Position numbers and translations under genes: made by a program
The notes under the pieces: model-generated
Seen by the model: only the letters and a program-made list of their open reading frames with translations
Database searches by the model: none
Told to the model about the DNA's origin: nothing
DNA from: Kiritimatiellia bacterium
Lineage (GTDB): Bacteria; Verrucomicrobiota; Kiritimatiellia; RFP12; UBA1067
NCBI GenBank assembly: GCA_017450695.1
Contig: JAFSTA010000168.1
Span: 17,826 to 81,825 of the forward strand
Direction: 5' to 3'
Length of the DNA stretch: 64,000 nt
In this document: positions 1 through 64,000 of the stretch, in pieces
Layout of the letters: every line of letters begins with the position of its first letter
Position numbering within the stretch: position 1 is the stretch's first letter

Positions 1-1233
1 AACGCATCTGCCGTACAGCCAAGACGCCTTCCACCACTGCGGATCCGCCGTCTGAGTCCGGAACGGAGCAAGGATTTTGAGAGCCTTCCCGTATTCTTCC
101 TGGGCAATCAGCCGCTCCGCATTTCGGATCGCCTTTTCGGAAGCGCTTTCTTGCGTATGTTGTTTCTTTGCCTTTTTCCGAGATGCGGAGTCCCGAAGCA
201 GTCTTCCCTCCAGTTCTTCCGCCCGGTCCCGGTATGCGGTGGCGGGAAACTCGCGCCGCAGGACATCCAGCTGGGCTGTGGCGGCTTCATATTTGCCGAC
301 CCTCCAGAGCAGGGCGGCATACTGGAACAGGGCTTTGTCGTTCCCCGGTCGCCCGCGGTATTGCTTCAGCCAGCTTTCGTAGAGCGGGATTGCATCCGCG
401 GGTTTGTTCATCAGCACACCGACCGTTTCCGCCTTGTCCAGCAGATATTGTTCCGGAAGACCGTTTTTGGAATTCATCAGCACGTCCATGACGGCAACTG
501 CCCGCGAGTATTCCTTGGCGGCAAGCAGGATGCGGATTTTGGTTTCCGAGATTTTCCGGTCGGAAGGGGATTTCGCCTGAAAACCGTCGCAGAGTGCGAC
601 TGCGCATTCGGTTTTCTCCTTCCCGATTTCCTCTATCGTCCCCGCGAATTTTTCAAACGCGACGGTACTGCGCGGGAGAATCCCGTCCTTGACCACGCAC
701 ACGATCTTCCCGGATGCCGGGGAAAGAGGAATTTTGGGTAACGAATAGAATTCCAGCGCCTCCGCGTATTTCTGGTTTTGCACCAGCCACTCGCCCTCTT
801 GGCTGCAGAGATTGGCCGTCACCTCATGTCCGGGAAAGAATGCAGCACACTGCCTTACCAGTTTTTGCCGTTGCGGCACCTTTTTCTGTTTCAGCAGAAT
901 CGCATAGCTTTGTTCAAATGCGGTGCCTGCGTCCGCCGGGGCGACACGGGCTGCGGAAGCATCCTGCGTCAGCTTGGAGAAAAACCTCATCGCCCCCCTC
1001 ACGTCTTTCATTCGAAGCAGACAGTAACCGGTTCGGTATCTGGCGGTATAATGTCGTTGCGTCGAGGGCGTCTCCTCCGCAATCTTCTCCAAAATCGCCC
1101 TTGCGCGGGACCAGGATCCTTTTTTGAATAGGGAATCGGCTTTCGTCCATTCCTCTTCCGTAAAGGCATGGGCAGTCGAAAAGCAGAAAATGGCAAGAAT
1201 GCAGCAACACCATTTGTTCAGCCAGTCCTTCAT
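1..1233 (-). CDS. TPR-like helical-repeat secreted protein (first 411 codons; C-terminus lies beyond the left window edge)
   Basis: Absent from the ORF track because it has no in-window stop. Manual reverse-complement translation from ATG (1233-1231) gives MKDWLNKWCCCILAIFCFSTAHAFTEEEWTK... (signal-peptide-like). The frame stays open to position 1 (...RTQTADPQWWKASWLYGRCV). A/L/Y-rich helical segments such as GKYEAATAQLDVLRREFP suggest TPR-type repeats. The plus-strand ORFs listed for 77-1489 are Arg/Pro-rich antisense artefacts. Confidence 0.6.
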   Translation of the reverse strand, partial: MKDWLNKWCCCILAIFCFSTAHAFTEEEWTKADSLFKKGSWSRARAILEKIAEETPSTQRHYTARYRTGYCLLRMKDVRGAMRFFSKLTQDASAARVAPADAGTAFEQSYAILLKQKKVPQRQKLVRQCAAFFPGHEVTANLCSQEGEWLVQNQKYAEALEFYSLPKIPLSPASGKIVCVVKDGILPRSTVAFEKFAGTIEEIGKEKTECAVALCDGFQAKSPSDRKISETKIRILLAAKEYSRAVAVMDVLMNSKNGLPEQYLLDKAETVGVLMNKPADAIPLYESWLKQYRGRPGNDKALFQYAALLWRVGKYEAATAQLDVLRREFPATAYRDRAEELEGRLLRDSASRKKAKKQHTQESASEKAIRNAERLIAQEEYGKALKILAPFRTQTADPQWWKASWLYGRCV

Positions 1234-1400
1234 GCGTATCCTCTTTCGCTTTTCGTTCACGAAGAAAATCATACAAAACACAAATCAGTATATCAAAACG
1301 GGAAACGGCGTCAACTATAATCCCAGATTCTTTATTTGGGTTCTTGCGCAGAGCGTTCCGTCCCTTGCGCTGGAATGTTCAGCTTGGCAACTTGTGTTTT

Positions 1401-1612
1401 TCTCCCACGGAGGCGCGGAGACACGGAGGGGAGACACGCCCGTCGCGTCCGCTATCGCAATACTACCGTTTCTCTTTTTCCGCACGTAGAGACGCGGAGG
1501 TCGCATGGGGCAATTGCAAAACCTCACGATTTTTCAACCACGGAACACACTGAATATACAGAAAATCGCAAGTTTTCCGAAAGAGCCATTCCGTGAGTTC
1601 CGTGTATTACTT
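1401..1612. repeat. Mosaic intergenic repeat block (module C copy, GAGAC(A/G)CGG words, E-type CCGTG words)
   Basis: 1428-1464 GGGAGACACGCCCGTCGCGTCCGCTATCGCAATACT is module C (6 copies in the window). 1536-1570 and 1596-1612 carry CACGGAACACAC / GTTCCGTGTATT words shared with 12331-12374, 28727-28762 and 41351-41400. A GCGGGC-GGGGCA-GCCCGC hairpin followed by a T run lies at 1624-1659. Confidence 0.6.
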
Positions 1613-1755
1613 CCAAAGCTACAGCGGGCGGGGCAGCCCGCGCTCTTCAAGCTTTTTTTGCCCATTGCCGTGGTTGTTTCCGATTCCGCTCACATACGGG
1701 TGAAAAACGGAGTTTCGCCTTGCGGGGGCAGGGATTCCTGCGTATGCGAAAGGGC

Positions 1756-4700
1756 TCACTTGAAGTAGTGGAGCTTGACGGGGGGATGCGCTTTCTTCTC
1801 CTTTTCCACTTCCTCTTGAAGAGTCCTGATTGCGGCATTCAACTGGACGTCCACCCCGGCCGCCCGTTGGTTTAGGTCATCCTCGATGAGGATATCGGGG
1901 ATGGCGCCGTGCTTTTCCATATCTTTCCCGTCCGGTAGGAACCATCCATGTGCAGGGATGCGGATCTTCCCGTAATCCAGAAGCGTGGAATCCACCGTGC
2001 CGATGACGCGCGCCCCGGTGGGTTCTCCGACGAGCTTCCCGCGCTTCATGGTTTTGATCGCATGCGAGAAGATTTCCCCGTTGCTGGCGGTCGTTTCGTT
2101 GCAAAGCACCACGATCGGCTTGTCCCAGACCGGATGCGCCATGTAGCCACGCAAGAGATATCCGGGCGTCGATCCGCGAAAGACGGCGTACGAGTGGGTC
2201 GTACAGCACAACACTTGCAGGATTCGGTCGGCGACAAAACCACCAGAGTTGTTCCGGACGTCGATAATCATTCCGTCACGCCCGTACCCTTCCGCGAAGA
2301 TATCCTCTTCGAACTGGTAGTAGTCCTTCATTTTCATCGCCGCGATGTCGAGATAGCCAAGCCGATTGTTGGAGATACGGTGAACCCGCTCCCGCAATTC
2401 GTCAGAATAGGCGCGCTTCATCAACTTGCGGATTTCGGGATATGTTGAGGTGCGGATTTTCACCTTCAGCGGTTCCGTGTCCTTGCGTTGAACGGTCAGT
2501 GTTACGATTGGTTGCGCGTATCCGTTCAGGACTTCGCTTTCATCTTGACCGGAGGTGACAGGGTGACCATCCACCTCCAGAATGATGTCACCCGGTTTCA
2601 GGTTCGCGGCGGATGGATCTGCCGGGCCACCGGGTACGACGTAACGGACACGCCACCCTTTTCCCTTGTGTTCGGTGTCGAAAAGAACGCCCAGATGTGC
2701 GGTCGTGACTGTCCACGACTGGAAGCATGGCGTCTTCTCCCACTCCTTCTCGTAAGTGGGCGTCGGGGAGAATCCGAGATGCGAGGAGTTCAATTCGCCG
2801 AGCATCATGAGCATGACACGGGTGAATACCGAGTAGGTCGGCGCATAACGGGCTGCAAGACGGTATTTCTCCTTGACAGCCTCCCAGTTTGCGCCGTGGA
2901 AATGATCGTCGTAAAACTGGTCCCGCAATTTTCCCCAGGCGGTCAGGAATGCCAGTTCCTGATAGTCGGAGAGGTCGGTCGTCTGGTAAACCTGGAAGGG
3001 GAATTTGGTTGTGAAGTGGGCGGGAAGCTCTCCGCTGATCCACAACGGCTTGTCACCTTTCTTCAGCCAGCCGACGATCTGACCGCTGGTGTCTGCCAGC
3101 TTTTCGGGTTTCAGTTTGTTCGGAATGCGGATCCGGTAAGTCACGCCGTTGTTCTGGTAGAGGAGCGCTCGGCTATCGGAGGCGAAATAAGGTAACTTTC
3201 CGGGGATTGGCAATCGGCGGACCCTTTTGTCCAGATCGGTGAAATCAATGACAAGGTCCTTCGGTTTCTCGGCGGCAGCCGCCTCTTGCTTTTTTCCTTT
3301 GGTGGAATCGTCCTCTTTCTTTTTCTGTTGCGCGACCTCAGCCTTGTCCTGGGGCGGCGCGTTGGTGGTGGCGACCTCAGCCTTGTCCTGGGGCGGCGCA
3401 TTGGTGGTGGCGGGTTTCGCATGAGGGGCAGAGGCGTTGTCGGCGACGAGCTTGCGCGCGTCGTCGAATTTCTTGGGAAGATCCTCTTTCGCTTCGTCTT
3501 CCGGATTCAGCCAGACGTAGAAAATGTTGTACAGTTCGGAATCGGGGCGGACACCCGCAAACGCAATCAGTTTTCCATCGGGAGACCAGCAGGGATTGAT
3601 ATCGCTCTTGTAGCATCGGGAGAGGTTGTACGGTTCGCGCGAACCGTTGATGGGAAAGATCCAGATGTCCTTGTTCCCATAGCAGTCGCCGATGGAGGCG
3701 ACGATCCACTTGCTGTCCGGCGACCACATGTAGTTCTCGGCGCGGGCGGCGGCGGGACCGGTCGCGGTTTCTTTCCCGTCCAGACCGCAGATGTGGATGC
3801 GCCCCAGCGAATCCTGCCAGGAAAGTTGTTTCCCGTCGGGGCTCAGCTTGAGGTTCTCCCTCCGCCAGCTGTCGGTGGTGAGGCGTTGTTTCTTGAAGGT
3901 GAAGTTCTCCCACCACTGGCGCTTTGCGTCCGTACGTTCAGCTTTCCAAATATCGACGGCATCGCCCCTGTCGGAGAGATAGAAAAGAGCCTTCCCGTCC
4001 TTGGAGAAGACGCACTCGCGTTCGTGCGTGCGCGTCTCCCCGTGGACCAGATGCGGAATCCGCACGACGGTATCCATCACGTAGAGGTCTCCACCTGTCG
4101 TGAAAGCCATTTGCATTCCATTCTCGGAAAAGGAGAGCGAACCGGTAGAGTCGTTGTTCCAGAGCGAGGTGTAAAACCGACGGCGCGTGGTGGGGCGGCG
4201 CGGGGCGGCGCGAGCTGTCAGGATGAGTTTGCGAGCTTCCTTTACCGGCGACCTCGGATCGATCCGGTAGAAGTCGAACCCCTTCCGGAAAATCATCGTC
4301 GTTCCGTCTCCGGAGAGCGTCGGCTGCATAACAGAATCGTCCTTGAAGAAAGTGATTTGGATCTCTTTTTTTTCGGTCAGGTCGTACTTCCAGACGTTCA
4401 GGCATCCGTCCGCCTCGGAGACGTAGTAGAAGCCTTTTCCATCGGGTGTCCAGATAGGGGATCTGGATTCAGTCTCACGTTTGAGCAGGCAGGTGAATCG
4501 CTTGGAGTCAATCGAATAGAGCCATAGCTGGCGGGCGAGCGAGGAATGCGTTCCCTTGCGGAAGATCGATTCTCCTTTCCGGGTGAACAGGAGTTGTTTC
4601 CCGTCCGGCGAAAGCGACGGGTCAAACCCGTGGTTGTCGAAATACACGTTAGGCGCGGCGCGCCGGTCTGCGGGGATTTCGGCAATCCGGCCCGCCAGCG

Positions 4701-5154
4701 GGTCAATGGGGGAGACGCCGATCTCCGTATGGATGAGCAGGTCGCGTCCTCCATGAATCCAGGCGTATGGATACGTGGACTCTGAATGGAAGGTCAATTG
4801 GCGGACGTGCTCGCCTTGGATATCCATCACGAAGATTTTGCGTCCCCCGTCACGGTCGCTGCAGAATGCGATCTTCTGCCCGTCGGGAGAGAGGACGGGG
4901 CAGGAGTTCTTCGATCGGTCCGTCTGCAACGGCGTCGCGGCCCCTCCTTCCGACGAGGCTTTCCAAATGGAATCCGCCCACTCGAAGACGAAGAATTTCC
5001 CGTCCTGCGAGAGCGAGGGGCGCGACCCCAGATAGATGCGGTCCTGCAAGGGGATTTCCCCGTTCGGTTTCTGAACCTGGTTCTCCGCACGGACGGAGAA
5101 GACGGCGACGGTTCCGAATACGAATGCGATGACAAAGAATGGTTGAATTTTCAT
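1756..5154 (-). CDS. Tricorn-protease-like S41 peptidase (TolB/WD40-like beta-propellers + PDZ + S41 C-terminal domain), secreted
   Basis: 1132-aa ORF with signal peptide MKIQPFFVIAFVFGTVAVFSVRA. It has repeated SPDGK/SPDGQ propeller motifs, a PDZ-like segment (LKPGDIILEVDGHPV) and an S41-type C-terminal region (VVLCNETTASNGEIFSHAIK). Length and order match tricorn protease homologues as I recall them. Confidence 0.85.
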   Translation of the reverse strand: MKIQPFFVIAFVFGTVAVFSVRAENQVQKPNGEIPLQDRIYLGSRPSLSQDGKFFVFEWADSIWKASSEGGAATPLQTDRSKNSCPVLSPDGQKIAFCSDRDGGRKIFVMDIQGEHVRQLTFHSESTYPYAWIHGGRDLLIHTEIGVSPIDPLAGRIAEIPADRRAAPNVYFDNHGFDPSLSPDGKQLLFTRKGESIFRKGTHSSLARQLWLYSIDSKRFTCLLKRETESRSPIWTPDGKGFYYVSEADGCLNVWKYDLTEKKEIQITFFKDDSVMQPTLSGDGTTMIFRKGFDFYRIDPRSPVKEARKLILTARAAPRRPTTRRRFYTSLWNNDSTGSLSFSENGMQMAFTTGGDLYVMDTVVRIPHLVHGETRTHERECVFSKDGKALFYLSDRGDAVDIWKAERTDAKRQWWENFTFKKQRLTTDSWRRENLKLSPDGKQLSWQDSLGRIHICGLDGKETATGPAAARAENYMWSPDSKWIVASIGDCYGNKDIWIFPINGSREPYNLSRCYKSDINPCWSPDGKLIAFAGVRPDSELYNIFYVWLNPEDEAKEDLPKKFDDARKLVADNASAPHAKPATTNAPPQDKAEVATTNAPPQDKAEVAQQKKKEDDSTKGKKQEAAAAEKPKDLVIDFTDLDKRVRRLPIPGKLPYFASDSRALLYQNNGVTYRIRIPNKLKPEKLADTSGQIVGWLKKGDKPLWISGELPAHFTTKFPFQVYQTTDLSDYQELAFLTAWGKLRDQFYDDHFHGANWEAVKEKYRLAARYAPTYSVFTRVMLMMLGELNSSHLGFSPTPTYEKEWEKTPCFQSWTVTTAHLGVLFDTEHKGKGWRVRYVVPGGPADPSAANLKPGDIILEVDGHPVTSGQDESEVLNGYAQPIVTLTVQRKDTEPLKVKIRTSTYPEIRKLMKRAYSDELRERVHRISNNRLGYLDIAAMKMKDYYQFEEDIFAEGYGRDGMIIDVRNNSGGFVADRILQVLCCTTHSYAVFRGSTPGYLLRGYMAHPVWDKPIVVLCNETTASNGEIFSHAIKTMKRGKLVGEPTGARVIGTVDSTLLDYGKIRIPAHGWFLPDGKDMEKHGAIPDILIEDDLNQRAAGVDVQLNAAIRTLQEEVEKEKKAHPPVKLHYFK
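3332..3409 (-). repeat. Direct 39-bp in-frame duplication inside the tricorn-like gene
   Basis: GCGACCTCAGCCTTGTCCTGGGGCGGCGC(G/A)TTGGTGGTG occurs at 3332-3370 and 3371-3409 with 1 mismatch. It encodes the duplicated peptide TTNAPPQDKAEVA within a low-complexity K/E/A-rich linker. Confidence 0.95.
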
Positions 5155-5205
5155 GTCCTGTATTCTACACGAAATCGCCCCTGTTTGCTATCCCGAAATT
5201 CGCGC

Positions 5206-5640
5206 CAGCTGCGTAGCGACCGTGCCCTCGCCGTCGGCTTTCGGGGAAACTGGGTCAGATAAGTGGCGGTTGCACCGCCTAAGTGGTCTTGCGACCTAAA
5301 TGGGGCTGGCGCCACTAAGTTGACTTAGCCGCGAAGCGGCAGGCGTATGTCGTATGTCCTTTCCCTCACGCAGCGCGGACAAGTCGTTCAATCGGGGAAG
5401 CGACACTTGTCGCTTTTACGTGGCAACAGAACAGAATGAAGCGGCAGGATGAACTAAGAATGTAGAACTCGAAACTGATAGGCGAGCGTTATTGTATATT
5501 TGGACAACAACTTCAACAACGGATAGACAACTCGCTGGCGGTCGTCGCGCAACCGCGCGACGGTTCTTATCCGGCTTGCGGTTGCGAGCCGTCCGAATTC
5601 AAGGTTGTTCTCGATGTTGTTCCAGTTGTTTTCCGCTCAG
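5206..5640. repeat. Mosaic intergenic repeat block (modules A, TAAGT-punctuated hairpin array, B, X)
   Basis: A: 5206-5246 CAGCTGCGTAGCGACCGTGCCCTCGCCGTCGGCTTTCGGGG. Hairpin array: 5256-5340. B hairpin: 5394-5416 GGGGAAGCGACACTTGTCGCTTTT. X module: 5501-5640, near-identical in layout to 26625-26757. Confidence 0.85.
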
Positions 5641-5653
5641 GTTCTGCGCCGGG

Positions 5654-7891
5654 TTAGCGGGTGGGGCCTTTGTGCAGGAGCTGGAGAATGGATTGCGAGG
5701 TGGCGTCGTAGTTGAAGATGGTGAAGCCATCGGCGTTCGCCTCACGCGCGAATTGGATTTGCTTCGCGACGCGGACGGCATCTTTCCGGTTGCTCCAGCA
5801 GGAGAGTCCGATTCCGGGATAGAGCTTGACCTTTCCCGCCACGTTCCGCTGGTTGGTGACCTGACTGCGGAAGCCGGAGTTCGCCTCCGTGTAGTCCATC
5901 GGGTGAACGGCGTCGAGCCAGCCGTTCTGGCACCAGAGTCCCCAGTCCTGTCCGATCGACTGCTTTGTTCCCGGCCAGCTCTGGAAGACGGCGGCGGAGA
6001 TCGAGCACTTCGGATATTTCTTGTGGACGATGGTTGCGGTTTCCCGGACGACTCGCGTGATCTGTGCGCAGCGGAAGTCGTTCCAATCGGCTTTCAAGAC
6101 AGATTTCGTATCGCCCGGCCAGTTGGTGACCGCATGTTGCACAAACGCCTCAAAGCGCGAACGGCATCCAGGACAGAAGCAGGAATCGGAGTCCGGATAC
6201 CGGATGTAGTCGAAGTGAATCCCGTCCACGCCCTTGCCCGCCAGTTCGACCATCGCGTCGATTTCCAGCTGCTGGTTGGCTGGATGCGAGGGGCAGAGCC
6301 ACTTTGCTTTGCTTGTTCCGTCCCTCCCGACTTGCGTCCGTCCCTGCCGTTCCAGTTCCGCCACTTCTTCATCGCTCGCCTTCCCGAAGGTGTTCCAGCA
6401 GACCTTCCAGACATGGCACTCGATTCCGTATTTCCGGCAGGCGGCGAGACAGGTTTCCAGCGCGTCTCCGCGTTCTTTGAAATCGCGGCTGGGCGCGAGT
6501 ACCTTTGAGGCATAGCTGGCGTTGGCACCCCAAGCCATGTTGGGAATGATGGCAGTGAAACCGTTTTCCTTCAGCTGCCGGATCGCCTCGTCCCAGGTCA
6601 GTTCGGAAACGCCCCAGGGCGAATGGCACCAGTAGGCGCGGTACTCGCCCTTCTTGGAGGGGATGGAGGCAAGCCATCGCGCGGCCGCCCGTTCTTCTTC
6701 CGCCTCTTTCCTTTCCAGTTCCTTGAAGTGGTTTTTCCACGCGGGGACGAGTTCGGCGGCGATGTCGCGCAGGAGCGGCGCCGAATCGCCGTACCAGACA
6801 TGACTGAAGAATGCGCCCGACGGCGTCAGGCAGATGGCGGGATACTCGGTGCGATCGCCGTTTGCCCGTTTCCATGTCGCGATGGTCCGTACCGGCGTTT
6901 CGCCATTCCCGACTATCGCCGCCCACTGGGTGGAATGCGGGATGTATTCGGGCTGTTTCTGGAATCCGTCTTTCATTTTGAGAAATCCCGTCAGGGGCGA
7001 GGGTTCGCGGATCGTCTGCTTGTAATTCAGTCCGATCAGCGAAAGGATCTCGTTCGGGATCGAATAGAAGAAGAGGAACTTTCCGCCCTGCTCGTGATAC
7101 TTGCGGAGCGTGGCGAGGAGCGAATCGGGGACGCGCGGGTTGTAGGGCAGGCAGACGAGCGGAATCCCCTGGAGTGTCTGATCCGTCACGTCGAGGTCGG
7201 CGACAGTCAAGGCGGGGAGACCGATCGTGTCGAACGACGCTTGGAGATTGTGCGCGAACTGGTAGAATCCTTTGGATTCGCTTTTGATGGCGTTCATCTG
7301 GGAATCGGCGCGGATGATGATGGCCTCTGGCTTCTGGGGTACGGGCAGTCCGATGTTGGCCAACCCCAACTTCGATTCTCCATCGACTCCGTGCCACGCC
7401 GAGAATCGGATGCATTCAATCTTCCCCCAACCCTGCGGTTTTCCCTCGAACGACATCGCCGCCTTTTTCACGATGATGCGCTGCCATTCTTCCGACTCTT
7501 CGATTTCAGGCGAACAGGAGTACCATCCGTTTCCGCTCTTGAGATAGAACGAGAAGTGCGAGACGGGACCGTACTTTTCGCAGAAGACGTCGAACGCAAT
7601 CGCGCTGGCATCCCGCAGATCCAGCTTGACCGGAATATCCCAGGACGCCCGTTCTTTCTCGTTCCCGTTTAGGTGGACGCCGAGTTCCGCGTAGTTTCCC
7701 CTCCAGGCGACGGACGAGGAGACGTTGTCCTGCGGCAGGATCGTCTTTCGCGCGCTGGCGTCATCCTGAATCTGCTTCCATTCGGGAATCAGGTTCAGCG
7801 ACTTCGCTTCGGGCGCGGAGGGGATGGCGGCAGCTGCCGCCATCGACAGAAGGCTTATGGAAACAAGAGTGGTAAAACTGCGGTTGAACAT
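5654..7891 (-). CDS. Glycoside-hydrolase-like family 10 (GHL10 / YddW-YngK, UPF0748) secreted protein
   Basis: The motifs GVDGIHFDYIRYP and CFCPGCRSRF are typical of GHL10 (PF02638), from memory. Start moved from the ORF-track start (7966) to ATG 7891 (MFNRSFTTLVSISLLSMAAAAA, signal peptide) with AAGGA upstream. Confidence 0.8.
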   Translation of the reverse strand: MFNRSFTTLVSISLLSMAAAAAIPSAPEAKSLNLIPEWKQIQDDASARKTILPQDNVSSSVAWRGNYAELGVHLNGNEKERASWDIPVKLDLRDASAIAFDVFCEKYGPVSHFSFYLKSGNGWYSCSPEIEESEEWQRIIVKKAAMSFEGKPQGWGKIECIRFSAWHGVDGESKLGLANIGLPVPQKPEAIIIRADSQMNAIKSESKGFYQFAHNLQASFDTIGLPALTVADLDVTDQTLQGIPLVCLPYNPRVPDSLLATLRKYHEQGGKFLFFYSIPNEILSLIGLNYKQTIREPSPLTGFLKMKDGFQKQPEYIPHSTQWAAIVGNGETPVRTIATWKRANGDRTEYPAICLTPSGAFFSHVWYGDSAPLLRDIAAELVPAWKNHFKELERKEAEEERAAARWLASIPSKKGEYRAYWCHSPWGVSELTWDEAIRQLKENGFTAIIPNMAWGANASYASKVLAPSRDFKERGDALETCLAACRKYGIECHVWKVCWNTFGKASDEEVAELERQGRTQVGRDGTSKAKWLCPSHPANQQLEIDAMVELAGKGVDGIHFDYIRYPDSDSCFCPGCRSRFEAFVQHAVTNWPGDTKSVLKADWNDFRCAQITRVVRETATIVHKKYPKCSISAAVFQSWPGTKQSIGQDWGLWCQNGWLDAVHPMDYTEANSGFRSQVTNQRNVAGKVKLYPGIGLSCWSNRKDAVRVAKQIQFAREANADGFTIFNYDATSQSILQLLHKGPTR

Positions 7892-7970
7892 ACTTTTTCC
7901 TTTTTTTGGTCGTTTCGTTTCAGGGTGGTGCGATCGGCTTGAGACGGGAATGTCCGACGCGGACATCGGG

Positions 7971-9491
7971 TCACTGACTGATCTTCACGTTTTGGAAGAG
8001 AAAGGTATTGGGGCATTTCTGGAGCGGCTTCCCGCTCATGATCGTCACGTTCCGAAGTTCCACCTCCTCGGTCGGGTGGTAGGGATAATCCTCGACGTAG
8101 TCCGCACTCCGCTTGTCGGGATTGAAGTCGGAGAACAGGTACGGGCCGTTGTACTTTTCTGGATGGTTGGAGTCGTCGATCTTGAGTCCGTCCACCAGAA
8201 TACGGCGCGGCGCATGGCAGGGATACCCGAAATTGTGCCTTCCCGTGTAGTGGCCACCGAACAACTGGCCGGTCGCCTTGTCGCCGCAAGAGGGAATGAA
8301 GACGCAGTTGCGGATGATGACGTCGCCGTTCCACGTGCTGCCGTAGTCGGCTCGGAGGTTGATGAAGCTACGTCCGTAAACCGTCGAGTTTTCCACAAGG
8401 AACGTGCCGTACCCGATCGCGTTGATCCCCATGTATCCAAGGCGGCAATTCCGGATGGTCGCGTTCGCCACGCCCATGTGCGCGTCGAAGCGCGAGAACT
8501 CGCAGCCGTCGTAGAGGAGGTTCTTGCAGTAGTTGGAACCGAAAAGCCCCCAGTATTTCCGGTTCAGGATGTCGGTGGTCTGTCGGCAGTTGACGAACGC
8601 GACATTCACGGAGCGGTTCGCGCCGAGGTCGTACGACCCCATGCTGACGGGCTTTCCCGCCGCCCCGATGGTGACATAGGTCTTGTGCGCGGTCAGGACG
8701 CAATTGGTGATCAGCACGTTCGCCGCGTGGGAGACCGAGAGGAATCCGTGGTAGGGTGCGCCGTGGTCGCCCTCGCCGGTGATTTCGTGCCGGATCGATT
8801 CCACGCGAACATTCGAACGTTGGATCGTGAATCCGCGCGCGTAATAGTTGTATTTCGACACTTCCCGGTTCGCAATGGTCGTAAAGACGCCGCCCTTGAT
8901 TGTCAGCGGTTTCTGGTCGATCGGGAACATGGTGATCGCGGTGACGACTTCGTAGTCGCAGGTGACTGGCGTCGATTCGTCGATCTCTCCCTTCGCGTTG
9001 GCGAGGAACACCTCCTGCATCGGCGTACCGTTGTTCCGGTTCAACCCGAAACGGATGTACTGCTTCACGTTCTTGTTCTGCACCCAGACCAGCGCGTCGC
9101 AGGGCAGGGGAACGCCGAGCGAGCGGGCGCCCCGCCTCAGCGAGGTGACGCCCTTGACCGGCACCTCCTTTTGCGTCGAGACAACACGGAAGATTTCGGC
9201 CTTGTTGTTTTCGACCGCCATGTCGTCGATGATGAACTTCGCCTTCCCGAAATCAACGTCGGTCTGGATGAGCGCGGTTTTCGATCCCTTCCCGATGTAG
9301 TACGTCTTCCCGTCCGTCGCCTTCACGGGAAGCCCTCGCTCGTTGGCGGCGGCATGGGTTGCCACAATCGCCGCCTGGTCGTCGGTTTTCCCGTCGCCGA
9401 CCGCGCCGAACTCCTCGTATGTCAAAAACTTTTGCGCGTGAACCGTTCCGCAGAGAAGCAAAGCGGAAAAAAGAATCGGAATTGTCTTCAT
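7971..9491 (-). CDS. Right-handed beta-helix protein of the pectate-lyase superfamily (GH28/GH55-related), secreted
   Basis: 506 aa with signal peptide MKTIPILFSALLLCGTVHA. N-terminal FGAVGDGKTDDQAAI is the Pectate_lyase_3-type motif. Downstream repeats (NVLITNC, IRNCRL, IIRNCVF) are typical of parallel beta-helix coils. Confidence 0.7.
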   Translation of the reverse strand: MKTIPILFSALLLCGTVHAQKFLTYEEFGAVGDGKTDDQAAIVATHAAANERGLPVKATDGKTYYIGKGSKTALIQTDVDFGKAKFIIDDMAVENNKAEIFRVVSTQKEVPVKGVTSLRRGARSLGVPLPCDALVWVQNKNVKQYIRFGLNRNNGTPMQEVFLANAKGEIDESTPVTCDYEVVTAITMFPIDQKPLTIKGGVFTTIANREVSKYNYYARGFTIQRSNVRVESIRHEITGEGDHGAPYHGFLSVSHAANVLITNCVLTAHKTYVTIGAAGKPVSMGSYDLGANRSVNVAFVNCRQTTDILNRKYWGLFGSNYCKNLLYDGCEFSRFDAHMGVANATIRNCRLGYMGINAIGYGTFLVENSTVYGRSFINLRADYGSTWNGDVIIRNCVFIPSCGDKATGQLFGGHYTGRHNFGYPCHAPRRILVDGLKIDDSNHPEKYNGPYLFSDFNPDKRSADYVEDYPYHPTEEVELRNVTIMSGKPLQKCPNTFLFQNVKISQ

Positions 9492-9561
9492 ATGTCTCGC
9501 CCTTTCGCCACCATGTTACCATAATCAAACCTGCCTAGCCAAGCCTTTTAGCCGGGGAAGT

Positions 9562-9765
9562 GGGGCGCTACGCGCCAGCTGAGAAGCTGAGAAGTTGACT
9601 GGTTGAAAGGCTGAGAAGAACAAACATGCGACAGGTGACGGGGCATGTCGCACGTTCGCCGTTTCCGCATTTGGTGGCACGGCATAGTTTCCGCGCGTTT
9701 CTCAGCCACCCGCCACCCGCTACCACCTACCCGCCACCCGCTACCAGCCGCTAGCTACCAGCCAA
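9562..9765. repeat. Mosaic intergenic repeat block (GCTGAGAAG words, B-like hairpin, CCACCCGCTACC words)
   Basis: 9562-9618 GGGGCGCTACGCGCCAGCTGAGAAGCTGAGAAGTTGACTGGTTGAAAGGCTGAGAAG. 9627-9652 is a GCGACA...TGTCGC hairpin. 9700-9765 holds CCACCCGCCACCCGCTACCACCTACCCGCCACCCGCTACCAGCC words (reverse complement at 26411-26475). The block runs into the last codons and stop (9751-9753) of the adjacent CDS. Confidence 0.8.
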
Positions 9766-11805
9766 CAGCCTTTGGAAGGAGCGGGGAGGGATGGTGCCGC
9801 TTTGGTTGCGGTACCGCCAGGTGCGGGGTTCGGGTGTCGGGTTGCAGAGGAAGAGGGCGGTTTTGCCGTCGGGCGTTTTCCAGGCGGAGTGGATGACGGC
9901 GGGAAGGCGGCGGACCTCCGTTTTCATCAGCGCCTCTTTCGTGAAGATCATCCGCTGGCAGAACGAGACGTCGATCTCGTCGCAGGAGAATCCTTCGGGC
10001 GTGAGCATCTCGCCGTCGTAGAGGTAGGCCAGGTTGGCGTGGTAGAAACGCGCCGCCTCCAGCAGGAAATCGCGGACGGGCGCGTGGCGCGGGTCGGTGA
10101 AGATTTCCATTTTCACGTTGCAGACCATCGGCTGGCATCCCCAGATCACGGTGCGTCCCAGCTCGTAGTAGAACTGCACGGGATAGAGCGCGTTCCAATC
10201 CCGCTCGGCCTTCCATTTGTCTTCGGGCGGCCAGAGCGGATCCCACGGCATCGTGCCGTCGGGATGCGCGTAGTTCCCGAAGAGCGCATACCCGTGTCCG
10301 TGGTGGACGGCGGGAAAAACGGGGTAGATTCTGCCGAGCCATCCGCCCATCCGCTCGTTCGAGATCGTGTTGCAGACGATGCTCGCGTCGAAGAGATCCA
10401 GATAGGCTTCGGAGGCGAACTCGGTGCTGAGAACCAGATTCGGATGACGCGCCTTGATGGAACGGATGAAGGCGCGGTATCCCTCCGCCTGATAGTTCCC
10501 GTATCCCTTGATGTGGCGGTGCGCGGGATTGTAGCAGGCGTTGAGCGTCGCCCCTCCGATCATGTCCGTGTAAACCCCGTCGAGTCCCGTCGCGGCCAGC
10601 TTGTCGATCACCGCGCCCAGCCGGTTGAAGAACACGGTGTTCTCGCCGCACATGGTGACCAGTTCGTGCCGGTTGTACTTGTTGAAGACATGGCCGGCGA
10701 TCTTGCCGTCCTTCTTCACCACCGCGCTCTTCTCCGCGTCGGGGCACCAGCTCGCCGTGTTGCGGTCCCAGCACACGCCGTTGACGTAAACCTGCGCGTA
10801 AACCCCGTTCCGGTGGAGGTCGGCGACCGCTGCCCGGAACGCCTCTTCCCCTTCGCGAGGGGGCCAGAAATCGGGATAGTCCGTGTCATACGGATTGTGG
10901 TGCCACCAATACCAGTCGAGCGCGACGGGAATCTCCTTGCCGAGTCGTTTTTGGAGTTCCAGAACCGGAGGCACCACGTTGGTGATCGCACCCCGGTTCC
11001 ACACCCAGAGTCCGATGTTGCGGAGTTTGTCGGGCGTGGTTTTCGGACGGCTCCACTCCTGCTTCGCGCTCCATTTCTTGTAGTCCTGCGCCACGCCGAA
11101 CCAGCCGTCTTCCGTCGGTTTGTATCCGTAACGGTAGGGGACTTTGCCGCTCTCCGGTACGGAGTCACCCTGTCCCGGATGATACAACCCGCTGACAACC
11201 AAAGCACCTTTCTCCTTTGTGAGCCGGAAGCATTTGCCCGCATACCGTTCCGTGTCGCGCAGGTGCAAGCCGACGGTCAGGGTGTCGGTTACGGTCGCCG
11301 CCAAAACCGGGACGCCGGACACGACGGGGAAATTCTTCGTCCCCTTCGTCAACGTGCCGCCGTGTCCGATGCAGTATCCGCCGAAGACATACGGCACGTC
11401 CGGCCGGTTCGACGGGAACCGAAGTTGCGGAAAGACGATCTCCCGGACAAAAGCCCTGTGTTCAAATCCCGAATAGGAGAATTCGCCGAGCCAGACGCCT
11501 TGCTCGTCTTTGCGCCATTCGACATGGACGGAAAAGGTGTTGCCGCTCTGCCACGTAACATCCAACCGGTTTTCCTCCTCCTCCCGGTGGGTGATCGAAA
11601 GGTCGGTGTCGCGAATGACCTTGCCGTCCTCCAAAACGAGCTGCCACTTCTCGTAGCTTTCTTGGAATGCCTGGTCGAGACATGCGCGGGTAATCGGCGC
11701 GGACGGCTTGCCCGCGTCGGGCGCTTGCGCGACCGCACCAAACGGAACGAACCAAGAGAACGCCGCGCAGAGAGATAAGACGGCAAACAAAGAACAGTTT
11801 TTCAT
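9751..11805 (-). CDS. Secreted putative glycoside hydrolase, family unassigned (possibly DUF6259-like TIM barrel)
   Basis: Long ORF. Start chosen at ATG 11805 (MKNCSLFAVLSLCAAFSWFVPFGAVAQA) preceded by GGAGGAG. The Trp/Tyr/Asp-rich core (DWYWWHHNPYDTDYPDFWPP) sits in a glycan-enzyme neighbourhood. The product assignment is weak. Confidence 0.55.
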   Translation of the reverse strand: MKNCSLFAVLSLCAAFSWFVPFGAVAQAPDAGKPSAPITRACLDQAFQESYEKWQLVLEDGKVIRDTDLSITHREEEENRLDVTWQSGNTFSVHVEWRKDEQGVWLGEFSYSGFEHRAFVREIVFPQLRFPSNRPDVPYVFGGYCIGHGGTLTKGTKNFPVVSGVPVLAATVTDTLTVGLHLRDTERYAGKCFRLTKEKGALVVSGLYHPGQGDSVPESGKVPYRYGYKPTEDGWFGVAQDYKKWSAKQEWSRPKTTPDKLRNIGLWVWNRGAITNVVPPVLELQKRLGKEIPVALDWYWWHHNPYDTDYPDFWPPREGEEAFRAAVADLHRNGVYAQVYVNGVCWDRNTASWCPDAEKSAVVKKDGKIAGHVFNKYNRHELVTMCGENTVFFNRLGAVIDKLAATGLDGVYTDMIGGATLNACYNPAHRHIKGYGNYQAEGYRAFIRSIKARHPNLVLSTEFASEAYLDLFDASIVCNTISNERMGGWLGRIYPVFPAVHHGHGYALFGNYAHPDGTMPWDPLWPPEDKWKAERDWNALYPVQFYYELGRTVIWGCQPMVCNVKMEIFTDPRHAPVRDFLLEAARFYHANLAYLYDGEMLTPEGFSCDEIDVSFCQRMIFTKEALMKTEVRRLPAVIHSAWKTPDGKTALFLCNPTPEPRTWRYRNQSGTIPPRSFQRLLAGS

Positions 11806-11857
11806 GTTGGAAATCTCCTCCTTTTGATACCACATTCTAGCCCGCCAACAAGTCGAG

Positions 11858-12454
11858 ACGCTTCGCGGCTAAGTGCCCCTACGGGGCTAAGTGCGCTTCG
11901 CGGCTAAGTCACTTAGGCGGCGTTAGCCGCCACTTACTTCCTCCACCCATTCCTTGCCTATCAGTTCCGAGTTCTGCGCGGGACGAGACGGCGAGGGCAC
12001 CGTCGCTACGCAGCGGACGCGACGGAGCGCGTCCCAGAACTGGCGGCCATGCCGCCTTTCGTGTTCTTTCGTGTCCTGCGCCAGCGGGTTTTCGTGGTCG
12101 CGCGAAGCGCCACGCGTTGTCTCATGAGGAAATTGACACACCGTCGAAAAGCGACAGGAGTGTCGCTTCTCCGAAGAGAGGGGAAAATTCAATCGCTTCG
12201 CTTGAAATGGTTAAATGGTTAAATTGACGAGGCACAGAAATGCGGAGCGGATCAGACCGATTTAAAGCCGCGCCAGCGGCGATTTAACCATTTAACTATT
12301 TAACCATCCAAAGGTCGCGCGAAGCGCTAGATTCCGTGTGTTCCGTGTATTCCGTGGTTCAAATTGTCCAACAGAGAAAAGTTAAGTCACTTAGGCGGCG
12401 CCAGCCGCCACTTAGGGCGTCAGCCCACTTAGGCGGCATAGCCGCCACTTACAC
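11858..12454. repeat. Mosaic intergenic repeat block (two hairpin arrays, modules A, C, B, D, E)
   Basis: Hairpin arrays at 11858-11940 and 12381-12454. A (reverse) at 11987-12014, C (reverse) at 12013-12035, B (reverse) at 12146-12176. D long-inverted-repeat element at 12181-12312. E at 12331-12374 (ATTCCGTGTGTTCCGTGTATTCCGTGGTTCAAATTGTCCAACAG). Confidence 0.85.
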
Positions 12455-13282
12455 TTATGGTCTCCGCCCATTCCCCGCCTCATCGAACCCGAGGACGGCG
12501 ACGCCGTACTCGCGGGCGGTGGCGAGGATGCGTTCGAGCCATTCCGTTTTCATGTGGATGTGCTTCGCGTCGGGATGGATTCCGTGCGAGGTGAGGACGA
12601 AGACCTCATTCCGTTCGGCGCACCGCCTGAGGCACGCGCAGAGGTCTGCGATGTCGGTGTGGTAGGCCTCACCCGCAATGGCGGTGTCCAGACGGAAACG
12701 CGCGTGCAGTTCCGCCGCTGGAAAGAAGGCGCGGTCTGTCTCGTGTATGGGCCTCAAACCTGCCCGCCTCTCCCCCTTCGGGTCGTAAGGCGTGACGCCC
12801 GACAGTCCCCCGCGCACATGGGCGAAACCATGGGCGCGAAAGAGTTCGTCCGTCTCTTCCGTGCGGCGGCTGTTGGGATAGGCGAATGCCGTTACCGGGA
12901 TTCCCGCCGCACGGCACCCCGCCAGTTGGGGCGCGATCTCCGCCGACCAGTATCCGCTCACTCCGTTTGTGACCACGGCGGCATCCGCATTGAGGTGTTT
13001 CAATCCGTGCAACCCGATGGAATGTCCGTGTGCGCTCAGCTTCTTCAATGTCGTCGCCGCCTCTCCCTTGATCGGTCCGGTGACAAAGAACGTGACATGC
13101 GCCCCGTACTTCTCGAACAGGGGGATCGCCGTTTCCCAGTCGCGGAGATTCCTGTCATCGAAGGAGAGGATCAACGCCCCGTGCGTTCGCGCATTCGACC
13201 GTTCTGCCGACAGACAGACGCCCGGAATCGAAAGCGCAAGGAACGCCGTCAACAGCAGAAAGTTATGCGTGAGTCGGATCAT
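12455..13282 (-). CDS. Polysaccharide deacetylase (CE4 / NodB homology domain), secreted
   Basis: 275 aa with a signal peptide, then LILSFDDRNLRDWETAIPLFEKYGAHVTFFVTG and HGHSIGLHGLKH, which is the NodB-type motif pattern. Confidence 0.8.
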   Translation of the reverse strand: MIRLTHNFLLLTAFLALSIPGVCLSAERSNARTHGALILSFDDRNLRDWETAIPLFEKYGAHVTFFVTGPIKGEAATTLKKLSAHGHSIGLHGLKHLNADAAVVTNGVSGYWSAEIAPQLAGCRAAGIPVTAFAYPNSRRTEETDELFRAHGFAHVRGGLSGVTPYDPKGERRAGLRPIHETDRAFFPAAELHARFRLDTAIAGEAYHTDIADLCACLRRCAERNEVFVLTSHGIHPDAKHIHMKTEWLERILATAREYGVAVLGFDEAGNGRRP

Positions 13283-13298
13283 GGTACGCCTCTCGGAA

Positions 13299-14264
13299 CT
13301 ATCGGTGCAGTCGTTGGCGTTGCTGCATCTCGCGCAGGTTGTAGTTGCTCGCGCCTTTCCTCTGCGCCATCTGCAACAAGCGGATTGCCGTGTTGGTGTC
13401 GAGTGTGAAATTGGCGGAGACCGTCTCGTGCTTGCTCTTCAGCTTGGCGCGGGAAAGCAATTCCGCCTCTTCCGGATGATCCTTCGCAGTCAGCATCGCC
13501 AGCGCCTGCACTCCCGCCAGCGCCTGCTTGAGGACCTGCGCCTGTTCGGGGGAGGGCGTGATCGCGGAGAATTTCACGTCCATGCGGTCACGCCCCTGGA
13601 TCATCACCGATGCGCCCAGGGCGACAACCGGGTTCAGCAGCTGCATGATGTCGAGCTGGAGTTTCAGCCGCACGGTCGAATCGCACCGCGCCACAATCGC
13701 CCGTCCTGGCTCGCGCTTGAAGACGGGCTGGAAGATGTGCGGGGCCGGTTGCGTGGGAATCAGCTTGTCCAGCGCGTCGAGGTTGGACTTCGCCATCGCG
13801 CGGTTGTTGGTCACCAACGCGAGACCGGGGCGCGGAAACACGACGAAGCGTGTCTGCCCGTTCCCGGCGCGCCAAGACATCACCTCGTACTTCCGGTGGT
13901 TCTCGCTGGCGAATGTCCGCGCCATCTTGAGGGAGTTACGCACTTGCACCGGATTCCATTTTCCCGAGAGCAGGACGAACCATGGGGCGGTTTCGTTGCC
14001 GAGTCCGCCAGCGACAATCTCGTCGAGGTCGTTAACGGGATCCATGCCCAGGAATTCGTTGAACGACGAGCGTTTCCCGTTCGCGAGCTGGAGGTGGTTC
14101 GGCAGCATCTTGTTGAGAAGCGCGAGCGTTATCGGCGCGTTGCGGACTTCCCGCGAATCCAAACGCGTCAGCCAGTGGCAGTTAGCGGGAAGATCCGCCA
14201 GTTCCACTGCGGAGAGCGAAACGGAACACGAGACCAGCGTGAGGATGAGGATTATTTTTTTCAT
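13299..14264 (-). CDS. Hypothetical secreted protein
   Basis: 321-aa ORF with signal peptide MKKIILILTLVSCSVSLSA. It is tightly packed between rlmN and the deacetylase gene (3-nt and 16-nt gaps). No family recognised. Confidence 0.6.
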   Translation of the reverse strand: MKKIILILTLVSCSVSLSAVELADLPANCHWLTRLDSREVRNAPITLALLNKMLPNHLQLANGKRSSFNEFLGMDPVNDLDEIVAGGLGNETAPWFVLLSGKWNPVQVRNSLKMARTFASENHRKYEVMSWRAGNGQTRFVVFPRPGLALVTNNRAMAKSNLDALDKLIPTQPAPHIFQPVFKREPGRAIVARCDSTVRLKLQLDIMQLLNPVVALGASVMIQGRDRMDVKFSAITPSPEQAQVLKQALAGVQALAMLTAKDHPEEAELLSRAKLKSKHETVSANFTLDTNTAIRLLQMAQRKGASNYNLREMQQRQRLHR

Positions 14265-14267
14265 GGC

Positions 14268-15374
14268 TTACTCCTTTCCGCCTTGTGGCGGCAACTCTTC
14301 TTTCAGGCGGCGCAGTCGCAACTGACCGCACGCGGCATCGACATCGCGCCCCCGTGAATTCCGCATCGTCGTCGGAATCCGCGCCTTCATCAGCAGGTCG
14401 AGGAAGGCGAGACAGGCGCGGTTTTCGGGACGGCGTCCGGGGAATCCTTCGACGGGACTGAGGGGAATCAGGTTCACCTTGCAGGGGAGGCGGCGCAGCA
14501 GGGCGATCAACGCCCGCGCGTCCTGCGGCTGGTCGTTCAGCCGGTCGATCAGCGTGTACTCGAAGGTGACCAGTCGTCCTGTCGCCTTCGTGTAGGCGGC
14601 ACAGGCGTCAATCAGTTCGTCCAGGGGCCAGCGGCGGCTGACGGGCATGAGTTCGCGGCGCAGTTCCTGCGTGGGCGCGTGGAGCGAGATGGACAGCTCG
14701 AACTGGAGTCCTTCCGTCGCCAGCCGCTGGATGCCCGGCACGACACCGCAGGAACTGATGGTGATGTGCCTCGCGCCGATGTCCAGTCCCTTCTGGTCGT
14801 TGAGGATTTTCAGCGCCCGCAAGACGTTGTCGTAGTTGTCGAACGGTTCGCCCATTCCCATCACCACGATGTTGGAGGGGCGCGTGTACGTCCCGCTCTG
14901 CGCGGTCAGCAGACGGATACTCTCCATCACCTGCCCGACGATTTCGGCGGAGGTCAGGTCGCGGCGCTTGCCGAGTTGCCCGCTCGCGCAGAACGCGCAC
15001 CGGAACGCGCATCCCGCCTGGGTGGAGATGCACTGCGTCATACGTCCCTTGGAGGGGATCAACACCGTCTCGATCTTCTCGCCATCGGAGGGACAGGCCA
15101 GCAACAGTTTGTTGGTTCCGTCCCGCGAGGGACTCTCCTCCACGAGTTGCATCGGCTCAATCGGGATCTGCTCCGTCAACTCTGCGCGCAGGGTTGTCGG
15201 CAACGTCGTGAACGCGTCCCAGCTCGTCTTCTGTTCGCAGTACAGCCCCTTCATGATTTGGTCGGCGCGGAATTTCGGGAGTTTCCGCACCTCGGTCATC
15301 TCGCGCTGCCAGTCAAGAAGGCCAAGCCCGTAAGCGGATCGTTTCTCGGAAATTGTCTGGAGTGTGTCGGTCAT
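14268..15374 (-). CDS. rlmN: 23S rRNA/tRNA (adenine-C2)-methyltransferase RlmN (radical SAM)
   Basis: Radical-SAM cluster CAFRCAFCASG and C-terminal DVDAACGQL are typical of RlmN/Cfr. Start moved to ATG 15374 (MTDTLQTISEKR), because the 33 upstream codons of the track ORF look non-coding. Confidence 0.9.
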   Translation of the reverse strand: MTDTLQTISEKRSAYGLGLLDWQREMTEVRKLPKFRADQIMKGLYCEQKTSWDAFTTLPTTLRAELTEQIPIEPMQLVEESPSRDGTNKLLLACPSDGEKIETVLIPSKGRMTQCISTQAGCAFRCAFCASGQLGKRRDLTSAEIVGQVMESIRLLTAQSGTYTRPSNIVVMGMGEPFDNYDNVLRALKILNDQKGLDIGARHITISSCGVVPGIQRLATEGLQFELSISLHAPTQELRRELMPVSRRWPLDELIDACAAYTKATGRLVTFEYTLIDRLNDQPQDARALIALLRRLPCKVNLIPLSPVEGFPGRRPENRACLAFLDLLMKARIPTTMRNSRGRDVDAACGQLRLRRLKEELPPQGGKE

Positions 15375-15476
15375 GTGAAGTTCTGATTCTACGTTCTGGT
15401 CATCGGACAAGCGGCTGTCGCCGGCTCCAAGCTGCCAGCCACCGGCTGCCAGCTCCATTCCTGTTTCGTTCATTCG

Positions 15477-16004
15477 TCATCGGGGTTGCCTTGGGGGGAC
15501 GATTCCTTGCGGGTTTGTGTTTCGTTCGTTCAGGTGTTCTTCCTTGATGCCCTGCCGGGGACGGAGCATGGGATCGTATCCGGCCTTCTTTTCGGCCGCC
15601 TGAAATTCCTTGTCGGCGAGATCCGCCGTTCCCTTCACATACGGTTTCCGTTCGGGGGCGATGTCGGGGGGCGCTTGGAAGGTGCAGACCTTGGTCGTCT
15701 TGCGCTGGACATACGACTCGCCTCCCGCCGCGGATTTCGATTCGAACGGGGCGGCGTCCGCCGTGCCGCCTTTCGCGGCGGATTTCCACTCCTGCTCGCG
15801 TCCGGGCGTGTAGGATGTCCCGGTGAAGCTGCGCGAAGAGGCGGAATAGGATTTTCCCTCGAACCGTTTCCCCTCCCGGTCGTCACGCGCCCGGTAGACT
15901 TTGGGAACGAATCGCGTCTCGTCGTGGCTGACCTCGGACTGGGTGGTGCAGGAGAGGGATGAGAAGAGGAGCAGGGCGAGCAACGGTTTGGCGAGTCGCT
16001 TCAT
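15477..16004 (-). CDS. Hypothetical secreted protein or lipoprotein
   Basis: 175 aa with N-terminus MKRLAKPLLALLLFSSLSCTTQS (signal peptide with Cys; imperfect lipobox). The body is low-complexity and charged. ATGA start/stop overlap with the upstream TetR gene. Confidence 0.55.
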   Translation of the reverse strand: MKRLAKPLLALLLFSSLSCTTQSEVSHDETRFVPKVYRARDDREGKRFEGKSYSASSRSFTGTSYTPGREQEWKSAAKGGTADAAPFESKSAAGGESYVQRKTTKVCTFQAPPDIAPERKPYVKGTADLADKEFQAAEKKAGYDPMLRPRQGIKEEHLNERNTNPQGIVPPRQPR

Positions 16005-16603
16005 GGGGTATCCTCCCGCTTGAGCCCTCGGATCGCCAGGCGGATTACCGAAAGCGACTTTTCCAGATCGGCGTTCTGCGAGACGGTCAGGCGCAGGAAT
16101 GCCGATTCGAGCAGGCTGTAGAGTTGTTCGACCGTGAGCGAGACGTGGAGGGGACGGAACTCGCCCTTGCGCATCCCTTCGAGCAGGAGGCGCTGGAGAA
16201 TCCGTTTCAGCCCGATCGTGTGTTTCTCGATCTCCCGCGCCACAGACCGCTTCCCGCGTCCCAGCGTCAGCAGGAAATCGACGATCACGATCAGCAGCGC
16301 CTTTTCGGTGAAGAGCAGCTTGAGCACGGCGGTAAGCAGGCTTTCCAACCGTTCCGCGACCGACGTGCGGACGTGCAACACGTCCTCATACTTGCGGATG
16401 AGTTCGCTCGTCACCTCCCAGATCGCATGGTTGAAGATCGAGAGCTTGTTGTGGAAATACTGGTACAGCGTGGTGCGAGCGATTCCGCAACTGTCGGCAA
16501 TCTTCTGATAGGTGACACCATTGTATCCCTGTTCGGCGAAAAGCCGGATGGACTTTTCGATAATTTCGCGTTTTCTCGCTTCGTGGTCGATTACAATTCC
16601 CAT
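16001..16603 (-). CDS. TetR/AcrR family transcriptional regulator
   Basis: 200 aa. N-terminal HTH region IIEKSIRLFAEQGYNGVTYQKIADSCGIARTTLYQYF matches the TetR_N pattern. Confidence 0.85.
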   Translation of the reverse strand: MGIVIDHEARKREIIEKSIRLFAEQGYNGVTYQKIADSCGIARTTLYQYFHNKLSIFNHAIWEVTSELIRKYEDVLHVRTSVAERLESLLTAVLKLLFTEKALLIVIVDFLLTLGRGKRSVAREIEKHTIGLKRILQRLLLEGMRKGEFRPLHVSLTVEQLYSLLESAFLRLTVSQNADLEKSLSVIRLAIRGLKREDTP

Positions 16604-16639
16604 CTGCGTACCTTTACGGTTTCAGCCACAACGGCAAGT

Positions 16640-16668
16640 ATTTTCGCCGAAAAAAAGCCGCTCGTCAA
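16640..16668 (-). promoter_or_regulatory. Candidate sigma70-type promoter of the TetR-led operon
   Basis: The minus strand reads TTGACG (16668-16663), a 17-nt spacer, then GAAAAT (16645-16640). The -10 element ends 36 nt upstream of the TetR ATG (16603). Sequence match only. Confidence 0.35.
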
Positions 16669-16693
16669 GTGCTAGGTTTTGGGGCAAGGAGAC

Positions 16694-16823
16694 GGGGGCT
16701 TCGCCCCCGAACCCCTGGCGCTTCGCGCCTAAGTCTCTTAGCCCCGCAGGGGCACTTAGAGCCGAAGGCTCACTTAAGCGCGAAACGCCACTTACTTGCC
16801 CCACTGAGGCGGCGTCAGCCGCC
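16694..16823. repeat. Array of six GC-rich mini-hairpins punctuated by TAAGT/ACTTA words
   Basis: The six hairpins are GGGGGC-TTC-GCCCCC, GGCGC-TTC-GCGCC, GCCCC-GCA-GGGGC, GAGCC-GAA-GGCTC, GCG-CGAAA-CGC and GGCGGC-GTCA-GCCGCC. They are separated by TAAGTCTCTTA / ACTTA / ACTTAA / CACTTACTT. The last hairpin (16808-16823) contains the rdgB stop codon in its loop. Confidence 0.85.
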
Positions 16824-17423
16824 GCTTTTGCTAGGCTCCAGCAGGGGAAGCCAGTTTTGCTGGGCGGATTGGAGGGCGCGGGCGCGGTGGGAGATGCGGT
16901 TTTTGATTTCGGGACCGAGTTCCGCGAAAGTCTGGTCGTAGCCGTCGGGTACGAAGAGCGGGTCGTATCCGAAGCCGGTCGCGCCGCGTGGCTCTTCGAT
17001 GATTCGGCCTGGGCAGGAGCCTTGCACCGTCCATTCCCGTCCGTCGGGGGCGCAGAGGGCGATCGCGCAGCGGAAACGCGCGGCGCGGTCCGTCACGCCC
17101 TCCAGGTTGCGCAGCAGCTTCGCGTTGTTCGCCGGGGTGTTGGTGGGTTCGCCCGCGTAGCGCGCGGAATGGACACCCGGTTCGTTGTTCAACGCGCGGA
17201 CTTCGAGGCCGGAGTCGTCCGCGAGCGTCCAGAGTCCGGAGGCGGCGCAGAGCGTCCGCGCCTTTTCCAGGGCGTTCCCCTCGAAGGTGTCGGCGTCTTC
17301 TTCGACATCCTCCGGCAATCCCGGCACCTCATCGGCGGAGACGAGCGTCACCTCCGCCGACTGGAAGATCTCCTTGATTTCCCGTACCTTGTTGGCGTTT
17401 CGTGTGGCTAACAACAGTTTCAT
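16815..17423 (-). CDS. rdgB: Non-canonical purine NTP pyrophosphatase (RdgB/HAM1 family)
   Basis: MKLLLATRNANKVREI..., DDSGLEVRALNNEPGVHSARY, FGYDPLF and KNRISHRARAL are hallmark RdgB motifs. Confidence 0.9.
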   Translation of the reverse strand: MKLLLATRNANKVREIKEIFQSAEVTLVSADEVPGLPEDVEEDADTFEGNALEKARTLCAASGLWTLADDSGLEVRALNNEPGVHSARYAGEPTNTPANNAKLLRNLEGVTDRAARFRCAIALCAPDGREWTVQGSCPGRIIEEPRGATGFGYDPLFVPDGYDQTFAELGPEIKNRISHRARALQSAQQNWLPLLEPSKSGG

Positions 17424-17432
17424 GTGCGTTCC

Positions 17433-18047
17433 TTATGTCAGAGAAAGGTTTTCGACGGTCACGTTTTCCCAGCCGGGGAGGGCGAGGAAGTGTTCCAGCA
17501 GGACGGCGCAGGCGAAGGCGTCGTAGAGGGCGTCGTGCGGGGCGCGGGGCGGCAGGTCGGCGGTCTCTCCCGGCGCGGGACAGAGTTCTTCCAGCCGGGC
17601 GGAGAGCCCCAGGGCGTCGATCACCTGGTCGAGCGACTTGGAGGGCAGCTGCGGGTAGGCGTACCGCGTCAGGTGTAGCGTGTCGATCCAGCTGTCGAAG
17701 CGGTGCATCGGGGCGATCTTCGTCAGGATGGTACGCTCTGTCCCGATGTTGTGCGCGACCAGCGTGCAGTTCGTCACCCACGGGCAGAGTTCGCTCCAGC
17801 TCTCGCGCGGGGTGGGAGAGGCGGCGAGCAGGTCGCGGAGCTGCGCATGGCGTCCGGGGGCGCGGGGGTTGAAGGGACGGTCCGGCGCGATCTGGAAGTA
17901 GCGTTCCCAGTACTCGTCTGCGCGCACCCGGCCGTTCTCCATTCGGACGATCCCCAGTTGCCACGGCTCCAGTTCCCAGCCGGGGACACTCCCCGTGGTC
18001 TCGAAATCGAGGACGGAGAAGTTCGCTTGTCTGGCCAGGTTCAGCAT
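17433..18047 (-). CDS. DEDDh 3'-5' exonuclease (DnaQ/epsilon-like domain protein)
   Basis: ExoI FSVLDFETTG, ExoII LVAHNIGTERTIL and ExoIII HDALYDA. Start moved to ATG 18047 (MLNLARQANF); the upstream part of the track ORF is Arg/Pro-rich. Overlaps the stop of the upstream gene by 7 nt. Confidence 0.8.
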   Translation of the reverse strand: MLNLARQANFSVLDFETTGSVPGWELEPWQLGIVRMENGRVRADEYWERYFQIAPDRPFNPRAPGRHAQLRDLLAASPTPRESWSELCPWVTNCTLVAHNIGTERTILTKIAPMHRFDSWIDTLHLTRYAYPQLPSKSLDQVIDALGLSARLEELCPAPGETADLPPRAPHDALYDAFACAVLLEHFLALPGWENVTVENLSLT

Positions 18048-19417
18048 AGGGAGGTGGGGGTGCGGGCGAAGTCGTTGAGTTCTTCGACGTCCTTGGTCAA
18101 CGCGTCGATCTTGCGACGGGCGAAACGCGGGAGCTGCCGCCAGTGGCTGGTGAGCACGTGCTTGAAGTTCGGCTTCAGCGCCTCCCAGCATTGGCGAAGG
18201 TCATCGCGGGAGAGGGTGAGGAGATCATCCGCATATTCCTGCTCGAAGTGTTCATCCAGTTTCTCCAGTATCTGGTGTTCCGAGTAGTTGACGTAGGCGC
18301 GGAAGGCGGGGTAGAGCAGGCGGGCGATGACCACCGTGATTCCGGCCGTGGCGAGGCACTGCAAGGTGAAGACGACGATCTTCATGGTACTGGTCAGGTC
18401 TCGCACGCTGACGCCGTAGGTGTTGAAGAGGATGAATCCCGCGCCCGCGAGCAGGAGCAGAAGCAGGAGGTAAAGCCCCAGCTTCGAGAGGAAATTTTGG
18501 GAGAGGAACTTGCGGAGTCGCAGCCCCATCCGCATCTGCATACCGAGCGAGGAGAAATCGGTGTTCGCCGCCGCCAGCACGTTGTCCTTGCGGCGTTCGG
18601 AGGCGTGGGAGATTTGCCCGACGATATCCTGCAGGGATTGCTGGAAGTCCTTGATGTCAATGTCGGGCGTCGCCTTGGAGTTGCCGCAGGGGACGCAGCA
18701 GTTGTAGATTTTCGGGAGGTCCTTGATCGGCAGGGCGTGGGCGAGATTCCAGCAGAGTGCGCCGTAGGCCCGCGCGTAGTCGTACATGTTGGCGAAGAGG
18801 TCGCACTTGTTCATCAGCAGGCGTAGCTTAAAGGTCATGCCGGAGAGCGGCCCGGTCAGGACCTCGATCGACTCGCCGGTGGTTCCGGGTTTGTCGGGGT
18901 CGAACATCATGACGATCAGGTCGGAGAGTTCGGCGAGGGAGTGGATCGCGCCGAAGAAGTTGTAGTCGCGGATGATCTCGCGGTCGCGCACGTCGATCAT
19001 GCCCGGGCTGTCGATCAGGATGCACTGCTTGAGGATGTCGCGCTTCGTGACCTTCACGCGCAGGTGTTGCAGGAAGGTCGCGCCGAAGGTTTTCAGCCGC
19101 GCGTATTCGGGCGGCAGGAGGGCGAGCGCGGAGTCGCCGACGACCTCGCGCGGGACGTCGCCGTACACCAGCACGGTGAAGCCGTCGTCCGTGGGGGCGA
19201 CGCCGGTGTCCTGCACGGCGAGTCCGCCGAGCAGGAAGTTGATCAGCGTCGATTTACCCGACGAATGGTTGCCGAGGAAGAAGATGCAGGGCAGCGTCTC
19301 CGCCGAGACGCCCGTGCGCTTGTAGGGATAAAAGAAACGTTCGGCATCCGGGCGATAACGCTCGTAGAGCAGGCTTGCCAATTCTTCGGTCGTGTAGGTC
19401 TGTTTCTGGTTTTTCAT
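18041..19417 (-). CDS. Dynamin-superfamily NTPase with EHD-like G domain and a C-terminal two-helix membrane hairpin
   Basis: Real start is ATG 19417 (MKNQKQTYTTEEL); the 704-aa track ORF is an upstream run-on. G1 GNHSSGKST, G3 LIDSPG, G4 NKCD. Extended similarity to eukaryotic EHD G domains recalled from memory (see finding). Two hydrophobic helices: LGLYLLLLLLLAGAGFILF and IVVFTLQCLATAGITVVIARLL. Confidence 0.75.
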   Translation of the reverse strand: MKNQKQTYTTEELASLLYERYRPDAERFFYPYKRTGVSAETLPCIFFLGNHSSGKSTLINFLLGGLAVQDTGVAPTDDGFTVLVYGDVPREVVGDSALALLPPEYARLKTFGATFLQHLRVKVTKRDILKQCILIDSPGMIDVRDREIIRDYNFFGAIHSLAELSDLIVMMFDPDKPGTTGESIEVLTGPLSGMTFKLRLLMNKCDLFANMYDYARAYGALCWNLAHALPIKDLPKIYNCCVPCGNSKATPDIDIKDFQQSLQDIVGQISHASERRKDNVLAAANTDFSSLGMQMRMGLRLRKFLSQNFLSKLGLYLLLLLLLAGAGFILFNTYGVSVRDLTSTMKIVVFTLQCLATAGITVVIARLLYPAFRAYVNYSEHQILEKLDEHFEQEYADDLLTLSRDDLRQCWEALKPNFKHVLTSHWRQLPRFARRKIDALTKDVEELNDFARTPTSLC

Positions 19418-20460
19418 GCAGGGGCCTCCTGTTGGATTAATGATTCTCCAAAAGCTCGTTTGAAATGTCGCCAGCCGTCCTGGATGGCGACGAACGGGTT
19501 GCGACGCAGCGCGTGGCGCGAGCGCAGGACGCCGTGGTTGCGGGGGGCGCCGACATCGCCGTCCTCGATGACCCGCGCGATTTGCGCCCAGGTGTTGTAG
19601 CGCGTCAGCAGCAGTTCGCGCGCCTGGCGGATGGCGGGCAGCCGTTTCTCCCACTCCTGGTTTTGAATCGCGGAACGGATGATCCGCTCGGCCTCCGGGA
19701 TGTCGTCCATCGGAATCCGGATGAAGCTCTCCGGCGGCAGCACCGATTCCAGTTCCGGGTCGCCGACATAGAAGGGAAGCGTCCACGCCAGAAGCGGGTC
19801 GATGATTTTCTCTGTCCAGTGGTGCGGGGCGAGGTGGTTCTCGATTGCGATGTGGTAGCGGAAGGCGTCGAGCGCGTCGTACTTGTGCGCGACAGGCTGG
19901 ATGCCGTGGCCGTACCAGACCAGTTCGGGGATGCGCTGGGAGAGACCGCGGATCAGCTCGAAGCGGCGGCGGTGTGCGGTATGCCGCTGTTGCTTCGCGG
20001 AACAGACGACCGAGAGGACGGAGGTCTTCTCCGGCGGTTCGCTTTGGCTGACGACCTCCTGCCATCCCTTGCCGTAAAACCACTTGTAGTAGCCCTCGCC
20101 CAGAACGGCGTGGCAGCCGGGAAAGAGCGAGAGCGGCTGGCTGGTGAGAACGCATCCGAACTGGCGCGGGTAGGCGATGCCGTAGTCCTTGATGCTGATC
20201 GGCTCGACAGTCAGGAGGATGGTGTGTTCGGGCGGGCAGCGGAGCGGTTCTTTGCCGTCGCGGAAGGTCCCCTCGTCGCGGTTGGGCATTTCGTCATAGA
20301 CGACCACCCAGTCGTACTCCTCACACGCCATGTCCCAGATAAAGAGATAGCGGTTGCGGAAGAGGAAGGGAGGCGGCTGCTTGCCGTGCTTCTTCCGGAT
20401 GACCTTGATCCGAATCGGCGTCTCGTCGTGCGAGGTGGTGGCTGGTAGAGGAGTCGTCAT
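19414..20460 (-). CDS. Glycosyltransferase family 10-like (fucosyltransferase-like) protein
   Basis: The C-terminal pattern KYDALDAFRYHIAIENHLAPHHWTEKIIDPLLAWTLPFYVG resembles the GT10 motif (K..FL..YKF.LAFEN....YVTEK..DA....PVY.G) from memory. ATGA overlaps at both ends. Confidence 0.55.
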   Translation of the reverse strand: MTTPLPATTSHDETPIRIKVIRKKHGKQPPPFLFRNRYLFIWDMACEEYDWVVVYDEMPNRDEGTFRDGKEPLRCPPEHTILLTVEPISIKDYGIAYPRQFGCVLTSQPLSLFPGCHAVLGEGYYKWFYGKGWQEVVSQSEPPEKTSVLSVVCSAKQQRHTAHRRRFELIRGLSQRIPELVWYGHGIQPVAHKYDALDAFRYHIAIENHLAPHHWTEKIIDPLLAWTLPFYVGDPELESVLPPESFIRIPMDDIPEAERIIRSAIQNQEWEKRLPAIRQARELLLTRYNTWAQIARVIEDGDVGAPRNHGVLRSRHALRRNPFVAIQDGWRHFKRAFGESLIQQEAPA

Positions 20461-22988
20461 TTGCTGTTGATACGCTGAACTTTGTTTTGGGGATCATCGA
20501 CACGGAGTTCGGAGTTCCGCGCGATCGTGGAGGAGATCGTCACTTTGGCGTCACCTTTCACGGTGACGTGATGCGGGAGGTTCTGCGCCGTGATTCCGGC
20601 TATCAACTGGAAGGTGCCGCCGTTGCCGTCGATACGGATTTCGGGAGAGCAGGTGTTGAACTGATCGAGCAGGACCAGCCCCTTGCCGGAGAGCCGCGCC
20701 GTGTCGCCGGGCGGCGCCCAGATCTGCGTGGCGTAGAAACGGCTCTCGCCCGCGTTTTCGGGGAGGGAGACGATGGACGCCTCCTTGGTCTTGCCGAGGC
20801 AGGTGAGCTGCGTGAGCGCGAAGTCCAGATTCGATCCGCGCTCGGTCTGGAGCGTCAGCGCGCGGCTGCCGGTGTCCGATCCGTGCATCAGGACGCTTGC
20901 GCTCGTCTTTCCGTAGAAGGCGATTCCGTCGTAGGCGGCGAAGAGGAAGTTGCCGCGCATCTGTTCGTTTTCGCAGTCCCTCACGACGATTCCCTCCAAG
21001 TGCGCACGCTGGTAATCGAAGAGCTTGTTGAGATTGTGGATGAATCCCATGCCGCGCGGGGTGCGCTGCATATAGTGCGGATTGAACTGCACGTCTTCCA
21101 CCCATCCGTGCCCTTTGCAGTTGCCGACGAAAAGCCCGCGACGAAACATCGCGCCTGAAAGGTAGGAGATGAAATGTCCGTCGCTGGGATGCGTCGCGAA
21201 ATCGACCCCCTGCCAGGCGTTTCCGATGTTCACGTCCTTGATCCAACAGCGCGGTCCGAGGGAACGCACCGTCCACGGATACGGAACCGGATCTTCCCGC
21301 TGGCGCGGGTACCAGAAGCCAAGTCCTCGCAGCCCCGATTCCGGTTGCAGTTGGACGAACGGAGTACCCGAGTCCTCGCCTTCGCCCGTCTCGATCATCA
21401 GGACGGAGCCGCCGGAGATCGTGTGGTGCGGCACGTCGAACGAACCGCGTAGCTCCACGCCGCTCGGCACAACAATACCCGCACGGAACGTGTAGTACCC
21501 GGCGGGGATGTACACCGTACCTCCGGTCTTCGCGGCGGCGTCCAAAGCTCGTTGGAAGGCGGCGGCATTGTCCTGGTTGGTGACGGAGGCGCCAAAGTCC
21601 GTCACGAACAGGACCGTTTTCGACAGCGGGCAACGGATGAGGTTTCCCCCCGAGAAGCTGGGAAGTTGAGAAGCTGAGAAATGGGAAAATATGGATAGCA
21701 GACCATCATGCTTTTGCTGAATAGAGGTGAAGAGTTTGTTGGGAGGTGGCACGGTTCCGTGTTCTTTCCTGATTGACACGTTTTCCGGTTTCGCTCGGTT
21801 GTCTAGTTTGACTTTCTGTAAGTCCGCTCCTGTCAACACGGCGCGTTGCAGCTGTTCACCCAGATGGAGTTCTGCGGTACGGTTTTCTTCCATCACCAAC
21901 ACGCCCGCATCCGCCTGGGCGGAGTCAATCTCGGAGTTGCGGAAGGAGACGAAGTTGTTCGGCGCGGTGAGTTTCGCGCTCCCCGTCAGATTGCAGGTGT
22001 GGAACTGCACAACGGTATCGCGTGCAGGTGGGGCGAGGGCGAATGCCGCCTCGTTTCCTTTCAATGTACATTGGTAGAGCGCCAGCCCGACGGCGTTCAG
22101 TTTTTCGACCGCTAGCGCCGTACCGCATCCTGTTATCTGGCAATCTCCCATGACGGCGTTGCTCAGACCTCGTCCGCCCTGACGGAAGCGGATGCCCGTG
22201 CGATAGCCATTCACACTCAAACGATAGATGTATTCCCAGTCGCTCCTTCCAAAGTCCACACCGATAGACGGGGACTGGCGCAACCACTCTCGGCATGCTT
22301 TCTCATCCTGGGAATAGAAGCACCAAGGATCCGGTGAGACATGCACATTCTCGATGCGACCGATGTCCGTCACGTTATCGATGGCAAGTCCGCAACGGAG
22401 CGCGAAGATATCGACATCGCGCAACAGGTGCAGCTCGCTCCACTCCGGCCCGATCGAGATGCCTTTCCAGCAGTTGAAGAGTGTACACCGTTCAATCGTC
22501 TGGTTGTCTCCGCCATTCTCCGTGCTGGTCTTAATCGTCCAAGGGTAGGGGATCGGATCGGGGAAACGCTGCTCGGGATACTGGAATGTCAGGTCGATCA
22601 GACCGGTACCGCGCTGGATTCGGACGGCGGGCGTTCCGTCCTCCTCGCCTTTTCCGCAGGTGATATCCAACTGTGTGTACGGATTCCGATCCAAACAAAA
22701 ACCTTCTCCGCGCAGGGTCACGCCTTCCCGCAGATGGAGCGGGGTTCGGATTGGATAATGGCCTGCCTTCAGAAAGACCGTCCCTCCACCTTCTTTCGAA
22801 ACGCGATCGATCGCGGACTGGATACGCGGCGCGGCGTCTTCGCCGTCATCCTTCGCTTCGAGCGTGGCGCAGGCGATGATCAAATCGCAGAGCCTTTCCC
22901 CGTCTGTCACTGGGACGGGGGTGCTTTGCACGAAGGCGGCAAGAAGGGATGCACCGAACAACAGGGTTGAGGTGGGAAGAAGTCGCAT
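20457..22988 (-). CDS. Secreted double beta-helix glycoside hydrolase (two Pectate_lyase_3-type domains, GH55-like architecture)
   Basis: 843 aa with a signal peptide. Two copies of the N-cap motif are present: AAPRIQSAIDRVSKEGGGTVFLKAGHYPI and NAAAFQRALDAAAKTGGTVYIPAGYYTF. The tandem beta-helix layout is that of GH55 exo-beta-1,3-glucanases. Confidence 0.7.
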   Translation of the reverse strand: MRLLPTSTLLFGASLLAAFVQSTPVPVTDGERLCDLIIACATLEAKDDGEDAAPRIQSAIDRVSKEGGGTVFLKAGHYPIRTPLHLREGVTLRGEGFCLDRNPYTQLDITCGKGEEDGTPAVRIQRGTGLIDLTFQYPEQRFPDPIPYPWTIKTSTENGGDNQTIERCTLFNCWKGISIGPEWSELHLLRDVDIFALRCGLAIDNVTDIGRIENVHVSPDPWCFYSQDEKACREWLRQSPSIGVDFGRSDWEYIYRLSVNGYRTGIRFRQGGRGLSNAVMGDCQITGCGTALAVEKLNAVGLALYQCTLKGNEAAFALAPPARDTVVQFHTCNLTGSAKLTAPNNFVSFRNSEIDSAQADAGVLVMEENRTAELHLGEQLQRAVLTGADLQKVKLDNRAKPENVSIRKEHGTVPPPNKLFTSIQQKHDGLLSIFSHFSASQLPSFSGGNLIRCPLSKTVLFVTDFGASVTNQDNAAAFQRALDAAAKTGGTVYIPAGYYTFRAGIVVPSGVELRGSFDVPHHTISGGSVLMIETGEGEDSGTPFVQLQPESGLRGLGFWYPRQREDPVPYPWTVRSLGPRCWIKDVNIGNAWQGVDFATHPSDGHFISYLSGAMFRRGLFVGNCKGHGWVEDVQFNPHYMQRTPRGMGFIHNLNKLFDYQRAHLEGIVVRDCENEQMRGNFLFAAYDGIAFYGKTSASVLMHGSDTGSRALTLQTERGSNLDFALTQLTCLGKTKEASIVSLPENAGESRFYATQIWAPPGDTARLSGKGLVLLDQFNTCSPEIRIDGNGGTFQLIAGITAQNLPHHVTVKGDAKVTISSTIARNSELRVDDPQNKVQRINSK

Positions 22989-23000
22989 AGAGTCTCCGTT

Positions 23001-25370
23001 TTAGTGTTTTGCCGAAAAGCCTTGCAGGGGCTTCGAGGTTTGTCCGGTTTCTTGCGGAAGCCCGTCGGCCAAATACGAGGATGCCGCCAGCGTCCTCCCG
23101 TCCGGCATCCGGAAAGGGGCGTTCCCAAAGTTCACGGTCACGGTCACGCCGTTGGCGAAGACCGTCTGCTGCACGCTGCGGTCACGCCGCAGGAAACGGT
23201 GGTCGGTCATCTCGCTGTAGCCGGTCGCCCGTGCGATCGGCGAGGTGACGCGGTAACTCTCGACGAAGCGGTCTTTCCAGTCGCGCCACTTCTTGTTGTC
23301 GATCACGAACATCGGCGGGGTTCCGTAGAGCGCGTTGAAAAGGTTCTTCTTGTGCCAGAGGTCGGGCAGCTTGTTGCTGTTGTCGCCCCAGTACCACTGC
23401 GCCACGACGCACTCGTGGTAAACCAGTTCCCAGAGCGGGAGGCGGTAGCGTTCGCCGACGATGTACTTCGCCGTGCGCGGCGGCACGTTCGTCCAGGTCT
23501 GCGCGATGTTACGCCCCGAGTCCGGTACACGGTAGGGACCGATGCTCAACATCCCCTCGTAGTAGTCGCAGAAGGGAACGGAGGCGTCGTGTCCCGTCTC
23601 GCTGCCGACGACCAGGCCGAACTCGTCGCTCAGGATGCGGAGCAACTCCATCTTCCAGTGGCGGCTTTCGGAGCGCGTCAGCGGATGCGCGGGATTCCAG
23701 CACTCGTGCCAGGGGGCGGCGACCGTGGTGTCGATGAAACGCGTGTTGTAGGGCTTGACCTTCAACTCGTCTGAAACGTTCCGCCGCTCGTATTTCACTG
23801 CCGGCTGGTCGCACATCATCGCGCAGTAGGTCCAGGTGCCGTCGGGCGCCTTGACGCCCCAGGCGCGCGTCCACTCGTTGGAGGAGGGACCGGACCACAT
23901 GATGTCGTGCGGGTAGGCGTCGGAGTTCAGCCCCGGACCTTTCCAGCCGAGCTTCTTCATCTGCTCCGGGTAGTAGATGTCCTGATAGACGTCGTAACGG
24001 CTGACCAGCACGGTCGGGTTCTGGCTCAACGCCTTGATCTCTGCCGCGGAACCGCCGTCGCTCCAGAGGATACGCTCGATGCCCGCGTCCTGCATCTCCT
24101 GGACGAGCTGCAACTTGGGCCCGTGCCATCCGATGCTCCAGACGTTGACCGCGCCCAGTAGCTTGTCGATGTTGGGAACCTTCTTGACCTTTTCCGTGAA
24201 GGGCTTGAAGAGACCCTTCTGCTGCGCGTAGCGGCGGTAGCGTTTCGCCATCGCGACATGGCCGCCCGACTGCTGGAAGATGTAGCGGGCCTTGCGCGTG
24301 TAGCCGAACTGCCTCCGCTGGGGATCCCAGGAGGGGCAGTTGACCCAGAACCTGCCGACGCGATAGACGTTCATCGCCGCGTCGTCCGGCGTCTCCAGGA
24401 TGCACATCCACCCCGCGCCGGTGTCATCCTCCGCCACGCCGAAGAAGCTCATGCAGATCCCGTGGCCGCCGTAGGCGATCAGGCGGTACATCCCCTCGTG
24501 CGGTTCATCGACCGGATATCCCATGCCCTCGTTGATCGGCACGATCAGGCGGTCACCCTCCCGCGTCTTGAACGGAGCCGGGTAGTCGAACGAATGTTCC
24601 ATCTTGCCCTCGCCGTCGATGGAGACGGTGAGCTCGCCGGGGTGGTCCGCCCACGCGATCCGAACCCCGTAGGATGCCAGCGATTCCAGATTCGTCAGCT
24701 GGTAGGCGAGGCTCCTGCCGTCGCTCTTCAGGTTCGAGACGGCAAACTTGCCCGGCACGGCGGGCGTCCATTCGCGACCGGACTTGCGATCGGTCACGGC
24801 AAGGCCGCCCTTGGCATCTACCTGCGCGATCAAGGTGTCGTTGGTGATCGCCAGCGAATGGACGGAGAACGGCGGCAGCTCGCCGGTCTTCTCCAGCTTC
24901 GCGTTCGCGAAGAATGCCTCGATGTCGATTGCGCCGCCGACCAGACGAGCCTCGATGGTGGCACCGTTCGGCGGAATCGCGAAGGAGGTGGACTGCACGC
25001 CGCGCGACGTCGGCACGGTGAACAAGCGCGTGGCGTAGGTCCAGGACATCACGTCGTTGCGTGTGTCGCGCAGGATGACGGAGAGTTCGAGTTTCCCGAC
25101 CGCGCCCTTCGCGCCGGGACCGAGTTCGCAGCTGAGCGTGTAGGTCTCGTTCGGGCGGACTTTCTGCAAGGGGCAGATCACGACCGCCCAGTCCTGCTGG
25201 CCGGAGTAGTGCAGCAGATGCCCGTCCTGCGAGGGGGTGAGGGAAATGTGGTCTTTCCCCTGCCTTGCCCAGGACCTTGGGGTGAATCCCTCATCCGCGA
25301 ACAACGGCGCGGCGGCGAGAACGGTGGCGAGAAGGAGGGAGGTGGGGAGGGAGTGGACGTTTGGATTCAT
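23001..25370 (-). CDS. Secreted putative glycoside hydrolase, family unassigned (GH101/GH129-like or DUF5696-like)
   Basis: 789 aa with signal peptide MNPNVHSLPTSLLLATVLAAAPLFA. The acidic/aromatic catalytic-looking core (FIDTTVAAPWHECW, VVGSETGHDASVPFCDYYEG) and the operon context with other glycan enzymes support the call. The family assignment is tentative. Confidence 0.55.
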   Translation of the reverse strand: MNPNVHSLPTSLLLATVLAAAPLFADEGFTPRSWARQGKDHISLTPSQDGHLLHYSGQQDWAVVICPLQKVRPNETYTLSCELGPGAKGAVGKLELSVILRDTRNDVMSWTYATRLFTVPTSRGVQSTSFAIPPNGATIEARLVGGAIDIEAFFANAKLEKTGELPPFSVHSLAITNDTLIAQVDAKGGLAVTDRKSGREWTPAVPGKFAVSNLKSDGRSLAYQLTNLESLASYGVRIAWADHPGELTVSIDGEGKMEHSFDYPAPFKTREGDRLIVPINEGMGYPVDEPHEGMYRLIAYGGHGICMSFFGVAEDDTGAGWMCILETPDDAAMNVYRVGRFWVNCPSWDPQRRQFGYTRKARYIFQQSGGHVAMAKRYRRYAQQKGLFKPFTEKVKKVPNIDKLLGAVNVWSIGWHGPKLQLVQEMQDAGIERILWSDGGSAAEIKALSQNPTVLVSRYDVYQDIYYPEQMKKLGWKGPGLNSDAYPHDIMWSGPSSNEWTRAWGVKAPDGTWTYCAMMCDQPAVKYERRNVSDELKVKPYNTRFIDTTVAAPWHECWNPAHPLTRSESRHWKMELLRILSDEFGLVVGSETGHDASVPFCDYYEGMLSIGPYRVPDSGRNIAQTWTNVPPRTAKYIVGERYRLPLWELVYHECVVAQWYWGDNSNKLPDLWHKKNLFNALYGTPPMFVIDNKKWRDWKDRFVESYRVTSPIARATGYSEMTDHRFLRRDRSVQQTVFANGVTVTVNFGNAPFRMPDGRTLAASSYLADGLPQETGQTSKPLQGFSAKH

Positions 25371-26341
25371 TTTGAGGTCTCCGTAAACGGGCAGCGGACG
25401 AGAGAGTCATTGACCGGGTGTAACGTTTGTTCCGCTGACGAACAGGCGGGACGCGCCTGCGGACAGCGGTCGTGAAAGCGGCAGCCGGGCGGGAAGGCGC
25501 CGGCGTAGGGGACTTGTCCGGGAATCGCGCGCAGTTTCTGACCGCGCGTCTCGGCGGAGGGCAGCGCCTCCAGCAAGGCACGGGAATAGGGGTGTTGCGG
25601 ATGGGCGAAGAAACGCGCCGCGTCCTCGCAGGATTCGACGACTTGTCCCGCGTACATCACGGTGATCTTCGTCGCCATCTGATAGACGACCCCCATGTCG
25701 TGCGTGATCAGCAGCAATGCGCTGTTCTGTCGATAGAGCTTGCGCATCAGGTTCAGAATCTGCGCCTGGATCGTCACGTCGAGGGCGGTCGTCGGTTCGT
25801 CAGCGATAATCAGTTCAGGCTCCAGAATCAGCCCCATCGCGATCATCACGCGCTGCTGCATCCCGCCGGACAACTCGAAAGGGAAGGCCTTCGCGCGCTG
25901 TTCCGGGTCGGGGATGCCGACGCGACCCAGCCACTCCAGCGCCAGGTCGCGGCAGGCGGAACGGGAAAGGTTGCGGTGCAGGCGCACGACTTCGATCAAC
26001 TGGTCGCCGATGCGGTGCAGCGGCGAGAGCGAGGTCATCGGGTCTTGGAAGATCACGCCGATCTTCGTGCCGCGAATCTCGCGCATCCGTTCGATGGGGA
26101 GCGAGAGCAGGTTCTCTCCCTGAAAGAAGATCTCGCCCGACGTGATGCGGGCGGGCGGGGATGGGAGCAGACGCGGAATGGACATCGCGGTCGCGGATTT
26201 CCCGCAACCCGATTCCCCGACCAGCCCCAGCACCTCGCCGCGGTTCAGGGAGAACGAAACGGAATCCACCGCATGAGCCGGCGCCTGCCCCGGTTCATCC
26301 GAAAGGAACTCAACCGAAAGATTTTTGACTTCTAATAACAT
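25367..26341 (-). CDS. ABC transporter ATP-binding protein, oligopeptide/dipeptide (OppD/DppD) type
   Basis: Walker A GESGCGKS, signature LSGGMQQR, Walker B LIIADEPTTALD, and a C-terminal oligo_HPY-type region HPYSRALLEALP...CRFHDRCP. Confidence 0.9.
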   Translation of the reverse strand: MLLEVKNLSVEFLSDEPGQAPAHAVDSVSFSLNRGEVLGLVGESGCGKSATAMSIPRLLPSPPARITSGEIFFQGENLLSLPIERMREIRGTKIGVIFQDPMTSLSPLHRIGDQLIEVVRLHRNLSRSACRDLALEWLGRVGIPDPEQRAKAFPFELSGGMQQRVMIAMGLILEPELIIADEPTTALDVTIQAQILNLMRKLYRQNSALLLITHDMGVVYQMATKITVMYAGQVVESCEDAARFFAHPQHPYSRALLEALPSAETRGQKLRAIPGQVPYAGAFPPGCRFHDRCPQARPACSSAEQTLHPVNDSLVRCPFTETSK

Positions 26342-26410
26342 CGAATCACCCGTTTTGTGGTGTCTATTCTACTATTTATTTGGTCGGCTTGCAAGACAAG
26401 CCGAAAGTGG

Positions 26411-26757
26411 CTGTTAGGTGGTGGCAGTTAGGTGATAGCTGGTAGCGGGTAGGGGTTGGGTGGTTAGGTGGTTGACAGCTGCGTAGCGACGGCGCCCCCG
26501 CCGTCGGCTTTCGGGGAAGCGATACTTGCTTTGCGAGGCAACAGAATGAAGCGGCAGGAGTGCCGCTTCCCCGAACGTCTCGCGCAGAACTCGGAACTGG
26601 TAGGCAAAAGGTTCACTTTGCAAAAGGACAACAACTTGGACAACGGATAGACAATATGCTGGCGGTCGTCTCGCAACCTCGCGACGTTTCGCATTCGGTT
26701 CGCGGTTGCGAGCCGAACCATTCTGAAGTTGTTCCCAAGTTGTTTGTGTTGTTTCCC
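26411..26757. repeat. Mosaic intergenic repeat block (GGTAGCGGGTGG words, modules A, degenerate B, X)
   Basis: 26411-26475 GTTAGGTGGTGGCAGTTAGGTGATAGCTGGTAGCGGGTAGGGGTTGGGTGGTTAGGTGG is the reverse complement of the 9700-9765 word set. A at 26476-26516. X module at 26625-26757, matching 5501-5640. Confidence 0.85.
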
Positions 26758-26886
26758 AGTCTAGGCGTGACCCTTTTCTTGCTGACCTTGATCAGATCGA
26801 ACACACGGATTTGCGCACGCCTACCGGCAGGGTTCCGAACTTCTTTCTTGCGACGGTCACAGGAATTTGGTAATTTGCTTTTGCTT

Positions 26887-28438
26887 ATGAAGCCTATCTC
26901 AAAAGACAATTGTGATTTTGCCTCTATCCGCACGGCTCAGACCCTCTATGTCGATAAGACCGCATGGTTCCATCGTCTTGCGACAGATCCGCAGGGGCAT
27001 TTCTTCTTCCTCGCACGCCCGCGAAGATTCGGCAAGTCGCTGATGATCTCCACGCTGGAGGCGATGTTCCAGGGCCGCCGGGAGCTTTTCGAGGGGCTCG
27101 CCATCATGGACACCGACTGGGACTGGAAGAAAACCTATCCCGTGATCCACCTCAACATGGGCATGTGCGCGGCCGGGGACTTCGAGACATTCCGGCAGAA
27201 CCTGCCCGACTGCATCGAGGCGGGCATTGCCGGGAGCGGCGTCAGGTACGACAGGAAGAAAACGCCTTCCGCCAATTTCGGACTGGCCATCGACAGGCTC
27301 GCCGCGAAGGGCGCGCCGCCGGTCATCCTCATCGACGAATACGACGACCCCGTGGCGCAGGCGCTGAAAAACCCCGAAGACGCGGAGAGGGTGCGCGATG
27401 CCCTCGCCCCCGTGTACCGCCAGATGAAGGACCGCTCCGGGAAGATCCGGTTCCTGATGATCACGGGCGTCTCGAAGTTCACCAAGCTCTCGGTCTTCTC
27501 GGCGCTGTCCTCGTTGGTCGATATCTCCTTCGACGACGCCTACGCCTCGATGCTCGGCTACACGGAGGAGGAGCTGGACCGTTACTTCCCCGAGCACATG
27601 GAGGCGCACCGCAAGGCGATGGGGATGACGGCGGAGGCATACCGCGCGGAAATCAGGCGCCTCTACAACGGCTACCGCTTTTGGCTATACGGGGGCGAGA
27701 AGGTTTACAACCCCGTATCCATCAACCTCACGATGGCGAACCGCGCCCCGGAGTTCGAGCTGTACTGGGCGGAGACAGGCAAGGCGTCGTTCCTGATGAA
27801 CATGCTCACGCGCGGAGACATGCTGGCTGTCGATCCCGAAAGACTCAAGGGCGTCACGAAAGCCGACCTGGACGTGTCGGACCTCAGACGGTTCCCGGTC
27901 GCGGGGATGCTGTACCAGACCGGTTACCTCACGATCGCCGGGTACAGGAACGGCCTCTTCGACCTGGGCGTCCCGGACGACGAGGTGCGGCAGGACCTCT
28001 CGGCGCTCATGTCCGGGCTTATCGCCGACAGGGACACCGCCTGGGCGTCCTCCCTCGGCGCCAAGCTTCTCATCACCGACTGGGACTCGTTCTTCGACGG
28101 GCTCGCGGCCCTCTACGCGGGCGCGGTCTATGGCCCGACGGAGGGGCGCCCGCATGAACTCTCCTACGCGCGCTGCCTGAAGTTCCTCCTGCAGGGCCAG
28201 GGGTTCCGCGTGGGCCAGGAGGTGGCGCACCGACATCGTGGCGGACCATCCCTGCGGCACCTACATCTTCGAGCTGAAGGTGGACAAGCCGCCGAAGGTC
28301 GCCATGTCGCAGATCCAGCGGAAGAAATATGCCGCTCCCTACCGGGCGTCGGGCAAGCCGGTGTGGGCGGTGGGCCTCTCCTTCGACGGAAAGACTCGCC
28401 AGTTCAAGGGCGGCGTCGCCGAGGCGGTGGGGCGCTGA
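26887..28438 (+). pseudogene. AAA-ATPase-like (PF09820-type) + PD-(D/E)XK (PDDEXK_9) protein, disrupted by a frameshift near 28225
   Basis: From ATG 26887 the sequence is MKPISKDNCDFASIRTAQTLYVDKTAWFHRLATDPQGHFFFLARPRRFGKSL..., the typical N-terminus of this family. The conserved C-terminal nuclease motif (DIVADHPCGTYIFELKVDK...QIQRKKYAAPY) lies in the +1 frame (track ORF 28238-28438). The original frame degenerates into Arg/Gly-rich sequence until 28455. Confidence 0.75.
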
Positions 28439-28449
28439 CGCCGCCAGCC

Positions 28450-28764
28450 GGGTAAGCTGGGTAAGCGTGTTAAGCTGGTTAAGCGCGTTAGGCTGGGTAA
28501 GCGTGTTAGGCTGGCTGGCGCGATCCATCCTACGCAAGGAGGACAGGCCAGTGTGCTCCTCCCGATTCGGGCAACGAGGACGTTGCCCCTCCCATTCTCC
28601 GCGTGAGGCAAAACAATTACTCGCGTGAAGCGAGAGTGTCGCTTCCCCGAAAGCCGACGGCGAGGGCGCCGTCGCTACGCAGCTGGCGCGAAACGCCGCC
28701 TTTCGTGGTCGTGCGAAGTGCCCTATGCCGTGTATTCCGTGGTATGCAAATTGTCCAACAAATG
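28450..28764. repeat. Mosaic intergenic repeat block (about 11-bp periodic GGGTAAGC/GTTAAGC words, modules B, A, E)
   Basis: 28450-28518 GGGTAAGCTGGGTAAGCGTGTTAAGCTGGTTAAGCGCGTTAGGCTGGGTAAGCGTGTTAGGCTGGCTGG. B (reverse) at 28627-28649, A (reverse) at 28645-28685, E at 28727-28762. Confidence 0.85.
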
Positions 28765-28881
28765 AATTTCGGTTTCGATCTTTTATTTTTTTGAATTTCG
28801 TTCTTGAAACTGGACGCGAAGTGTGAGAATCTAGTCATCACCCAAGAGATTCTTGGTATCTTTAATCTGAGGAGGATTCTC

Positions 28882-31800
28882 ATGAAAAATTATCTCAAAA
28901 ATCTGTCTGTTTTTTTGTTGACCGGTTCTGTATTGGCGGCGGGGTTCCTGTACGCGCAAGAAGAAGAGAAGGAAAAGCGAGTGTTCGATTTTTCCTCCTG
29001 TTATGTCCATTCCCCCAGTTCGGGGAATCCTTACTTCGAGGTGTCTTTTTCCGAGGAACCGTCTGTCGTCTCGTTGCGCGGAAAGATCGAGTTTTCGCCG
29101 GCGGTGAAAATCTCCTCGATCAAGTATCAAGGATATCGGTCGATTCGGGTGGACGGTGATTTTAAGCATGGCTCCACCTATGAGGTGTTGATTCGCCGCG
29201 GGGTTCTGTCGAAGGACCGGAAACTCTCGCTTCAGACGGATATCGTCAGGAGTTTCACGGTTTCGGACCGTTCGTGTGCGGTGGATATTGCCACGTCGGG
29301 GAAGTATCTCTCGCCGGACGGTGACATCAATATCCCGGTCGCATCGATGAACATCACGGGGATTACCGTCTCCGTGAGTCAGGTCCTGCCCCAGAACATG
29401 GTGCAGTTCGTTGCCCGCGAGACGGATTCCTATTCCGGATCGTTTTTCGGGAAAGCGAGCTCGGATCTCTCGGAGGACCTCAAGACCTTGCAGCTGCGCG
29501 TGAACGGCGAGAAAAACAAGGCTGCGGAATCGAATTTCTCATTGCGGTCTCTCATCGGGAAGCGTCGCGGCGTGTTTTATGTTCATTTGCAAGGATTATC
29601 CAATTCTTGCTATGACCCCAGTGACCAGCAGCTGGTCTGCGTTACCGATATCGGACTCGCAGCGGTCGTCGATCCGACCACCGTTTCCGTTTGGACCACC
29701 CACCTGTCAACCGGGAAACCGGCTCGTGGCGTCGCCCTGGAAATCTATTCCCTGAACAACAAGATGATCGGGCGCGGCATTTCCGATGAGGACGGTAAGG
29801 TTCGCATCCCCTTTGTCCCGGGGAACACCCCGTTCCTCGTCCTGGCGCGTGAAGAGACGGTTGAGGATCTTTCCTACCTGCCGCTCATTTCGGCTTTTGA
29901 TAAAACCAAGTCCAGTTTCAAAGGCGTCTCAGGAGAGTTTCTCAAATCGGGAGAACGCGAGGCGTTTCTCTTCTTTGACCGCGAGATTTACCGTCCCGGC
30001 GACAAGATTTACGTTCAGGCGCTGATCCGTGACAAGGAAGCCAAGGCGCCGGCTCCTTCTCCTCTGGTGCTGGAACTGGACTGTGACCGCGGCCCCCTGC
30101 TCCTTTCCAGGCAGTTCATGCCGGACGAGACGGGGTCGTTCGTGTTGCCCGACGGGTTCCAGTTGCCGGACGAGGTGCTTTCCGGTGCCTGTTATGCCCG
30201 CGTACGCCTGCCCGGCGAGTATGGGAAGGTGATCGGATCGAAAACCTTCCATATCGAGTCTTTCATGCCGCGCCAGATCAAGGTCGAGATTGAAGACCTG
30301 CCGAAAGAAATCACGTATCCGTATGGCGAGGGGGCGGATGCCGTGAGGATTGGCGCCGACTATCTCTTCGGTCAACCCGCCTCCGGGCTCTCGGCGGAAG
30401 CGCAGGTGATTTTCACTCCGGCGACTTTCAACCCGGAAGGATGGAAGGGATGGCAGTTCGACAATCCGGAACGGAAGTTCACCCAATCCATCAAGGACTT
30501 GGGCGAGGAGGAGACCCAGGATGACGGCGGCGCCTCCTTCACCTTGCCGGATCTGAAAGAACTCGGTATCTTGCCCGCGTCGGCGTTGAAGGGAACGATC
30601 CAGGCAACCGTGCTGGAGACGGGGGGGCGTCCCGTTTCCGCGCGCGCCGAAGCGTTGTTCCACATCTATCCGTTTTACATCGGGTTGAAGGCGGAGTCGT
30701 TCGAGTCGCGTCCCGGTGCGAAGAATATCCTTACCGCCGTGCTGGTTCGCCCGAACGGCGTGATGATGCGTGAGGAAACCCCGGCGCTCGTCACGCTCTC
30801 GTCCGTTTCGTACTATTACGGATACCAGAAGATGCCGGACGGAACCTATCGCTGGATTGATGAACGGCAGGTTCAGAAGATTTCGTCGTATCCGATTTCG
30901 CTCAAAGGCGCGACCCGGATCCCGTTCGAGGTGGCAAATGACGGTTCCTACCTGCTTTCCGTGCTGGTCGAGGAGCAAAACGTGGAGAACACGTACGCCT
31001 TCACGATCAGCGGAGACCACGATTTGGTCAACTCCTCCAAACGTTCCAAGCCGTCCGATCTGGAACTCACCCTCGACAAGGAGTCGTATCAAGCCGGCGA
31101 GACGGCCAAGTTGCTGGTCAAATCCCCGTTCCCCGGAACAGCGGAATTGACCCTCTATCGCGATTCCCTCCTCTCCCAGCGCGTGATCCGCATGGAGGGG
31201 ACTGCGACGACGATTCCCATCCCTGTCCAAAAGGAATGGTATCCCAACTTCTACGCCTCCGTTCGCGTGATTAATGTGGAGACGAATTCGCTCGGGTGGG
31301 AGGCGCGTCGCGCCAACGACACCATCAACATCCCGATCAAGCGTCCGGTGGACAAACTGGAGGTGACAGTCAAGCCAGCCGTGGAAATCATTCCGGGCGG
31401 TTCCCGCGTGACGGCGGACATCGCGGTCCAGTCGTTTTCCGCGAACGCCAAGCCGCGCGTCACAGTGGCGGTCGTCGATGAGGCGATCTGCCTGTTGACG
31501 GATGCCGTCTGCCCGGATCCCTGCGGGTATTTCGGGCGTTCACGCAATTCCGACATGACCGAGTACGACTTGTTCTCGCAGATTATGCTGGTTACGCCCA
31601 CGCCTCTGTCAGCGGCGGAGATCGGCGGCGATGACGGAGGAAATTCGTTGATCCGAGTCAGCCCCGTCAAGACGCGCCGCTACAAGCCGCTCGCGCTCTT
31701 CCAGGCGGAACTGCCCGTCGTGAACGGACTCGCCAAGCTGGACGTGAAGCTGCCCGAATTCGCGGGAGAGGTTCGCGTGACGGCGCTTGCCTGGACCGAA

Positions 31801-33642
31801 TCGGCGACTGGCGCGGCGGATGCGCATGCCAAGGTCAAGCCGAAGCTGGTTTGCCAGCCCGACGCCCCGCGCTTCCTCGCGGGCGGCGATCAGGCGGACC
31901 TGACGATCTCCCTCCACAACACGAGCGAGGCGGATTCGCCTGTCACCTACAAGGTTACCTACGGCGGACTGATGGAGAACCTGGCTTCACGTCAGGAGGA
32001 GATTACGCTGAAGAAGAAGGAATCCCGCGTGATCCGTTTGCCCATCTCCGCCCCGCAGAGCGGGTACGGGGAAGGGGAGATCCATGTCGAGACGACCGGG
32101 TGCGGAGAAAGCCACCGGCACACGATCTACATGCCGGTCCGTCCGCCGGTGCCGATGACGACCCGGTATGAGTTCACGAAACTCAAGGGCGGCGAGTCGA
32201 AAGAGTTCCTGCTTCCGAACGGGATTGTGACCAACGCGGTTCGCCAGCGGATTCTCTGCCACTCCTCCAGCTACTCCGAGTTCCTGCCCGCGTTGCAGTA
32301 CCTCCTGAACTATCCCTACGGGTGTCTGGAGCAGACGGTCTCCTCCGTCTTTCCGCTTCTCGCGGCGGATGGAATTCTCGCCGGACTGGGCAGCACGAAC
32401 GAGGCGCAGGTGGCGGAGGCCCATCACAAGGTGAACGAAGCGATTGACCGTGTCTGCCAGATGCGGAAAGATGATTCGTACTACAGGAGCTGGATTGGTT
32501 CTTCTTACACTTCGAAGGAAAACACGGTTTACGCCGGATACTTCATTTCGATGGCCTCTCAGGGCGATTGGAATCTTTCCACCCTATCCGTGCAGCAGAA
32601 CCAGGAGATTTTGACCAAGATTTCGGAAGACGCCAAGGTGGACGTGAACCTGCGCGCCTACGCCTGTCACGCCCTTGCGGTCGGACACTCCTTCCGCAAG
32701 CAGTTGATGTTGCATCTGCTGGACTACCAGAACAAGATGACGATGGCCGGAAGGTATCACCTCGCCATCGCGCTCGCCCTTTCCGGGAGACGCGACCTGT
32801 CGTTCGCGCTGATCCGGCGGCTCGGTGCGCCTGACTCGATCGAGACTGCGGCTTTCGGCATCTTGGCTTGGCTTGAGCTGGATGTCCCGGAGCGGGAGGA
32901 AAAGATCCAGGCGCTCTATCACGGGCTGGTTTCCTTCCGCGGTTCGGACGGGCACTGGGGGAATACCCAGCGGAACGGATTGGCCTTGCTGGCGATCGCC
33001 TCGCTCGCCCGCCGCGAAAAGGCGGGGAATCCGGGGCCGTTCTCGCTTCGCATCGTCCAGGCGGACGGAAAGACCCTTTGCAAGGGAATTTCCAAGAGGA
33101 CTTCCGTTTCGGCGGACAACACGGCGTTTACCGCGTACAACGATGGAACCGGTCCCGTCACGCTGGTGCGGACAACGGAGGCGTTCCCGCTTCTGAACTC
33201 GATGGAGGAGGTGGAAAACGGAATCCATGTCAAGCGGACCTACTACAAGACGGACTTGACAGAGGTGAAGGACGGGAAAGTTCAGCTCGGCGATCGCTTG
33301 CTCGTCAGGCTGGATGTCACGTTGCCGAAGGATTCGCAGCTTTCCACCGATGTAATCATCGATGAGTTGTTGCCATCCTGCTTGGAATACGAGCTGGCTC
33401 CGGACGATTTCTCGATTCCGACGTTCGACTACAGCTTGCTGTCGGAGTCTCTCGTCTCCGTGTTCACCCGTGACGACAGGATTTGCATCGTTCCGAATCT
33501 TTCGCGGACGAAGACGATCTGCTACGGCGTCCGCGTGATCAGTTCGGGGAATTTTGTCGTGCCTCCCGTCTCTGCGGAGTCCATGTACAACTCGCAGATT
33601 CGGTATCGCTCGCTGCCTTCCGCCCTGCACGTTTCGGAGTAA
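28882..33642 (+). CDS. Bacterial alpha-2-macroglobulin family protein (thioester-containing type)
   Basis: 1586 aa from ATG 28882 (RBS GAGGAGG at 28869-28875), with signal peptide MKNYLKNLSVFLLTGSVLAAGFLYA. The thioester-region motif YPYGCLEQT has CLEQ encoded at 32323-32334. Size and repeated beta-sandwich (MG-like) organisation fit the family. Confidence 0.88.
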   Translation: MKNYLKNLSVFLLTGSVLAAGFLYAQEEEKEKRVFDFSSCYVHSPSSGNPYFEVSFSEEPSVVSLRGKIEFSPAVKISSIKYQGYRSIRVDGDFKHGSTYEVLIRRGVLSKDRKLSLQTDIVRSFTVSDRSCAVDIATSGKYLSPDGDINIPVASMNITGITVSVSQVLPQNMVQFVARETDSYSGSFFGKASSDLSEDLKTLQLRVNGEKNKAAESNFSLRSLIGKRRGVFYVHLQGLSNSCYDPSDQQLVCVTDIGLAAVVDPTTVSVWTTHLSTGKPARGVALEIYSLNNKMIGRGISDEDGKVRIPFVPGNTPFLVLAREETVEDLSYLPLISAFDKTKSSFKGVSGEFLKSGEREAFLFFDREIYRPGDKIYVQALIRDKEAKAPAPSPLVLELDCDRGPLLLSRQFMPDETGSFVLPDGFQLPDEVLSGACYARVRLPGEYGKVIGSKTFHIESFMPRQIKVEIEDLPKEITYPYGEGADAVRIGADYLFGQPASGLSAEAQVIFTPATFNPEGWKGWQFDNPERKFTQSIKDLGEEETQDDGGASFTLPDLKELGILPASALKGTIQATVLETGGRPVSARAEALFHIYPFYIGLKAESFESRPGAKNILTAVLVRPNGVMMREETPALVTLSSVSYYYGYQKMPDGTYRWIDERQVQKISSYPISLKGATRIPFEVANDGSYLLSVLVEEQNVENTYAFTISGDHDLVNSSKRSKPSDLELTLDKESYQAGETAKLLVKSPFPGTAELTLYRDSLLSQRVIRMEGTATTIPIPVQKEWYPNFYASVRVINVETNSLGWEARRANDTINIPIKRPVDKLEVTVKPAVEIIPGGSRVTADIAVQSFSANAKPRVTVAVVDEAICLLTDAVCPDPCGYFGRSRNSDMTEYDLFSQIMLVTPTPLSAAEIGGDDGGNSLIRVSPVKTRRYKPLALFQAELPVVNGLAKLDVKLPEFAGEVRVTALAWTESATGAADAHAKVKPKLVCQPDAPRFLAGGDQADLTISLHNTSEADSPVTYKVTYGGLMENLASRQEEITLKKKESRVIRLPISAPQSGYGEGEIHVETTGCGESHRHTIYMPVRPPVPMTTRYEFTKLKGGESKEFLLPNGIVTNAVRQRILCHSSSYSEFLPALQYLLNYPYGCLEQTVSSVFPLLAADGILAGLGSTNEAQVAEAHHKVNEAIDRVCQMRKDDSYYRSWIGSSYTSKENTVYAGYFISMASQGDWNLSTLSVQQNQEILTKISEDAKVDVNLRAYACHALAVGHSFRKQLMLHLLDYQNKMTMAGRYHLAIALALSGRRDLSFALIRRLGAPDSIETAAFGILAWLELDVPEREEKIQALYHGLVSFRGSDGHWGNTQRNGLALLAIASLARREKAGNPGPFSLRIVQADGKTLCKGISKRTSVSADNTAFTAYNDGTGPVTLVRTTEAFPLLNSMEEVENGIHVKRTYYKTDLTEVKDGKVQLGDRLLVRLDVTLPKDSQLSTDVIIDELLPSCLEYELAPDDFSIPTFDYSLLSESLVSVFTRDDRICIVPNLSRTKTICYGVRVISSGNFVVPPVSAESMYNSQIRYRSLPSALHVSE

Positions 33643-33646
33643 CAAG

Positions 33647-35035
<1,389 letters not shown>

Positions 35036-35154
35036 GTGCGGACGCGGCGGGGACCGGGTGCGGGGGATTCTCGGTTCCCAGGCGTCTCAAACGAGGGGAC
35101 GACGAAAAGAAAAAATTGGGATTCGATAGTTCAAGAATCGAAAGGGGAAGGCGT

Positions 35155-36171
35155 ATGCGAAAACAGGCTCTTGGGTGGATTCTCAGTTGCTGGGTTGCCG
35201 TTGCCGGAATCGGTTTCGGCGATGAAGTCATTTTCAAGTGCGGGGACCGGTTGACCGGAACGGTCAAGACCGTGGCCGGCGGCAAGATGACGTTCAGCTC
35301 CAAAGTCGCCGGGACAGTTACGTTGAACCTGGCGGATATCAAGACCTTCACGACGGAAAAACCGATCGAGGTTGTCTTGAAGCAGGATGAGACGGAACCC
35401 GTCAAACAAACCGCGTCCGCCTCTACCGAGGAGGGACATGTCCTCATCGGCGATCAGACGGATGTGAAGATCGAGGACATCGCGAAGGTCAATCCGCCGG
35501 TTGTCAAATGGACAGGCAAGGTCACGGCGGGGGCATCCGTGGTCAAGGGGAACACCGATTCGGTCAGCGGGAACCTTGCCTTCGAGGCGTCGCGCCGTAC
35601 CGAACATTACCGGTCCAGCGGATGGGGAGCCTATTATTTCGAACGACAGAAAAACATTACCACCCATCAGGAACACACGACGACGGACAAGTTTTTCCTG
35701 AAAGGACAATTTGACTGGTTCTTCACGGAAAAGAACTACATCTACGGGAACCTGAAATTCGAAAAGGATCGTGTCGCGCTCTTGGAACGTCGTGTCCAGC
35801 CCGGCGCGGGCTTTGGACGCCAATGGATGGAAGGGGCGTTCCTCAATCTCCAGACGGAATTGGGCGTGACCTGGACGGATGAAAAATACCTCCAGGCGAC
35901 CGAGGCGAACCAGTACTTCTCCGGGCGATTCGCCTACCACGTCGATAAGACGTTTTGGTCGAAGGTCAAATGCTACCACAACTTCGAGTGGATACCTAGC
36001 GCCAAGGGATCGTATATGTACTTGATCAACGCCGATGTCGGACTGCAGGCGCCGATTACAGCCCGATTGTCATTTGATGCCAAAATCCAGACTGCGTACA
36101 ACAACGACCCCGCCGATGCCCGTTACCGTACCGACACCCGTTATCTCTGCGGTATCAGCTGGATTTTCTAG
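35155..36171 (+). CDS. DUF481-family outer-membrane beta-barrel protein (YdiY-like)
   Basis: Start ATG 35155 with a signal peptide. N-terminal DEVIFKCGDRLTGTVKTVAGGKMTF is typical of DUF481, followed by alternating beta-strand-like sequence that ends in an aromatic residue (...ISWIF). Confidence 0.7.
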   Translation: MRKQALGWILSCWVAVAGIGFGDEVIFKCGDRLTGTVKTVAGGKMTFSSKVAGTVTLNLADIKTFTTEKPIEVVLKQDETEPVKQTASASTEEGHVLIGDQTDVKIEDIAKVNPPVVKWTGKVTAGASVVKGNTDSVSGNLAFEASRRTEHYRSSGWGAYYFERQKNITTHQEHTTTDKFFLKGQFDWFFTEKNYIYGNLKFEKDRVALLERRVQPGAGFGRQWMEGAFLNLQTELGVTWTDEKYLQATEANQYFSGRFAYHVDKTFWSKVKCYHNFEWIPSAKGSYMYLINADVGLQAPITARLSFDAKIQTAYNNDPADARYRTDTRYLCGISWIF

Positions 36172-36178
36172 GACGGGG

Positions 36179-36425
36179 CAGATAAGTGGCGGCTCCGCCG
36201 CCTAAGTGGGGCTGACGCCCCTAAGTTAGTAGCGAAGCGGTCGCTGGGGTTCGTCTCGGCCTAACCTGTCAACGTATAGGCAAGCCTAGAGGGGAAAATG
36301 AAATCGCGTCGCTTGAAATGGTTAAATGGTTAAATTGACGAGACACAGAAATGCGGAGCGGATCAGGCAGATTTAAAGCCTCCGAAGGAGGCGATTTAAC
36401 CATTGAACCATTGAACCATCCAAAG
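36179..36425. repeat. Mosaic intergenic repeat block (hairpin array + D long-inverted-repeat element)
   Basis: 36179-36245 reads CAGATAAGT-[GGCGG CTC CGCC]-TAAGT-[GGGGC TGAC GCCCC]-TAAGT... The D element at 36291-36425 is about 85% identical by eye to 12181-12312. Confidence 0.85.
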
Positions 36426-36560
36426 CCGTAAACGAGATTGGCGGGAGGATGGGAAAATGGTAGAATGCGGGCGTGTTGCGTTGGTGGAGGGACGCCTTGT
36501 GTCTGGTTTCCGCAACGTGTGTCAACCACGGTGATTTCGCTGAAACACAAAGGAGGTGCT

Positions 36561-38372
36561 ATGGGAAAGGGGATTTCGATGATTTCGGTTTTTGCGGCGG
36601 GTATAATTGGCGCGTCGGCCATGCTGTGTGCAGCGGCAGACGCCAAGAACGGCGACGGTCTCGACGTGTTGCCGTCGGAGGCGCATCTTCGGTATCAGGC
36701 CAGGGAGATCATGGCGCTCGTACACTGGGGGTTGAATCCGTACACCGGGCAGGAGTGGGGATTCGGGAACGTGCCGGTCGCGAAGATGACTGCGGCGAAG
36801 CTCGATCCCGCGCAGTGGGTACGCGCCATGAAGGCTGCGGAAATCAAGAGCGTGGTGCTGGTGGCGAAACACCATGACGGATTCTGTCTCTGGCCGTCGA
36901 AGCACAATCAGGAGTATTCGATGGCGGCAGTGCCCGCGCCGAACACGGGACGCGATCTGGTGCGCGAGATGTCCGAGGCTTGCCGCAAGGAAGGACTGAA
37001 GTTCGGTGTCTATCTCTCCCCGTGGGATCGGCACCAGGCGTCCTACGCGACACCTGCCTATGTAGATTACTTCTTCGCGCAGTGGAACGATCTTCTCGAT
37101 AACTACGGTGAGATCAGCGAAATCTGGCTCGATGGCGCGAACGGCGGTACCGGCTGGTACGGTGGCGCGAATGGCGACAAGGGGGAGCGTCGGACGATTC
37201 CGAAGGACTACTACCGGCTTCCGCGACTCTTGCAAATCCTGCACGAGAAACATCCGCTTGCCGTGGCGTTCGGGGGCGGCGGGGACTGGTCATCGGCCTG
37301 GTGCGGAAACGAACGCGGAGTCAGTCCAGAAACCTGGTGGTGTCCGCGTATGGGCGCCGGAGGAAAGAAGCGCTGGCTGCCGCCGGAAGCGGACTTCCCG
37401 CTCCGGGGCGGTTGGTTCTTTCACGGGAACGAAAAACCGAAGTCGCTTGCGCGGCTGGTGAAGATTTATTTCGAGTCCGTCGGACGCGGCGCCGTCATGA
37501 ACATCGGCATCGCGCCGGACACCGACGGGCAGGTGAGCGCGGATGATGTGAAACGGCTCGCCGAGTTCGGCGAATGGGTACGGGAATTCAACGCCACCGA
37601 TCTCGCGAGGGATGCGAAAGTCACCGAGAAGCGTGACGGGAACAGGTTGACGGTCGAACTCGCACTTCCCGTGGCAACGGAGTTCAATTGCGTGGACATC
37701 CGGGAGGAGATTGCGAAGGGACAGCGCGTTTCCTCGTTCGCCGTGGAAGTCTCCGGCGCCGACGGCTGGCGCAACATCGCGCACGGCACGACGGTAGGAC
37801 ACCGTCGTCTCGCCCGTTTCTCCACCGTGAAGAGCGACGGCGTCCGCGTCACGCTGGAGGGAGTTGCCCCACCGCAGCTACTGCCGCCGATTGCCGTGCG
37901 GTGCGCCAAGGAGGTGCAGGGGAACGACGTGCCGGCGATCGACACGTACGACAAGGTTGGCTGGAAGATCGTGGCGGAGAGTTGCCTCGCGACGCGCAAC
38001 GCACGAAGCGCCATCGACGGCAACTATTCCTCGCTTTGGCACACGCACCCGTTGAAACCCGGACCTCAGCCGCCACCCCAAAGCTTCACGACCGATTGCG
38101 GAAAGGAACTGCTGATGCACGGTTTTGACTATGTGCCGCGTCTCGACGGATGCAAGCACGGCATGGTTGATGGCTACGAATTCCACGTCTCTCCGGACGG
38201 TCAAAACTGGACGCTTGCGGCTTCCGGGGAATTCGGCAACCTCGACGCCAATCCCATCAAGCAGCGTGTCACCTTCGCGAACCCGCAGAAGGCCCGCTTC
38301 TTCCGCTTCACCGCAACGCACTCGCTCGGCAAGAACGATCACGCCGCATTGGCCGAGATCGATGTGTGGTGA
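36561..38372 (+). CDS. Alpha-L-fucosidase (GH29) with C-terminal F5/8 type C (discoidin) domain
   Basis: Start ATG 36561 (RBS AGGAGG at 36551-36556) with a signal peptide. GH29 core VAKHHDGFCLWPSKHN and GVYLSPWDRH. The C-terminal AIDGNYSSLWHT...FFRFTATHS matches the F5/8-C pattern. Confidence 0.85.
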   Translation: MGKGISMISVFAAGIIGASAMLCAAADAKNGDGLDVLPSEAHLRYQAREIMALVHWGLNPYTGQEWGFGNVPVAKMTAAKLDPAQWVRAMKAAEIKSVVLVAKHHDGFCLWPSKHNQEYSMAAVPAPNTGRDLVREMSEACRKEGLKFGVYLSPWDRHQASYATPAYVDYFFAQWNDLLDNYGEISEIWLDGANGGTGWYGGANGDKGERRTIPKDYYRLPRLLQILHEKHPLAVAFGGGGDWSSAWCGNERGVSPETWWCPRMGAGGKKRWLPPEADFPLRGGWFFHGNEKPKSLARLVKIYFESVGRGAVMNIGIAPDTDGQVSADDVKRLAEFGEWVREFNATDLARDAKVTEKRDGNRLTVELALPVATEFNCVDIREEIAKGQRVSSFAVEVSGADGWRNIAHGTTVGHRRLARFSTVKSDGVRVTLEGVAPPQLLPPIAVRCAKEVQGNDVPAIDTYDKVGWKIVAESCLATRNARSAIDGNYSSLWHTHPLKPGPQPPPQSFTTDCGKELLMHGFDYVPRLDGCKHGMVDGYEFHVSPDGQNWTLAASGEFGNLDANPIKQRVTFANPQKARFFRFTATHSLGKNDHAALAEIDVW

Positions 38373-38580
38373 GGCGGCTGACGCCGCCAGCTGAGAAGCC
38401 GTGGCGGCTGACGCCGCCAGCTGAGAAGCTGAAAAGCTGAGAAGCAGATAAGTGGCCATGCGGGCCTAAATGGGGCTGGCCCCCCTAAGAGGCGCTACGC
38501 GCCAGTTCTGAGTTCTAAGGTCAGAGCTTTGTGCGGGACGCGCCCCGTCGCGACCGCAATACTTAACCCGCTTACCCGGC
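38373..38580. repeat. Mosaic intergenic repeat block (30-bp-period duplicated hairpin+GCTGAGAAG unit, hairpin array, module C, GCTTACCC words)
   Basis: GGCGGCTGACGCCGCCAGCTGAGAAGC occurs at 38373-38399 and again at 38403-38429. CAGATAAGT-hairpin-TAAAT-hairpin-CTAAGA-hairpin lies at 38444-38495. Module C at 38533-38563. ACTTAACCCGCTTACCCGG at 38561-38579. Confidence 0.85.
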
Positions 38581-38592
38581 CTATCTCTAGGC

Positions 38593-38621
38593 TTGACCTT
38601 TGGGCGAAAAAAAGGTTTACT
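38593..38621 (+). promoter_or_regulatory. Candidate sigma70-type promoter upstream of grpE-dnaJ-rsmE
   Basis: TTGACC (38593-38598), a 17-nt spacer, then TTTACT (38616-38621); alternatively TACTAT at 38618-38623. It lies about 30 nt upstream of the grpE ATG. Confidence 0.3.
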
Positions 38622-38650
38622 ATTCGCCCGCTTTGAAAGGAGATAAAGTG

Positions 38651-39364
38651 ATGTTTGGAAAGAAAACTGAGAAACAGGAAAAATCCGCCCTTGAATCGGA
38701 GGAGCGTGTAAAAGAGCAGGAAGAGCCGATCGCCGGGGAATCGGATTCCGTCGCCGAATCGGAAACCGATTCGGCCGCGCAGGAACAGCAGGAAGTTTCG
38801 GAGACGGTTGATGTCGCCGAATTGCAGCAGGCGCTTGCGGCGGAACAGGCTGCGCGCGAGCTGGCGGAAAAGAAGAGCTTGGAATTGAAGGAGCAGCTGG
38901 TGCGGACGATGGCGGATTTTGAGAATTTCCGCAAGCGCCAGATTCGCGACCGCGAAATGATGGAGCGTCATGCGAACGAGCGCGCGATGGAAGATTTCCT
39001 GCCGATCGTGGATCATTTGGAAATGGCTCTTTCCAAGACGGACGAAGAGGCGAAGAAAGATCCCTTCGTGCAGGGAATCCAGTTGATTTATACGCAGTTC
39101 ATCGATGCCTTCGCGAAGCATGGGATGACGCCGATTGACGCGAAGGGGGAGAAGTTCGATCCGCAGATTCACGAGGCGCTGACGCAGTTGCCCTCCGCCG
39201 ATGTGCCGGAGGGAGTGGTGATCGACCAGTTCCGGCGAGGCTGGAAAATCGGTGACTACCTTGTCCGTGCCGCCCAGGTGACCGTTTCTTCCGGTGCGCC
39301 CGCGCCTGAAACGCCGTCGCCTGAAGAGCCTTCGTCCGAGGCGGAGGGGACGGACGCCCAGTAA
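38651..39364 (+). CDS. grpE: Nucleotide exchange factor GrpE
   Basis: Acidic N-terminus, then LVRTMADFENFRKRQIRDRE and ...HEALTQLPS...V.DQFRRGWKIGDYLVRAAQV, all typical of GrpE. ATG 38651 is preferred over the TTG at 38600; AAGGAG lies at 38637-38642. Confidence 0.9.
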   Translation: MFGKKTEKQEKSALESEERVKEQEEPIAGESDSVAESETDSAAQEQQEVSETVDVAELQQALAAEQAARELAEKKSLELKEQLVRTMADFENFRKRQIRDREMMERHANERAMEDFLPIVDHLEMALSKTDEEAKKDPFVQGIQLIYTQFIDAFAKHGMTPIDAKGEKFDPQIHEALTQLPSADVPEGVVIDQFRRGWKIGDYLVRAAQVTVSSGAPAPETPSPEEPSSEAEGTDAQ

Positions 39365-39380
39365 CGGCGGGAGGTGACAC

Positions 39381-40571
39381 ATGGCAGAACAGAAGCGTGA
39401 CTACTACGAGGTATTGGGCGTTTCCAAGACCGCATCCGCTGACGAGATCAAGAGCGCCTACCGGAAGCTGGCGATGAAGTGGCATCCGGACCGCAATCCC
39501 GACAACAAGGAAGAGGCGACCAAGAAGTTCAGTGAGATCAGCGAGGCCTACGAGATCCTTTCCGATCCGAAGAAGCGTTCGCAGTACGACCAGTTCGGTT
39601 TCGCCGGCAACCATTTCGGGCCGGGCGGATTCGATTTCAACCGTGACTTCACGCACGGTGCGGATTTTGATCTGAGCGATATTTTCGGTGCGTTCTTCGG
39701 GGGCGGGCGTCACGGCGGATTCAGCAGCATGTTCGGGTTCGGCGACGAGGAACGGCCGGACGGTCCGCAACGTGGCAATGACCTCCGTTTTGACATGGAG
39801 ATTGATTTTGAAGAGGCGTTGTTCGGTTCCCAGCGGACGGTGGAACTGAATGTGAATGACACGTGCGGGGCTTGCAATGGAAGCGGGGCTGCCCCCGGTT
39901 CCAAGCGCACGACCTGTTCGACCTGTCACGGAAGCGGCGCGGTGGAGGGCGGTTCCGGTTTCTTCCGTGTCCGTCAAACCTGCCCGCACTGCCGGGGCGA
40001 GGGATCGATCATTTCCAATCCCTGTCCGCGTTGCCGCGGCAGCGGTCTGGAACGCAAGCTCCGGAAGATTTCGATGCGGATTCCCAAAGGCGTTGAGACA
40101 GGTTCCCGTCTCCGCCTTGCCGGGAAGGGCGAGGCGGGATTGCGCGGCGGTTCGGCGGGCGATCTCTACGTGGTGCTCCATGTACGCGAAAGCCCGATTT
40201 TCGACCGACAGGGGGACGAACTGATCTGCACGGTTTATGTCCGGCCGGATGTCGCCGCGCTGGGCGGTGACGTGCAGGTGCCGACCCCCGAAGGGTACGC
40301 GAGGCTGAAGATTCCCGCCGGTACGACGAGCGGGAAGGTTTTCCGGTTGCGTGGCAAGGGAATGCCGTCGCTTTCCGGCGGTACGGGAGATTTGCACGTG
40401 CGCATCGAGATCGAGGTTCCGGAACATCTTTCCTCCAAGCAGAAGAAGGCTTTGGAGGCGTTTGCGGAAGTTTGCACCGATGACAACTATCCTCTGAACA
40501 ACCGGCAGGAACAGCAGGCGAAGCAGTTCTACGATCGTCGCGACAGCTTGCAGAAGGCGGCTTCCAACTGA
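39381..40571 (+). CDS. dnaJ: Molecular chaperone DnaJ
   Basis: J domain (DYYEVLGV...KWHPDRNP), a G/F-rich linker and four CxxCxGxG zinc-finger repeats ([32 protein letters not shown]). Confidence 0.95.
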
Positions 40572-40572
40572 T

Positions 40573-41292
40573 ATGCACCGTTGCCTGATCCAGCCCGAAG
40601 CGCTTTCGTCCGACTCGATCCGTCTCGGTCACGAGGAGTCCCGTCACTTGCGGACCGTCCTGCGTGTCAAGGCGGGGGATGCGGTCGAGCTTTTCGACGG
40701 CGCGGGCTATACCCGGCGCGTGGAAGTGAAAGCGGCAGACCGGCAGGGGCTGGTTGTTGAGCCGCTCGAAGCGCCGCAGTTTCACGCACGGCTTCCCGTG
40801 TCGATGGTTCTCTTCGCCAGCGTCATCAAGCGGATGGACTGGACGGTGGAGAAGGCGACCGAACTGGGTGTCGCCGAGATCGTCCCCGTGCTGACGGACC
40901 GTTGCGTCATCCGTATATCCGCGAAAGACGCACCCGCGAAGGTCGAACGTTGGTTGCGGATTGCGGAGGACTCACTTCGGCAATGCGGTGGCAGCTGGAT
41001 GCCCCGTATTCATCTTCCCTGTACACTGGAGGAGTCTTTGGCTCGGATTGCCGCGCAACGGACTTACGTGGCGGCGCTCTCCCCGTCCGCGCGCCCGTTT
41101 CGCGAGTGTCTGGAAGGGGGGCGTCTGGAGCGTGTCGCGTATTACGTCGGGCCGGAAGGCGATTTCACGAACGAAGAGCTGGAAGCGTTGTTGCGCTCCG
41201 GGTGCGTTCCCGTGAGCCTCGGACCGCGTGTCCTCCGCGCCGAAACCGCCTGCCTCTACGGGCTGAGCGTTTTGAGCAGCGCCTGGCTGTAA
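40573..41292 (+). CDS. rsmE: 16S rRNA (uracil1498-N3)-methyltransferase RsmE
   Basis: 239 aa with an N-terminal PUA-like region (GHEESRHLRTVLRVKAGDAVELFDG) and a C-terminal SPOUT motif (VGPEGDFTNEELE...LGPRVLRAETA). Confidence 0.85.
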   Translation: MHRCLIQPEALSSDSIRLGHEESRHLRTVLRVKAGDAVELFDGAGYTRRVEVKAADRQGLVVEPLEAPQFHARLPVSMVLFASVIKRMDWTVEKATELGVAEIVPVLTDRCVIRISAKDAPAKVERWLRIAEDSLRQCGGSWMPRIHLPCTLEESLARIAAQRTYVAALSPSARPFRECLEGGRLERVAYYVGPEGDFTNEELEALLRSGCVPVSLGPRVLRAETACLYGLSVLSSAWL

Positions 41293-41350
41293 GCCCCCGC
41301 TCACGCCATGCGCGAGGGATTCAATTCGGATGACTTCATTGATCCCAAAT

Positions 41351-41625
41351 TCCTCTGTTGGACACTTTGAAAAACCACGGAACACACGGAATACACGGAA
41401 AATCTGTCGGCGAGGGCGCTTCGCGCAACCACGAAAGGATGGTTAAATAGTTAAATGGTTAAATGTTTAAATGGTTAAATCGCCACTGGCGCGGCTTTAA
41501 ATTGGCCATTCACTCTTCGGGGAAGTGACACTCTTGTCGCTTTTCGTCGGTTCATCCATTTCACTATTTAAGCATTTCAAAGCGAAGCGATTTAACTTTC
41601 CCTCGATTCCTCTGTTGGACACTTT
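41351..41625. repeat. Mosaic intergenic repeat block (E reverse, D reverse with inserted B hairpin, E fragment)
   Basis: 41351-41400 TCCTCTGTTGGACACTTTGAAAAACCACGGAACACACGGAATACACGGAA is the reverse complement of E. The D element (reverse) at 41438-41602 has the B hairpin GGGGAAGTGACACTCTTGTCGCTTTT (41519-41544) inserted in its centre. A second TCCTCTGTTGGACACTTTGA lies at 41609-41628. Confidence 0.85.
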
Positions 41626-41965
41626 GAGATGAATCATGGTGCTTTGGAATTTTTCAGGCTTTCAGCATTTGGGTGAATCCGTTTTCTGTCGTAACGTGTG
41701 TGCGGGGGATCGAAGTCCCTGTTTTCGGTACTTTCTCCGCGCACTCTGCGGCCTCAGCGGCTCTGCGTGAGAACCCAAACGAGGAATCTAGGTTGATTTT
41801 TTGGAAGTTGTGGTTGAAGTTATAGACGAGGAAGGGTGCGATTCCGCGCATCCGCACCAAGCCATGTTCCGTTCCGTGCCCGCGCATTTTTGCGCGGGTT
41901 GGTGTCTCTCCCCGCTACCCCTCTTTGCCGTCCCGGTACACGTCCCGATCCAGCGAAGTTCGGAA

Positions 41966-41995
41966 TTGTGAGGGGGGCTGGAAGTGTGGTATAAT
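41966..41995 (+). promoter_or_regulatory. Candidate extended -10 promoter immediately upstream of the GH106-like gene
   Basis: TTGTGA (41966-41971), an 18-nt spacer ending in TGG, then TATAAT (41990-41995), which gives TGgTATAAT. The -10 element ends only 10 nt before the ATG at 42006, implying a near-leaderless transcript if it is used. Confidence 0.3.
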
Positions 41996-42005
41996 CAAAG
42001 GCATT

Positions 42006-45000
42006 ATGAAGAAAACAAACTGTCTTGTCGGTTGTCTGTTGTTGGTGGCTTGGCACGGGTTCGCGCTTGACGCGGCGCTGTTTTGCAAGCCGGCGCAGGA
42101 ACATCATCCGGAAACGTGGTTCCACTTCATCGGCGGGAATGTGGCTGCCTCCGGTGTCACCGCCGATTTGGAGGCGATCCGCGATGCCGGGATTTCGGGG
42201 GTGCAGTTTTTCCACGGCCAGTTCGGCGGTCCGTGGCCGGGCGTGTCGCCGCAGATTCCCTGCCTGAGTCCGCAGTGGGACGATCTGGTGCGTCATGTCG
42301 CCTCCGAGTGCCAGCGACTAGGGTTGACTTTCAAGATGCAGAACTGTCCGGGCTGGGCGATGTCGGGCGGTCCGTGGATCGCGCCGAGCAACGCCATGCG
42401 CAATCTGGTGTTCAGCCGTACGGACGTGCGTTCGGGATCGGGGGCGGGCGTGCAGCTCCCGCTTCCGTCGCAGACCAGGGAGGAGTGGCGCGATTATCAG
42501 GACATCGCCGTGCTGGCATTCCCGACGCCGGAAGGCGACACGGGGAAGCCGCTGGTTCCGAGTTCGGTCGCGAACGCGATGTTCCGAGATCCGTTTGCCG
42601 GCAAGAAGGCTTCCTTTTCGGCGCTCTCCGGCACGAACGTGTACAGTACCGAGTTCACCTTCGACAAACCCGTCACCCTGCGTTCCGTCGGTCTGCCGTC
42701 GCCCTCGCAGCTGAACCACGGCTGGAGTTACGAGATCGGCATGGAGGTGTGGGTCGAGGCGTTGACGCCGAACGGTCCCCGGCAGGTCGCGCACTGGGAG
42801 TTGCCGCAGGGATGCTGGCAGGACAACGAGCCGATCACGATCGCGTGCGACGACGAGTCGTCCGCGCGCTGGCGGTTTTCCTTCCGCAATCGGCGCGACG
42901 TGAACCTCGCGTTCATCCGCCTTTCCAGCGCGGCGCGGGAAAGCAACTGGGAGGGACTTGCCGCCACGACCTTGCGTGGGCTGGTGCGCGTACCGCAGCA
43001 GCGTCAGAGCCGCGCCGCATGGATCCGTCCCGACCAGATCCTGGACCTGACGGCGCTGATGGATGCGGAAGGCCGCGTCTCTTTGGCGGGGCTTTCCGGT
43101 AACTACACGATTCTGCGGATCGGGCATGTCAACGCGGGATACAAGAACGCGCCCGCACCGCCCGAAGGAACCGGCTGGGAGTGCAACAAACTCTCGAAGC
43201 GTGGCGCGGACGCGCATTTTGCGGGATACATCGGTCGCTTGAAGAACGAGGTGTTGGACAAGGGACAGCTCGCGGGGATGCTGATGGATAGCTGGGAGTG
43301 CCGCCGCCAGACATGGACGTATGAGATGGAGGAAGAGTTCCTTCGCTTGCGCAAATATGAACTGCGCCGTTGGCTTCCGGCGGTTTTCGGATGGGTGATC
43401 GACGATCCGGAGACCACCTGGCGTTTCCTGCACGACTGGCGCCAGACGATCAGTGACCTGTGCGTACACAACTTCTACGGGCGCATGGCGGAGCTGGCGC
43501 ATAAGAACGGTCTGAAGATCCAGTTCGAGACGGCGTTCGGCGATGTCTTCCCCGGCGACCTGCTGGAGTTCTGGAAATACGCGGACGAGCCGATGTGCGA
43601 GTTCTGGCAGCCTCACAGCGACGGGTTTGTCGGCAGCTTCAACTTCAAGCCCGTGAAGCCCTGCGTCTCCGCCGCGCGAATGTACGGCAAGAAGCGCGTG
43701 GCGGCGGAGGCGTTCACCTCCTTCGCGCTGACGTGGGACGAGAAGTTCCGGATGCTGAAGCAGGTGGGGAACCTGCATTACGCGAACGGCGTGACGCATT
43801 TCGTCTTCCACACCTACACGCACAATCCGCGGATCGGTGTCGTTCCGGGAACCTCGTTCGCGAACAGCATCGGCACACCCTTCCTGCGCGGGCAGACTTG
43901 GTGGAAGTGGATGCCGCAGCTGACAGAGTACTTCGCCCGTTGCGAGACGATGCTGGAGGCGGGGAAGCCGGTTTCCGATGTGCTGTGGTACCTCGGCGAC
44001 GAACTGGGGCATAAGCCGTTGGAGGATGCGCCATTCCCCGCAGGCTACAAGTACGACTACTGCAATGCCGACGCCTTGCTGAACCGGATTCGGGTCAAGG
44101 GTGGCAAGTGGATGACGCCGGAGGGGATCTCGTATCGCGTCCTGTGGTTGCCGGACACGGAACGGATGCTTCCGGAGACCGTGGAACGCATCGTGCGGCT
44201 GGCCCGTGCCGGTGGCGTGGTTGCGTGGGATCGCCTGCCCTTGGGGAATGCCTCGCTGACGGGCGGCAGCGAAGCCTCGCGGAAACTGGCGAAGAGCCTG
44301 CAGGAAATCTGGGACGCCAAGGAGAAAGGGTATGACGCCCATCGGATTGGCAGGGGGCGTATCTACGTCGGGATGTCGCTTGCGGATGTGTTGCGCAAGG
44401 AGGAGATCGCCCCGGATGTGGAAGGGAGCGGCGTGATGTGGTGCCACCGTCAGGACGAGAAGGCGGACTGGTACTTCGTCTGCGCGGACAAGCCGACCGG
44501 ATTCAACGGTTCGCTCCGTTTCCGCGCGGGTGGAAAGGTCAGCGTGTGGGATCCCGTGACGGGGAAGACCAGCACCGCCGTGACCTCGCGCGAACAGAAC
44601 GGGATCACCACGGTCGCGTTGCAACTGGCGCCGTCGGCATCCAGTTTCCTCGTCTTCGAGCGAGAGGAGAAGCAAGGCGTGACCGTCGCCGCCGTGACGC
44701 ATGACGGAAACGCGGTGCCGGATGCGTGGGAGGTTTCCGACCAGACCTTTGCCGTAACGGTGGAACAGGCCGTGTACGAGGCGATTGACAACGCCAACCT
44801 GAAGCAGGACGTGACGGGGATCGTCCGTAAGTTCCTCGCGGAAGGCGGCAAGTCCCTGCGCGTGACGAACGGGACGCTCGGCGGGGATCCCGCGTATCGG
44901 CACGTCAAACGCTTCCGCGCCACGCTGCGCGATTCGGCTGGGAAACATTGGACGGTCGAGGCCGGTGAGGGAACGACGGCCGAACTGATCCAGGACGGAC

Positions 45001-45635
45001 AGGTGCTGGCTTCGCCTCCGCCTTACACCACGCTGCCGGAAGGCGCGGGAATCGTCGCCTGGAAGCCGGGACGTTATGAAGTGACGCTTTCGGACGGAAG
45101 CCGCGTGACGAACGAGGCCACCCGCGTGGCGGAATATCGGTTGATCGGTCCGTGGAATGTCGAGTTCCCGGAAGGCTGGGGAATGCGTGACAGTTACACC
45201 ATGCCTGAACTCAAGCCGTGGCGCGAGCTGCGCGGTTTGCCGGAAACGCCGTATTTCTCGGGGACGGCGACCTACACCATCAGTTTCCCGGTGAACGAGA
45301 TGTCCGGGAAATCCCGGTATCTGCTGGACTTGGGCAAGGTGGAATCCATCGCATCCGTCCGGTTGAACGAGCGCAGGCTTCCCGTTCTCTGGGCGGAACC
45401 GTACCAGGTGGATATCTCCTCCTGTCTCCATGTGGGCGTCAACCTCCTGGTGATCGAAGTGACGGACACATGGCATAACCGATTGGTCTTCGATGCGGGG
45501 CAACCGCAGGAGAAACAGAAGACCTGGACGATCAAGGGACCGTCGAAAAACGCACAACTGCGCGACTCCGGCTTGATCGGCCCGGTCATGTTGCGTGTGG
45601 GCGAATGCTTCCCTGTGGTCCAGGCCGCGCAATAA
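42006..45635 (+). CDS. Large secreted glycoside hydrolase, GH106-like (alpha-L-rhamnosidase-like) with galactose-binding-like C-terminal domain
   Basis: Start ATG 42006 (MKKTNCLVGCLLLVAWHGFA). The N-terminal pattern HPETWFHFIGGNVAASGVTADLEAIRDAGISGVQFFHG resembles the GH106 signature (W.W..G....GIT.DLEAMK..GIGG) from memory. The C-terminal SGLIGPVMLRV is typical of this group. Confidence 0.6.
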   Translation: MKKTNCLVGCLLLVAWHGFALDAALFCKPAQEHHPETWFHFIGGNVAASGVTADLEAIRDAGISGVQFFHGQFGGPWPGVSPQIPCLSPQWDDLVRHVASECQRLGLTFKMQNCPGWAMSGGPWIAPSNAMRNLVFSRTDVRSGSGAGVQLPLPSQTREEWRDYQDIAVLAFPTPEGDTGKPLVPSSVANAMFRDPFAGKKASFSALSGTNVYSTEFTFDKPVTLRSVGLPSPSQLNHGWSYEIGMEVWVEALTPNGPRQVAHWELPQGCWQDNEPITIACDDESSARWRFSFRNRRDVNLAFIRLSSAARESNWEGLAATTLRGLVRVPQQRQSRAAWIRPDQILDLTALMDAEGRVSLAGLSGNYTILRIGHVNAGYKNAPAPPEGTGWECNKLSKRGADAHFAGYIGRLKNEVLDKGQLAGMLMDSWECRRQTWTYEMEEEFLRLRKYELRRWLPAVFGWVIDDPETTWRFLHDWRQTISDLCVHNFYGRMAELAHKNGLKIQFETAFGDVFPGDLLEFWKYADEPMCEFWQPHSDGFVGSFNFKPVKPCVSAARMYGKKRVAAEAFTSFALTWDEKFRMLKQVGNLHYANGVTHFVFHTYTHNPRIGVVPGTSFANSIGTPFLRGQTWWKWMPQLTEYFARCETMLEAGKPVSDVLWYLGDELGHKPLEDAPFPAGYKYDYCNADALLNRIRVKGGKWMTPEGISYRVLWLPDTERMLPETVERIVRLARAGGVVAWDRLPLGNASLTGGSEASRKLAKSLQEIWDAKEKGYDAHRIGRGRIYVGMSLADVLRKEEIAPDVEGSGVMWCHRQDEKADWYFVCADKPTGFNGSLRFRAGGKVSVWDPVTGKTSTAVTSREQNGITTVALQLAPSASSFLVFEREEKQGVTVAAVTHDGNAVPDAWEVSDQTFAVTVEQAVYEAIDNANLKQDVTGIVRKFLAEGGKSLRVTNGTLGGDPAYRHVKRFRATLRDSAGKHWTVEAGEGTTAELIQDGQVLASPPPYTTLPEGAGIVAWKPGRYEVTLSDGSRVTNEATRVAEYRLIGPWNVEFPEGWGMRDSYTMPELKPWRELRGLPETPYFSGTATYTISFPVNEMSGKSRYLLDLGKVESIASVRLNERRLPVLWAEPYQVDISSCLHVGVNLLVIEVTDTWHNRLVFDAGQPQEKQKTWTIKGPSKNAQLRDSGLIGPVMLRVGECFPVVQAAQ

Positions 45636-45656
45636 AATTCCGAAAGGAACGTTTGT

Positions 45657-46481
45657 ATGCTTATGAAAAAGATAGTTGTAGTAGCATCCTGCATGATTGT
45701 CAGTGTTGCGGTGGGGTGGTTCGCTCACTCGTTTACGTCCGCATCTACCGACAAGCCGGCCGATGCCCGCAAGGGCGTCCGCGCCGGGCGCGTGATTGAA
45801 AAGAAGCTGGCGGTCCGTGACGAGACCGCCGACTTGGAGATTGCGGCGTTGAAAAAGCGTATCAAGGAACTGGAGTCTTTGCTCTTCCAGGAGCAGAAGA
45901 CAACGGAGGATACGGTGGAAAAGGCGGTCGAGTCTGCCGTCAACAAGGTGGCGAATGATCGTCGCGAACCGCGTGACTTCCGTGCCCGCATGGAGCAGAT
46001 GAAAAAGGATGATCCCCAACGGTACGAGGAGATGCGCAAAAACCGTGAGGAGTGGCGGAACCGGATGCGCCAGCGGGAACAGGAGAAGGTCGATTTCCTG
46101 TCGAGCGTCGATACATCCGGCTTTTCCCCAGCCGCGAAGGCGACGCACGAGCAGTTGCTGGGGCAGATCGAAAAAGTCAACGCCCTCGTGGAGGAGTTCC
46201 GGGAACAGCACGAGAGTGGCGCGTTCGGAAACCTCACGGATGAACAGCGGCGCGAACAGCATGAATCTTTCCGTCAGGAAATGGAACTCCTGCAGAACCT
46301 CTACCAGGATGAGCGCAACAACCTCCTGCTCTCCACGGCGGAGTCCGCCGGATTCACGGGGACGGATGCGAACGACTTCGTGCAGCTGATCCAGGGCATC
46401 TACGATTCCACTTCCGCGTGGGGACCTGGACGGCGTGGTGGGCGCGGCGGTCCCGGCGGTCCCCCGCCTCCTCCTCGCTAA
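45657..46481 (+). CDS. Hypothetical membrane-anchored coiled-coil protein with Gly/Pro-rich tail
   Basis: 274 aa with an N-terminal TM/signal segment (KKIVVVASCMIVSVAVGWFA). The body is charged and heptad-like, rich in E/R/K/Q. The C-terminus is GPGRRGGRGGPGGPPPPPR. It starts 21 nt after the GH106-like gene. No family recognised. Confidence 0.6.
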   Translation: MLMKKIVVVASCMIVSVAVGWFAHSFTSASTDKPADARKGVRAGRVIEKKLAVRDETADLEIAALKKRIKELESLLFQEQKTTEDTVEKAVESAVNKVANDRREPRDFRARMEQMKKDDPQRYEEMRKNREEWRNRMRQREQEKVDFLSSVDTSGFSPAAKATHEQLLGQIEKVNALVEEFREQHESGAFGNLTDEQRREQHESFRQEMELLQNLYQDERNNLLLSTAESAGFTGTDANDFVQLIQGIYDSTSAWGPGRRGGRGGPGGPPPPPR

Positions 46482-46525
46482 GGCAAGGGAAGTTTCATGA
46501 CCGTGACTTGAACGCGCTTGGTCGG

Positions 46526-46560
46526 CTTGCGGGACGGGGCGCCTTTGGCCCGTCCGCAAG
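46526..46560 (+). other. Strong GC-rich hairpin at the left edge of the methyltransferase island (possible U-tract-less terminator or boundary element)
   Basis: CTTGCGG(G)ACGGG - loop GCGCCTTTG - GCCCGTCCGCAAG gives 12 bp with one bulged G and no downstream T run. It lies between the coiled-coil gene stop (46481) and the methyltransferase RBS (46572). Confidence 0.4.
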
Positions 46561-46584
46561 CGATCACAGACAAGGAGAATACGG

Positions 46585-47652
46585 GTGAGTCGATCGGGGA
46601 ACAGCAACCTTCACGATTCGTCGCGAAACAAGCAGGACGAGTTCTACACCAACCTCCAGCTCATCGAGGACGAGCTGAAGCACTACCGCGCGCACTTCAA
46701 GGGCAAGCGCGTCCTGTGCAACTGCGACGATCCCTACGAAAGCAACTTTTTCAAATATTTCGCGATGAGTTTCAATTCGCTCGGGCTGAAAAGCCTCACC
46801 GCGACGTGCTACGCGACAAGTCCCGTCGTGTACACACAGCTCGACCTGTTCGGGGAGGAGATGATCGTTGGCCGCAAAGGAACGCAAAGGGGGAAACAGC
46901 CCTACAAGATCGTCATAAACGAGGTCACGGACGTGAACGGGGACGGGCGCGTCGACCTTGCCGACGTGGAATGGCTCATCAAGAACAGGAAGAACGTGCT
47001 GACAAAGCTGAAGGGCGACGGCGACTTCCGCTCCGCCGAGTGCGTCGCGCTCCTCGACGAGGCGGACATCGTCGTCACCAACCCGCCGTTCTCGCTTTTC
47101 CGCGAATACATGGCGCTCCTGATGGAGCATGGCAAGCAGTTTCTCATCCTCGGCAACATGAACGCCGTCACCTACCGCGAGATATTCCCGCTCATTCGCG
47201 ACAACAAGGTGTGGCTCGGCAACAAGGCGGGGCATTTCTGGTTCAGGGTGCCGGACAGCTACGAGGAAAAGGCGACGGACTTCAAGATTGACGAGAACGG
47301 GCAGAAGTGGCGGCGCATGGGCAACATCTGCTGGTTCACCAACCTCGACATAGAAAAACGCCACGAGGAGATGACGCTCTTCCGCCATTATTCGCCGGAG
47401 GAATATCCCACATACGACAACTACGACGCGATAGACGTAAAGAAGACAAATGATATTCCTTGTGACTATCTAGGTGTAATGGGTGTGCCTATTACATTCA
47501 TGCAGTATTATTGCCCAGAACAATTTGACTTGCTTGGCGAATTTAATCATGGGCAAGATAACGAATTCGATTTGGCGGTTCCAAGTGTCAATGGGAAAGT
47601 AATGTTTAAGCGTATTGCAATTCGCCGCAAGCGGAAGGGGCAGGTAAAATGA
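46585..47652 (+). CDS. N6-adenine DNA methyltransferase, EcoRI-methylase family (PF13651-like)
   Basis: GTG start 46585 with AAGGAG at 46572-46577. NKQDEFYTNLQLIEDELKHYRAHFKGKRVLCNCDDPYESNFFKYF, catalytic VVTNPPFSLFREY (NPPF) and C-terminal GVMGVPITFMQYYCPEQFDLLG match the family pattern from memory. Confidence 0.8.
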   Translation: MSRSGNSNLHDSSRNKQDEFYTNLQLIEDELKHYRAHFKGKRVLCNCDDPYESNFFKYFAMSFNSLGLKSLTATCYATSPVVYTQLDLFGEEMIVGRKGTQRGKQPYKIVINEVTDVNGDGRVDLADVEWLIKNRKNVLTKLKGDGDFRSAECVALLDEADIVVTNPPFSLFREYMALLMEHGKQFLILGNMNAVTYREIFPLIRDNKVWLGNKAGHFWFRVPDSYEEKATDFKIDENGQKWRRMGNICWFTNLDIEKRHEEMTLFRHYSPEEYPTYDNYDAIDVKKTNDIPCDYLGVMGVPITFMQYYCPEQFDLLGEFNHGQDNEFDLAVPSVNGKVMFKRIAIRRKRKGQVK

Positions 47653-47955
47653 ATAACAACCGGATTTGTTCGCCGCTAACGCGGCTCACTGATGCGAGAA
47701 TGGCGAAGGCCGTTAGGCCTGAGCAAATCCGCTTGTTAAACACAAGCGAAACAATGAACAACAACCGGATTTGTTCGCCGCTAACGCGGCTCACTGATGC
47801 GAGAATGGCGAAGGCCGTTAGGCCTGAGCAAATCCGCTTGTTAAACACAAGCGAAACAATGAACAACAAACGGATTTGTTCGCCGCTAACGCGGCTCACT
47901 ATGCGAGAATGGCGAACGCCGTTAGGCGCGAGCAAATCCGTTTGTTGAACACAAA
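47649..47955 (+). repeat. Three tandem copies of a 105-bp hairpin-forming unit (between the methyltransferase stop and the GxxExxY gene)
   Basis: Units start at 47649, 47754 and 47859. Copies 1 and 2 differ at one position; copy 3 is diverged with a 1-nt deletion. Each unit has arms AACAACCGGATTTGTTCG / GAGCAAATCCGCTTGTT enclosing CTAAC...GTTAGGC. Copy 1 begins inside the methyltransferase stop codon. Confidence 0.9.
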
Positions 47956-47973
47956 CAAAGGAATGGAGGTTGT

Positions 47974-48423
47974 ATGATCCTCTACGAGGAAGAGACAAAT
48001 CGTATCATCGGCGCATGCATGGCTGTACACAACGAGTTGGGCAATGGATTCCTTGAAGCCGTTTATCAAGATGCTTTGGAGATTGAGTTTCGCGAACGAG
48101 CTATCCCCTACAGGCGCGAAGCGCATATACGAATATTTTATAAAGGGCATTTGCTCGACAAAGAGTATTACGCTGACTTCATTTGCTTTGACAAGATAAT
48201 CGTGGAATTGAAATGCGTGTCGCGTCTTGTGAATGCAAACAAAGCGCAAGTAATCAATTATCTGCACGGAACTGGACTCAAGGTCGGATTGCTTGTGAAC
48301 TTCGCTGAGGCATCGCTAAAGTGGGAGCGTCTCACAAATTTACGGAACATAAAGTCCCAAGAAGCAGCAACAAACGGATTTGCCCAGACCCAACCGTCTT
48401 TGCAATTTAGTGAGCGCCGTTAG
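47974..48423 (+). CDS. GxxExxY protein (PD-(D/E)XK-like, PDDEXK_3 / TIGR04256-type)
   Basis: 149 aa with RBS GGAGG at 47965-47969. The eponymous motif lies in HNELGNGFLEAVYQDAL (G-FL-E-AV-Y). Later YADFICFDKIIVELK matches the nuclease-fold core. Low GC (about 42-45% by eye). Confidence 0.8.
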   Translation: MILYEEETNRIIGACMAVHNELGNGFLEAVYQDALEIEFRERAIPYRREAHIRIFYKGHLLDKEYYADFICFDKIIVELKCVSRLVNANKAQVINYLHGTGLKVGLLVNFAEASLKWERLTNLRNIKSQEAATNGFAQTQPSLQFSERR

Positions 48424-48448
48424 GCGCGAACAAATCCGTTTGTTAAAA
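48369..48448 (+). repeat. Fourth, variant copy of the hairpin unit, spanning the GxxExxY stop codon
   Basis: The perfect 14-bp inverted repeat AACAAACGGATTTG (48369-48382) / CAAATCCGTTTGTT (48431-48444) has the same arms as copy 3 at 47859-47955. The inner GCGCCGTTAGGCGCG contains the TAG stop (48421-48423). The RBS of the next gene follows immediately. Confidence 0.85.
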
Positions 48449-48463
48449 CCAAGGAGCATCGAA

Positions 48464-49582
48464 ATGAACAGCAAGATGAAGATAAAGGAACACAAGATTC
48501 CCGTGCGGGAGGTGTTCGACGGGTATGTGGATTCGGCGGAGCTGGGCGTTCGCGGCTACGGCGGCAAGTTGAACATCCGTCCGGCGTTCCAGCGCGAGTT
48601 CGTTTACAAGCCCGCGCAGCGCGACGCGGTGATCGAGACCGTGCGGCAGGGGTTCCCGCTGAACGTCATGTACTGGGTGCGCAACGAGGAGGGCGGCTTC
48701 GAGATGCTCGACGGGCAGCAGCGGACTCTCTCCATCTGCCAGTACGTGAACAACGAGTTCAGCATCGACCACCACAAGTTCGAGAACCTGACGAAAGAGG
48801 AGCAGGAGGACATCCTCGATTACGAACTCACAATCTACATCTGCGAGGGCGAGGAGCGCGAGAAGCTGAAGTGGTTCGAGGTGGTGAACACCGCGGGCGA
48901 ACAGCTCAACGCGCAGGAACGCCGCAATGCGCAGTACACCGGCAGGTGGCTCCACGAGGCGAAGAAGCATTTCAGCAAGACGGGATGTGCGGCGGCGGCG
49001 ATCGGCGACAAGCTGCTGAACGGATCGGCCATACGTCAGGATTTCCTTGAAACGGCGCTTGCGTGGATTGCCGACCGCGACGGCGGTGACATCCTCGACT
49101 ACATGTCCGCGCATCAGCATGACGAAGACTGCTCCGACCTGTGGGGGTATTTCGAGAGCGTAATCAAGTGGGTCAAGGCAACGTTTCCCGTTCTGCGCGG
49201 TAAGTTGATGAAGGGGTTGCCGTGGGGCATATACTTCAACAGGTATGGGAATGAGAAACGCGACGCGGCGGCGTTGGAGAAGCGGATAACGCAACTTCTT
49301 CGCGACGATGAGGACGTGAACGACATAACGAACCAGCGCGGCATCTACGAGTATCTTCTCTCCGGCGACGAACGGCACTTGAGCATACGGCGCTTCTCCG
49401 ACAAGATGGCGCGGACGGCCTACGAACGGCAAGAGGGCAAATGCCAGAAGTGCGGCAAGGAGTTCGCCATCGAGGAAATGCAGGCCGACCACATCACGCC
49501 GTGGGCGAAGGGCGGCAAGACCGTCGCCGAGAACTGCCAGATGCTCTGCGCGGACTGTAATCGCCGCAAAGGAGGGGTGTAG
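48464..49582 (+). CDS. DUF262 (ParB/Srx-like, DGQQR motif) protein with C-terminal HNH endonuclease domain
   Basis: Start ATG 48464 (RBS AAGGAG at 48451-48456). The DUF262 signature is in FEMLDGQQRTLSICQY. C-terminal HNH: CQKCGKEF...ADHITPWAKGGKTVAENCQMLCADCNRRKG. Confidence 0.8.
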   Translation: MNSKMKIKEHKIPVREVFDGYVDSAELGVRGYGGKLNIRPAFQREFVYKPAQRDAVIETVRQGFPLNVMYWVRNEEGGFEMLDGQQRTLSICQYVNNEFSIDHHKFENLTKEEQEDILDYELTIYICEGEEREKLKWFEVVNTAGEQLNAQERRNAQYTGRWLHEAKKHFSKTGCAAAAIGDKLLNGSAIRQDFLETALAWIADRDGGDILDYMSAHQHDEDCSDLWGYFESVIKWVKATFPVLRGKLMKGLPWGIYFNRYGNEKRDAAALEKRITQLLRDDEDVNDITNQRGIYEYLLSGDERHLSIRRFSDKMARTAYERQEGKCQKCGKEFAIEEMQADHITPWAKGGKTVAENCQMLCADCNRRKGGV

Positions 49583-49586
49583 GAGC

Positions 49587-50711
49587 ATGACCGAGTTCGG
49601 AGAGTACAAGCGGGCGCCGGAGCCGGAGAAGCGTGAGAAGGCGATTGTCTGGCGTACAGCGATCGGTCTCCAGAAGGTTGACGGTCTTACGACCTCGGAG
49701 TATCTGCGTGAGACGGCGCGGCGCAATATCGAAGGTGAGATCACGATAGAAGAGAGCGGGGGGCTGATAGCCGAATACTACAAGTCCAAATCCGTCCGCG
49801 CATCGGCGGCGAAGACGCGTACGGACGAGGCTGATATTGTCTCGCAACGCATCGCCGCAATCCTCTCCGAACCGACATTCTCATTGACTGTTCCGTCCTA
49901 TCTGGCGATTCACCGAAAGTTGTTCCACGGGGTGTTTCCCCGCGCTGGAAAAATCCGCGACTACAACATCACGAAAGCGGAATGGGTCTTGGACAAAGAC
50001 ACTGTCCGCTACGAAAGTGCGGATGTAATCGCAGATACGCTGGAATACGAGTTTTCGCGACAAAGAAACTTCAGTTACAAGGGACTAGGTGTGTTGGAGA
50101 CGATTTCGCACGTGGCCCGCTTTCTTGCGGACGTGTGGCAGATTCATCCTTTCGGGGAAGGTAACACGCGAACGACAGCCGTCTTCGCAATCAAGTATCT
50201 GCGTTCGTTTGGTTTTCCAGTCACCAATGAATTGTTTGCGGAGAACGCCTGCTATTTCCGGAACGCCTTGGTCCGAGCAAACTATACGAATGTTCCGCGA
50301 GGCGTACATCGGACATTCTTCTGTTTGGAACGTTTCCTGGTAAACCTGTTGGCTGACGGAAAGTACGAACTCAAAAGCCGCTGCTTAAAAATTGGAGCGG
50401 AAGAGGTTCCGGATTCGCTTGTTCCCTCTAAAAAGGAACAAGAAGGGGAACAAGTAGAGTCGCCGCTGGGGGCGGTTATTCCCAGAGGGGTGAGGAGGCT
50501 TGTCAAGGTTCTGAAGAAGGAAATGTCTGTCGTCGAAATGATGATCGCGTTGAAGCTTGCCGTGCGGCGGAACTTTCTGGAGAAATACCTTTCTCCGGCA
50601 TTGGAGGCTGGTCTTGTAGAAATGACGCAGCCCGATTCGCCGCGTTCGCCCACGCAGAAATACCGTCTGACGGCGAAGGGACTTGAAATGCAGCTGGAAG
50701 GAGCAGTGTAA
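49587..50711 (+). CDS. Fic/DOC family protein with VbhA-like N-terminal segment and C-terminal winged-helix-like domain
   Basis: Fic motif region HPFGEGNTRTTAV (50145-50183), a variant of HxFx(D/E)GNGRxxR. Starts 4 nt after the DUF262-HNH stop with AGGAG upstream. The C-terminal segment MSVVEMMIALKLAVRRNFLEKYLSPALEAGLVEMTQP resembles a wHTH. Confidence 0.85.
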   Translation: MTEFGEYKRAPEPEKREKAIVWRTAIGLQKVDGLTTSEYLRETARRNIEGEITIEESGGLIAEYYKSKSVRASAAKTRTDEADIVSQRIAAILSEPTFSLTVPSYLAIHRKLFHGVFPRAGKIRDYNITKAEWVLDKDTVRYESADVIADTLEYEFSRQRNFSYKGLGVLETISHVARFLADVWQIHPFGEGNTRTTAVFAIKYLRSFGFPVTNELFAENACYFRNALVRANYTNVPRGVHRTFFCLERFLVNLLADGKYELKSRCLKIGAEEVPDSLVPSKKEQEGEQVESPLGAVIPRGVRRLVKVLKKEMSVVEMMIALKLAVRRNFLEKYLSPALEAGLVEMTQPDSPRSPTQKYRLTAKGLEMQLEGAV

Positions 50712-50827
50712 TGAAGACGGGAGAATTTTCGAGTAGATTTCTTCGCGGAAGGGAGAATCGAAATCCGGAAACGCGACAGAAGCGTTTCAGGTTCTGTTTT
50801 CTGTCACGGGAGTTTGGAGGATGTGAG

Positions 50828-53800
50828 ATGAAACGGATTTTGCGTACACTTGGTTGCGGCTTGCTGCTTGCGTTTGCTGCGCGTGCGGATGAGATCAAGC
50901 CGGAGGATGCGGAGACCGCCGCGCGGAATTGGATTCGCGCCGATGCCTCTCCGCTGGGAACGCGCATTGGGAAGGCTGTTTCTGGAATCCGGTCTTTTTC
51001 GGATGTTGACGGAACGGCGCTGTTCCATCTCGCCGCGCTGGATGGCGGAGGGTTCGTGATTCTCTCTGCGGACGATGGCGTGGCGCCGGTTCTCGCCTTT
51101 TCGGACCAGGGGACGTTCTCGCCGTCGGAGGACAACGCGCTGTGGGTGATATTGCAGCGTGATTTGCCGTTGCGGACCGGATTGCTCAAACGCGTCAAGC
51201 AATCGGTCAAGGGAGGCGAAGCGGCGAATCCGAACCAAGCCGCTTGGAGGCGTCTGCTCGATGTCTCGGAAGGACGGAAGTACGCGTCGAAGAACACGAG
51301 CGAGATCAGCGACCTGCGTATCGCGCCGCTGCTCAAGACGGAGTGGGGGCAGACGACGGACGACGGGTACGAAGAGAAGCCCAACCTCTACAACCTCTAC
51401 ACGCCGGAGAACGCGCCGTGCGGTTGTGTGGCGACGGCCGGAGCGCAGATCATGCGTTATTTCCAGTGGCCGTCGGGAAGCCTTCCGATCCGCACTTTTG
51501 TCTGCGCGTATGAGACGTTCTGGGAGACGATCCCGCTGATGCTGAATACATACGGCGGACCGTACGCATGGGCGAATATGCCGAACCGTCCGGCGACAGC
51601 GACTCTGCAACAATCGCAGCGCGAGGAGATCGGGAAGCTGGTGTATGATGTCGGCATTGCCTGCATGATGGTTTATTCGCAGGATGGATCCGGCGCGGGA
51701 CTGTACATGCTGGCGGATTGCTTGCCGGATTATTTCCGGTACGCCCAGGCGAAGGGGTATTGTATCGAGTCGGGAACCTTTTCCGAATCGGTCATTCAGC
51801 GGGCGGTGCTGGCGAACCTCGACGCGAGGCTGCCGGTCGCGTTGGGAATCACGGCTCCGAACGGGTACGGACATGCGGTCGTGGCGGACGGATACGGGTA
51901 TATCGGTTCGACCCGGTACGTACATATCAACATCGGGTACGACGGCGACGCCAACGCCTGGTACAATCTGCCGGACCTGAGTTTTTCGCTCAACGGCGAG
52001 AACTATCCGTACAAGTACATCGACCAGATCGTGTATAACATCCATCCGTCCCGGAAGGGGGAGATCGTTTCCGGGCGCGTGCTGTTGCCGAACGGTAACC
52101 CCGTAACGAACGCCATCGTGACAATCGAATGTAACGGGGCTTCCCAGTCGGTGACCTCCGATCAAAACGGAATCTGGTGGGGGATTGTGGAGTCGAAATC
52201 GTCCGGAACCGCATCCTATTCCGATTCGGCATATTACGGCAACTGCTCGTTTTCTGTCGGCTCCTCCGTTTCGGTGGAGACGACGGACGACGGTTACTAC
52301 ACACCGAAGACTGGATCGGTCGGGAACAGCTGGGGAAACACCATCCGCCTCTCGACTTTGCTGACGCCCGCCTATTCCGTCGAAGTCTCCCAGCTGACGA
52401 CGGCGGAAGGGATCGAGGTCTCCTGGCAACGGGGACGCAACGTCGTGTCGCAGTCGGTGTACCGTGCGCTGGCGGGCGATTTTTCCGCCGCTCGCTGTGT
52501 GGCGGAAGGTCTCTCCAACGCCACCTCCTATCTCGATACGACGGCAGTGCCGGGCGTCCAGTACACCTACTGGATTCAGTCGAACGACGCCTACGGCAAC
52601 ACCGCCTTTTCCGAAGGTGTGGCCGGCATCCGTGCCTATCCGCCTGATGCGGAACCGCCCGCGTTCCCGGAACCGTTGAACTCCACCCGCCTGAAGACGA
52701 AGGGAACCTACAGCGGATTTTTCCACGGGACGAAGGAAGTTGACGGGGAAAGCACGAATGCGATCTTGGGGACGCTCACGCTCAAGGTGACGAACGTCAA
52801 GACGGGAAAAGCCACCGCGAAACTCGTGCTGGAGGGGCGCAAACTTTCGTTGCACGCTTCCGCCTGGAAAAGCCTCCCGGATGAAGAAGGCACGCGAAGC
52901 TTGCTGTTCTCTGCGAAAAACAACATCCTTCTGCGGGTGAACGTCCGTGAGGAACGGATGTGGGGAACCTTGACCGGCAAAGGCATTACGGGCGAACTGC
53001 CGTTCGACGGTGCGCGCAACTTCTTTGTCGAAACGTCGAACAAGCGCAAGTCCCTGTGGAAATACTATCAGGGGACATGGACGATGGCGATGGAAACGCA
53101 GGTTGCCTCCGGTTCCATTCCGGCCTCCTTCCCGTGGGGATACAGCGTCTTTTCGCTGAAGGTCGCCAGCAAGGGCAAGGTGACGGTGCGGTATCTGCTC
53201 TCGGACGGAAGCAAGGGAAGCGTTTCCAGTCAGCTGCTGCTGTTGGACGTGTCGAATGTCGGCACCGCCTTCGTTCCGCTTTTCCTGCAACGCTCGAACG
53301 GAAAGAAAGGGGTGTTGGGCGCCGGATTGTGGCTCCAGGCGGAAAGCCGGAAGATCGATGGGGCGGGTTGGTGGTCGAATCCGCAGAACACCCGTTTCCA
53401 AGCGTTGCTGGTTGCCACCGGAAAGTTCAACGCTCGCCCCTACGCCAAGCTGTTGATGGACATGGACCAGACGGAGAATCTGCCTTCCTACAAGGCAACG
53501 TCAATCCGTCCGCTGGGCCAGCTTCTGCCGATCGGCGAGAAGGTTTCGGTTTCGGGGAATCGCTGCACCATCGCCAAGCAGGTGCCGGTGAAGGTCGCGA
53601 AGGACGGTACGCTTACCTGGGGCAAGAATCCGGCGGGCCTCAAGCTTTCCTACACGTACTCGACCGGCCTTGTCAAAGGCTCCTTTTACGTGTATTACCT
53701 CGTCAAGGGAAAACCGATGAAGGTGAAGGCGTCGCTTTCCGGTATTGCGCTGAACAACGGGATACGGGGCTGGATCACGATGAAAGACCTTTCGTCGGAA

Positions 53801-53854
53801 CTGAAGATGAAGAACGTGTTTCGCTCGTTGCCGTTCCACCTGAACCCGGAATGA
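50828..53854 (+). CDS. Secreted C10-family (streptopain/SpeB-like) cysteine peptidase with long C-terminal beta-rich extension
   Basis: Start ATG 50828 (RBS GGAGG; signal peptide MKRILRTLGCGLLLAFAARA). Spi-type propeptide (GGGFVILSADDGVAPVLAFSDQG), catalytic Cys context LLKTEWGQ...PCGCVATAGAQIMRYFQWP and His context GYGHAVVADGYGY. These are followed by a CarboxypepD_reg-like segment (GRVLLPNGNPVTNAIV), an Fn3-like segment and unassigned modules. Confidence 0.8.
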   Translation: MKRILRTLGCGLLLAFAARADEIKPEDAETAARNWIRADASPLGTRIGKAVSGIRSFSDVDGTALFHLAALDGGGFVILSADDGVAPVLAFSDQGTFSPSEDNALWVILQRDLPLRTGLLKRVKQSVKGGEAANPNQAAWRRLLDVSEGRKYASKNTSEISDLRIAPLLKTEWGQTTDDGYEEKPNLYNLYTPENAPCGCVATAGAQIMRYFQWPSGSLPIRTFVCAYETFWETIPLMLNTYGGPYAWANMPNRPATATLQQSQREEIGKLVYDVGIACMMVYSQDGSGAGLYMLADCLPDYFRYAQAKGYCIESGTFSESVIQRAVLANLDARLPVALGITAPNGYGHAVVADGYGYIGSTRYVHINIGYDGDANAWYNLPDLSFSLNGENYPYKYIDQIVYNIHPSRKGEIVSGRVLLPNGNPVTNAIVTIECNGASQSVTSDQNGIWWGIVESKSSGTASYSDSAYYGNCSFSVGSSVSVETTDDGYYTPKTGSVGNSWGNTIRLSTLLTPAYSVEVSQLTTAEGIEVSWQRGRNVVSQSVYRALAGDFSAARCVAEGLSNATSYLDTTAVPGVQYTYWIQSNDAYGNTAFSEGVAGIRAYPPDAEPPAFPEPLNSTRLKTKGTYSGFFHGTKEVDGESTNAILGTLTLKVTNVKTGKATAKLVLEGRKLSLHASAWKSLPDEEGTRSLLFSAKNNILLRVNVREERMWGTLTGKGITGELPFDGARNFFVETSNKRKSLWKYYQGTWTMAMETQVASGSIPASFPWGYSVFSLKVASKGKVTVRYLLSDGSKGSVSSQLLLLDVSNVGTAFVPLFLQRSNGKKGVLGAGLWLQAESRKIDGAGWWSNPQNTRFQALLVATGKFNARPYAKLLMDMDQTENLPSYKATSIRPLGQLLPIGEKVSVSGNRCTIAKQVPVKVAKDGTLTWGKNPAGLKLSYTYSTGLVKGSFYVYYLVKGKPMKVKASLSGIALNNGIRGWITMKDLSSELKMKNVFRSLPFHLNPE

Positions 53855-53907
53855 TGACCGGGAGGCGGATGTCGGTTGGGAAATTGTTTTGAAGAAAGAG
53901 GTTGGTT

Positions 53908-55128
53908 ATGAAGAGCAAATGGACACAGATCGAAGGTGGCGTGACCGCCGCCAAGGGATTCCGCGCCGCCGGTGTCGCGGCGCAGATTAAGTATGCGGGA
54001 CGGAAGGACGTGGCGCTGATCATGGCGGATCGCCCCGCCGTGGCGGCTGCCGTCTATACGAGCAATCAGGTTGCCGCCGCGCCTGTGCGCGTGGACCGGG
54101 AACGGACGGCGACGGGAACAGCTCAGGCGATTCTTGCGAACAGCGGGTGTGCCAACGCCTGTACGGGGGAGCGCGGCATTCAGGATGCGCTTGCCTCCGC
54201 ACGGTTTACGGCCGAGGCGTTGGGGATTGACGAGAAACTCGTGCTGGTCTGCTCGACCGGTGTGATCGGGATGCTGATGCCGCTGGACCGGCTGGAGTTC
54301 GGCGCGAAGGAGGCCGCTCGTTTGTTGAGTCGCGACGGTGGCAACGATGCCGCCCGCGCCATCATGACGACCGACACCGTCTCGAAAGAGTTCGCCGTGC
54401 GTGTGGAGATCGACGGAAAGACGGTGACGATCGGCGGGATGAGCAAGGGCGCGGGTATGATTGAGCCGAACATGGCGACGATGCTGGCGTTTGTCACAAC
54501 CGACGCGACCATCAACGCCCCGATGCTCGATCGCGCCTTGCGCGAGGCGACGGCGGTGAGTTTTAACAGCCTCGTAGTCGATGGCGATCGCAGCACGAAC
54601 GACACCTTGGTCGCGCTGGCGAGTGCTGAGGCGGGCAATGCGGAGATTTGCGATGCGGATTCAGAAGACTACCGCTTGTTCGCGGATGCCTTGCGCGGGG
54701 TGTGCGTGGGATTGGCGAAGATGATGGCGAAGGACGGTGAGGGAGCGAGCAAGTTCGTCACCGTGCGGGTTGTCGGCGCGGCTACGGAAGCGGACGCGAA
54801 ACGCGCCGCGCGCGCAATCGCGAAATCGCCGCTGGTGAAGACCTCCTGGGCGGGCATGGATCCGAACTGGGGGCGTGTCATCGCCGCCGTCGGGTACTCT
54901 GGCGCAGAGGTGGATGACCAGCGCGCGCAAATCTTCTACGGCGATGTCTGCGCCTACGACGCGGGCAAGGTCGCGGGGGCAGAAACGCTTGCCGCGATGA
55001 AAGAGCGGATGCGCGCGGCGGAGTTCACGGTGACGGTTGACCTGCACCTCGGCGAAGGCGAGGCGGAAATCTACACCTGCGACCTTACCCACGATTACAT
55101 CACCATCAACGCCGACTACACGACGTGA
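53908..55128 (+). CDS. argJ: Bifunctional glutamate N-acetyltransferase / amino-acid acetyltransferase ArgJ
   Basis: KGFRAAGVAAQIKY..., MTTDT, the autoprocessing-site context KGAGMIEPNMATMLAFVTTDA, and DGDRSTNDT. ATG 53908 is preferred over the TTG at 53902. Confidence 0.92.
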   Translation: MKSKWTQIEGGVTAAKGFRAAGVAAQIKYAGRKDVALIMADRPAVAAAVYTSNQVAAAPVRVDRERTATGTAQAILANSGCANACTGERGIQDALASARFTAEALGIDEKLVLVCSTGVIGMLMPLDRLEFGAKEAARLLSRDGGNDAARAIMTTDTVSKEFAVRVEIDGKTVTIGGMSKGAGMIEPNMATMLAFVTTDATINAPMLDRALREATAVSFNSLVVDGDRSTNDTLVALASAEAGNAEICDADSEDYRLFADALRGVCVGLAKMMAKDGEGASKFVTVRVVGAATEADAKRAARAIAKSPLVKTSWAGMDPNWGRVIAAVGYSGAEVDDQRAQIFYGDVCAYDAGKVAGAETLAAMKERMRAAEFTVTVDLHLGEGEAEIYTCDLTHDYITINADYTT

Positions 55129-55162
55129 TTCCGGCAACCGTGAAGGCGTGAAGGGAAGGCGG

Positions 55163-55480
55163 TAGGGGCGTTTCGCGCCAGCTAAAAACGGGAGGGGCGC
55201 GCCCCGTCGCGTCCGCAATGCGGAACACGCTTTGCCTCTCAGCTCCGAGTTTGAAGCGATGCGTCACTGAAATGCGGGTAAGTTTGTCTCGCCTCACACC
55301 GTGGGAGGGGCGCGCTCCGTCGCGACCGCAACGTTTTCCCGGATTGTCCGGAATATCCGGAATGTCCGGTTTTTCCTGCTTATCCTGCTTACCCCGCCTC
55401 TCAGCTTCCCCGCTTCTCAGCTGGCGCGTAGCGCCCCCGCCTTTCAGCTTGCCCGGCCAACTGATCGGCGTAGCGCCCGA
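55163..55480. repeat. Mosaic intergenic repeat block between convergent argJ and ilvB (two C modules, CCGGAAT mini-palindromes, CTTCTCAGC and GCTTACCC words)
   Basis: C at 55190-55223 and 55303-55333. 55339-55369 reads CCGGATTGTCCGGAATATCCGGAATGTCCGG. 55371-55395 reads TTTTCCTGCTTATCCTGCTTACCCC. CTCTCAGCTTCC/CTTCTCAGCTGGCGCGTAGCGCCC lies at 55398-55435. The layout parallels 60765-60856. Confidence 0.85.
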
Positions 55481-57214
55481 TCAATTGAAGTTGATCATGG
55501 CGGTGACGGGCTGGCCGGGGGGGATCATGGGGCAGACGTTGGCGGTCGGCTCCACGAGGCATTCGATCAGCCATGTCTGGTTGCTGGCGAGCGCCCTTTC
55601 CAGCGCGGCGGCAACTTCCGTTTCGGTCGAGACGCGACAGGAGTGCGCCCCGTGCGCCTCCGCCAGCTTCACGAAATCGGGCAGGTAGATCGGACGGTCT
55701 TCAATCCGCTCGTTGGGGTTGCGTCCGTGCTGCGAGAGCGTGACGCCCATGCAACGGTTGTGGTAGAACAACTCTTGCCACTGTCGCACATTGCCGAGGT
55801 AGGTGTTGTTCAGGATCACGAAGACGATGGGCAGTTTGTGCTCCACGGCGACGACGAGTTCCTGGAAGTTCATCTGCGCTCCGCCGTCGCCCATGACGCT
55901 GACGACACGTTTGTTCGGGCAACCGAGCTGGGCGCCGATCGCGGCGGGCAGACTGTACCCCATCGTGCCGAGTCCGCCGGAGGTGAGGAACTGGCGGGGA
56001 CGCGAACAGGGATAGTACTGGGCGGACCACATCTGGTTTTGCCCCACGTCGGTGACGAGGATCGCTTCGCCCTTCGTCAATCGGTGAATCTGCTCGATGA
56101 CGAATTGGGGCATCAGCGCCTCGGACTGCTTGCGATAGAGATACGGGAAACGCTTCTTCCACTGCGCAACCCGTTCCAGCCAGGACGCATGGTCAGTCGG
56201 TTTGACAAGCGGCAGGACGCGGGAAAGGACATTCTTCACGTCGGCGCACATTCCGAGGTAGGGGGTGATGCTTTTGCCGATGGAGGAGCAGTCGATATCC
56301 ACATGGACGATTTTCGCGCGGGGCGCGAATTCGGAGACCTTGCCGATCACGCGATCGTCAAAGCGGGCGCCCATCGCCAGCAGGAGGTCGCAATGCGCGA
56401 GCGCCTGGTTGGCGGCGACCGTTCCGTGCATACCGATCATCCGCAGGTCGAGCGGATCGTCGGCGGGGAATGCGCCCAGTCCCATCAGCGTCTCGCAGAC
56501 GGGGATGTTCGCGCGGTGCGCCAAGGCGGAGACCTCGTCTGCCGCCGAACCGGAGATGACGCCCCCGCCCACATACAGGAGAGGGGATTCCGAAGCGTTG
56601 ATCAGCCCCGCGAGCCGTTCGATCACCGTGTCATCCACCGTCCTTGTCTCCGGCATGTAGGAGCGGAACTTCACTTCGTCAGGCGTTCTCCGATCCGTGA
56701 GGGCTTGCTGGATGTTTTTCGGGATGTCGATCACGACGGGACCAGGTTTCCCGGTGGTGGCGATGTAAAAAGCCTTCTTGATGATGGCGGGAAGCTCATC
56801 GACATCGCGGACGAGGAAATTGTATTTGGTGATCGGGCGGGTCATGCCCAGGACATCGGCCTCCTGAAAGGCGTCGTTGCCGATGCTCTCCAGGGCAACC
56901 TGTCCGGTGATGCACACCAGGGGAATGCCGTCCATATTGGCGGTGGCGAGTGCGGTGACGGTGTTGGTGGCGCCAGGACCGGAGGTGACGAGGCAACATC
57001 CCGGCTTGCCCGTGGCGCGGGCATACCCGTCCGCCATGTGGCAGGCGCCCTGCTCGTGGCGGGACAGGATAAAGTGCAGGGGGGCGTCGTAGAGGCAATC
57101 AAAGATATCGATCACCGTACCGCCGGGGTAACCGAAAAGCGTGTCGCAACCCGCTTCGAGCAAGCCGTCAATGACGCATTGCGCGCCAGATCGTTTTTTA
57201 CTGCCAGTATCCAT
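55481..57214 (-). CDS. ilvB: Acetolactate synthase large (catalytic) subunit, biosynthetic type (ThDP-dependent)
   Basis: SGAQCVIDGLLEAGCDTLFGYPGG, GPGATNTVTALATANMDGIPLV and the ThDP motif GGLGTMGYSLPAAIGA...GDGGAQMNFQEL. Start is ATG 57214 (GGAG 9 nt upstream) or alternatively ATG 57229. The track ORF start (57367) is an upstream run-on. Confidence 0.88.
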   Translation of the reverse strand: MDTGSKKRSGAQCVIDGLLEAGCDTLFGYPGGTVIDIFDCLYDAPLHFILSRHEQGACHMADGYARATGKPGCCLVTSGPGATNTVTALATANMDGIPLVCITGQVALESIGNDAFQEADVLGMTRPITKYNFLVRDVDELPAIIKKAFYIATTGKPGPVVIDIPKNIQQALTDRRTPDEVKFRSYMPETRTVDDTVIERLAGLINASESPLLYVGGGVISGSAADEVSALAHRANIPVCETLMGLGAFPADDPLDLRMIGMHGTVAANQALAHCDLLLAMGARFDDRVIGKVSEFAPRAKIVHVDIDCSSIGKSITPYLGMCADVKNVLSRVLPLVKPTDHASWLERVAQWKKRFPYLYRKQSEALMPQFVIEQIHRLTKGEAILVTDVGQNQMWSAQYYPCSRPRQFLTSGGLGTMGYSLPAAIGAQLGCPNKRVVSVMGDGGAQMNFQELVVAVEHKLPIVFVILNNTYLGNVRQWQELFYHNRCMGVTLSQHGRNPNERIEDRPIYLPDFVKLAEAHGAHSCRVSTETEVAAALERALASNQTWLIECLVEPTANVCPMIPPGQPVTAMINFN

Positions 57215-57327
57215 CGTTTGATTCTCCATGCCTGCAAGATTGGTTCGGTAGTTGGGTGGTTCGGCGGTTGGGCAATCGATTGCAGTCGATCGCTTTCGAT
57301 CACGATCGATTCTACAATACTGCCAAC

Positions 57328-57368
57328 AAAAAAACGTGTTGGGCGAAGATTGACATACGCCCAACACG
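57328..57368 (-). terminator. Rho-independent terminator downstream of plsX
   Basis: On the minus strand, the 11-bp perfect stem CGTGTTGGGCG / CGCCCAACACG (57358-57368 / 57335-57345) with a 12-nt loop is followed by seven U (plus-strand A run 57328-57334). It begins 21 nt after the plsX stop. Confidence 0.8.
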
Positions 57369-57388
57369 CCCTTTGCGCCGAGGCATCG

Positions 57389-58474
57389 TCAGAGGTTTTT
57401 GGCTACGGCCTCCGCGGCGGCGGCGTTCGCCTCTTCCTCCTTCGCGGCGTTTTGGGCGGCGGTCATTTCCGCGATTTTCTTCTCGATCGCGCCCGCGACG
57501 TTGTTCTGCGAAGCTGCCGCCCCCGCGATAATCGCGTGGAAAATCGCGCTGCTGTGAGAGGAGCCGTGGGTGATAATCACCGTGTTGGGGACTCCCAGCA
57601 GGGGTGCGCCGCCGTAGATTTCGGGATCCATCTTGCGTTTCAGGGCACGGAAGGCACCGTGCAACAAGAGGGCACCGAACATCCGGACGGGATGACGGTA
57701 GAATTCGCGCTTCATCCAGTAACCAACGGCGTGCGCGACGCTCTCGGTCGTCTTCAGCACGACGTTCCCGACGAATCCGTCGCAGACCACAACGTCCGTC
57801 TTTCCCAAAAAGAGATCGTGGCCCTCTACGTTTCCGCGGAAGGAGATATCCGGAATCTTCTGGATGAGGGGGAACGCTTTCTTGGTCATTTCGTTTCCCT
57901 TGCAATCCTCCGTTCCGATACTCAGCAGTCCGACCAGGGGGAGGGTTCGCTTCAAGACGGCGTGAGAATAAACGGATCCCATGACGGCGAACTGGGCGAG
58001 CCACTCCTCGTGGCAGTCCGTGTTCGCGCCGGCGTCCAGCAGCAAGAGAGGGCGCTTCGGCTGGCGTGTCGGCAGAACGGTGGCGATCGCGGGGCGGATC
58101 ACGCCCTTGATCCGGCCGAGGTGGAATACCGCAGAGGCCGCCACCGCGCCCGAATTCCCGGCGGAGACGAAAGCGTCCGCCTCCCCGCGCTTCACCATGT
58201 CCATCGCCACGTTGATGGAACAATTCTTCTTTTTGCGGACAGCGACCGCGGGCGGTTCGTCCATGTCGATCTGCTCGGGGGCGTGGACGATCTTCAGGCG
58301 GGAAAGATCCGCCTTCGGATACTTCGCCAGCTCCGTTCGGATGACCGGCTCGTCCCCGACCAGATAGACGCACTCGATGGTGTCCTGCAAATTGGCGGCG
58401 GCATCCACCGCGCCGTGTACGATCTCGTACGGCGCGTTGTCGCCGCCCATCACGTCTAGAGCGATGCGCGTCAT
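57389..58474 (-). CDS. plsX: Phosphate acyltransferase PlsX
   Basis: MTRIALDVMGGDNAP..., NSGA and GNVVLKT are typical PlsX motifs. The gene directly abuts rpmF (no gap), which is a conserved linkage. Confidence 0.92.
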   Translation of the reverse strand: MTRIALDVMGGDNAPYEIVHGAVDAAANLQDTIECVYLVGDEPVIRTELAKYPKADLSRLKIVHAPEQIDMDEPPAVAVRKKKNCSINVAMDMVKRGEADAFVSAGNSGAVAASAVFHLGRIKGVIRPAIATVLPTRQPKRPLLLLDAGANTDCHEEWLAQFAVMGSVYSHAVLKRTLPLVGLLSIGTEDCKGNEMTKKAFPLIQKIPDISFRGNVEGHDLFLGKTDVVVCDGFVGNVVLKTTESVAHAVGYWMKREFYRHPVRMFGALLLHGAFRALKRKMDPEIYGGAPLLGVPNTVIITHGSSHSSAIFHAIIAGAAASQNNVAGAIEKKIAEMTAAQNAAKEEEANAAAAEAVAKNL

Positions 58475-58666
58475 CTACTTTTCCGCGTCAGCTTTCACTG
58501 TCAGGACTTTGCGACCGTTGTACATCCCGCAGGACGGGCAAGCATGGTGCGATTGCATCGGCGCACCGCAATTCGGACACGCGCTGACGGAAGCGACGAC
58601 CGCCTTGACCTGTCCGACGCGCTGACGGACTTTTTGTTTCGACTTCTTTTTCTTTGGCTCTGCCAT
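58475..58666 (-). CDS. rpmF: 50S ribosomal protein L32 (zinc-ribbon form)
   Basis: 63 aa: MAEPKKKKSKQKVRQR...CPNCGAPMQSHHACPSCGMYNGRKV. Conserved position between yceD and plsX. Confidence 0.9.
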   Translation of the reverse strand: MAEPKKKKSKQKVRQRVGQVKAVVASVSACPNCGAPMQSHHACPSCGMYNGRKVLTVKADAEK

Positions 58667-58676
58667 AGTCCTACAC

Positions 58677-59228
58677 TCACTTTCTCTGCGATTTGCCGGA
58701 CGCCTTGCGCCCGGCTCGTTCTGTCCCGGTTTCGCCGGGGGTACTCTTCAACCAATCGTCCAGACATGCGAACTCGTTCCCGCCCTCGGAATGCTTGCAC
58801 GAGCAGGCACCCTCGTTCAGGTTCGCGCCGCAGGTCGGACACAGCCCCAGGCACCCCTCCCTGCAGAGGGGGTAACTGGGAAACGCCAGTATGATAGCCT
58901 CTCGAACCTCATCGGTCAAGTCTGCATACTCTGTTTTTGCATCGATTTCTATCGAGCAAACAAATTCGTTCTCTTCCGCCACGGTCTCGAAATCCGCCCC
59001 GCAGCGGCGGCACACGCACCGGATCGGCTGCCAGACACGCCCTTGGATCAGCAGTTCGCTGCCGAGCAGATGCGCGAAAAACCGATAGTGCATCCCGCCC
59101 AGCGGCGTGATGTACGGCTCGTCGCCCAGCTCCAGCAGACCCTCGTCCGTCTCGCCGGAAAACTCTTCCCCGTCCTTATCGAGACGGGCGACGTCAACGA
59201 TCAAATGCCCCTGCGTCTGCAACGCCAT
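58677..59228 (-). CDS. yceD: DUF177 / YceD family protein (large-subunit rRNA accumulation protein)
   Basis: 183 aa with the C-terminal Cys cluster CREGCLGLCPTCGANLNEGACSC and the conserved yceD-rpmF-plsX order. Its start overlaps the coaD 3' end by 35 nt. Confidence 0.75.
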   Translation of the reverse strand: MALQTQGHLIVDVARLDKDGEEFSGETDEGLLELGDEPYITPLGGMHYRFFAHLLGSELLIQGRVWQPIRCVCRRCGADFETVAEENEFVCSIEIDAKTEYADLTDEVREAIILAFPSYPLCREGCLGLCPTCGANLNEGACSCKHSEGGNEFACLDDWLKSTPGETGTERAGRKASGKSQRK

Positions 59229-59745
59229 TCCCTTCCCGTATGATGTGCTTTTCCGGATGCCGCTTCAGGTACTCGACCAGATGACGGTTGACCGCCGGGG
59301 GAACGAACGGACTGGTGTCGCCCCCGTAGCGCGTGATTTCCCGGATCATGCTCGCCGTCACATAACTGTAGTTCTCGTTCGGCATCATAAACAACGTCTC
59401 GATTTCGGGCGCGAGCTTGCGGTTCGTCAACGCCATCTGGAACTCGTACTCGAAATCGCTGTACACGCGCAGTCCGCGCACCACGACGCGGACATCGTGC
59501 TTCCTGCAATAATCAACCAGCATCCGGTCCAGGCAGTCGATCGTCACGTTCTCGATCCCTTCCTCGTCGAGGCACTCCCGCACCATCTGCATCCGCTCCT
59601 CGATGCCGAACATGCTGGTCGCCTTCATCGACACGCCCGCGACCGCGACGATCACGCGGTCAAACTGCCTCGTGCTGCGCCGGATCAAATCCAAATGTCC
59701 CATCGTCAACGGGTCGAATGTTCCCGGATAGACTGCGGTCGTCAT
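59194..59745 (-). CDS. coaD: Phosphopantetheine adenylyltransferase
   Basis: MTTAVYPGTFDPLTMGHLDLIRRS... (T/HxGH nucleotidyltransferase motif). Start ATG 59745 with GGAGG 5 nt upstream and an ATGA overlap with the rsmD stop. The upstream part of the track ORF was rejected. Confidence 0.9.
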   Translation of the reverse strand: MTTAVYPGTFDPLTMGHLDLIRRSTRQFDRVIVAVAGVSMKATSMFGIEERMQMVRECLDEEGIENVTIDCLDRMLVDYCRKHDVRVVVRGLRVYSDFEYEFQMALTNRKLAPEIETLFMMPNENYSYVTASMIREITRYGGDTSPFVPPAVNRHLVEYLKRHPEKHIIREGNGVADAGAFDR

Positions 59746-60398
59746 GCTTCCCTCCGCCATATCACCAGCCTTGTCTTGCCGTACACCCGGTCCCGGATCG
59801 GCTCCCATCCTTCCACCGCCTCCGCATTCAGCTCGGCGGGCATCTCCGCCACGAAGTACCCTCCGGCCTGCAAGACCTCGTTCTCTTTCGCCGCCCGCAA
59901 CATCGCGGCGAAACCGTTGTTCCGCGCGTCCTCGTAGGGCGGGTCGGCGTACAGCACCTTCGCGTTCCGTCCCTTGCCGCCTTGCGCGAGCCAAGCCGTC
60001 GCGTCGGCGATGACCAGCTCCGTGCCGGGATAGCGGTCGGGTAGGGGAATCGACGGAATCTGGCGCGGATGGATTTTTTTCGCGTGCAGAACGCCGCGTC
60101 CCGGATCGGGTTGCGCCGCCTGTGCGGACGGTCCCGCCAGCTCCAGGAAATTCTCGTAAATCAGGCGGGCATTCTGCACGTTCTTCTCAATCCAGGTCAC
60201 GCCGCCAGCGCCCCGGCTGAGCGCGTCCAACCCCACGGCACCGCTCCCGCCGAAGAGGTCGATCCAATGCGCCTCCGCCACGGACTCCGCGAGAATGGAA
60301 AACAGAGCCTCCCGCACCCAGTCCTGGGTCGGTCTGATCTGATCGCCCGGCGGCGTCTTGATCCGCCTGCCGCACCATGTTCCGCCTGTTATCCGCAT
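59742..60398 (-). CDS. rsmD: 16S rRNA (guanine966-N2)-methyltransferase RsmD
   Basis: MRITGGTWCGRRIKTPPGDQIRPTQDWVREALFSIL, LFGGSGAVGLDALSRGA and ADPPYE. The rsmD-coaD pairing is conserved. Confidence 0.85.
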   Translation of the reverse strand: MRITGGTWCGRRIKTPPGDQIRPTQDWVREALFSILAESVAEAHWIDLFGGSGAVGLDALSRGAGGVTWIEKNVQNARLIYENFLELAGPSAQAAQPDPGRGVLHAKKIHPRQIPSIPLPDRYPGTELVIADATAWLAQGGKGRNAKVLYADPPYEDARNNGFAAMLRAAKENEVLQAGGYFVAEMPAELNAEAVEGWEPIRDRVYGKTRLVIWRREA

Positions 60399-60605
60399 TG
60401 TCTCGCTTCACCGTTTCTTTTCCCGCAGTGGGAAAAAACCATTATGCCATTTTTCCCCTGTCAGTCAAGCAGAAAAGGGGAGCGTGAAGCGGCGTGTCAA
60501 GCCGGTTCGGCGAGTTTGCTCGCCGCTTTGCGGTAGCGTGTGGAGCAAAAGGGACAAAAGCGACTGAAGAGATCAAAGGGATTCAGCCGCCGGGAGTAAG
60601 CGAAA

Positions 60606-60856
60606 AGGTGAAATGGTTCAATCGCCGCTGACGCGGCTTTCAATCGACCTGATCCGCTCGTCGGCAGTTCGTCAATTGAATCATTTCACTATTTAAAGCG
60701 AAGCGATTTAACTTTCACCCCTCCCTCATCGGGGAAGCGACACTCTTGTCGCTTCATGGCGAATGGGGAACACGCCCCGTCGCGACTGCCACGTGTACCC
60801 GGAATATCCGGAATGTCCGGATTATCCGGCTTAACACGCTTCTCAGCTTGCCCCGC
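60606..60856. repeat. Mosaic intergenic repeat block (D reverse, B, C, CCGGAAT mini-palindromes, CTTCTCAGC word)
   Basis: D (reverse, shortened) at 60606-60720. B at 60731-60755 GGGGAAGCGACACTCTTGTCGCTTC. C at 60765-60793. 60799-60829 reads CCGGAATATCCGGAATGTCCGGATTATCCGG. CTTCTCAGCTTGCCCCGCC ends exactly at the stop codon of the metallophosphoesterase gene (60857). Confidence 0.85.
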
Positions 60857-62257
60857 CTACATCTCGAAGAGATCGGAGGTGATTGCGTGTCCCTTGTTCC
60901 CGTAACATTCCGTTGGGCGCACGACAAAGCGGATCTGGGTTCCTTTTTTCGGAAGCTCGCTCGCCGCAAACACGCACGTTCCCTTCGTCGCCTCACGCGT
61001 GGGCGGCAGGTGGAAGCTCTCGGAAAGGACGCGCTTCGACGCGACGGGGTAGTCCACGTCCTCGTGGTAGGCGAACGCCTGTACCTCGTAGTCATAGACG
61101 CGCGAGGTTGCCGACGATTTCGCCGCTGGGAACTGTACGGTCACCTGGTCCGTCTCCGTGCCGCGCCGGTCTTTGCCCATGCCGCGTGTCACCGACACGG
61201 CGGCCCCGTCGGCAAATTCCGGCGCAACCATCTTCGCCCCCCGCACGTCGAACGCAAAGGCGCGCGATCCGTCCAGCGGCACATGCCAGTCCGGGCCCAC
61301 CTTCTCGCCTCCCAGGAACTCGCGCCGTTCGATCACGAGTTGATCGTCATAGACGGACACCAGCATTCCTTGTTTCCCCAGATGTTCGGGAAGAAGCGGC
61401 ATCTGTTTGAGAACGCCGTTGTGGTTTTCCCCGTTCTCGCGCCAGTATTGCGCGAAGATGTAGGAGAGCGATGAAGTGCCGATGGACGTGAACGCTCCCT
61501 GCCAGACGCACCGCTCGTCGGTGAGCGAATAATGCGAGTGGCCGGAGAAGGCCACGGCGTTCGGATAGGCGGAAAGCGCGCGCGTGGCGACACCGTGGTC
61601 GTGCCCCCACGCCCACGGTCCTTGGACCGTATTGCCCGGATGCGGATGCTGCGCGTAGAAGAAGGGCTTCGTTCCCTTCAGTCCCAGCTTGGCCTCGTTT
61701 GCCTTCAGGAAAGCATCCAGCTCCTTCTCGTATCCCCAGTGCGAACCGATGAACGTGTATCCCTTCACCTGCTTCGCGTACACGCCCGACCACGCCTCCT
61801 TGAAGAGTCGTTCCCACACCGCCTTGCGGTCGGTGACGATCCGGTGCGCCGCGCGGGTTGTCTCATCCGGATACTTTTCCGCCAGCTTCTTGGGCGTGTC
61901 GCCGTACCCGTGCCCCTGCACGTCATGGTTGCCGTAAACGAAGAGTTTTTCGATCGGCTGCCCGTCGGGACGACGGTTCTCAGGAAACACCTTGAACCAG
62001 GCTTTCGCCACCAGCTCCAGTTGATCCACCAGCCCGCGGTCTGCCATGTCCCCCGCGATGATCACGCCATCCGCTTGGCTGTCGCGGAAGAATTCGAGCG
62101 CGCGTTCGAAGACCGGCACGTTCTTTTCATCGAAGATGTGGATGTCGCTCAGGACACCGAGCCGCAGACGCGTCTCGCCCCCGGGGACGGCACCCCAAAG
62201 TCTGGCGCCACTCGCCGCCATACCTGCCAGAAAGAACCTTCGTGAAACTGCAAACAT
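60857..62257 (-). CDS. Calcineurin-like metallophosphoesterase with twin-arginine (Tat) signal
   Basis: MFAVSRRFFLAGMAASGARLWGA (SRRFFL Tat motif). Metallophosphoesterase motifs GVLSDIHI, GDMADRG, GNHD and SGHSH. Confidence 0.8.
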   Translation of the reverse strand: MFAVSRRFFLAGMAASGARLWGAVPGGETRLRLGVLSDIHIFDEKNVPVFERALEFFRDSQADGVIIAGDMADRGLVDQLELVAKAWFKVFPENRRPDGQPIEKLFVYGNHDVQGHGYGDTPKKLAEKYPDETTRAAHRIVTDRKAVWERLFKEAWSGVYAKQVKGYTFIGSHWGYEKELDAFLKANEAKLGLKGTKPFFYAQHPHPGNTVQGPWAWGHDHGVATRALSAYPNAVAFSGHSHYSLTDERCVWQGAFTSIGTSSLSYIFAQYWRENGENHNGVLKQMPLLPEHLGKQGMLVSVYDDQLVIERREFLGGEKVGPDWHVPLDGSRAFAFDVRGAKMVAPEFADGAAVSVTRGMGKDRRGTETDQVTVQFPAAKSSATSRVYDYEVQAFAYHEDVDYPVASKRVLSESFHLPPTREATKGTCVFAASELPKKGTQIRFVVRPTECYGNKGHAITSDLFEM

Positions 62258-62302
62258 CCTTTGCCCTCCTTGCTGGACGATTTTTTCGATCTGCCGAAAA
62301 CC

Positions 62303-64000
62303 CTACTTCTGGAGCAGAACCCCTTGGTGACCGCAGGGAATCACAACTTTCCCCTTCCAGAACGTCGCGATGTCGGGATTGCCAGAGACCTTCCAACGCT
62401 TGAGGAAGACGGGGTTCTCCGGATCGGCGAAGTCGTACAGCGCGACCTCGCGGTTGATGCGACACGTTTTGACCACGCGCGTCCCGTTCGGGTCCTTGCG
62501 CGGGATGCCGCACAGTTTGGAGCCGGGCCCGGGCAACGGCTTCCTCGGCCAGCGTGAGCAGTCTGGCGGATCTCCCTCGTTCGGCGCGAGGAACAGATAG
62601 TCCGCCCCGGATGTCACGAGCGCCCGGTTCTCGTCGAATCGGCAGATCCCGTTTTCCAAGCCGATGAAGTTGTATTTCGTCGTGGTCACCAGAGACGGTT
62701 GCGGTTCCGCGCCCAGGTCGATCCACAGGATATTCTTGTGCGCGTTGTTGTACGCCATGTACCGTCCCCCGCCGATCGGCGCGTCCATCAGGAACTTGTC
62801 CCACCCCGGACAGGTTCCGAAGCGGAAAAGGTCTTTCGGGCGCGTGGGGTCGGAGATGTCGTAAAGGCGGCATCCGCCGTTGCGTGAGGAGAGTATCAGG
62901 TGGTTACGGTCCGCCACCCACAAGCAGAGCGCCAAGTTGTTCCCCGGACCGATCTGGGGAAGTCGGCCGATCTCGCGGAACCCGGTCGGCGTGTCCATCT
63001 CGTAGAAGCCGAAGCCGTCCAGCCCCTCTGCCGTGTAGAGGCGCGTGCCGTCCACCTGCACGTCGAAGACGCGCGGATGCCCAGTCAGTTCTCCGATCTT
63101 CTCGATGCCGCCCTCCGGCTTGACCTGGAGAACATGCAGTCCCGCGTCGCCGCACGCGGCATAGACCACGTCGCCGGCCACAGCCACGGCGCGCGCCTGA
63201 CCGGGTCGCGCGGGTTTCCACACCCGGAACTCGTTTTCGTCGGTGAGATACGGTTCGCGGTACGAGGCGTGGATCGGTGGCGGACCTTGCTCGAACGTCT
63301 CCTGCGCCGCTCCTTTCGCGGGCAGGACGATGAGTCCGCATCCCATGCCGCCCGCATAGACGCAACCGTTCCCGACGGCCACGGAACCGATACAGCAACT
63401 CGGCCATTCGGGATGGCTCGCCAGAGGTGCGGTCCAGCGGTCCACCACCTTCGGGTTTGTCGGGTCGGCGCAATCGACGGCAAAAAGCCCGTCGTGCGTG
63501 GCCGCACAGAACACGAGGTCCGAGCTTGCGCTCGTGCGCGGCGTCCACATGTCGAGTCCGCGCACGTAGAGCGGCGGATAGTCCGCGCGGCCGACTCGCC
63601 GCGGATGCGTCGGATCGGAGACGTCGAAGATGTCGAGTCCGTGTCCGCAACCCGCCCCCGGTCCCGCGCCGCCGTAGAGATGCAGTTCCTGCGAGTCAAC
63701 TCCCTTGTACGGCAGCTTCGAGAGGTCGCGATGCCTCGCGTGATGTCCCGTGGAGGCGTACAGGTATTTACCCTTCAACCACACTCCGTCGCCGAATCCC
63801 CACAGGTCTTCGTAGGCCACCTGCCGGATGTTCTTCATGTCGCGCGCGTCAAACACCGTCAGCTTGGCCGATCCCCAGTCGCCGGAATAGACGTACCCGT
63901 TGCGGTACTTCACGCTCTGCGATTCGTCGGTTTTGCGCATCGCGATGTGTGCGGGGTGGTCGGGATCGGAGACATCGATGAACTCCACGCCGTTTTGCCG
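62303..64000 (-). CDS. LVIVD-repeat beta-propeller protein (N-terminus beyond right window edge)
   Basis: Repeated (I/F)DVSDP..P motifs (IDVSDPDHP, FDVSDPTHP, YDISDPTRP, YDFADPENP) are typical of LVIVD repeats. The frame is still open upstream of the track start (GTG at 63988) up to position 64000, so the gene is probably 5'-truncated by the window. Confidence 0.7.
   Translation of the reverse strand, partial: RQNGVEFIDVSDPDHPAHIAMRKTDESQSVKYRNGYVYSGDWGSAKLTVFDARDMKNIRQVAYEDLWGFGDGVWLKGKYLYASTGHHARHRDLSKLPYKGVDSQELHLYGGAGPGAGCGHGLDIFDVSDPTHPRRVGRADYPPLYVRGLDMWTPRTSASSDLVFCAATHDGLFAVDCADPTNPKVVDRWTAPLASHPEWPSCCIGSVAVGNGCVYAGGMGCGLIVLPAKGAAQETFEQGPPPIHASYREPYLTDENEFRVWKPARPGQARAVAVAGDVVYAACGDAGLHVLQVKPEGGIEKIGELTGHPRVFDVQVDGTRLYTAEGLDGFGFYEMDTPTGFREIGRLPQIGPGNNLALCLWVADRNHLILSSRNGGCRLYDISDPTRPKDLFRFGTCPGWDKFLMDAPIGGGRYMAYNNAHKNILWIDLGAEPQPSLVTTTKYNFIGLENGICRFDENRALVTSGADYLFLAPNEGDPPDCSRWPRKPLPGPGSKLCGIPRKDPNGTRVVKTCRINREVALYDFADPENPVFLKRWKVSGNPDIATFWKGKVVIPCGHQGVLLQK

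Follow-up and report, generated by a model that had tools for sequence, protein, structure and literature searches.

Enterobacterial BIMEs are defined by the alternation of Y and Z REPs with S, L, s, l and r motifs and by IHF or gyrase binding. Within the PVC group, Opitutus terrae carries GTAG REPs of multiple families, with tight head-to-head dimers and intragenic copies (Di Nocera et al. 2013, PMC3733652). Rickettsia palindromic elements (RPE), as cited in that survey (PMC3733652), are in-frame insertions in genes. In this report, we found that short hairpin-forming repeats of the REP/REPIN type crowd the intergenic gaps of a rumen Kiritimatiellae genome. The window, i.e. the whole stretch of 64,000 nucleotides that was analysed, comes from a rumen or gut Kiritimatiellae chromosome and matches several independent metagenome contigs at 99.8-100% identity. 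The original prediction had not recognised its repeats as a described family. The modules indeed match no Rfam family, but the kind of element is already described, in O. terrae (PMC3733652). Here, this known kind of selfish DNA occurs in a lineage for which our literature search returned no earlier description of such repeats. We hold it probable, if far from certain, that the spacers are layered deposits of several small, non-autonomous, hairpin-forming REP/REPIN-type repeat families.

The spacer modules recur far more often than chance would allow. Repeats found by self-BLAST take up 1845 of 7808 intergenic nt (24%) and 246 of 56193 genic nt (0.4%). The 17 spacers compared have 263 distinct 12-mers in common (14 of the 17 are involved); after dinucleotide shuffling the mean is 3.8 and the maximum 13, and non-overlapping genic segments matched to the spacers in size share a mean of 9.9 and a maximum of 24. 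Spacers make up 12% of the sequence and hold 20 of the 26 TRF rows with a period of 7-19 nt and a score of at least 40, as tallied by hand from the TRF table. A fuzzy module scan of the window gave ~75 intergenic matches versus 9 weak genic ones. Every module that had been listed (A, B, C, D, E, the words, the TAAGT arrays and X) was located at its predicted position, and the word repeats, CCGGAATATCCGG arrays and TAAGT hairpin arrays were also confirmed in the spacers. The claim that these make up almost every long spacer was too broad: the sharing is real, but it extends to about 12 of the 17 spacers of at least 100 nt. Modules are absent from spacers 20156-20456, 46482-46584, 57215-57388 and 58475-58676, and spacer 47653-47973 has a different 105-bp repeat. 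Coding DNA had been described as free of modules except at extreme 3' ends. An H hairpin spanning the final eight codons of gene 26888-28455 agrees with the remark on 3' ends; one array of W1 words (21644-21685) lies inside an ORF (20457-22988).

Repeats as such could also be an artefact of assembly or stem from a duplication that is purely local; repeat-rich regions can mis-assemble, and RAYT-bearing contigs are typically short. Yet eight pieces of independently assembled ENA/Logan contigs, from several samples, are 99.8-100% identical to the window, spacers included. Modules are also found in ~16 kb of the same genome beyond the window, and some in other Kiritimatiellae genomes, including GCA_017544725.1 (L080, L140), and are thus not confined to the window. 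We give this explanation next to no credence: the independent contigs and the modules outside the window rule it out.

Module B is a REP-type hairpin with the head TCGGGG, an 8-9 bp stem and a CTCN loop, often in inverted doublets. It lies at 5392, 41517 and 60729, and in reverse at 12149 and 28627. Two stem variants, B1 and B2 (the latter in reverse at 26548), are related by compensatory changes. Folded as DNA, B1 reaches -10 kcal/mol (z -6.6) and B2 reaches -11.2 kcal/mol (z -5.7); the B1/B2 doublet at 26503-26574 has a z of -3.5. From the window and at least seven other Kiritimatiellae MAGs or contigs, 74 copies were gathered (30 distinct sequences) that share head and stem. In a count made on copies pre-filtered for stem complementarity, the stem pairs 12-21 (GC in 16, AU in 14) and 14-19 (AU in 23, GC in 6) show changes on both sides. 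The head lacks GTAG, the mark of classical RAYT-linked REPs. Copies include:

5390-5452, plus strand: B1 REP hairpin and truncated inverted B2 (tail-to-tail doublet)
12146-12176, minus strand: B1 REP hairpin adjoining D
60727-60756, plus strand: B1 REP hairpin adjoining D, with the B1 DNA fold given above

In relatives, B1/B2 arrays lie beside the genes of five distinct Y1_Tnp (RAYT-like HUH/Y1) proteins, which are 67-99% identical to one another. B hairpins stand on both sides of the RAYT-like gene in L097, L125, L133, L134, L144 and L145, and upstream only in L146, where the contig stops at the gene. Three of the five proteins (P0005, P0001 and P0007) were scanned against NCBIfam, and each matches "REP-associated tyrosine transposase" best (P0005 at E 3e-18); the scores of 60-66 bits lie below the curated cut-off of 80. 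The sole match in a PDB search with P0005 is E. coli TnpA-REP (4ER8), and homologues carry the name RayT at JGI. The proposed analogy to REP/BIME elements pointed in the right direction. The accompanying suggestion to look for RAYTs was borne out in those relatives, beside B, but not in the window or the ~16 kb of adjoining sequence (~80 kb of this genome in all). One RAYT contig, L134, comes from the same ENA sample as a window-identical contig; its loop variant ATG is unseen in the window, and L134 may therefore belong to a co-resident relative. We infer that a RAYT is present in this genome and moves B: such a RAYT-like HUH/Y1 tyrosine transposase would mobilise B in trans, acting on single-stranded hairpin DNA by analogy with IS200/IS605 and TnpA-REP. 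B alone is tied to a transposase; no such link was found for A/C, T, D, X or the word strings.

Module A lies at 5206 and 26476 (reverse at 11987 and 28645), and C at 1425, 38531, 55190, 55303 and 60765 (reverse at ~12013). The anatomy of A is classic, with GTAG followed by an 8-bp stem. The reverse complement of C aligns with A across the core TGCG..GCGACGG.GC, and C/A dimers adjoin head to head. A and C belong to a single hairpin family of the GTAG type, as two versions that have diverged, point in opposite directions and form tight head-to-head dimers; their putative link to REPs is drawn solely from this GTAG-type anatomy.

5199-5248, plus strand: A, GTAG-headed hairpin GCGTAG-CGACCGTG-CCCT-CGCCGTCG, then the TCGGGGAA head
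1401-1610, no strand assigned: degenerate C-like hairpin (1425-1455) and CACGGAG/TTCCGTG words (E1-like, 1538-1605)
11954-12040, minus strand: C/A head-to-head dimer fused to the linker CGCGCAGAACTCGGAACTGATAGGCAA; "empty site" for the 26503-26574 B doublet
26476-26576, plus strand: A, then the 66-nt B1/B2 inverted doublet (TCGGGG...CCCCGA); "filled site"
28627-28697, minus strand: preA-A-B1 composite, a 96% inverted copy of 26476-26526
38531-38577, plus strand: C hairpin and inverted W2 words
55167-55219, plus strand: preA hairpin and C

On metagenome contigs, the C/A dimer (A alone in L124) lies in frame past the ATG of six distinct genes, most of which have a purine-rich, RBS-like stretch before the ATG, and it encodes a plausible signal peptide. 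A and C might on this ground be relics of 5' gene ends, i.e. signal-peptide coding DNA dispersed by rearrangement, but we think this very improbable. Within the window, no copy lies in frame with any gene, the signal peptides of the window's secreted proteins are unrelated, and the peptide profile matches just 14 tiny ORFs among 5.8 billion proteins. In L111, four A copies in both orientations cluster within ~200 nt of non-coding DNA. Further, the likeness among the six genes ends sharply at the dimer borders, as is expected of an inserted element.

The original prediction counted about 11 modules. The sequences are all present, but many are sub-parts of fewer, larger composites and not independent: those beyond A, B and C are pieces of a multi-hairpin TAAGT element (T), of the word-armed long hairpins D and X, and of a hairpin-plus-word string. 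The word period, put at about 11, measures 8 nt (GCTGAGAA, AAATGGTT) or 9 nt (GGGTAAGCT, CCGGAATAT), and X, put at 135 bp, measures 109 nt at 81% identity (5502-5610 vs 26626-26734). D has four copies (12184, 36295 and, reverse-complemented, 41437 and 60598); E lies at 12334, 28726 and, reverse-complemented, 41351. F is a recurring TTTCGTGGTCGCGCGAAGCGCC piece between A and E (the A-F-E backbone).

5255-5340, plus strand: T, four small GC hairpins punctuated by TAAGT/TAAAT
11858-11945, minus strand: T multi-hairpin element
12383-12454, minus strand: T, directly past the stop codon of gene 12455-13282
16694-16830, minus strand: T, five hairpins, the first overlapping the stop codon of gene 16815-17423
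36183-36240, plus strand: T, starting about a dozen nt past the stop of gene 35155-36171
12184-12316, plus strand: D, long hairpin; its 21-bp stem consists of AAATGGTT/AACCATTT words and its core is a GC hairpin; RNA MFE -40.3 kcal/mol, z -3.8
36295-36428, plus strand: D, second copy (12177-12269 vs 36288-36380, 94% identity over 93 nt)
41437-41600, minus strand: D, third copy, with a plus-strand B1 REP (41515-41545) within its core
60598-60716, minus strand: D, fourth copy, the most diverged of the four; its stem shows compensatory changes
5502-5640, plus strand: X, long hairpin whose ACAAC/GTTGT word arms enclose a GC hairpin core; 26626-26765 is its paralogue
26626-26765, plus strand: X, second copy, within the mis-extended ORF 26560-28455, whose gene probably starts at the ATG at 26888
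12334-12378, plus strand: E, TTCCGTG word stutter and AAATTGTCCAACAGAG
28726-28763, plus strand: E
41351-41400, minus strand: E, with an additional E2 fragment at 41610-41625
9561-9620, plus strand: H hairpin (GGCGC-TAC-GCGCC), AGCTG and GCTGAGAA word stutter (W1)
9700-9770, minus strand: W4 word array, reading GGTAGCGGGTGG on the minus strand and related, in inverted orientation, to 26400-26475
26400-26475, plus strand: W4 word array
28430-28514, plus strand: H hairpin at the end of 26888-28455, then GGGTAAGC/GTTAAGC 9-nt stutter (W2)
38373-38512, plus strand: two H hairpins (GGCGGC-TGAC-GCCGCC and AGCTGAGAAGC), W1 stutter and T, starting right after the stop codon
41735-41789, plus strand: Z, a module of 55 nt, which a related genome has with 94.5% identity at a non-syntenic site (L080 2539-2593)
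55303-55437, minus strand: H-W1-W2-W3-rcC composite past the stop of gene 55481-57214
60762-60850, minus strand: W1-W2-W3-rcC composite past the stop of gene 60857-62257; L139 7500-7740 is its paralogue

Elements are inserted into one another, as filled and empty sites among paralogous copies demonstrate. The junction of A with the linker is intact at 11954-12013 and interrupted by the 66-nt B doublet at 26503-26574. The A-B composite copy at 5195-5640 has an extra ~145-nt T segment (T at 5255-5340) flanked by duplicated TCGGGGAA, and B1, found within D at 41515-41545, is next to D at 12146 and 60727. Heads near RAYT genes show stutter (ACCGCACCTCGGGG three times in L133) or half-stem duplication (L097). 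We propose that the mosaic grows as new elements land beside or within older ones, often at hairpin heads, and that short tandem "stutter" duplications arise next to hairpins. The T element, the D and X long hairpins, the H-W1-W2-W3-C string and the A-F-E backbone would each be copied as a unit; what moves these non-B families, like any RNA-level role, is conjecture. Spacers also turn over between genomes. Relative to L140, syntenic genes are 82-87% identical, whereas the spacers cannot be aligned and are of different lengths (e.g. 53 vs 364 nt, by contig gene calls); H, W1, W2 and C-like words reappear in the L140 spacers. Among strains that are nearly identical (99.8-100%), modules do not differ in presence or absence, and recent movement is therefore not directly seen.

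Composite copies could also spread by recombination or segmental duplication instead of transposition. Composites of 130-300 nt do recur with conserved internal order (5195-5640 vs 26465-26765; 60399-60856 vs L139 7460-7849), as does the A-F-E backbone (28654-28763, 41353-41440, L080 72-170), and the long inverted arms of D and X resemble MITE terminal repeats. Most non-B modules may have spread in larger segments, through recombination, gene conversion or segmental duplication, or as non-Y1 (e.g. DDE) MITEs, with RAYT relevant to B only. We judge this unlikely. The genes annotated in the window and the part of the ORFs scanned include no identified DDE transposase gene, no target-site duplications or empty sites were identified for D or X, and the anatomy of A/C (GTAG head, short stem, head-to-head dimers) is that of a REP, not a MITE.

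By our own tally from the coordinates, 13 of the 15 H/T arrays follow a gene end in the sense orientation, just past the stop codon. T units retain pairing although their stems vary, the arrays fold well, and many words contain stop codons, the 8-nt period placing TGA or TAA in all three frames. These traits would suit immobile host cis-acting elements under per-site selection (3'-UTR stabilisers, U-tract-less terminators, processing sites or protein-binding arrays), the likeness among spacers then reflecting common function. We are doubtful of this account of the hairpin and word arrays. Sites with a hairpin and T-run are at chance level (20 vs 23.1 +/- 4.2), the organism uses a canonical terminator elsewhere (~57320-57372), and orthologous spacers are not conserved beside genes at the identities given above for L140. 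Moreover, the same modules are found in either orientation, in the gap between divergent genes (L139 7460-7849), within one another and around transposase genes. If the spacers are layered repeat deposits, some of the H and T arrays, which usually lie in sense right past stop codons, may nonetheless have been retained as 3'-end RNA structures.

As in enterobacterial BIMEs and Neisseria NIMEs/Correia-dRS3 (PMC2817692 and general background), palindromes here alternate with short conserved motifs whose order and orientation vary; the sequences are unrelated, and the vocabulary of the present elements includes long word-armed hairpins and 8-9 nt stutters. Insofar as RPE are described in the citing survey, they too are palindromic repeats tolerated in frame (cf. 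the C/A signal-peptide dimers and the W1 array noted above), but coding C/A copies occupy the signal-peptide position in large surface proteins and were seen only on other organisms' contigs. The REP/REPIN and RAYT systems of Pseudomonas fluorescens and E. coli (PMC2817692, PMC3116915, PMC3479197) share with this locus dense, short, extragenic imperfect palindromes, inverted doublets, hairpins flanking a RAYT-type Y1/HUH gene and stem variants within one family. They differ in the head (GTAG there, TCGGGG in B), in the transposases (those here fall below the NCBIfam RAYT cut-off and have a long insertion or N-terminal region) and in the host, a member of the Kiritimatiellae with RAYT in relatives only and not in the visible part of its genome. 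The GTAG REPs of the PVC group (PMC3733652) are likened to ours by anatomy, and stem and loop sequences may differ; hairpins here are set in larger composites with word stutters, and T units form head-to-tail arrays, which are rare in that survey. Both, however, place several REP families within one PVC genome, with head-to-head dimers (0-2 bp apart there, cf. C/A here) and degenerate heads (GTGG there; GGTC/GGAC, possibly GTGG, in T units here), and REP dimers occur within ORFs, often N-terminally, as they do on contigs related to the window.

The spacers of this rumen Kiritimatiellae genome hold a dense intergenic mosaic of the REP/REPIN type, which is real and is built from a known kind of element. 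The window (64 kb, ~60% G+C) has ordinary chromosomal gene content, including many glycoside hydrolases, grpE-dnaJ-rsmE, argJ, a tRNA synthetase of the asnS/lysS type, plsX and a small defence island; no tRNA genes were found in it. Every module of the original prediction was located where it had been placed, and the recurrence of modules among spacers is far above chance by self-BLAST, 12-mer sharing and tandem-repeat analysis. Of 7808 intergenic bases, 1845 fall in self-BLAST repeats, compared with 246 of 56193 genic bases. Seventeen spacers have 263 distinct 12-mers in common, against means of 3.8 in dinucleotide shuffles and 9.9 among non-overlapping genic segments of equal size, and 20 of the 26 short-period tandem-repeat rows with a TRF score of at least 40 fall in spacers (our own count from the TRF table). 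The vocabulary occurs in ~12 of the 17 spacers of at least 100 nt, and thus widely, but not in almost every long spacer as had been proposed. Other particulars must be revised: the words recur every 8 or 9 nt rather than every ~11 nt, module X (a long word-armed hairpin) measures 109 nt at 81% identity instead of 135 bp, and several modules taken to be separate turn out to be parts of larger units. The modules might all have belonged to a family already described, but Rfam returned no match, either at gathering thresholds or at E <= 1.

Eight contig pieces, independently assembled from several ENA and Logan samples, are 99.8-100% identical to the window, spacers included; therefore, the window sequence is not an assembly artefact. 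The modules are not limited to the window, either. E (a stutter of the word TTCCGTG), D (another long word-armed hairpin), B1, A, the word stutters W1-W3 and the TAAGT element T are also found in spacers of the ~16 kb of adjoining sequence.

Module B, a TCGGGG-headed hairpin with stem variants B1 and B2, has the consensus TCGGGG-AAGCGRCR-CTCN-YGYCGCTT over 74 copies (30 distinct sequences). The two stems differ by compensatory changes at two pairs, among copies that had been pre-selected for stem complementarity. As DNA, B1 folds into a 9-bp stem (-10 kcal/mol, z -6.6) and B2 reaches -11.2 kcal/mol (z -5.7). Like REPs, B1, B2 and A are short imperfect palindromes (20-40 nt) able to form stem-loops in single-stranded DNA. 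The GTAG head is absent from B, nearly all 74 copies of which carry TCGGGG. B1 and B2 are usually paired as inverted doublets, also at most related loci, and such doublets, like the head-to-head dimers of modules C and A, have the inverted arrangement of REPINs. The copies in the window are as follows.

26503-26574, B1/B2 doublet
5390-5452, B1/B2 doublet
12146, single B hairpin
28627, single B hairpin
41515, single B hairpin
60727, single B hairpin

The ~80 kb of visible genome contains 8 copies of B and 5 of A, all extragenic; extrapolation from this sample would put hundreds of copies in the whole genome. A scan of a genome collection with a 15-mer of B yielded 103 loci, mostly chance matches, with only ~13 real; extended matches of 26-57 nt came from Kiritimatiellae MAGs of rumen or gut origin, seven in all. 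Of the repeat families, B has the widest distribution, and the remaining ones are near species- or genus-specific.

B also has a transposase beside it in relatives. At one locus (L097), a 208-aa ORF with an HUH motif (PNHVHVLF) matches Pfam Y1_Tnp and is bracketed on both sides by B hairpin doublets; the match of this RAYT-like protein (E 1.3e-9) is above the cut-off. The ORF has over a thousand homologues, several of them named "REP element-mobilizing transposase RayT" by JGI. Four further distinct homologues that we looked up (67-77% identical) all have B hairpins next to them, and on both flanks at every locus but L146, where the contig ends at the gene; this makes five distinct Y1_Tnp genes in total. 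Just upstream of the RAYT-like start codon stands B2 followed by GCTATAAT in L133, L134 and L145/L146, and ATGCTATACT in L144. Three of the proteins were scanned, and their top NCBIfam match was "REP-associated tyrosine transposase" (REP_Tyr_transpos), at 60-66 bits and below the cut-off of 80. The sole PDB match of one protein, P0005, was E. coli TnpA-REP (4ER8, E 3.6e-4), with HVH and YI..N aligned. The RAYT-bearing locus L125 has long regular B1/B2 doublet arrays at 1-400 and 3800-4000 (period ~84 nt, 9 hairpins in 400 nt), forming a BIME-like cluster near the RAYT gene of this related MAG.

No RAYT gene was detected by tblastn in the window and adjoining sequence (~80 kb). The same search found none at the metagenome loci bearing A, and none was seen beside A or C; among the repeat families, only B is linked to a transposase. 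The L134 locus comes from the same ENA sample as a window-identical contig. We do not accept its RAYT gene as this organism's own, for its B loop reads ATG versus TTG or CTG in the window.

A and C are one family of GTAG-type hairpins. A has the GTAG head (GCGTAG, in GCGTAG-CGACGG...) ahead of an 8-bp stem (-11.6 kcal/mol, z -2.5). C, when reverse-complemented, can be aligned with A over TGCG..GCGACGG.GC, and its head is degenerate (GGTC/GGAC). The two abut head to head at 11985-12040, at 150-260 of the adjoining sequence (L139) and in metagenome contigs. When metagenomes were scanned with a 27-mer from A, 18 loci came up, none orthologous to the window; one has four copies in both orientations within ~200 nt.

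On metagenome contigs, some copies of this family lie in genes. The C-A dimer is in frame just after the ATG in L107, L109, L117, L118, L120 and L124 (=L110, L119), with A alone in L124. There it would code for the hydrophobic part and the cleavage region of a signal peptide (..GRAALVAAAICVATAPSPS[F/W]A), as in the peptide MSSILPKNGRAALVAAAICVATAPSPSWA. In most of these genes, though not in L124, the ATG comes after a purine-rich sequence resembling an RBS (AAGGAG or GGAGG type), and a promoter-like leader (AAATGCTAAATTAT) is common to L107, L118 and L120. The open frames that follow run for 880-2660 aa in L109, L117, L118 and L124; the contigs of L107 and L120 end soon after. DNA similarity among these genes ends sharply at the dimer borders. 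The notion that A and C are relics of signal-peptide genes was rejected as the main explanation.

The remaining modules are composites. One multi-hairpin element, T, accounts for the TAAGT arrays; in its copies, 2-5 small GC hairpins keep a conserved order, with stems that vary yet remain paired. D is a long hairpin with a 21-bp stem built of AAATGGTT/AACCATTT words, and X, as read from the alignment, has ACAAC/GTTGT word arms round a GC-rich core. Considered as possible MITEs, both have long inverted arms; neither showed a target-site duplication or an empty site, and no parent element was identified. Two composites recur: the H-W string, in which H (a short GC hairpin, GGCGGC-TGAC-GCCGCC + AGCTG), W1, W2, W3 and C follow in the same order, and a backbone in which a piece F (TTTCGTGGTCGCGCGAAGCGCC) lies between A and E.

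55303-55437, H-W string
60762-60850, H-W string
7500-7740 of the adjoining sequence (L139), H-W string
28654-28763, A-F-E backbone
41353-41440, A-F-E backbone
L080 (relative GCA_017544725.1), A-F-E backbone

When paralogous composites are aligned, filled and empty sites are seen. The junction of A with its linker is uninterrupted at 11954-12013 and split at 26503-26574 by a 66-nt B doublet (TCGGGG...CCCCGA), and the copy at 5195-5640 has an additional ~145-nt T segment between duplicated TCGGGGAA. B1 sits within D at 41515-41545 and beside D at 12146 and 60727. Short duplications that take in the B head adjoin RAYT genes, which suggests that the word stutters originate at hairpin heads. Two composite spacers of ~300 nt, 60399-60856 and L139 7460-7849 (~64.4-64.8 kb in window numbering), have the same module order and orientation and flank a two-gene block (a metallophosphatase gene and an LVIVD-repeat gene).

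By our own tally from coordinates, 13 of 15 H/T arrays follow closely on a stop codon and are in sense orientation, a placement that would fit a secondary role as 3'-end RNA structures. We rejected the alternative that they are intrinsic (Rho-independent) terminators: U tracts or T runs are absent at the H and T hairpins, and terminator-like sites are at chance level. A single canonical intrinsic terminator was seen.

~57320-57372, minus strand, after plsX, 13-bp GC-rich stem then TTTTTTT

The organism therefore uses U-tract terminators, unlike the H/T hairpin arrays.

Comparison with a relative reveals rapid turnover. The DnaJ proteins of the window and of the genome GCA_017544725.1 ("MAG: Kiritimatiellae bacterium", isolate RGIG6996, from sheep rumen) are 97% identical, and this genome shares a syntenic block with the window (fucosidase-grpE-dnaJ-rsmE-GH106-hypothetical-C10 peptidase-argJ; genes 82-87% identical). 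The syntenic spacers (L140) are unalignable, differ in length and have turned over completely; that between the C10 peptidase gene and argJ is 53 versus 364 nt by the contigs' gene calls. H, W1, W2 and C-like pieces appear again in the relative's spacers. At non-syntenic sites (window 41735-41789, L080 2539-2593), the two genomes share a 55-nt non-coding module with 94.5% identity, which is thus better conserved than the genes. In a relative with 71% DnaJ identity, spacers are compact and the vocabulary is absent. Among the contigs at 99.8-100% identity, no module is present in one and absent from another, and no recent movement was observed; the sole difference is in copy number of a tandem repeat of 105 bp (47648-47961), which is also a long hairpin and has three copies in the window but two in contig L001, identical in other respects. 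A partial copy in inverted orientation (48359-48452) is situated beyond the PDDEXK_3 gene, which is thereby bracketed by repeats. That gene belongs to a defence-type island of ~4.2 kb (46585-50711: EcoRI-like adenine methyltransferase, PDDEXK_3 protein, GmrSD-HNH nuclease, Fic protein) missing at the syntenic position in L140, where the C10 peptidase gene directly follows a 273-aa gene.

Several other features of the window deserve mention. A single AAA-ATPase_like (PF09820) gene lies between two inverted 51-nt A-B composites (26476-26526 and 28635-28685, 96% complementary), which could be an inversion substrate or could indicate that the gene came in as one unit. Its longest frame opens with GTG at 26560 and runs through modules B2 and X; ATG at 26888 is the more likely start, the Pfam domain beginning at residue 119. 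An array of GCTGAGAA-type words at 21644-21685 is in frame within an 843-aa ORF (20457-22988), just ahead of a pectate-lyase-like domain; it translates as ..HFSASQLPSFSGG.. and may be a former spacer absorbed through gene fusion. A tricorn-like S41 peptidase gene has a perfect in-frame 39-bp tandem duplication at 3332-3412 (2.1 copies, 97% identical). Cumulative GC skew climbs steadily from 0 to ~57 kb and then drops; this turn (~57000-58000) could reflect a replication terminus or origin, or just a local change of gene strand.

These results widen the range of REP/RAYT systems, which now takes in an uncultured PVC-group lineage from the rumen. The presence of hairpins without the canonical GTAG head around a RAYT-type gene bears on substrate recognition by such enzymes. 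The repeats break metagenome assemblies, contigs with the listed RAYT homologues being mostly only ~1 kb long, and they mislead gene callers, as at ORF 26560 and in tiny ORFs. The spacers are fast-evolving markers, with total turnover between genomes whose genes are ~85% identical. If confirmed, the in-frame dimers at signal-peptide positions would be a case of selfish repeats furnishing functional protein parts. A bolder proposal, which we consider rather unlikely, is that non-GTAG (TCGGGG) REPs are driven by a RAYT clade restricted to rumen Kiritimatiellae and that the hairpin repeats of this lineage have been repeatedly recruited for host functions, with C-A dimers as signal-peptide cassettes of large surface proteins and TAAGT head-to-tail arrays as polar 3'-end RNA elements.

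The likeness to enterobacterial BIMEs is a general analogy. Here, hairpins alternate in orientation with recurring linkers such as GGCAACAGAATG. BIMEs are defined by alternating Y and Z REPs, set linker motifs and the binding of IHF, gyrase or Pol I. Several GTAG REP families coexist in Opitutus terrae, a PVC bacterium, and form head-to-head dimers 1-2 bp apart (Di Nocera et al., PMC3733652); A and C have the same anatomy as those GTAG REPs.

Follow-up and report, generated by a model that had tools for sequence, protein, structure and literature searches.

The 64,000-nucleotide stretch of DNA analysed herein, referred to as the window, is a fragment of a Kiritimatiellae chromosome with many glycoside hydrolases, and the closest homologues of its Ham1 protein are Kiritimatiellae by NCBI naming. 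A mechanical hairpin search of the window recovered 12-16-nt GC hairpins with 4-7-bp stems and 3-5-nt loops, separated by the word (or tag) TAAGT on one strand or ACTTA on the other. The focal array of these hairpins lies directly next to the Ham1/RdgB gene and is one of six, all of which (6/6) are intergenic and situated between co-directional genes according to the gene calls from the source contig (Table 1). The contact with the neighbouring genes can be very close, as the TGA stop codon of Ham1 (16817-16815) is inside the loop of the focal head hairpin (16808-16823), and the polysaccharide-deacetylase gene (12455..13282) takes its TAA stop from the outermost ATAAGT word of the adjacent array. 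GC hairpins are about three times denser outside the genes of the window than inside them, and its intergenic DNA is a mosaic of further short repeats. Neither an Rfam 15 scan of the whole window (no match at the gathering score) nor a tRNA scan returned anything.

Table 1. Hairpin arrays and related module in the window.
Feature	Coordinates	Location	Order of parts
Focal array	16693..16823	between Ham1/RdgB (16815..17423, minus strand) and TetR (16001..16603, minus strand)	minus-strand reading: head hairpin GGCGGC-TGAC-GCCGCC (16823-16808); three TAAGT-tagged units, GGCGTTTCGCGCT (imperfect), GAGCCTTCGGCTC and GCCCCTGCGGGGC; centre TAAGAG/ACTTA; opposite-sense GGCGC-GAA-GCGCC and CGGGGGC-GAA-GCCCCCG
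Array	5256..5340	~100 nt upstream of tricorn-like protease ORF start (1756..5154, minus strand)	CAGA-TAAGT with GGCGG hairpin head; 3-4 plus-sense units, one tag TAAAT; centre TAAGT-TG-ACTTA; single opposite-sense unit GCCGC-GAA-GCGGC
Array	11858..11940	ends 53 nt upstream of DUF6259 gene start at 11805	three plus-sense tags; centre TAAGT-C-ACTTA; GGCGGC-GTTA-GCCGCC; ACTTA
Array	12381..12457	directly 3' of polysaccharide-deacetylase gene (12455..13282, minus strand)	minus-strand reading: three hairpin units; centre; one opposite tag
Array	36179..36245	8 nt past DUF481 gene stop (36171)	CAGA-TAAGT head GGCGGC-TCC-GCCGCC; GGGGC-TGAC-GCCCC; second arm degenerate
Array	38445..38503	between fucosidase gene (stop at 38372) and grpE (38651..39364, plus strand)	CAGA-TAAGT GGCC-ATGCG-GGCC; TAAAT GGGG-CTGG-CCCC; TAAG-A GGCGC-TAC-GCGCC; tags partly degenerate
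Related but distinct module	38373..38444	adjoins array 38445..38503	GGCGGC-TGAC-GCCGCC twice; then AGCTGAGAAG 8-mer runs

An initial annotation of the window had described seven arrays that share one grammar. The hairpin arrays are real and the sequence at every coordinate listed there is as described, and six of the seven do share the TAAGT grammar, but the stretch at 38373-38444 follows a different one (GGCGGC-TGAC-GCCGCC with AGCTGAGAAG 8-mers) and this module recurs at 9562-9598, 21644-21685 and 55396-55437. The common opening CAGATAAGTGGC reported for three arrays is present in those that start at 5256, 36179 and 38445. The arrays had also been placed directly after stop codons, and while four of the six abut an upstream stop, those at 5256-5340 and 11858-11940 lie instead ~100 and 53 nt upstream of the next gene start. 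Similarly, the stems were said to vary with both halves always complementary. They do covary with pairing kept, but some units are imperfect, such as GCGCTTCGCGGC and GGCGTTTCGCGCT, and the variety of stems partly reflects a few unit types copied between arrays, the units at 5295, 36201 and 38465, for example, being copies of a single one.

Several measures distinguish the arrays from chance. The word CTAAGT occurs 14 times in the 64 kb, each time inside an array (14/14), where 7.7 occurrences would be expected anywhere by chance, and 22 of the 32 TAAGT/ACTTA words of the window are clustered in arrays. Segments of 9-20 nt between two same-sense tags number 11, compared with 0.085 per dinucleotide shuffle (maximum 1), and 9 of these 11 are flush hairpins of at least 4 bp, compared with 0.2 when the bases are shuffled inside each segment. 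Folding of the region 16690-16830 gives z-scores of -3.8 (RNA) and -5.5 (DNA). The same arrays are found in independent assemblies from other samples at 99.9-100% identity, and hence those in the window are not an assembly artefact. Among these same-strain contigs (99.9-100% identical) there is no unit-number polymorphism in the arrays, and their sole difference from the window is one 105-nt repeat.

The distribution of the arrays is narrow. A scan of one genome per species across 185,579 species, using a pattern of two consecutive tagged units for which ~1 chance match is expected, returned 33 loci, and true hairpin arrays were found only in gut/rumen Kiritimatiellae-type MAGs, namely the seven assemblies RGIG2765, RGIG2398, RGIG6996, RGIG2632, UBA3624, RUG572, and RUG10674. 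Matches in other phyla were rejected as arrays because they are plain 8-25-nt tandem repeats that contain the word. A stricter pattern applied to metagenomes yielded 27 further loci, many of them at contig edges, and such cuts are expected of multicopy repeats, while a scan of viral contigs with two patterns gave no arrays. The initial view of TAAGT as a fixed punctuation word is borne out, and the word is conserved in several species.

The arrays have a defined anatomy, in which a head, (C)AGA(T)-TAAGT followed by a GGCGGC-type hairpin, leads into a direct run of units, each consisting of TAAGT and a 12-16-nt GC hairpin, and then, across a centre of 1-2 nt, into an inverse run of the same kind of unit. 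Every array in the window switches polarity once in this way, from TAAGT units through a centre (for example, TAAGT-C-ACTTA) to ACTTA units. This two-armed switch was absent from the initial annotation. Polarity is convergent or one-armed (in the latter case often because a contig end cuts the array) in ~55 of ~56 arrays and mixed in the remaining one, with no divergent array, and 25 of 42 arrays have a centre spacer of 2 nt. The arms do not mirror each other, as one typically ends in GGGCC-GGGGC-GTCGC beside the centre, while the other starts with the head TAAGT-CGCCGCC-TTC-GGCGGC-TT and ends in GCTGC or GCGCC and then GGCCC.

In the gut/rumen relatives the unit is TAAGT followed by G-NNN-C-TNC-G-N'N'N'-C, a total of 18 nt or six codons, an example being TAAGT-GGGGCTTCGCCCC-TAAGT, whereas unit lengths and periods in the window, where the arrays are intergenic, are 17-21 nt and not multiples of three. 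Most tag-bracketed units (220 of 269) are 13-mers with the consensus G-N-N-S-C-T-N-C-G-S'-N'-N'-C, of which neither GTAG nor CGTC forms a part, 196 of these 220 have perfect 5-bp stems, and their loops are mainly TTC (152) or TGC (45). The 17 stem types include all eight G/C combinations. For the 52 distinct 13-mers, 94.2% of cells pair compared with 65.3% in shuffles and 26-60% in slid registers, and the covariation check gave a score of 0.655 versus 0.181, with none of 500 shuffles scoring as high. Given this consensus and these covariation statistics, we conclude that the tag, the loop, the closing C-G pair and the pairing are constrained while the letters of the stem are free.

In the UBA3624, RGIG and RUG lineages the arrays are found within long ORFs, where tag plus 13-mer occupies six codons. 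At locus L016 a 1,499-codon ORF spans two arrays, which separate an N-terminal region, an HZS_alpha domain and an FGE-sulfatase domain, and an array occupies the same position in all of three paralogous glycyl-radical-enzyme genes. The xylulokinase at L031 is complete (PDB 5vm1, E = 2.7e-75) and its array would add ~34 predicted residues at chain positions 311-322, while in the carboxynorspermidine decarboxylase at L019 (PDB 9eaf, E = 3e-116) ~45 extra residues are predicted at chain positions 293-295. Arrays are also present in the genes for a sigma-70 region 4/Flg_new_2 protein, an FHA protein and a DUF5107/TPR protein, and in-frame copies are predicted from the ORFs in at least seven host proteins. 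That such through-ORFs are a mechanical coincidence was rejected for the xylulokinase and the decarboxylase, both flanks of which are collinear with solved structures. An example of a predicted array-encoded peptide from the xylulokinase or the decarboxylase (NspC) is LSGASPLSGPSALS. A protein database search with the array-encoded peptide alone gave no scored match, and an AlphaFold model of xylulokinase P0001 (26 sequences; mean pLDDT 62, residues 262-404 all <50) showed nothing specific on the inserted loop.

In most of the long arrays with two arms, a single frame on each strand is free of stops, and it gives CTA-AGT (Leu-Ser-x4) for the first arm and CTT-AGG (Leu-Arg/Ser-x4) for the second. 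Only insertions in this open frame can survive within a gene, while an array in the TAA frame ends the protein, which matches the tags that act as stop codons, as one does also for a gene at L042. It is conceivable that the arrays are kept by selection on the protein, as flexible linkers of the Leu-Ser-Gly-Ala-Ser-Pro type or as disordered loops like those proposed for Borg tandem repeats. The 18-nt period, an open frame that is always the same and the persistence of arrays at the same loop in many xylulokinase orthologues would all be in keeping with this. We nevertheless regard it as extremely improbable, since the arrays in the window are non-coding with units of 17-21 nt that are not multiples of three, the perfect complementarity within the arms would go unexplained, and close relatives have empty sites, from which it also follows that the xylulokinase loop is dispensable.

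The initial annotation had listed 3'-end RNA stabilizers and terminators that function independently of a U-tract among the possible roles of the arrays. At the RNA level they could indeed act as terminators, possibly bidirectional, or as 3'-end stabilizers that block exonucleases, as proposed for REPs, with TAAGU as a single-stranded linker. This fits the position of four of the six window arrays against the stop codon of the upstream gene, the location of all six between co-directional genes, a convergent design in which a transcript from either side meets sense units first and the very stable predicted folds, and there is room for such a signal in that hairpin-plus-T terminators are not enriched in the window (11 versus 16.6 expected; 15 versus 19.6). 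The hairpin with an adjoining U-tract that defines an intrinsic (Rho-independent) terminator is nonetheless missing, as the units are followed by TAAGT and not by a run of T, no U-tract lies 3' of the hairpins on the transcribed strand, the sole T run (after 16808-16823) is on the non-transcribed strand and arrays also occur in ORFs. Moreover, arrays with 5-17 tags lie in frame within complete, conserved enzymes of the sister lineages, where an efficient terminator would silence the gene, two window arrays are promoter-proximal and closer to the start of the next gene than to any stop codon, G-U is not in excess among the non-Watson-Crick pairs of the sense strand and the copy-number turnover is typical of selfish repeats. 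Two relatives whose Ham1 is 89% identical also lack the array after this gene or have it in degenerate form. In RGIG6996, where gene order is kept, just two degenerate tags follow Ham1, and the second relative has a GGCGGC hairpin with GGTTAAGCG 9-mers at this position; a relative with Ham1 at 76% has nothing there. We therefore consider such RNA-level functions as the primary role to be unlikely. Arrays that follow genes here but are in frame within conserved enzymes of the sister lineages are not primarily terminators, and a dedicated terminator role is unlikely, while a secondary effect on RNA ends is possible where arrays fall in 3' UTRs.

RGIG6996 in turn has an array after its DUF6259 gene, a site without an array in the window. 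The arrays are thus not conserved positional signals, because their presence or absence differs at orthologous intergenic sites. This bears also on whether they might be binding sites in double-stranded DNA, with a nucleoid-associated or regulatory protein reading C-TAAGT-G every 18 bp, much as BIMEs bind IHF and gyrase, and with the palindromes as dimer sites. Such a protein would find the constant blocks CTAAGTG and C-TNC-G alternating at 9-nt spacing, dyad symmetry and, in the window, an intergenic location. A reader of double-stranded DNA, however, does not need arms that remain complementary while the stem letters are free, the in-frame intragenic copies and the rapid changes in presence and absence argue against a positional role, and no candidate protein was found. 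We consider this to be very improbable.

The turnover of the arrays is best seen in xylulokinase. The lengths of 120 orthologues (70-100% identical) range from 485 to 639 residues, and when 26 of them are aligned, almost all differences in length fall at one loop, which is predicted to contain from 0 to ~90 array-encoded residues (for example, VKSAASPPVSGASPLSGPSAPSPLSREAALSPAGALSRKAAL...). At the DNA level this site is empty in L043, which is from the same sample as the window, and holds a collapsed remnant in L044, arrays of five and seven tags in L031 and L067, respectively, and a two-unit 36-nt block repeated four times in L042. Elsewhere, a 51-nt block is duplicated in L005 when compared with L016 and L001, and orthologous arrays exchange unit types. 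As judged from such alignments, the arrays grow and shrink by duplication or deletion of blocks of 1-3 units at the constant tags. Neither a target-site duplication nor an exact insertion boundary could be defined at the xylulokinase and HZS/FGE sites.

Such tandem duplications of 36-nt and 51-nt blocks, together with the variation in unit number, would be expected if the arrays were purely local minisatellites, in which short words containing TAAG expand by replication slippage and hairpin-templated strand switching keeps the arms complementary, with no transposition and no dedicated enzyme. Hairpin-free runs of 8-9-mers with the same word (GGTTAAGY, GGTAAGCG) adjoin the arrays, word runs of this type are present in other phyla too and, within a ~140-nt repeat of the window, the hairpin differs wholesale between copies with 94% identical flanks. 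Yet independent local origins do not explain why genes that are not homologous, and different species, have a common head and a common order of different units. The tag and apical loop are also constant from one assembly to the next, and slippage alone does not account for the strict convergent polarity. Identical unit order is seen in three unrelated host genes, those for the HZS_alpha/FGE-sulfatase protein (two sites), the glycyl-radical enzyme and carboxynorspermidine decarboxylase. The recurring order, GGGCC-GGGGC-GTCGC, centre, GGCCC-GCTGC/GCGCC and so on to the head CGCCGCC-TTC-GGCGGC-TT, is found also in different assemblies, and arrays in the window share a head (CAGA-TAAGT with the GGCGGC hairpin) and the next unit, GGGGC-TGAC-GCCCC. 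Because unit order recurs in unrelated genes and assemblies, we conclude that the arrays are dispersed copies of a composite element and not independent local inventions, and a purely local origin is distinctly unlikely. The sequence comparisons show whole two-armed elements to have been dispersed to unrelated loci.

On balance we think it probable that the arrays are a non-autonomous, selfish palindromic repeat of the REP/BIME/RPE type that is specific to a clade of gut/rumen Kiritimatiellae, because they share the reported properties of tagged REPs (Di Nocera et al., 2013; PMC3733652). The array family is previously undescribed. Of the roles listed in the initial annotation, a REP-type element comes nearest. 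By analogy with the RAYT HUH transposases that act on GTAG-tagged REPs, the machinery that propagates or maintains the arrays may recognise the hairpin in single-stranded nucleic acid together with the tag, which would explain why pairing, apical loop and TAAGT are kept while the stem letters vary. A RAYT-like enzyme specific for hairpin plus tag might in this way propagate or homogenise the arrays. Copies would survive only where they are harmless, that is, between genes, at the 3' ends of genes, where the TAA of the first tag can become the stop codon, and in surface loops in the sole stop-free frame, which the 18-nt unit of the sister lineages, being six codons, would keep. Where mRNA 3' ends are affected, this would be a by-product. 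A point against the selfish-repeat reading is that orthologues as little as ~70% identical still have arrays at one and the same intragenic loop, which could reflect vertical inheritance with maintenance by selection or concerted evolution, and not repeated transposition.

No candidate enzyme, transposase or other, was found in the window, and searches with tblastn and phmmer of ~550 kb of contig DNA, which includes no whole genome and so is weak evidence, gave no credible IS200 or RAYT homologue. The probes were E. coli RayT and an IS200 TnpA. The best match, at 2926-3138 of L030, was rejected as an out-of-frame Arg-rich translation, and a match in L019 was rejected because it is within the carboxynorspermidine decarboxylase gene.

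The mobile or 'written' unit might instead be the single tagged mini-hairpin, an 18-nt module that a hairpin-specific enzyme would insert at TAAGT-like words with duplication of the word. Arrays would then be built hairpin by hairpin and would constitute a natural system for in-frame loop expansion in the enzymes of the sister lineages. There are hints of this in that direct copies of a short word flank each hairpin (ATTTAA for the ~140-nt repeat and TAAGT for the arrays), these words also form runs without hairpins beside the arrays and the hairpin is swapped wholesale in repeats whose flanks are 94% identical. We see this as a rather improbable alternative to dispersal of the whole REP-like element.

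If the REP-like reading is correct, the arrays represent a third, structurally distinct family of tagged palindromes beside the GTAG and CGTC REPs, and one from a poorly studied phylum. Their hairpin grammar is unusually clean for a natural one, with a constant tag, closing pair and loop and free stem letters, and it provides a defined ssDNA or RNA motif that can be used as bait for the responsible enzyme. Many conserved enzymes of rumen Kiritimatiellae are predicted to contain hypervariable, repeat-encoded loop insertions, and the arrays affect gene calling, assembly (contigs break at them) and protein-family alignments of these MAGs.

How do these arrays relate to known repeat systems? CRISPR arrays combine repeats that are constant over 24-48 bp with spacers that are each unique and with cas genes, and this identity was rejected since the constant part here is 5 nt, the variable part is a hairpin and the window has no cas genes. 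The anatomy likewise does not fit integron attC sites, uptake sequences or three-frame stop 'insulators', which were also rejected. Some copies have MITE-like termini (AGAT-TAAGT ... ACTTA-ATCT), with no definable target-site duplication and no parent element found. The GC clusters of yeast mitochondrial DNA are short, GC-rich, palindromic mobile modules in an AT-richer context that are occasionally in frame in a coding gene, but they are organellar, have other sequences and do not form tandem tagged arrays. Rickettsia palindromic elements (RPEs) occur singly, are ~100-150 bp long and are conserved in sequence. The arrays resemble them as a selfish palindromic repeat that is in frame in conserved protein-coding genes and tolerated in loops, although RPEs are not arrays of tagged mini-hairpins and are from another phylum.

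Borg tandem repeats evolve fast, are in frame and add disordered segments to proteins, and are perfect direct repeats (PMC9879509). The arrays are also fast-evolving in-frame tandem repeats, whereas those of Borgs have no hairpin grammar, tag or inverted arms. In REPINs two inverted arms are the dispersed unit, which is presumed to be mobilised in trans, and the complementary arms form one long hairpin (PMC3116915). The dispersed unit here also has two inverted arms, but they carry different unit types and each unit folds alone, and only one unit pair across the centre is complementary in the focal array.

The closest likeness is to REPs and BIMEs, which the arrays resemble in their short GC-rich hairpins, constant short tag and many dispersed copies, mostly between genes and near the 3' ends of ORFs (six arrays in 64 kb here), with the tag as stop codon, clusters in both direct and inverted orientation, some copies in frame within genes and a copy number that varies between relatives. 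As described by Di Nocera et al. (2013; PMC3733652), tagged REPs are mostly between co-directional or convergent ORFs near 3' ends, the tag may supply the stop codon, clusters are in direct and inverted orientation and abundance differs between relatives, while clusters that lie in frame within genes, which are most abundant in the PVC bacterium Opitutus terrae, encode 20-82 residues. Points against a REP-like reading are a tag that is neither GTAG nor CGTC and hairpins shorter than in any described REP. Where REPs have GTAG or CGTC at one end and hairpins of 20-40 bp, the arrays have the TAAGT pentamer (ACTTA on the other strand) on both sides of hairpins of 12-16 nt (13 nt in 220 of 269 units), and no RAYT was found in the ~550 kb searched. 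Furthermore, and in contrast to REPs, stem letters vary freely between the units of one array, and the arrays are long, reaching 17 tags, as well as convergent, and they have a definite head and centre and, in the sister lineages, a frame-preserving period of 18 nt.

Several further repeat families are present in the window (see table). One, a dispersed repeat of ~140 nt, matches nothing in Rfam and consists of tandem 8-mers (GGTTAAAT ... ATTTAACC) that converge about a core. Its flanks are 94% identical between copies 1 and 2, while the internal GC hairpin, which is bounded by direct ATTTAA words, is wholly unlike in these two copies. The four copies of a shorter element of ~50 nt (CAGCTGCGTAGCGACGG...GCCGTCGGCTTTCGGGGAA) show 92-96% likeness to one another and contain an 8-bp GC hairpin, and two of them are adjoined by TAAGT arrays, the GC mini-hairpins separated by TAAGT/ACTTA. 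We also found a second hairpin-plus-word module, in which runs of the 8-mer GCTGAGAA come after the hairpin GGCGGC-TGAC-GCCGCC or GGCGC-TAC-GCGCC. The intergenic tandem runs use the words AGCNGGKTA with TAAGC, CCGGAATRT, and CACGGAAY. The 105-nt tandem repeat, of three copies in the window, is one copy shorter in the contig L040, which was assembled from another sample and is otherwise 99.9% identical. The window also carries a defence-like gene cluster.

Host proteins of relatives show other insertions and irregularities. The carboxynorspermidine decarboxylase of locus L019 has, relative to PDB 9eaf, a second insertion of ~26 residues, which does not consist of TAAGT units. In the xylulokinase orthologues (alignment A1), three loops besides the main one bear small lineage-specific insertions rich in Gly, Ser, and Ala, and the main loop of P0005 and P0013 holds another repeat type, EIAASRLE... 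In L009 (MAG UBA3624; 1851-5165), a GH5 endoglucanase frame continues stop-free into that of a glycyl-radical enzyme, which itself changes frame near 4337-5165, and these oddities may reflect an assembly error or a pseudogene.

Hairpin-free runs of TAAGC/TAAGT words lie next to arrays in the relatives L009, L072, and L073. Long 8-mer runs (GGTTAAGT/GCCTAAGT) occur at at least six loci of the Bacteroidota MAG Proteiniphilum sp. RFS6, and these have the TAAGT word in common with the arrays but are without hairpins.

Positions of additional repeats, insertions, and genes
Feature	Source	Position	Detail
~140-nt repeat	window	12177-12313 (copy 1), 36288-36425 (copy 2), 41437-41590 (inverted), 60646-60754 (inverted)	hairpins: GCCGCGCCAGCGGC at 12267 (copy 1), GCCTCCGAAGGAGGC at 36378 (copy 2)
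~50-nt element	window	5199-5248, 11987-12022 (inverted), 26476-26526, 28635-28692 (inverted)	
Second module	window	9562-9598, 21644-21685, 38373-38448, 55396-55437	
105-nt tandem repeat	window	47648-47961	
Intergenic runs	window	28446-28514; 55330-55399; 60790-60850; 1536-1567, 12330-12355, 41373-41404	8-9-nt words
Defence-like cluster	window	46585-50711	EcoRI-type methylase, PDDEXK_3 protein, GmrSD_N/HNH endonuclease, Fic protein
Decarboxylase, second insertion	L019	6684-7955, minus strand	residues 125-160
Xylulokinase loop insertions	A1	columns 270-282, 313-325, 398-405	carriers P0110/P0114, P0038/P0042/P0050, P0083
8-mer runs	Proteiniphilum sp. RFS6	L003, L004, L008, L021, L025, L029

Follow-up and report, generated by a model that had tools for sequence, protein, structure and literature searches.

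A catalogued restriction-modification cassette, a putative selfish insert and a Fic gene in a probable horizontally acquired defence islet of a Kiritimatiellia bacterium

The window analysed here, a stretch of 64,000 nucleotides from a Kiritimatiellia bacterium (GCA_017450695.1, JAFSTA010000168.1:17826-81825), contains a block of four genes encoding an EcoRI-type methylase (M), a GxxExxY protein, a DUF262-HNH nuclease (R) and a Fic-fold protein, accompanied by hairpins and tandem repeats (Table 1). All of the genes listed in a first-pass annotation of this DNA are present and intact, at or near the positions it gave. The block is a strain-specific insertion of about 4.3 kb, because a congener retains the empty site: in the latter (locus L038, genome G001) a GH106 gene, the gene of a 274-aa protein and a C10 peptidase gene are immediate neighbours, the spacer being about 290 bp long, and similarity to the window stops at the stop codon of the 274-aa gene and returns at the ribosome-binding site of the C10 gene. 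The earlier suspicion of horizontal traffic at this site is supported.

Table 1. Features of the variable block, with positions counted from the first letter of the window
Feature	Position	Strand	Basis or remark
Variable block absent from the same-genus genome	46482..50812	+	~4.33 kb
Imperfect hairpin 3' of the upstream gene	46526..46560	+	read from sequence: 12 pairs, one bulge
M, EcoRI-family N6-adenine DNA methyltransferase, 355 aa	46585..47652	+	PF13651 E 1.1e-137; PADLOC MTase_II PDLC03297 E 3e-124
Three tandem 105-bp units, each with an imperfect palindrome of ~85 bp (AACAAACGGATTTG...CAAATCCGTTTGTT)	47648..47961	+	Tandem Repeats Finder
GxxExxY / PDDEXK_3 nuclease-like gene, 149 aa, between M and R	47974..48423	+	PF13366 E 4.5e-41; TIGR04256 E 1.1e-42
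Fourth hairpin copy, overlapping the 3' end of the GxxExxY gene	48368..48445	-	same hairpin element
R, DUF262 (ParB/Srx-like, DGQQR) + helical middle region + HNH nuclease, 372 aa	48464..49582	+	PADLOC REase_II PDLC03418 E 7e-132
Fic-fold protein with C-terminal winged-helix domain, 374 aa, motif HPFGEGNTRTTAV	49587..50711	+	Pfam Fic, Fic-like_C
Terminator-like hairpin between Fic and the true C10 start	50768..50788	+	pattern scan, consensus match only

At the upstream edge, the previously noted boundary hairpin (arms CTTGCGGGACGGG / CCCGTCCGCAAG) is indeed present but, when the sequence is read directly, has no T-tract; the 103-nt spacer at 46482-46584 folds just modestly better than its shuffles (z -1.4), and the congener's own spacer carries a different hairpin. 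At the other edge, the C10 peptidase gene had been taken to begin at 50711, a position corrected to 50828 by comparison with the congener and by gene calls on same-strain contigs; here GGAGG is followed by an ATG and a signal peptide.

The methylase gene opens with GTG, 7 nt downstream of AAGGAG, and its product carries VVTNPPF, including the NPPF catalytic motif. It scores 459.5 bits against the Pfam EcoRI_methylase profile (curated cut-off 26.4), its match to PDLC03297 spans profile positions 7-330 of 332, and DEFYT, CDDP and TNPPFSLFRE are invariant in nine homologues. Family PF13651 and the catalytic motif are shared with M.EcoRI, but the partners differ, R.EcoRI being a PD-(D/E)XK enzyme and the partner here a ParB-like protein with an HNH domain. 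GAATTC occurs in the genome at an observed/expected ratio of 0.95 and AATT-core sites are not avoided, a value which carries no signal on the specificity of M.

For R, the longest open reading frame starts at 48380; every homologue begins at the ATG at 48464 (MNSKMKI...), which is preceded 7 nt upstream by AAGGAG, and this ATG was therefore taken as the start. The PDLC03418 match spans positions 1-369 of 372. Its N-terminal part matches GmrSD_N/DUF262 (PF03235, E 4.3e-18), with DGQQR at residues 83-87, and its C-terminal part is an HNH domain with CxxC, DH and N that matches PF01844, PF14279 and, weakly, Endonuclease_7, while no DUF1524 match was found in the Pfam profile search. The proposed fusion of a DUF262 module to an HNH nuclease is thus borne out, and the catalytic residues, D83-R87 included, are invariant among 11 homologues. 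The structure model of R (pLDDT 84.8) finds matches in the PDB at domain level only, and an apparent frameshift in the metagenome contig L048 is a run of N. The NCBI annotation pipeline labels the protein only as 'DUF262 domain-containing protein', and in a literature search no biochemical report came to light on a DUF262-HNH enzyme whose partner is an EcoRI-type methylase.

The gene immediately preceding R on the same strand, and often overlapping it, encodes an EcoRI-type methylase in all 12 species-level loci compared, drawn from Kiritimatiellae, Lentisphaerae, Verrucomicrobia, Bacteroidales and Christensenellaceae. This arrangement recurs in 35 of the 39 matches in 400 other Kiritimatiellia genomes, the four exceptions being truncated matches, and the pairing is still seen in homologues with just 37-52% identity. 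The methylase, which had looked like an orphan, is therefore not one. Both proteins are full-length matches to the Type II restriction-modification models of PADLOC-DB (PDLC03297 and PDLC03418), with the genes co-directional and methylase first as in that system; the difference is that here the pair is split by a cassette of about 0.8 kb with one inserted gene. Together with the conserved adjacency, these models bear out the earlier suggestion of a restriction-modification-like pair with R as its predicted nuclease: the pairing itself is shown by gene order, whereas we infer how the two enzymes work and that they recognise a specific site. The name 'REase_II' comes from the database and denotes a predicted function.

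The M-R cassette is widespread, already catalogued and not new, and the first-pass view that no named system was involved is not supported, since the full-length PADLOC-DB models already name its proteins MTase_II and REase_II and the pair is very common. A match to a named system had been listed beforehand among the outcomes that would refute the proposal. It is found on 50 plasmids, where R overlaps genes annotated as 'EcoRI family' methyltransferases, as against four phage records, so that an origin as a phage-derived module is weakly founded; an anti-defence role found no support.

Alternatively, R may be a modification-dependent (Type IV, GmrSD-like) nuclease of which the adjoining methylase is not the protective partner. 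GmrSD, BrxU and SspE likewise begin with a DUF262 module bearing the DGQQR nucleotide-hydrolysis motif (PMC4619093; PMC12707154), the C-terminal nuclease of R is, like theirs, of the His-Me finger type, and its fold matches BrxU and SspE, if weakly (E above 0.03). SspE, too, acts against unmarked DNA on behalf of a host-mark system. We nevertheless consider this reading highly improbable: the methylase is strictly adjacent to R and translationally coupled to it across phyla, an arrangement that would be pointless or suicidal were R to attack methylated DNA, and R does not stand alone as GmrSD-type enzymes do (35/39 and 12/12 with the m6A methylase). The C-terminal domain is moreover a classical zinc-finger HNH (PF01844) instead of DUF1524, R is far shorter than the solved BrxU and SspE chains (372 aa as against ~560 residues), and the PADLOC Type IV model covers its HNH part alone (E 0.004).

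Within the block, GC content falls to 0.42-0.51, the window mean being 0.60, in a patch which begins within M and consists of the GxxExxY/hairpin cassette and a mosaic end of M. In its last 75 codons (residues 281-355) GC is 0.417, compared with 0.571 elsewhere in the gene, and the encoded segment is 85% identical to L004 and 75% to L006, as against 47-52% to most close relatives. Tandem Repeats Finder describes the adjoining repeats as having a period of 105, 2.9 copies and 96% matches (47648-47954); the folding energy of a single 105-bp unit is -40.5 kcal/mol (z -5.1), related copies of the hairpin element occur on six other contigs of the genome, and the element has no Rfam match.

The cassette sits exactly at the ancestral ATGA overlap of the M stop and the R start, and AATGAA is duplicated at its junctions, owing to which both reading frames remain intact. 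None of the 12 species-level loci has the GxxExxY gene at the M-R junction; it is present there in L045 and L046 (81% protein identity), in a different genomic context, and the cassette is missing from L063 though its upstream context is the same as that of L045. The two cassette-bearing operons are collinear, with 84.5% DNA identity. The insertion had been called recent, which fits the variation in repeat copy number within the strain (two copies in contig L047 and three in the window, the cassette being otherwise constant), but does not fit the occurrence elsewhere of the same M-cassette-R composite at only 81% GxxExxY identity.

By these sequence features, the GxxExxY gene and its hairpin repeats (~85 bp) are best described as a putative selfish cassette. 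That the GxxExxY protein instead contributes to the function of the restriction-modification operon, e.g., as a regulator or an accessory nuclease, would agree with the order methylase-GxxExxY-nuclease being found in two genomic contexts. This seems to us very unlikely given the absence of the gene from the 12 loci and from L063, the dispersed nature of the hairpin repeat on its flanks and the lack of a match among the PADLOC models; the collinearity of the two operons fits a single insertion that was later inherited.

The Fic gene follows R at a distance of 4 nt (49583-49586), as first reported, with GGAGG upstream of it. Its product matches PF02661 (E 1.2e-10) and, much more strongly, the PADLOC candidate family PDC-S72 (E 1.8e-119), covering profile positions 5-275 of 377, so that the C-terminal quarter of the profile of this family, which is a candidate only, is left uncovered; a literature search found no paper on PDC-S72. 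Foldseek ranks 4RGL first and matches many Fic structures at probability 1.0. The AMPylation consensus HxFx(D/E)GNGRxxR is not found in the protein, and its motif is as non-canonical as the first-pass annotation had supposed, H(P/A)FGEGNTR(T/A)T in its GNTR form being kept in 120 of 120 homologues and invariant in alignment A3. Nor is the inhibitory helix (S/T)xxxE(G/N) present, the sole candidate, a conserved ETARRNIEGE, having the wrong spacing.

The nearest Fic homologue (83%) lies between polyamine-synthesis genes, and others adjoin type I restriction-modification genes, Mrr, a type IIG-like gene and TIR-nSTAND genes or, in genome G013, hsdM. An N6_Mtase gene lies beside Fic in only one of the 13 genomes of the class that carry it. 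Neighbourhoods rich in defence genes are those of only some members of the family. That a single Fic protein can serve in defence as a toxin is known from SoFic (PMC12249575), which the present protein resembles in combining a Fic fold with an extra C-terminal domain, in being encoded by a single gene in defence neighbourhoods and in its likely toxicity. It differs from SoFic in matching the model PDLC03963 only at E 0.0015 (16 bits), and in having HPFGEGNTRTT as its active site and no canonical inhibitory motif.

A lack of co-occurrence in other genomes had been named beforehand as another outcome that would refute a single unit of the three genes originally singled out, and the result speaks against such a unit. 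Fic was found near R in none of the 12 species-level loci outside this species, on the R contig for none of the 39 matches in the 400 other genomes of the class and near R in no further metagenome context, and the two families share three of 401 genomes, with 1.3 expected by chance. Judged from homologues and their neighbourhoods, Fic appears to be a separate single-gene module that travels independently of M-R, and since the M-R pair is already catalogued, this is not a new three-gene system.

The genes may still cooperate in this species, with the pair as a first line and a co-transcribed Fic as a back-up toxin (abortive infection) that is freed when the pair is inhibited or lost. The 4-nt spacing and GGAGG would suit such an arrangement, which is the same in six metagenome contigs of the species, and relatives of Fic often lie in or next to other restriction systems. 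The six contigs represent one strain, and are therefore not independent, the linkage is conserved neither in the class nor in the species-level loci, and the nearest homologue stands alone amid housekeeping genes; we regard cooperation as unlikely.

The reading we favour, to which we give a probability of roughly three in four, is that the block represents a small defence islet gained by horizontal transfer and made up of three independent pieces, namely the restriction-modification cassette, the cassette inserted into it and Fic. In this islet, M would place m6A on a specific site of the host DNA, and R, as its cognate nuclease, would cut unmarked DNA through its zinc-finger HNH site. The ParB/Srx-like DGQQR domain of R probably binds or hydrolyses a nucleotide, acting as a licensing switch; in GmrSD-like proteins DGQQR has been linked to nucleotide hydrolysis and is required for defence (bioRxiv 10.1101/2024.01.29.577857), and SspE (PMC13251355) offers a precedent, being a nuclease with a DUF262 domain that a host mark directs and GTP gates. 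Insertion of the cassette into the ATGA overlap would have uncoupled translation of R from that of M, leaving R to rely on its own AAGGAG. Fic, placed directly behind R in this species, is probably co-transcribed with it and, to go by its fold, motif and neighbourhoods, most likely acts as a toxin- or abortive-infection-type effector using a chemistry other than standard AMPylation.

A bolder and rather doubtful extension, argued by analogy, is that M-linked DUF262-HNH nucleases constitute a mechanistically separate class of restriction enzymes that resemble Type II systems in gene content. Cleavage would then be gated or driven by the ParB/Srx-type nucleotide switch (DGQQR), on the SspE principle but with m6A as the mark of self, and in this strain the nuclease would be co-expressed with a non-AMPylating Fic as a second layer.

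In conclusion, the locus is an ordinary small defence islet, in which a catalogued restriction-modification cassette and a known defence-candidate Fic are found with a putative selfish insert, and the window itself carries little weight. The R family is a different matter in being very common (at least 7,991 homologues with an E-value of 1e-10 or better, as well as the 50 plasmids) and apparently without a bench test in the literature, and its NTPase-like (ParB-like) domain is an unexplained feature for a Type II-style enzyme. Hairpin repeats and small genes have landed repeatedly at the M/R junction, and must thereby alter the balance between M and R. Members of the Fic family, which share a conserved GNTR active site, are found repeatedly next to varied restriction systems and are for this reason reasonable candidates for defence assays.

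The window, contig C66 of a 5.0-Mb metagenome-assembled genome (G000), has its nearest relatives in public collections among rumen and gut Kiritimatiellae, and the stretch of interest consists of four co-directional genes flanked by a gene for a 274-aa secreted protein and then by a C10 peptidase gene. The genes that the first-pass annotation assigned to this island were found as described, including the DUF262 and HNH domains in a single protein (both found by profile) and the 4-nt gap between the nuclease and the Fic gene, with corrections needed for the nuclease and C10 starts. The nuclease start listed in the table is taken as the true one, since all homologues begin there and AAGGAG lies 7 nt upstream. 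The longest C10 reading frame begins at 50711 and overlaps the Fic stop, but the gene actually starts at 50828, preceded by GGAGG and followed by a signal peptide. The hairpin at 46526-46560, which had been regarded as a strong boundary, is real but imperfect and lacks a T-tract, and promoter and terminator scans found no excess of sites over shuffled sequence. An apparently frameshifted nuclease on the same-strain metagenome contig L048 was rejected as a strain variant, since the gap consists of nothing but Ns.

Features of the variable block and their positions in the window
Feature	Position	Strand	Content
Methylase gene	46585-47652	+	Pfam EcoRI_methylase, E 1.1e-137; VVTNPPF
Cassette	47648-48445		GxxExxY (PDDEXK_3) gene between palindromic repeats of ~85 bp
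Nuclease gene	start 48464	+	GmrSD_N/DUF262, E 4.3e-18; HNH, E 8.6e-15
Fic gene	49587-50711	+	Fic and Fic-like_C domains
Terminator-like hairpin	50768-50788		between Fic stop and C10 start

The whole block is an insertion. In G001, a genome of the same genus, a GH106 gene and the counterparts of the 274-aa gene (89% identical) and the C10 gene (84%) sit side by side, with a ~290-bp spacer, and similarity to the window is interrupted from the upstream stop codon to the ribosome-binding site of the C10 gene; these breakpoints place the variable block at approximately 46482-50812.

Within this block the methylase and the nuclease form a known, tightly coupled pair. The suggestion that the island belongs to no recognised named system does not hold for these two, as both are catalogued in PADLOC-DB, where the methylase is matched over its full length by MTase_II (E 3e-124) and the nuclease by REase_II (E 7e-132, positions 1-369 of 372). 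Nor is the methylase the orphan that it had appeared to be: in 12/12 loci drawn from one-genome-per-species contigs, spanning Kiritimatiellae, Lentisphaerae, Verrucomicrobia, Bacteroidales and Christensenellaceae, it lies directly 5' of the nuclease, usually with an ATGA stop/start overlap, and the pairing is kept even among homologues at 37-52% identity. The nuclease family was found in 37 of 401 evenly sampled Kiritimatiellia genomes. Outside G000 it gave 39 matches, of which 35 are directly preceded by an EcoRI-type methylase on the same strand and the other four are truncated. The family is large, with at least 7,991 proteins at E <= 1e-10 in a big protein collection, and it is found on 50 plasmids from many phyla, mostly overlapping a gene annotated as 'adenine-specific methyltransferase EcoRI family protein', and in only four phage records.

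Three more DUF262-HNH paralogues (40-52% identity) are present on other contigs of G000, at C24:7782-17471, C154:4580-5680 and C177:570-2818. The methylase is adjacent on C177 and 7.6 kb from the nuclease on C24, with six unrelated ORFs between them; a 178-aa gene upstream of the nuclease is common to C154 and C24. In the four closest species-level relatives of the pair (L001-L004) the contig ends 0.3-1.8 kb upstream of the methylase in every case, a hint that an assembly-breaking repeat or mobile sequence may be located there.

What has been demonstrated for the block is at the level of gene architecture, conserved catalytic residues, linkage statistics and mobility. Mechanistically, the methylase would shield host DNA and the nuclease would cut unmarked DNA via its HNH domain, with the DGQQR domain probably serving as a switch through nucleotide binding or hydrolysis. 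The latter role is proposed by analogy with BrxU and HEC-06, in which mutations in DGQQR abolish defence (bioRxiv 10.1101/2024.01.29.577857), and with SspE, in which GTP hydrolysis is reported to tie cleavage to recognition of the host mark (PMC13251355). The DGQQR, QR(E/N), CxxC, DH and HNH asparagine residues of the nuclease are invariant in 11 homologues, down to 39% identity. Its structure model (pLDDT 84.8) was matched in the PDB domain by domain only, by Gme HNH, ParB-N, Noc and sulfiredoxin and faintly by BrxU and SspE, and no full-length structural relative was found there. The literature searched yielded no bench study of the DUF262-HNH family, and no characterised REBASE enzyme underlying the PADLOC nuclease model was found in searchable literature. 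Palindrome avoidance gave no clue to the recognition site, sites with an AATT core not being avoided in G000. Other 6-bp palindromes are strongly avoided in this genome (observed/expected: GTCGAC 0.06, CTCGAG 0.14, GTATAC 0.16, GTGCAC 0.18, CCATGG 0.19), and GGCC stands at 0.47; the avoidance of GTCGAC, CTCGAG and the others is not attributable to any one of the many systems of G000.

The low-GC patch comprises the last 75 methylase codons, three tandem 105-bp hairpin units, the GxxExxY/PDDEXK_3 gene and a fourth hairpin copy. The methylase tail (47425-47652; GC 0.417) is mosaic, with 47-52% identity to most close relatives, 85% to L004 and 75% to L006 (contigs of two relatives), while over residues 141-280 identity to the six nearest of these relatives is 90-97%. 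Two allelic types of tail are seen among close relatives, an indication that the methylase gene has recombined at its 3' end. The cassette sits exactly at the ancestral ATGA overlap of methylase stop and nuclease start, and AATGAA is duplicated, one copy on each side, so that both the stop and the start are kept. Its hairpin element, about 85 bp with ends AACAAACGGATTTG and CAAATCCGTTTGTT, folds strongly (z -5.1), gave no Rfam match at E up to 1, and recurs on six other G000 contigs beside unrelated genes; one copy lies just downstream of the C154 nuclease. The integron core-site consensus, GTTAGGC, is found in every hairpin, which would suit an integron attC reading, but the copies elsewhere are dispersed singletons. 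The insert may represent a hitherto undescribed type of small mobile cassette. The same methylase-GxxExxY-nuclease composite occurs in another genomic context on contigs L045 and L046 (nuclease 93% and GxxExxY protein 81% identical), and L063 has the upstream neighbours of L045 with the cassette missing. The insert is therefore polymorphic but no brand-new arrival, and the proposal that the traffic here is recent holds only in part. The tandem 105-bp array has three copies in the window (47648-47961) and two in the same-strain contig L047 (4167-4368), indicating that repeat number is unstable within the population.

The Fic gene stands outside the methylase-nuclease unit. The three-gene arrangement that had been put forward is not seen elsewhere: no Fic gene lies in the flanks of the nuclease loci above (12 species-level and 39 class matches). 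The Fic family occurs in 14 of the 401 Kiritimatiellia genomes. Three of these also carry the nuclease family (chance expectation about 1.3), and G000 is the only one with both on one contig. The nearest Fic homologue (83% identity) has a decarboxylase gene on one side and a spermidine-synthase gene on the other, another adjoins GTPase genes and relB, and in one genome of the class hsdM is the neighbour. Homologues at 69-71% identity adjoin several defence systems, namely a type I restriction system with YhcG-like genes; Mrr, an N6_N4 methylase and a type IIG-like gene; and an HsdS-like gene, a TIR gene and an Mrr_cat-nSTAND gene.

The Fic fold itself is clear (model pLDDT 77.9; best PDB match 4RGL; many Fic structures at probability 1.0). 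The active-site motif H(P/A)FGEGNTRTT, present in 120/120 homologues, differs from the canonical HxFx(D/E)GNGRxxR at two positions, and the canonical inhibitory-helix motif is absent from the protein. PADLOC identifies it as the candidate single-gene system PDC-S72 (E 1.8e-119), with a faint match to SoFic, a lone Fic protein that defends via toxicity (PMC12249575); this precedent backs an analogy for the Fic protein, not membership. A conserved 43-aa ORF precedes the Fic gene and overlaps its start at 5877-6008 in L053, L056 and L060, and also in L059 and L061, all carrying homologues of the 69-71% group. It was rejected as an antitoxin, as it resembles the N-terminus of a type I HsdR (TEEDVKLQYITPAIL..W), hinting at insertion of the Fic gene into a type I restriction gene; the ORF is absent from the window. 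G000 also carries a degenerate Fic paralogue (C37:26784-27230; 77-81% identity), in which residues 91-305 are deleted and the N-terminal 90 residues and the C-terminal winged helix form one 213-aa frame; a copy of the hairpin repeat lies 3 kb away.

In conclusion, the block amounts to a small defence islet of an ordinary sort rather than a new three-gene system, and the possibility of novelty lies with the nuclease family as a whole and not with the locus in the window.
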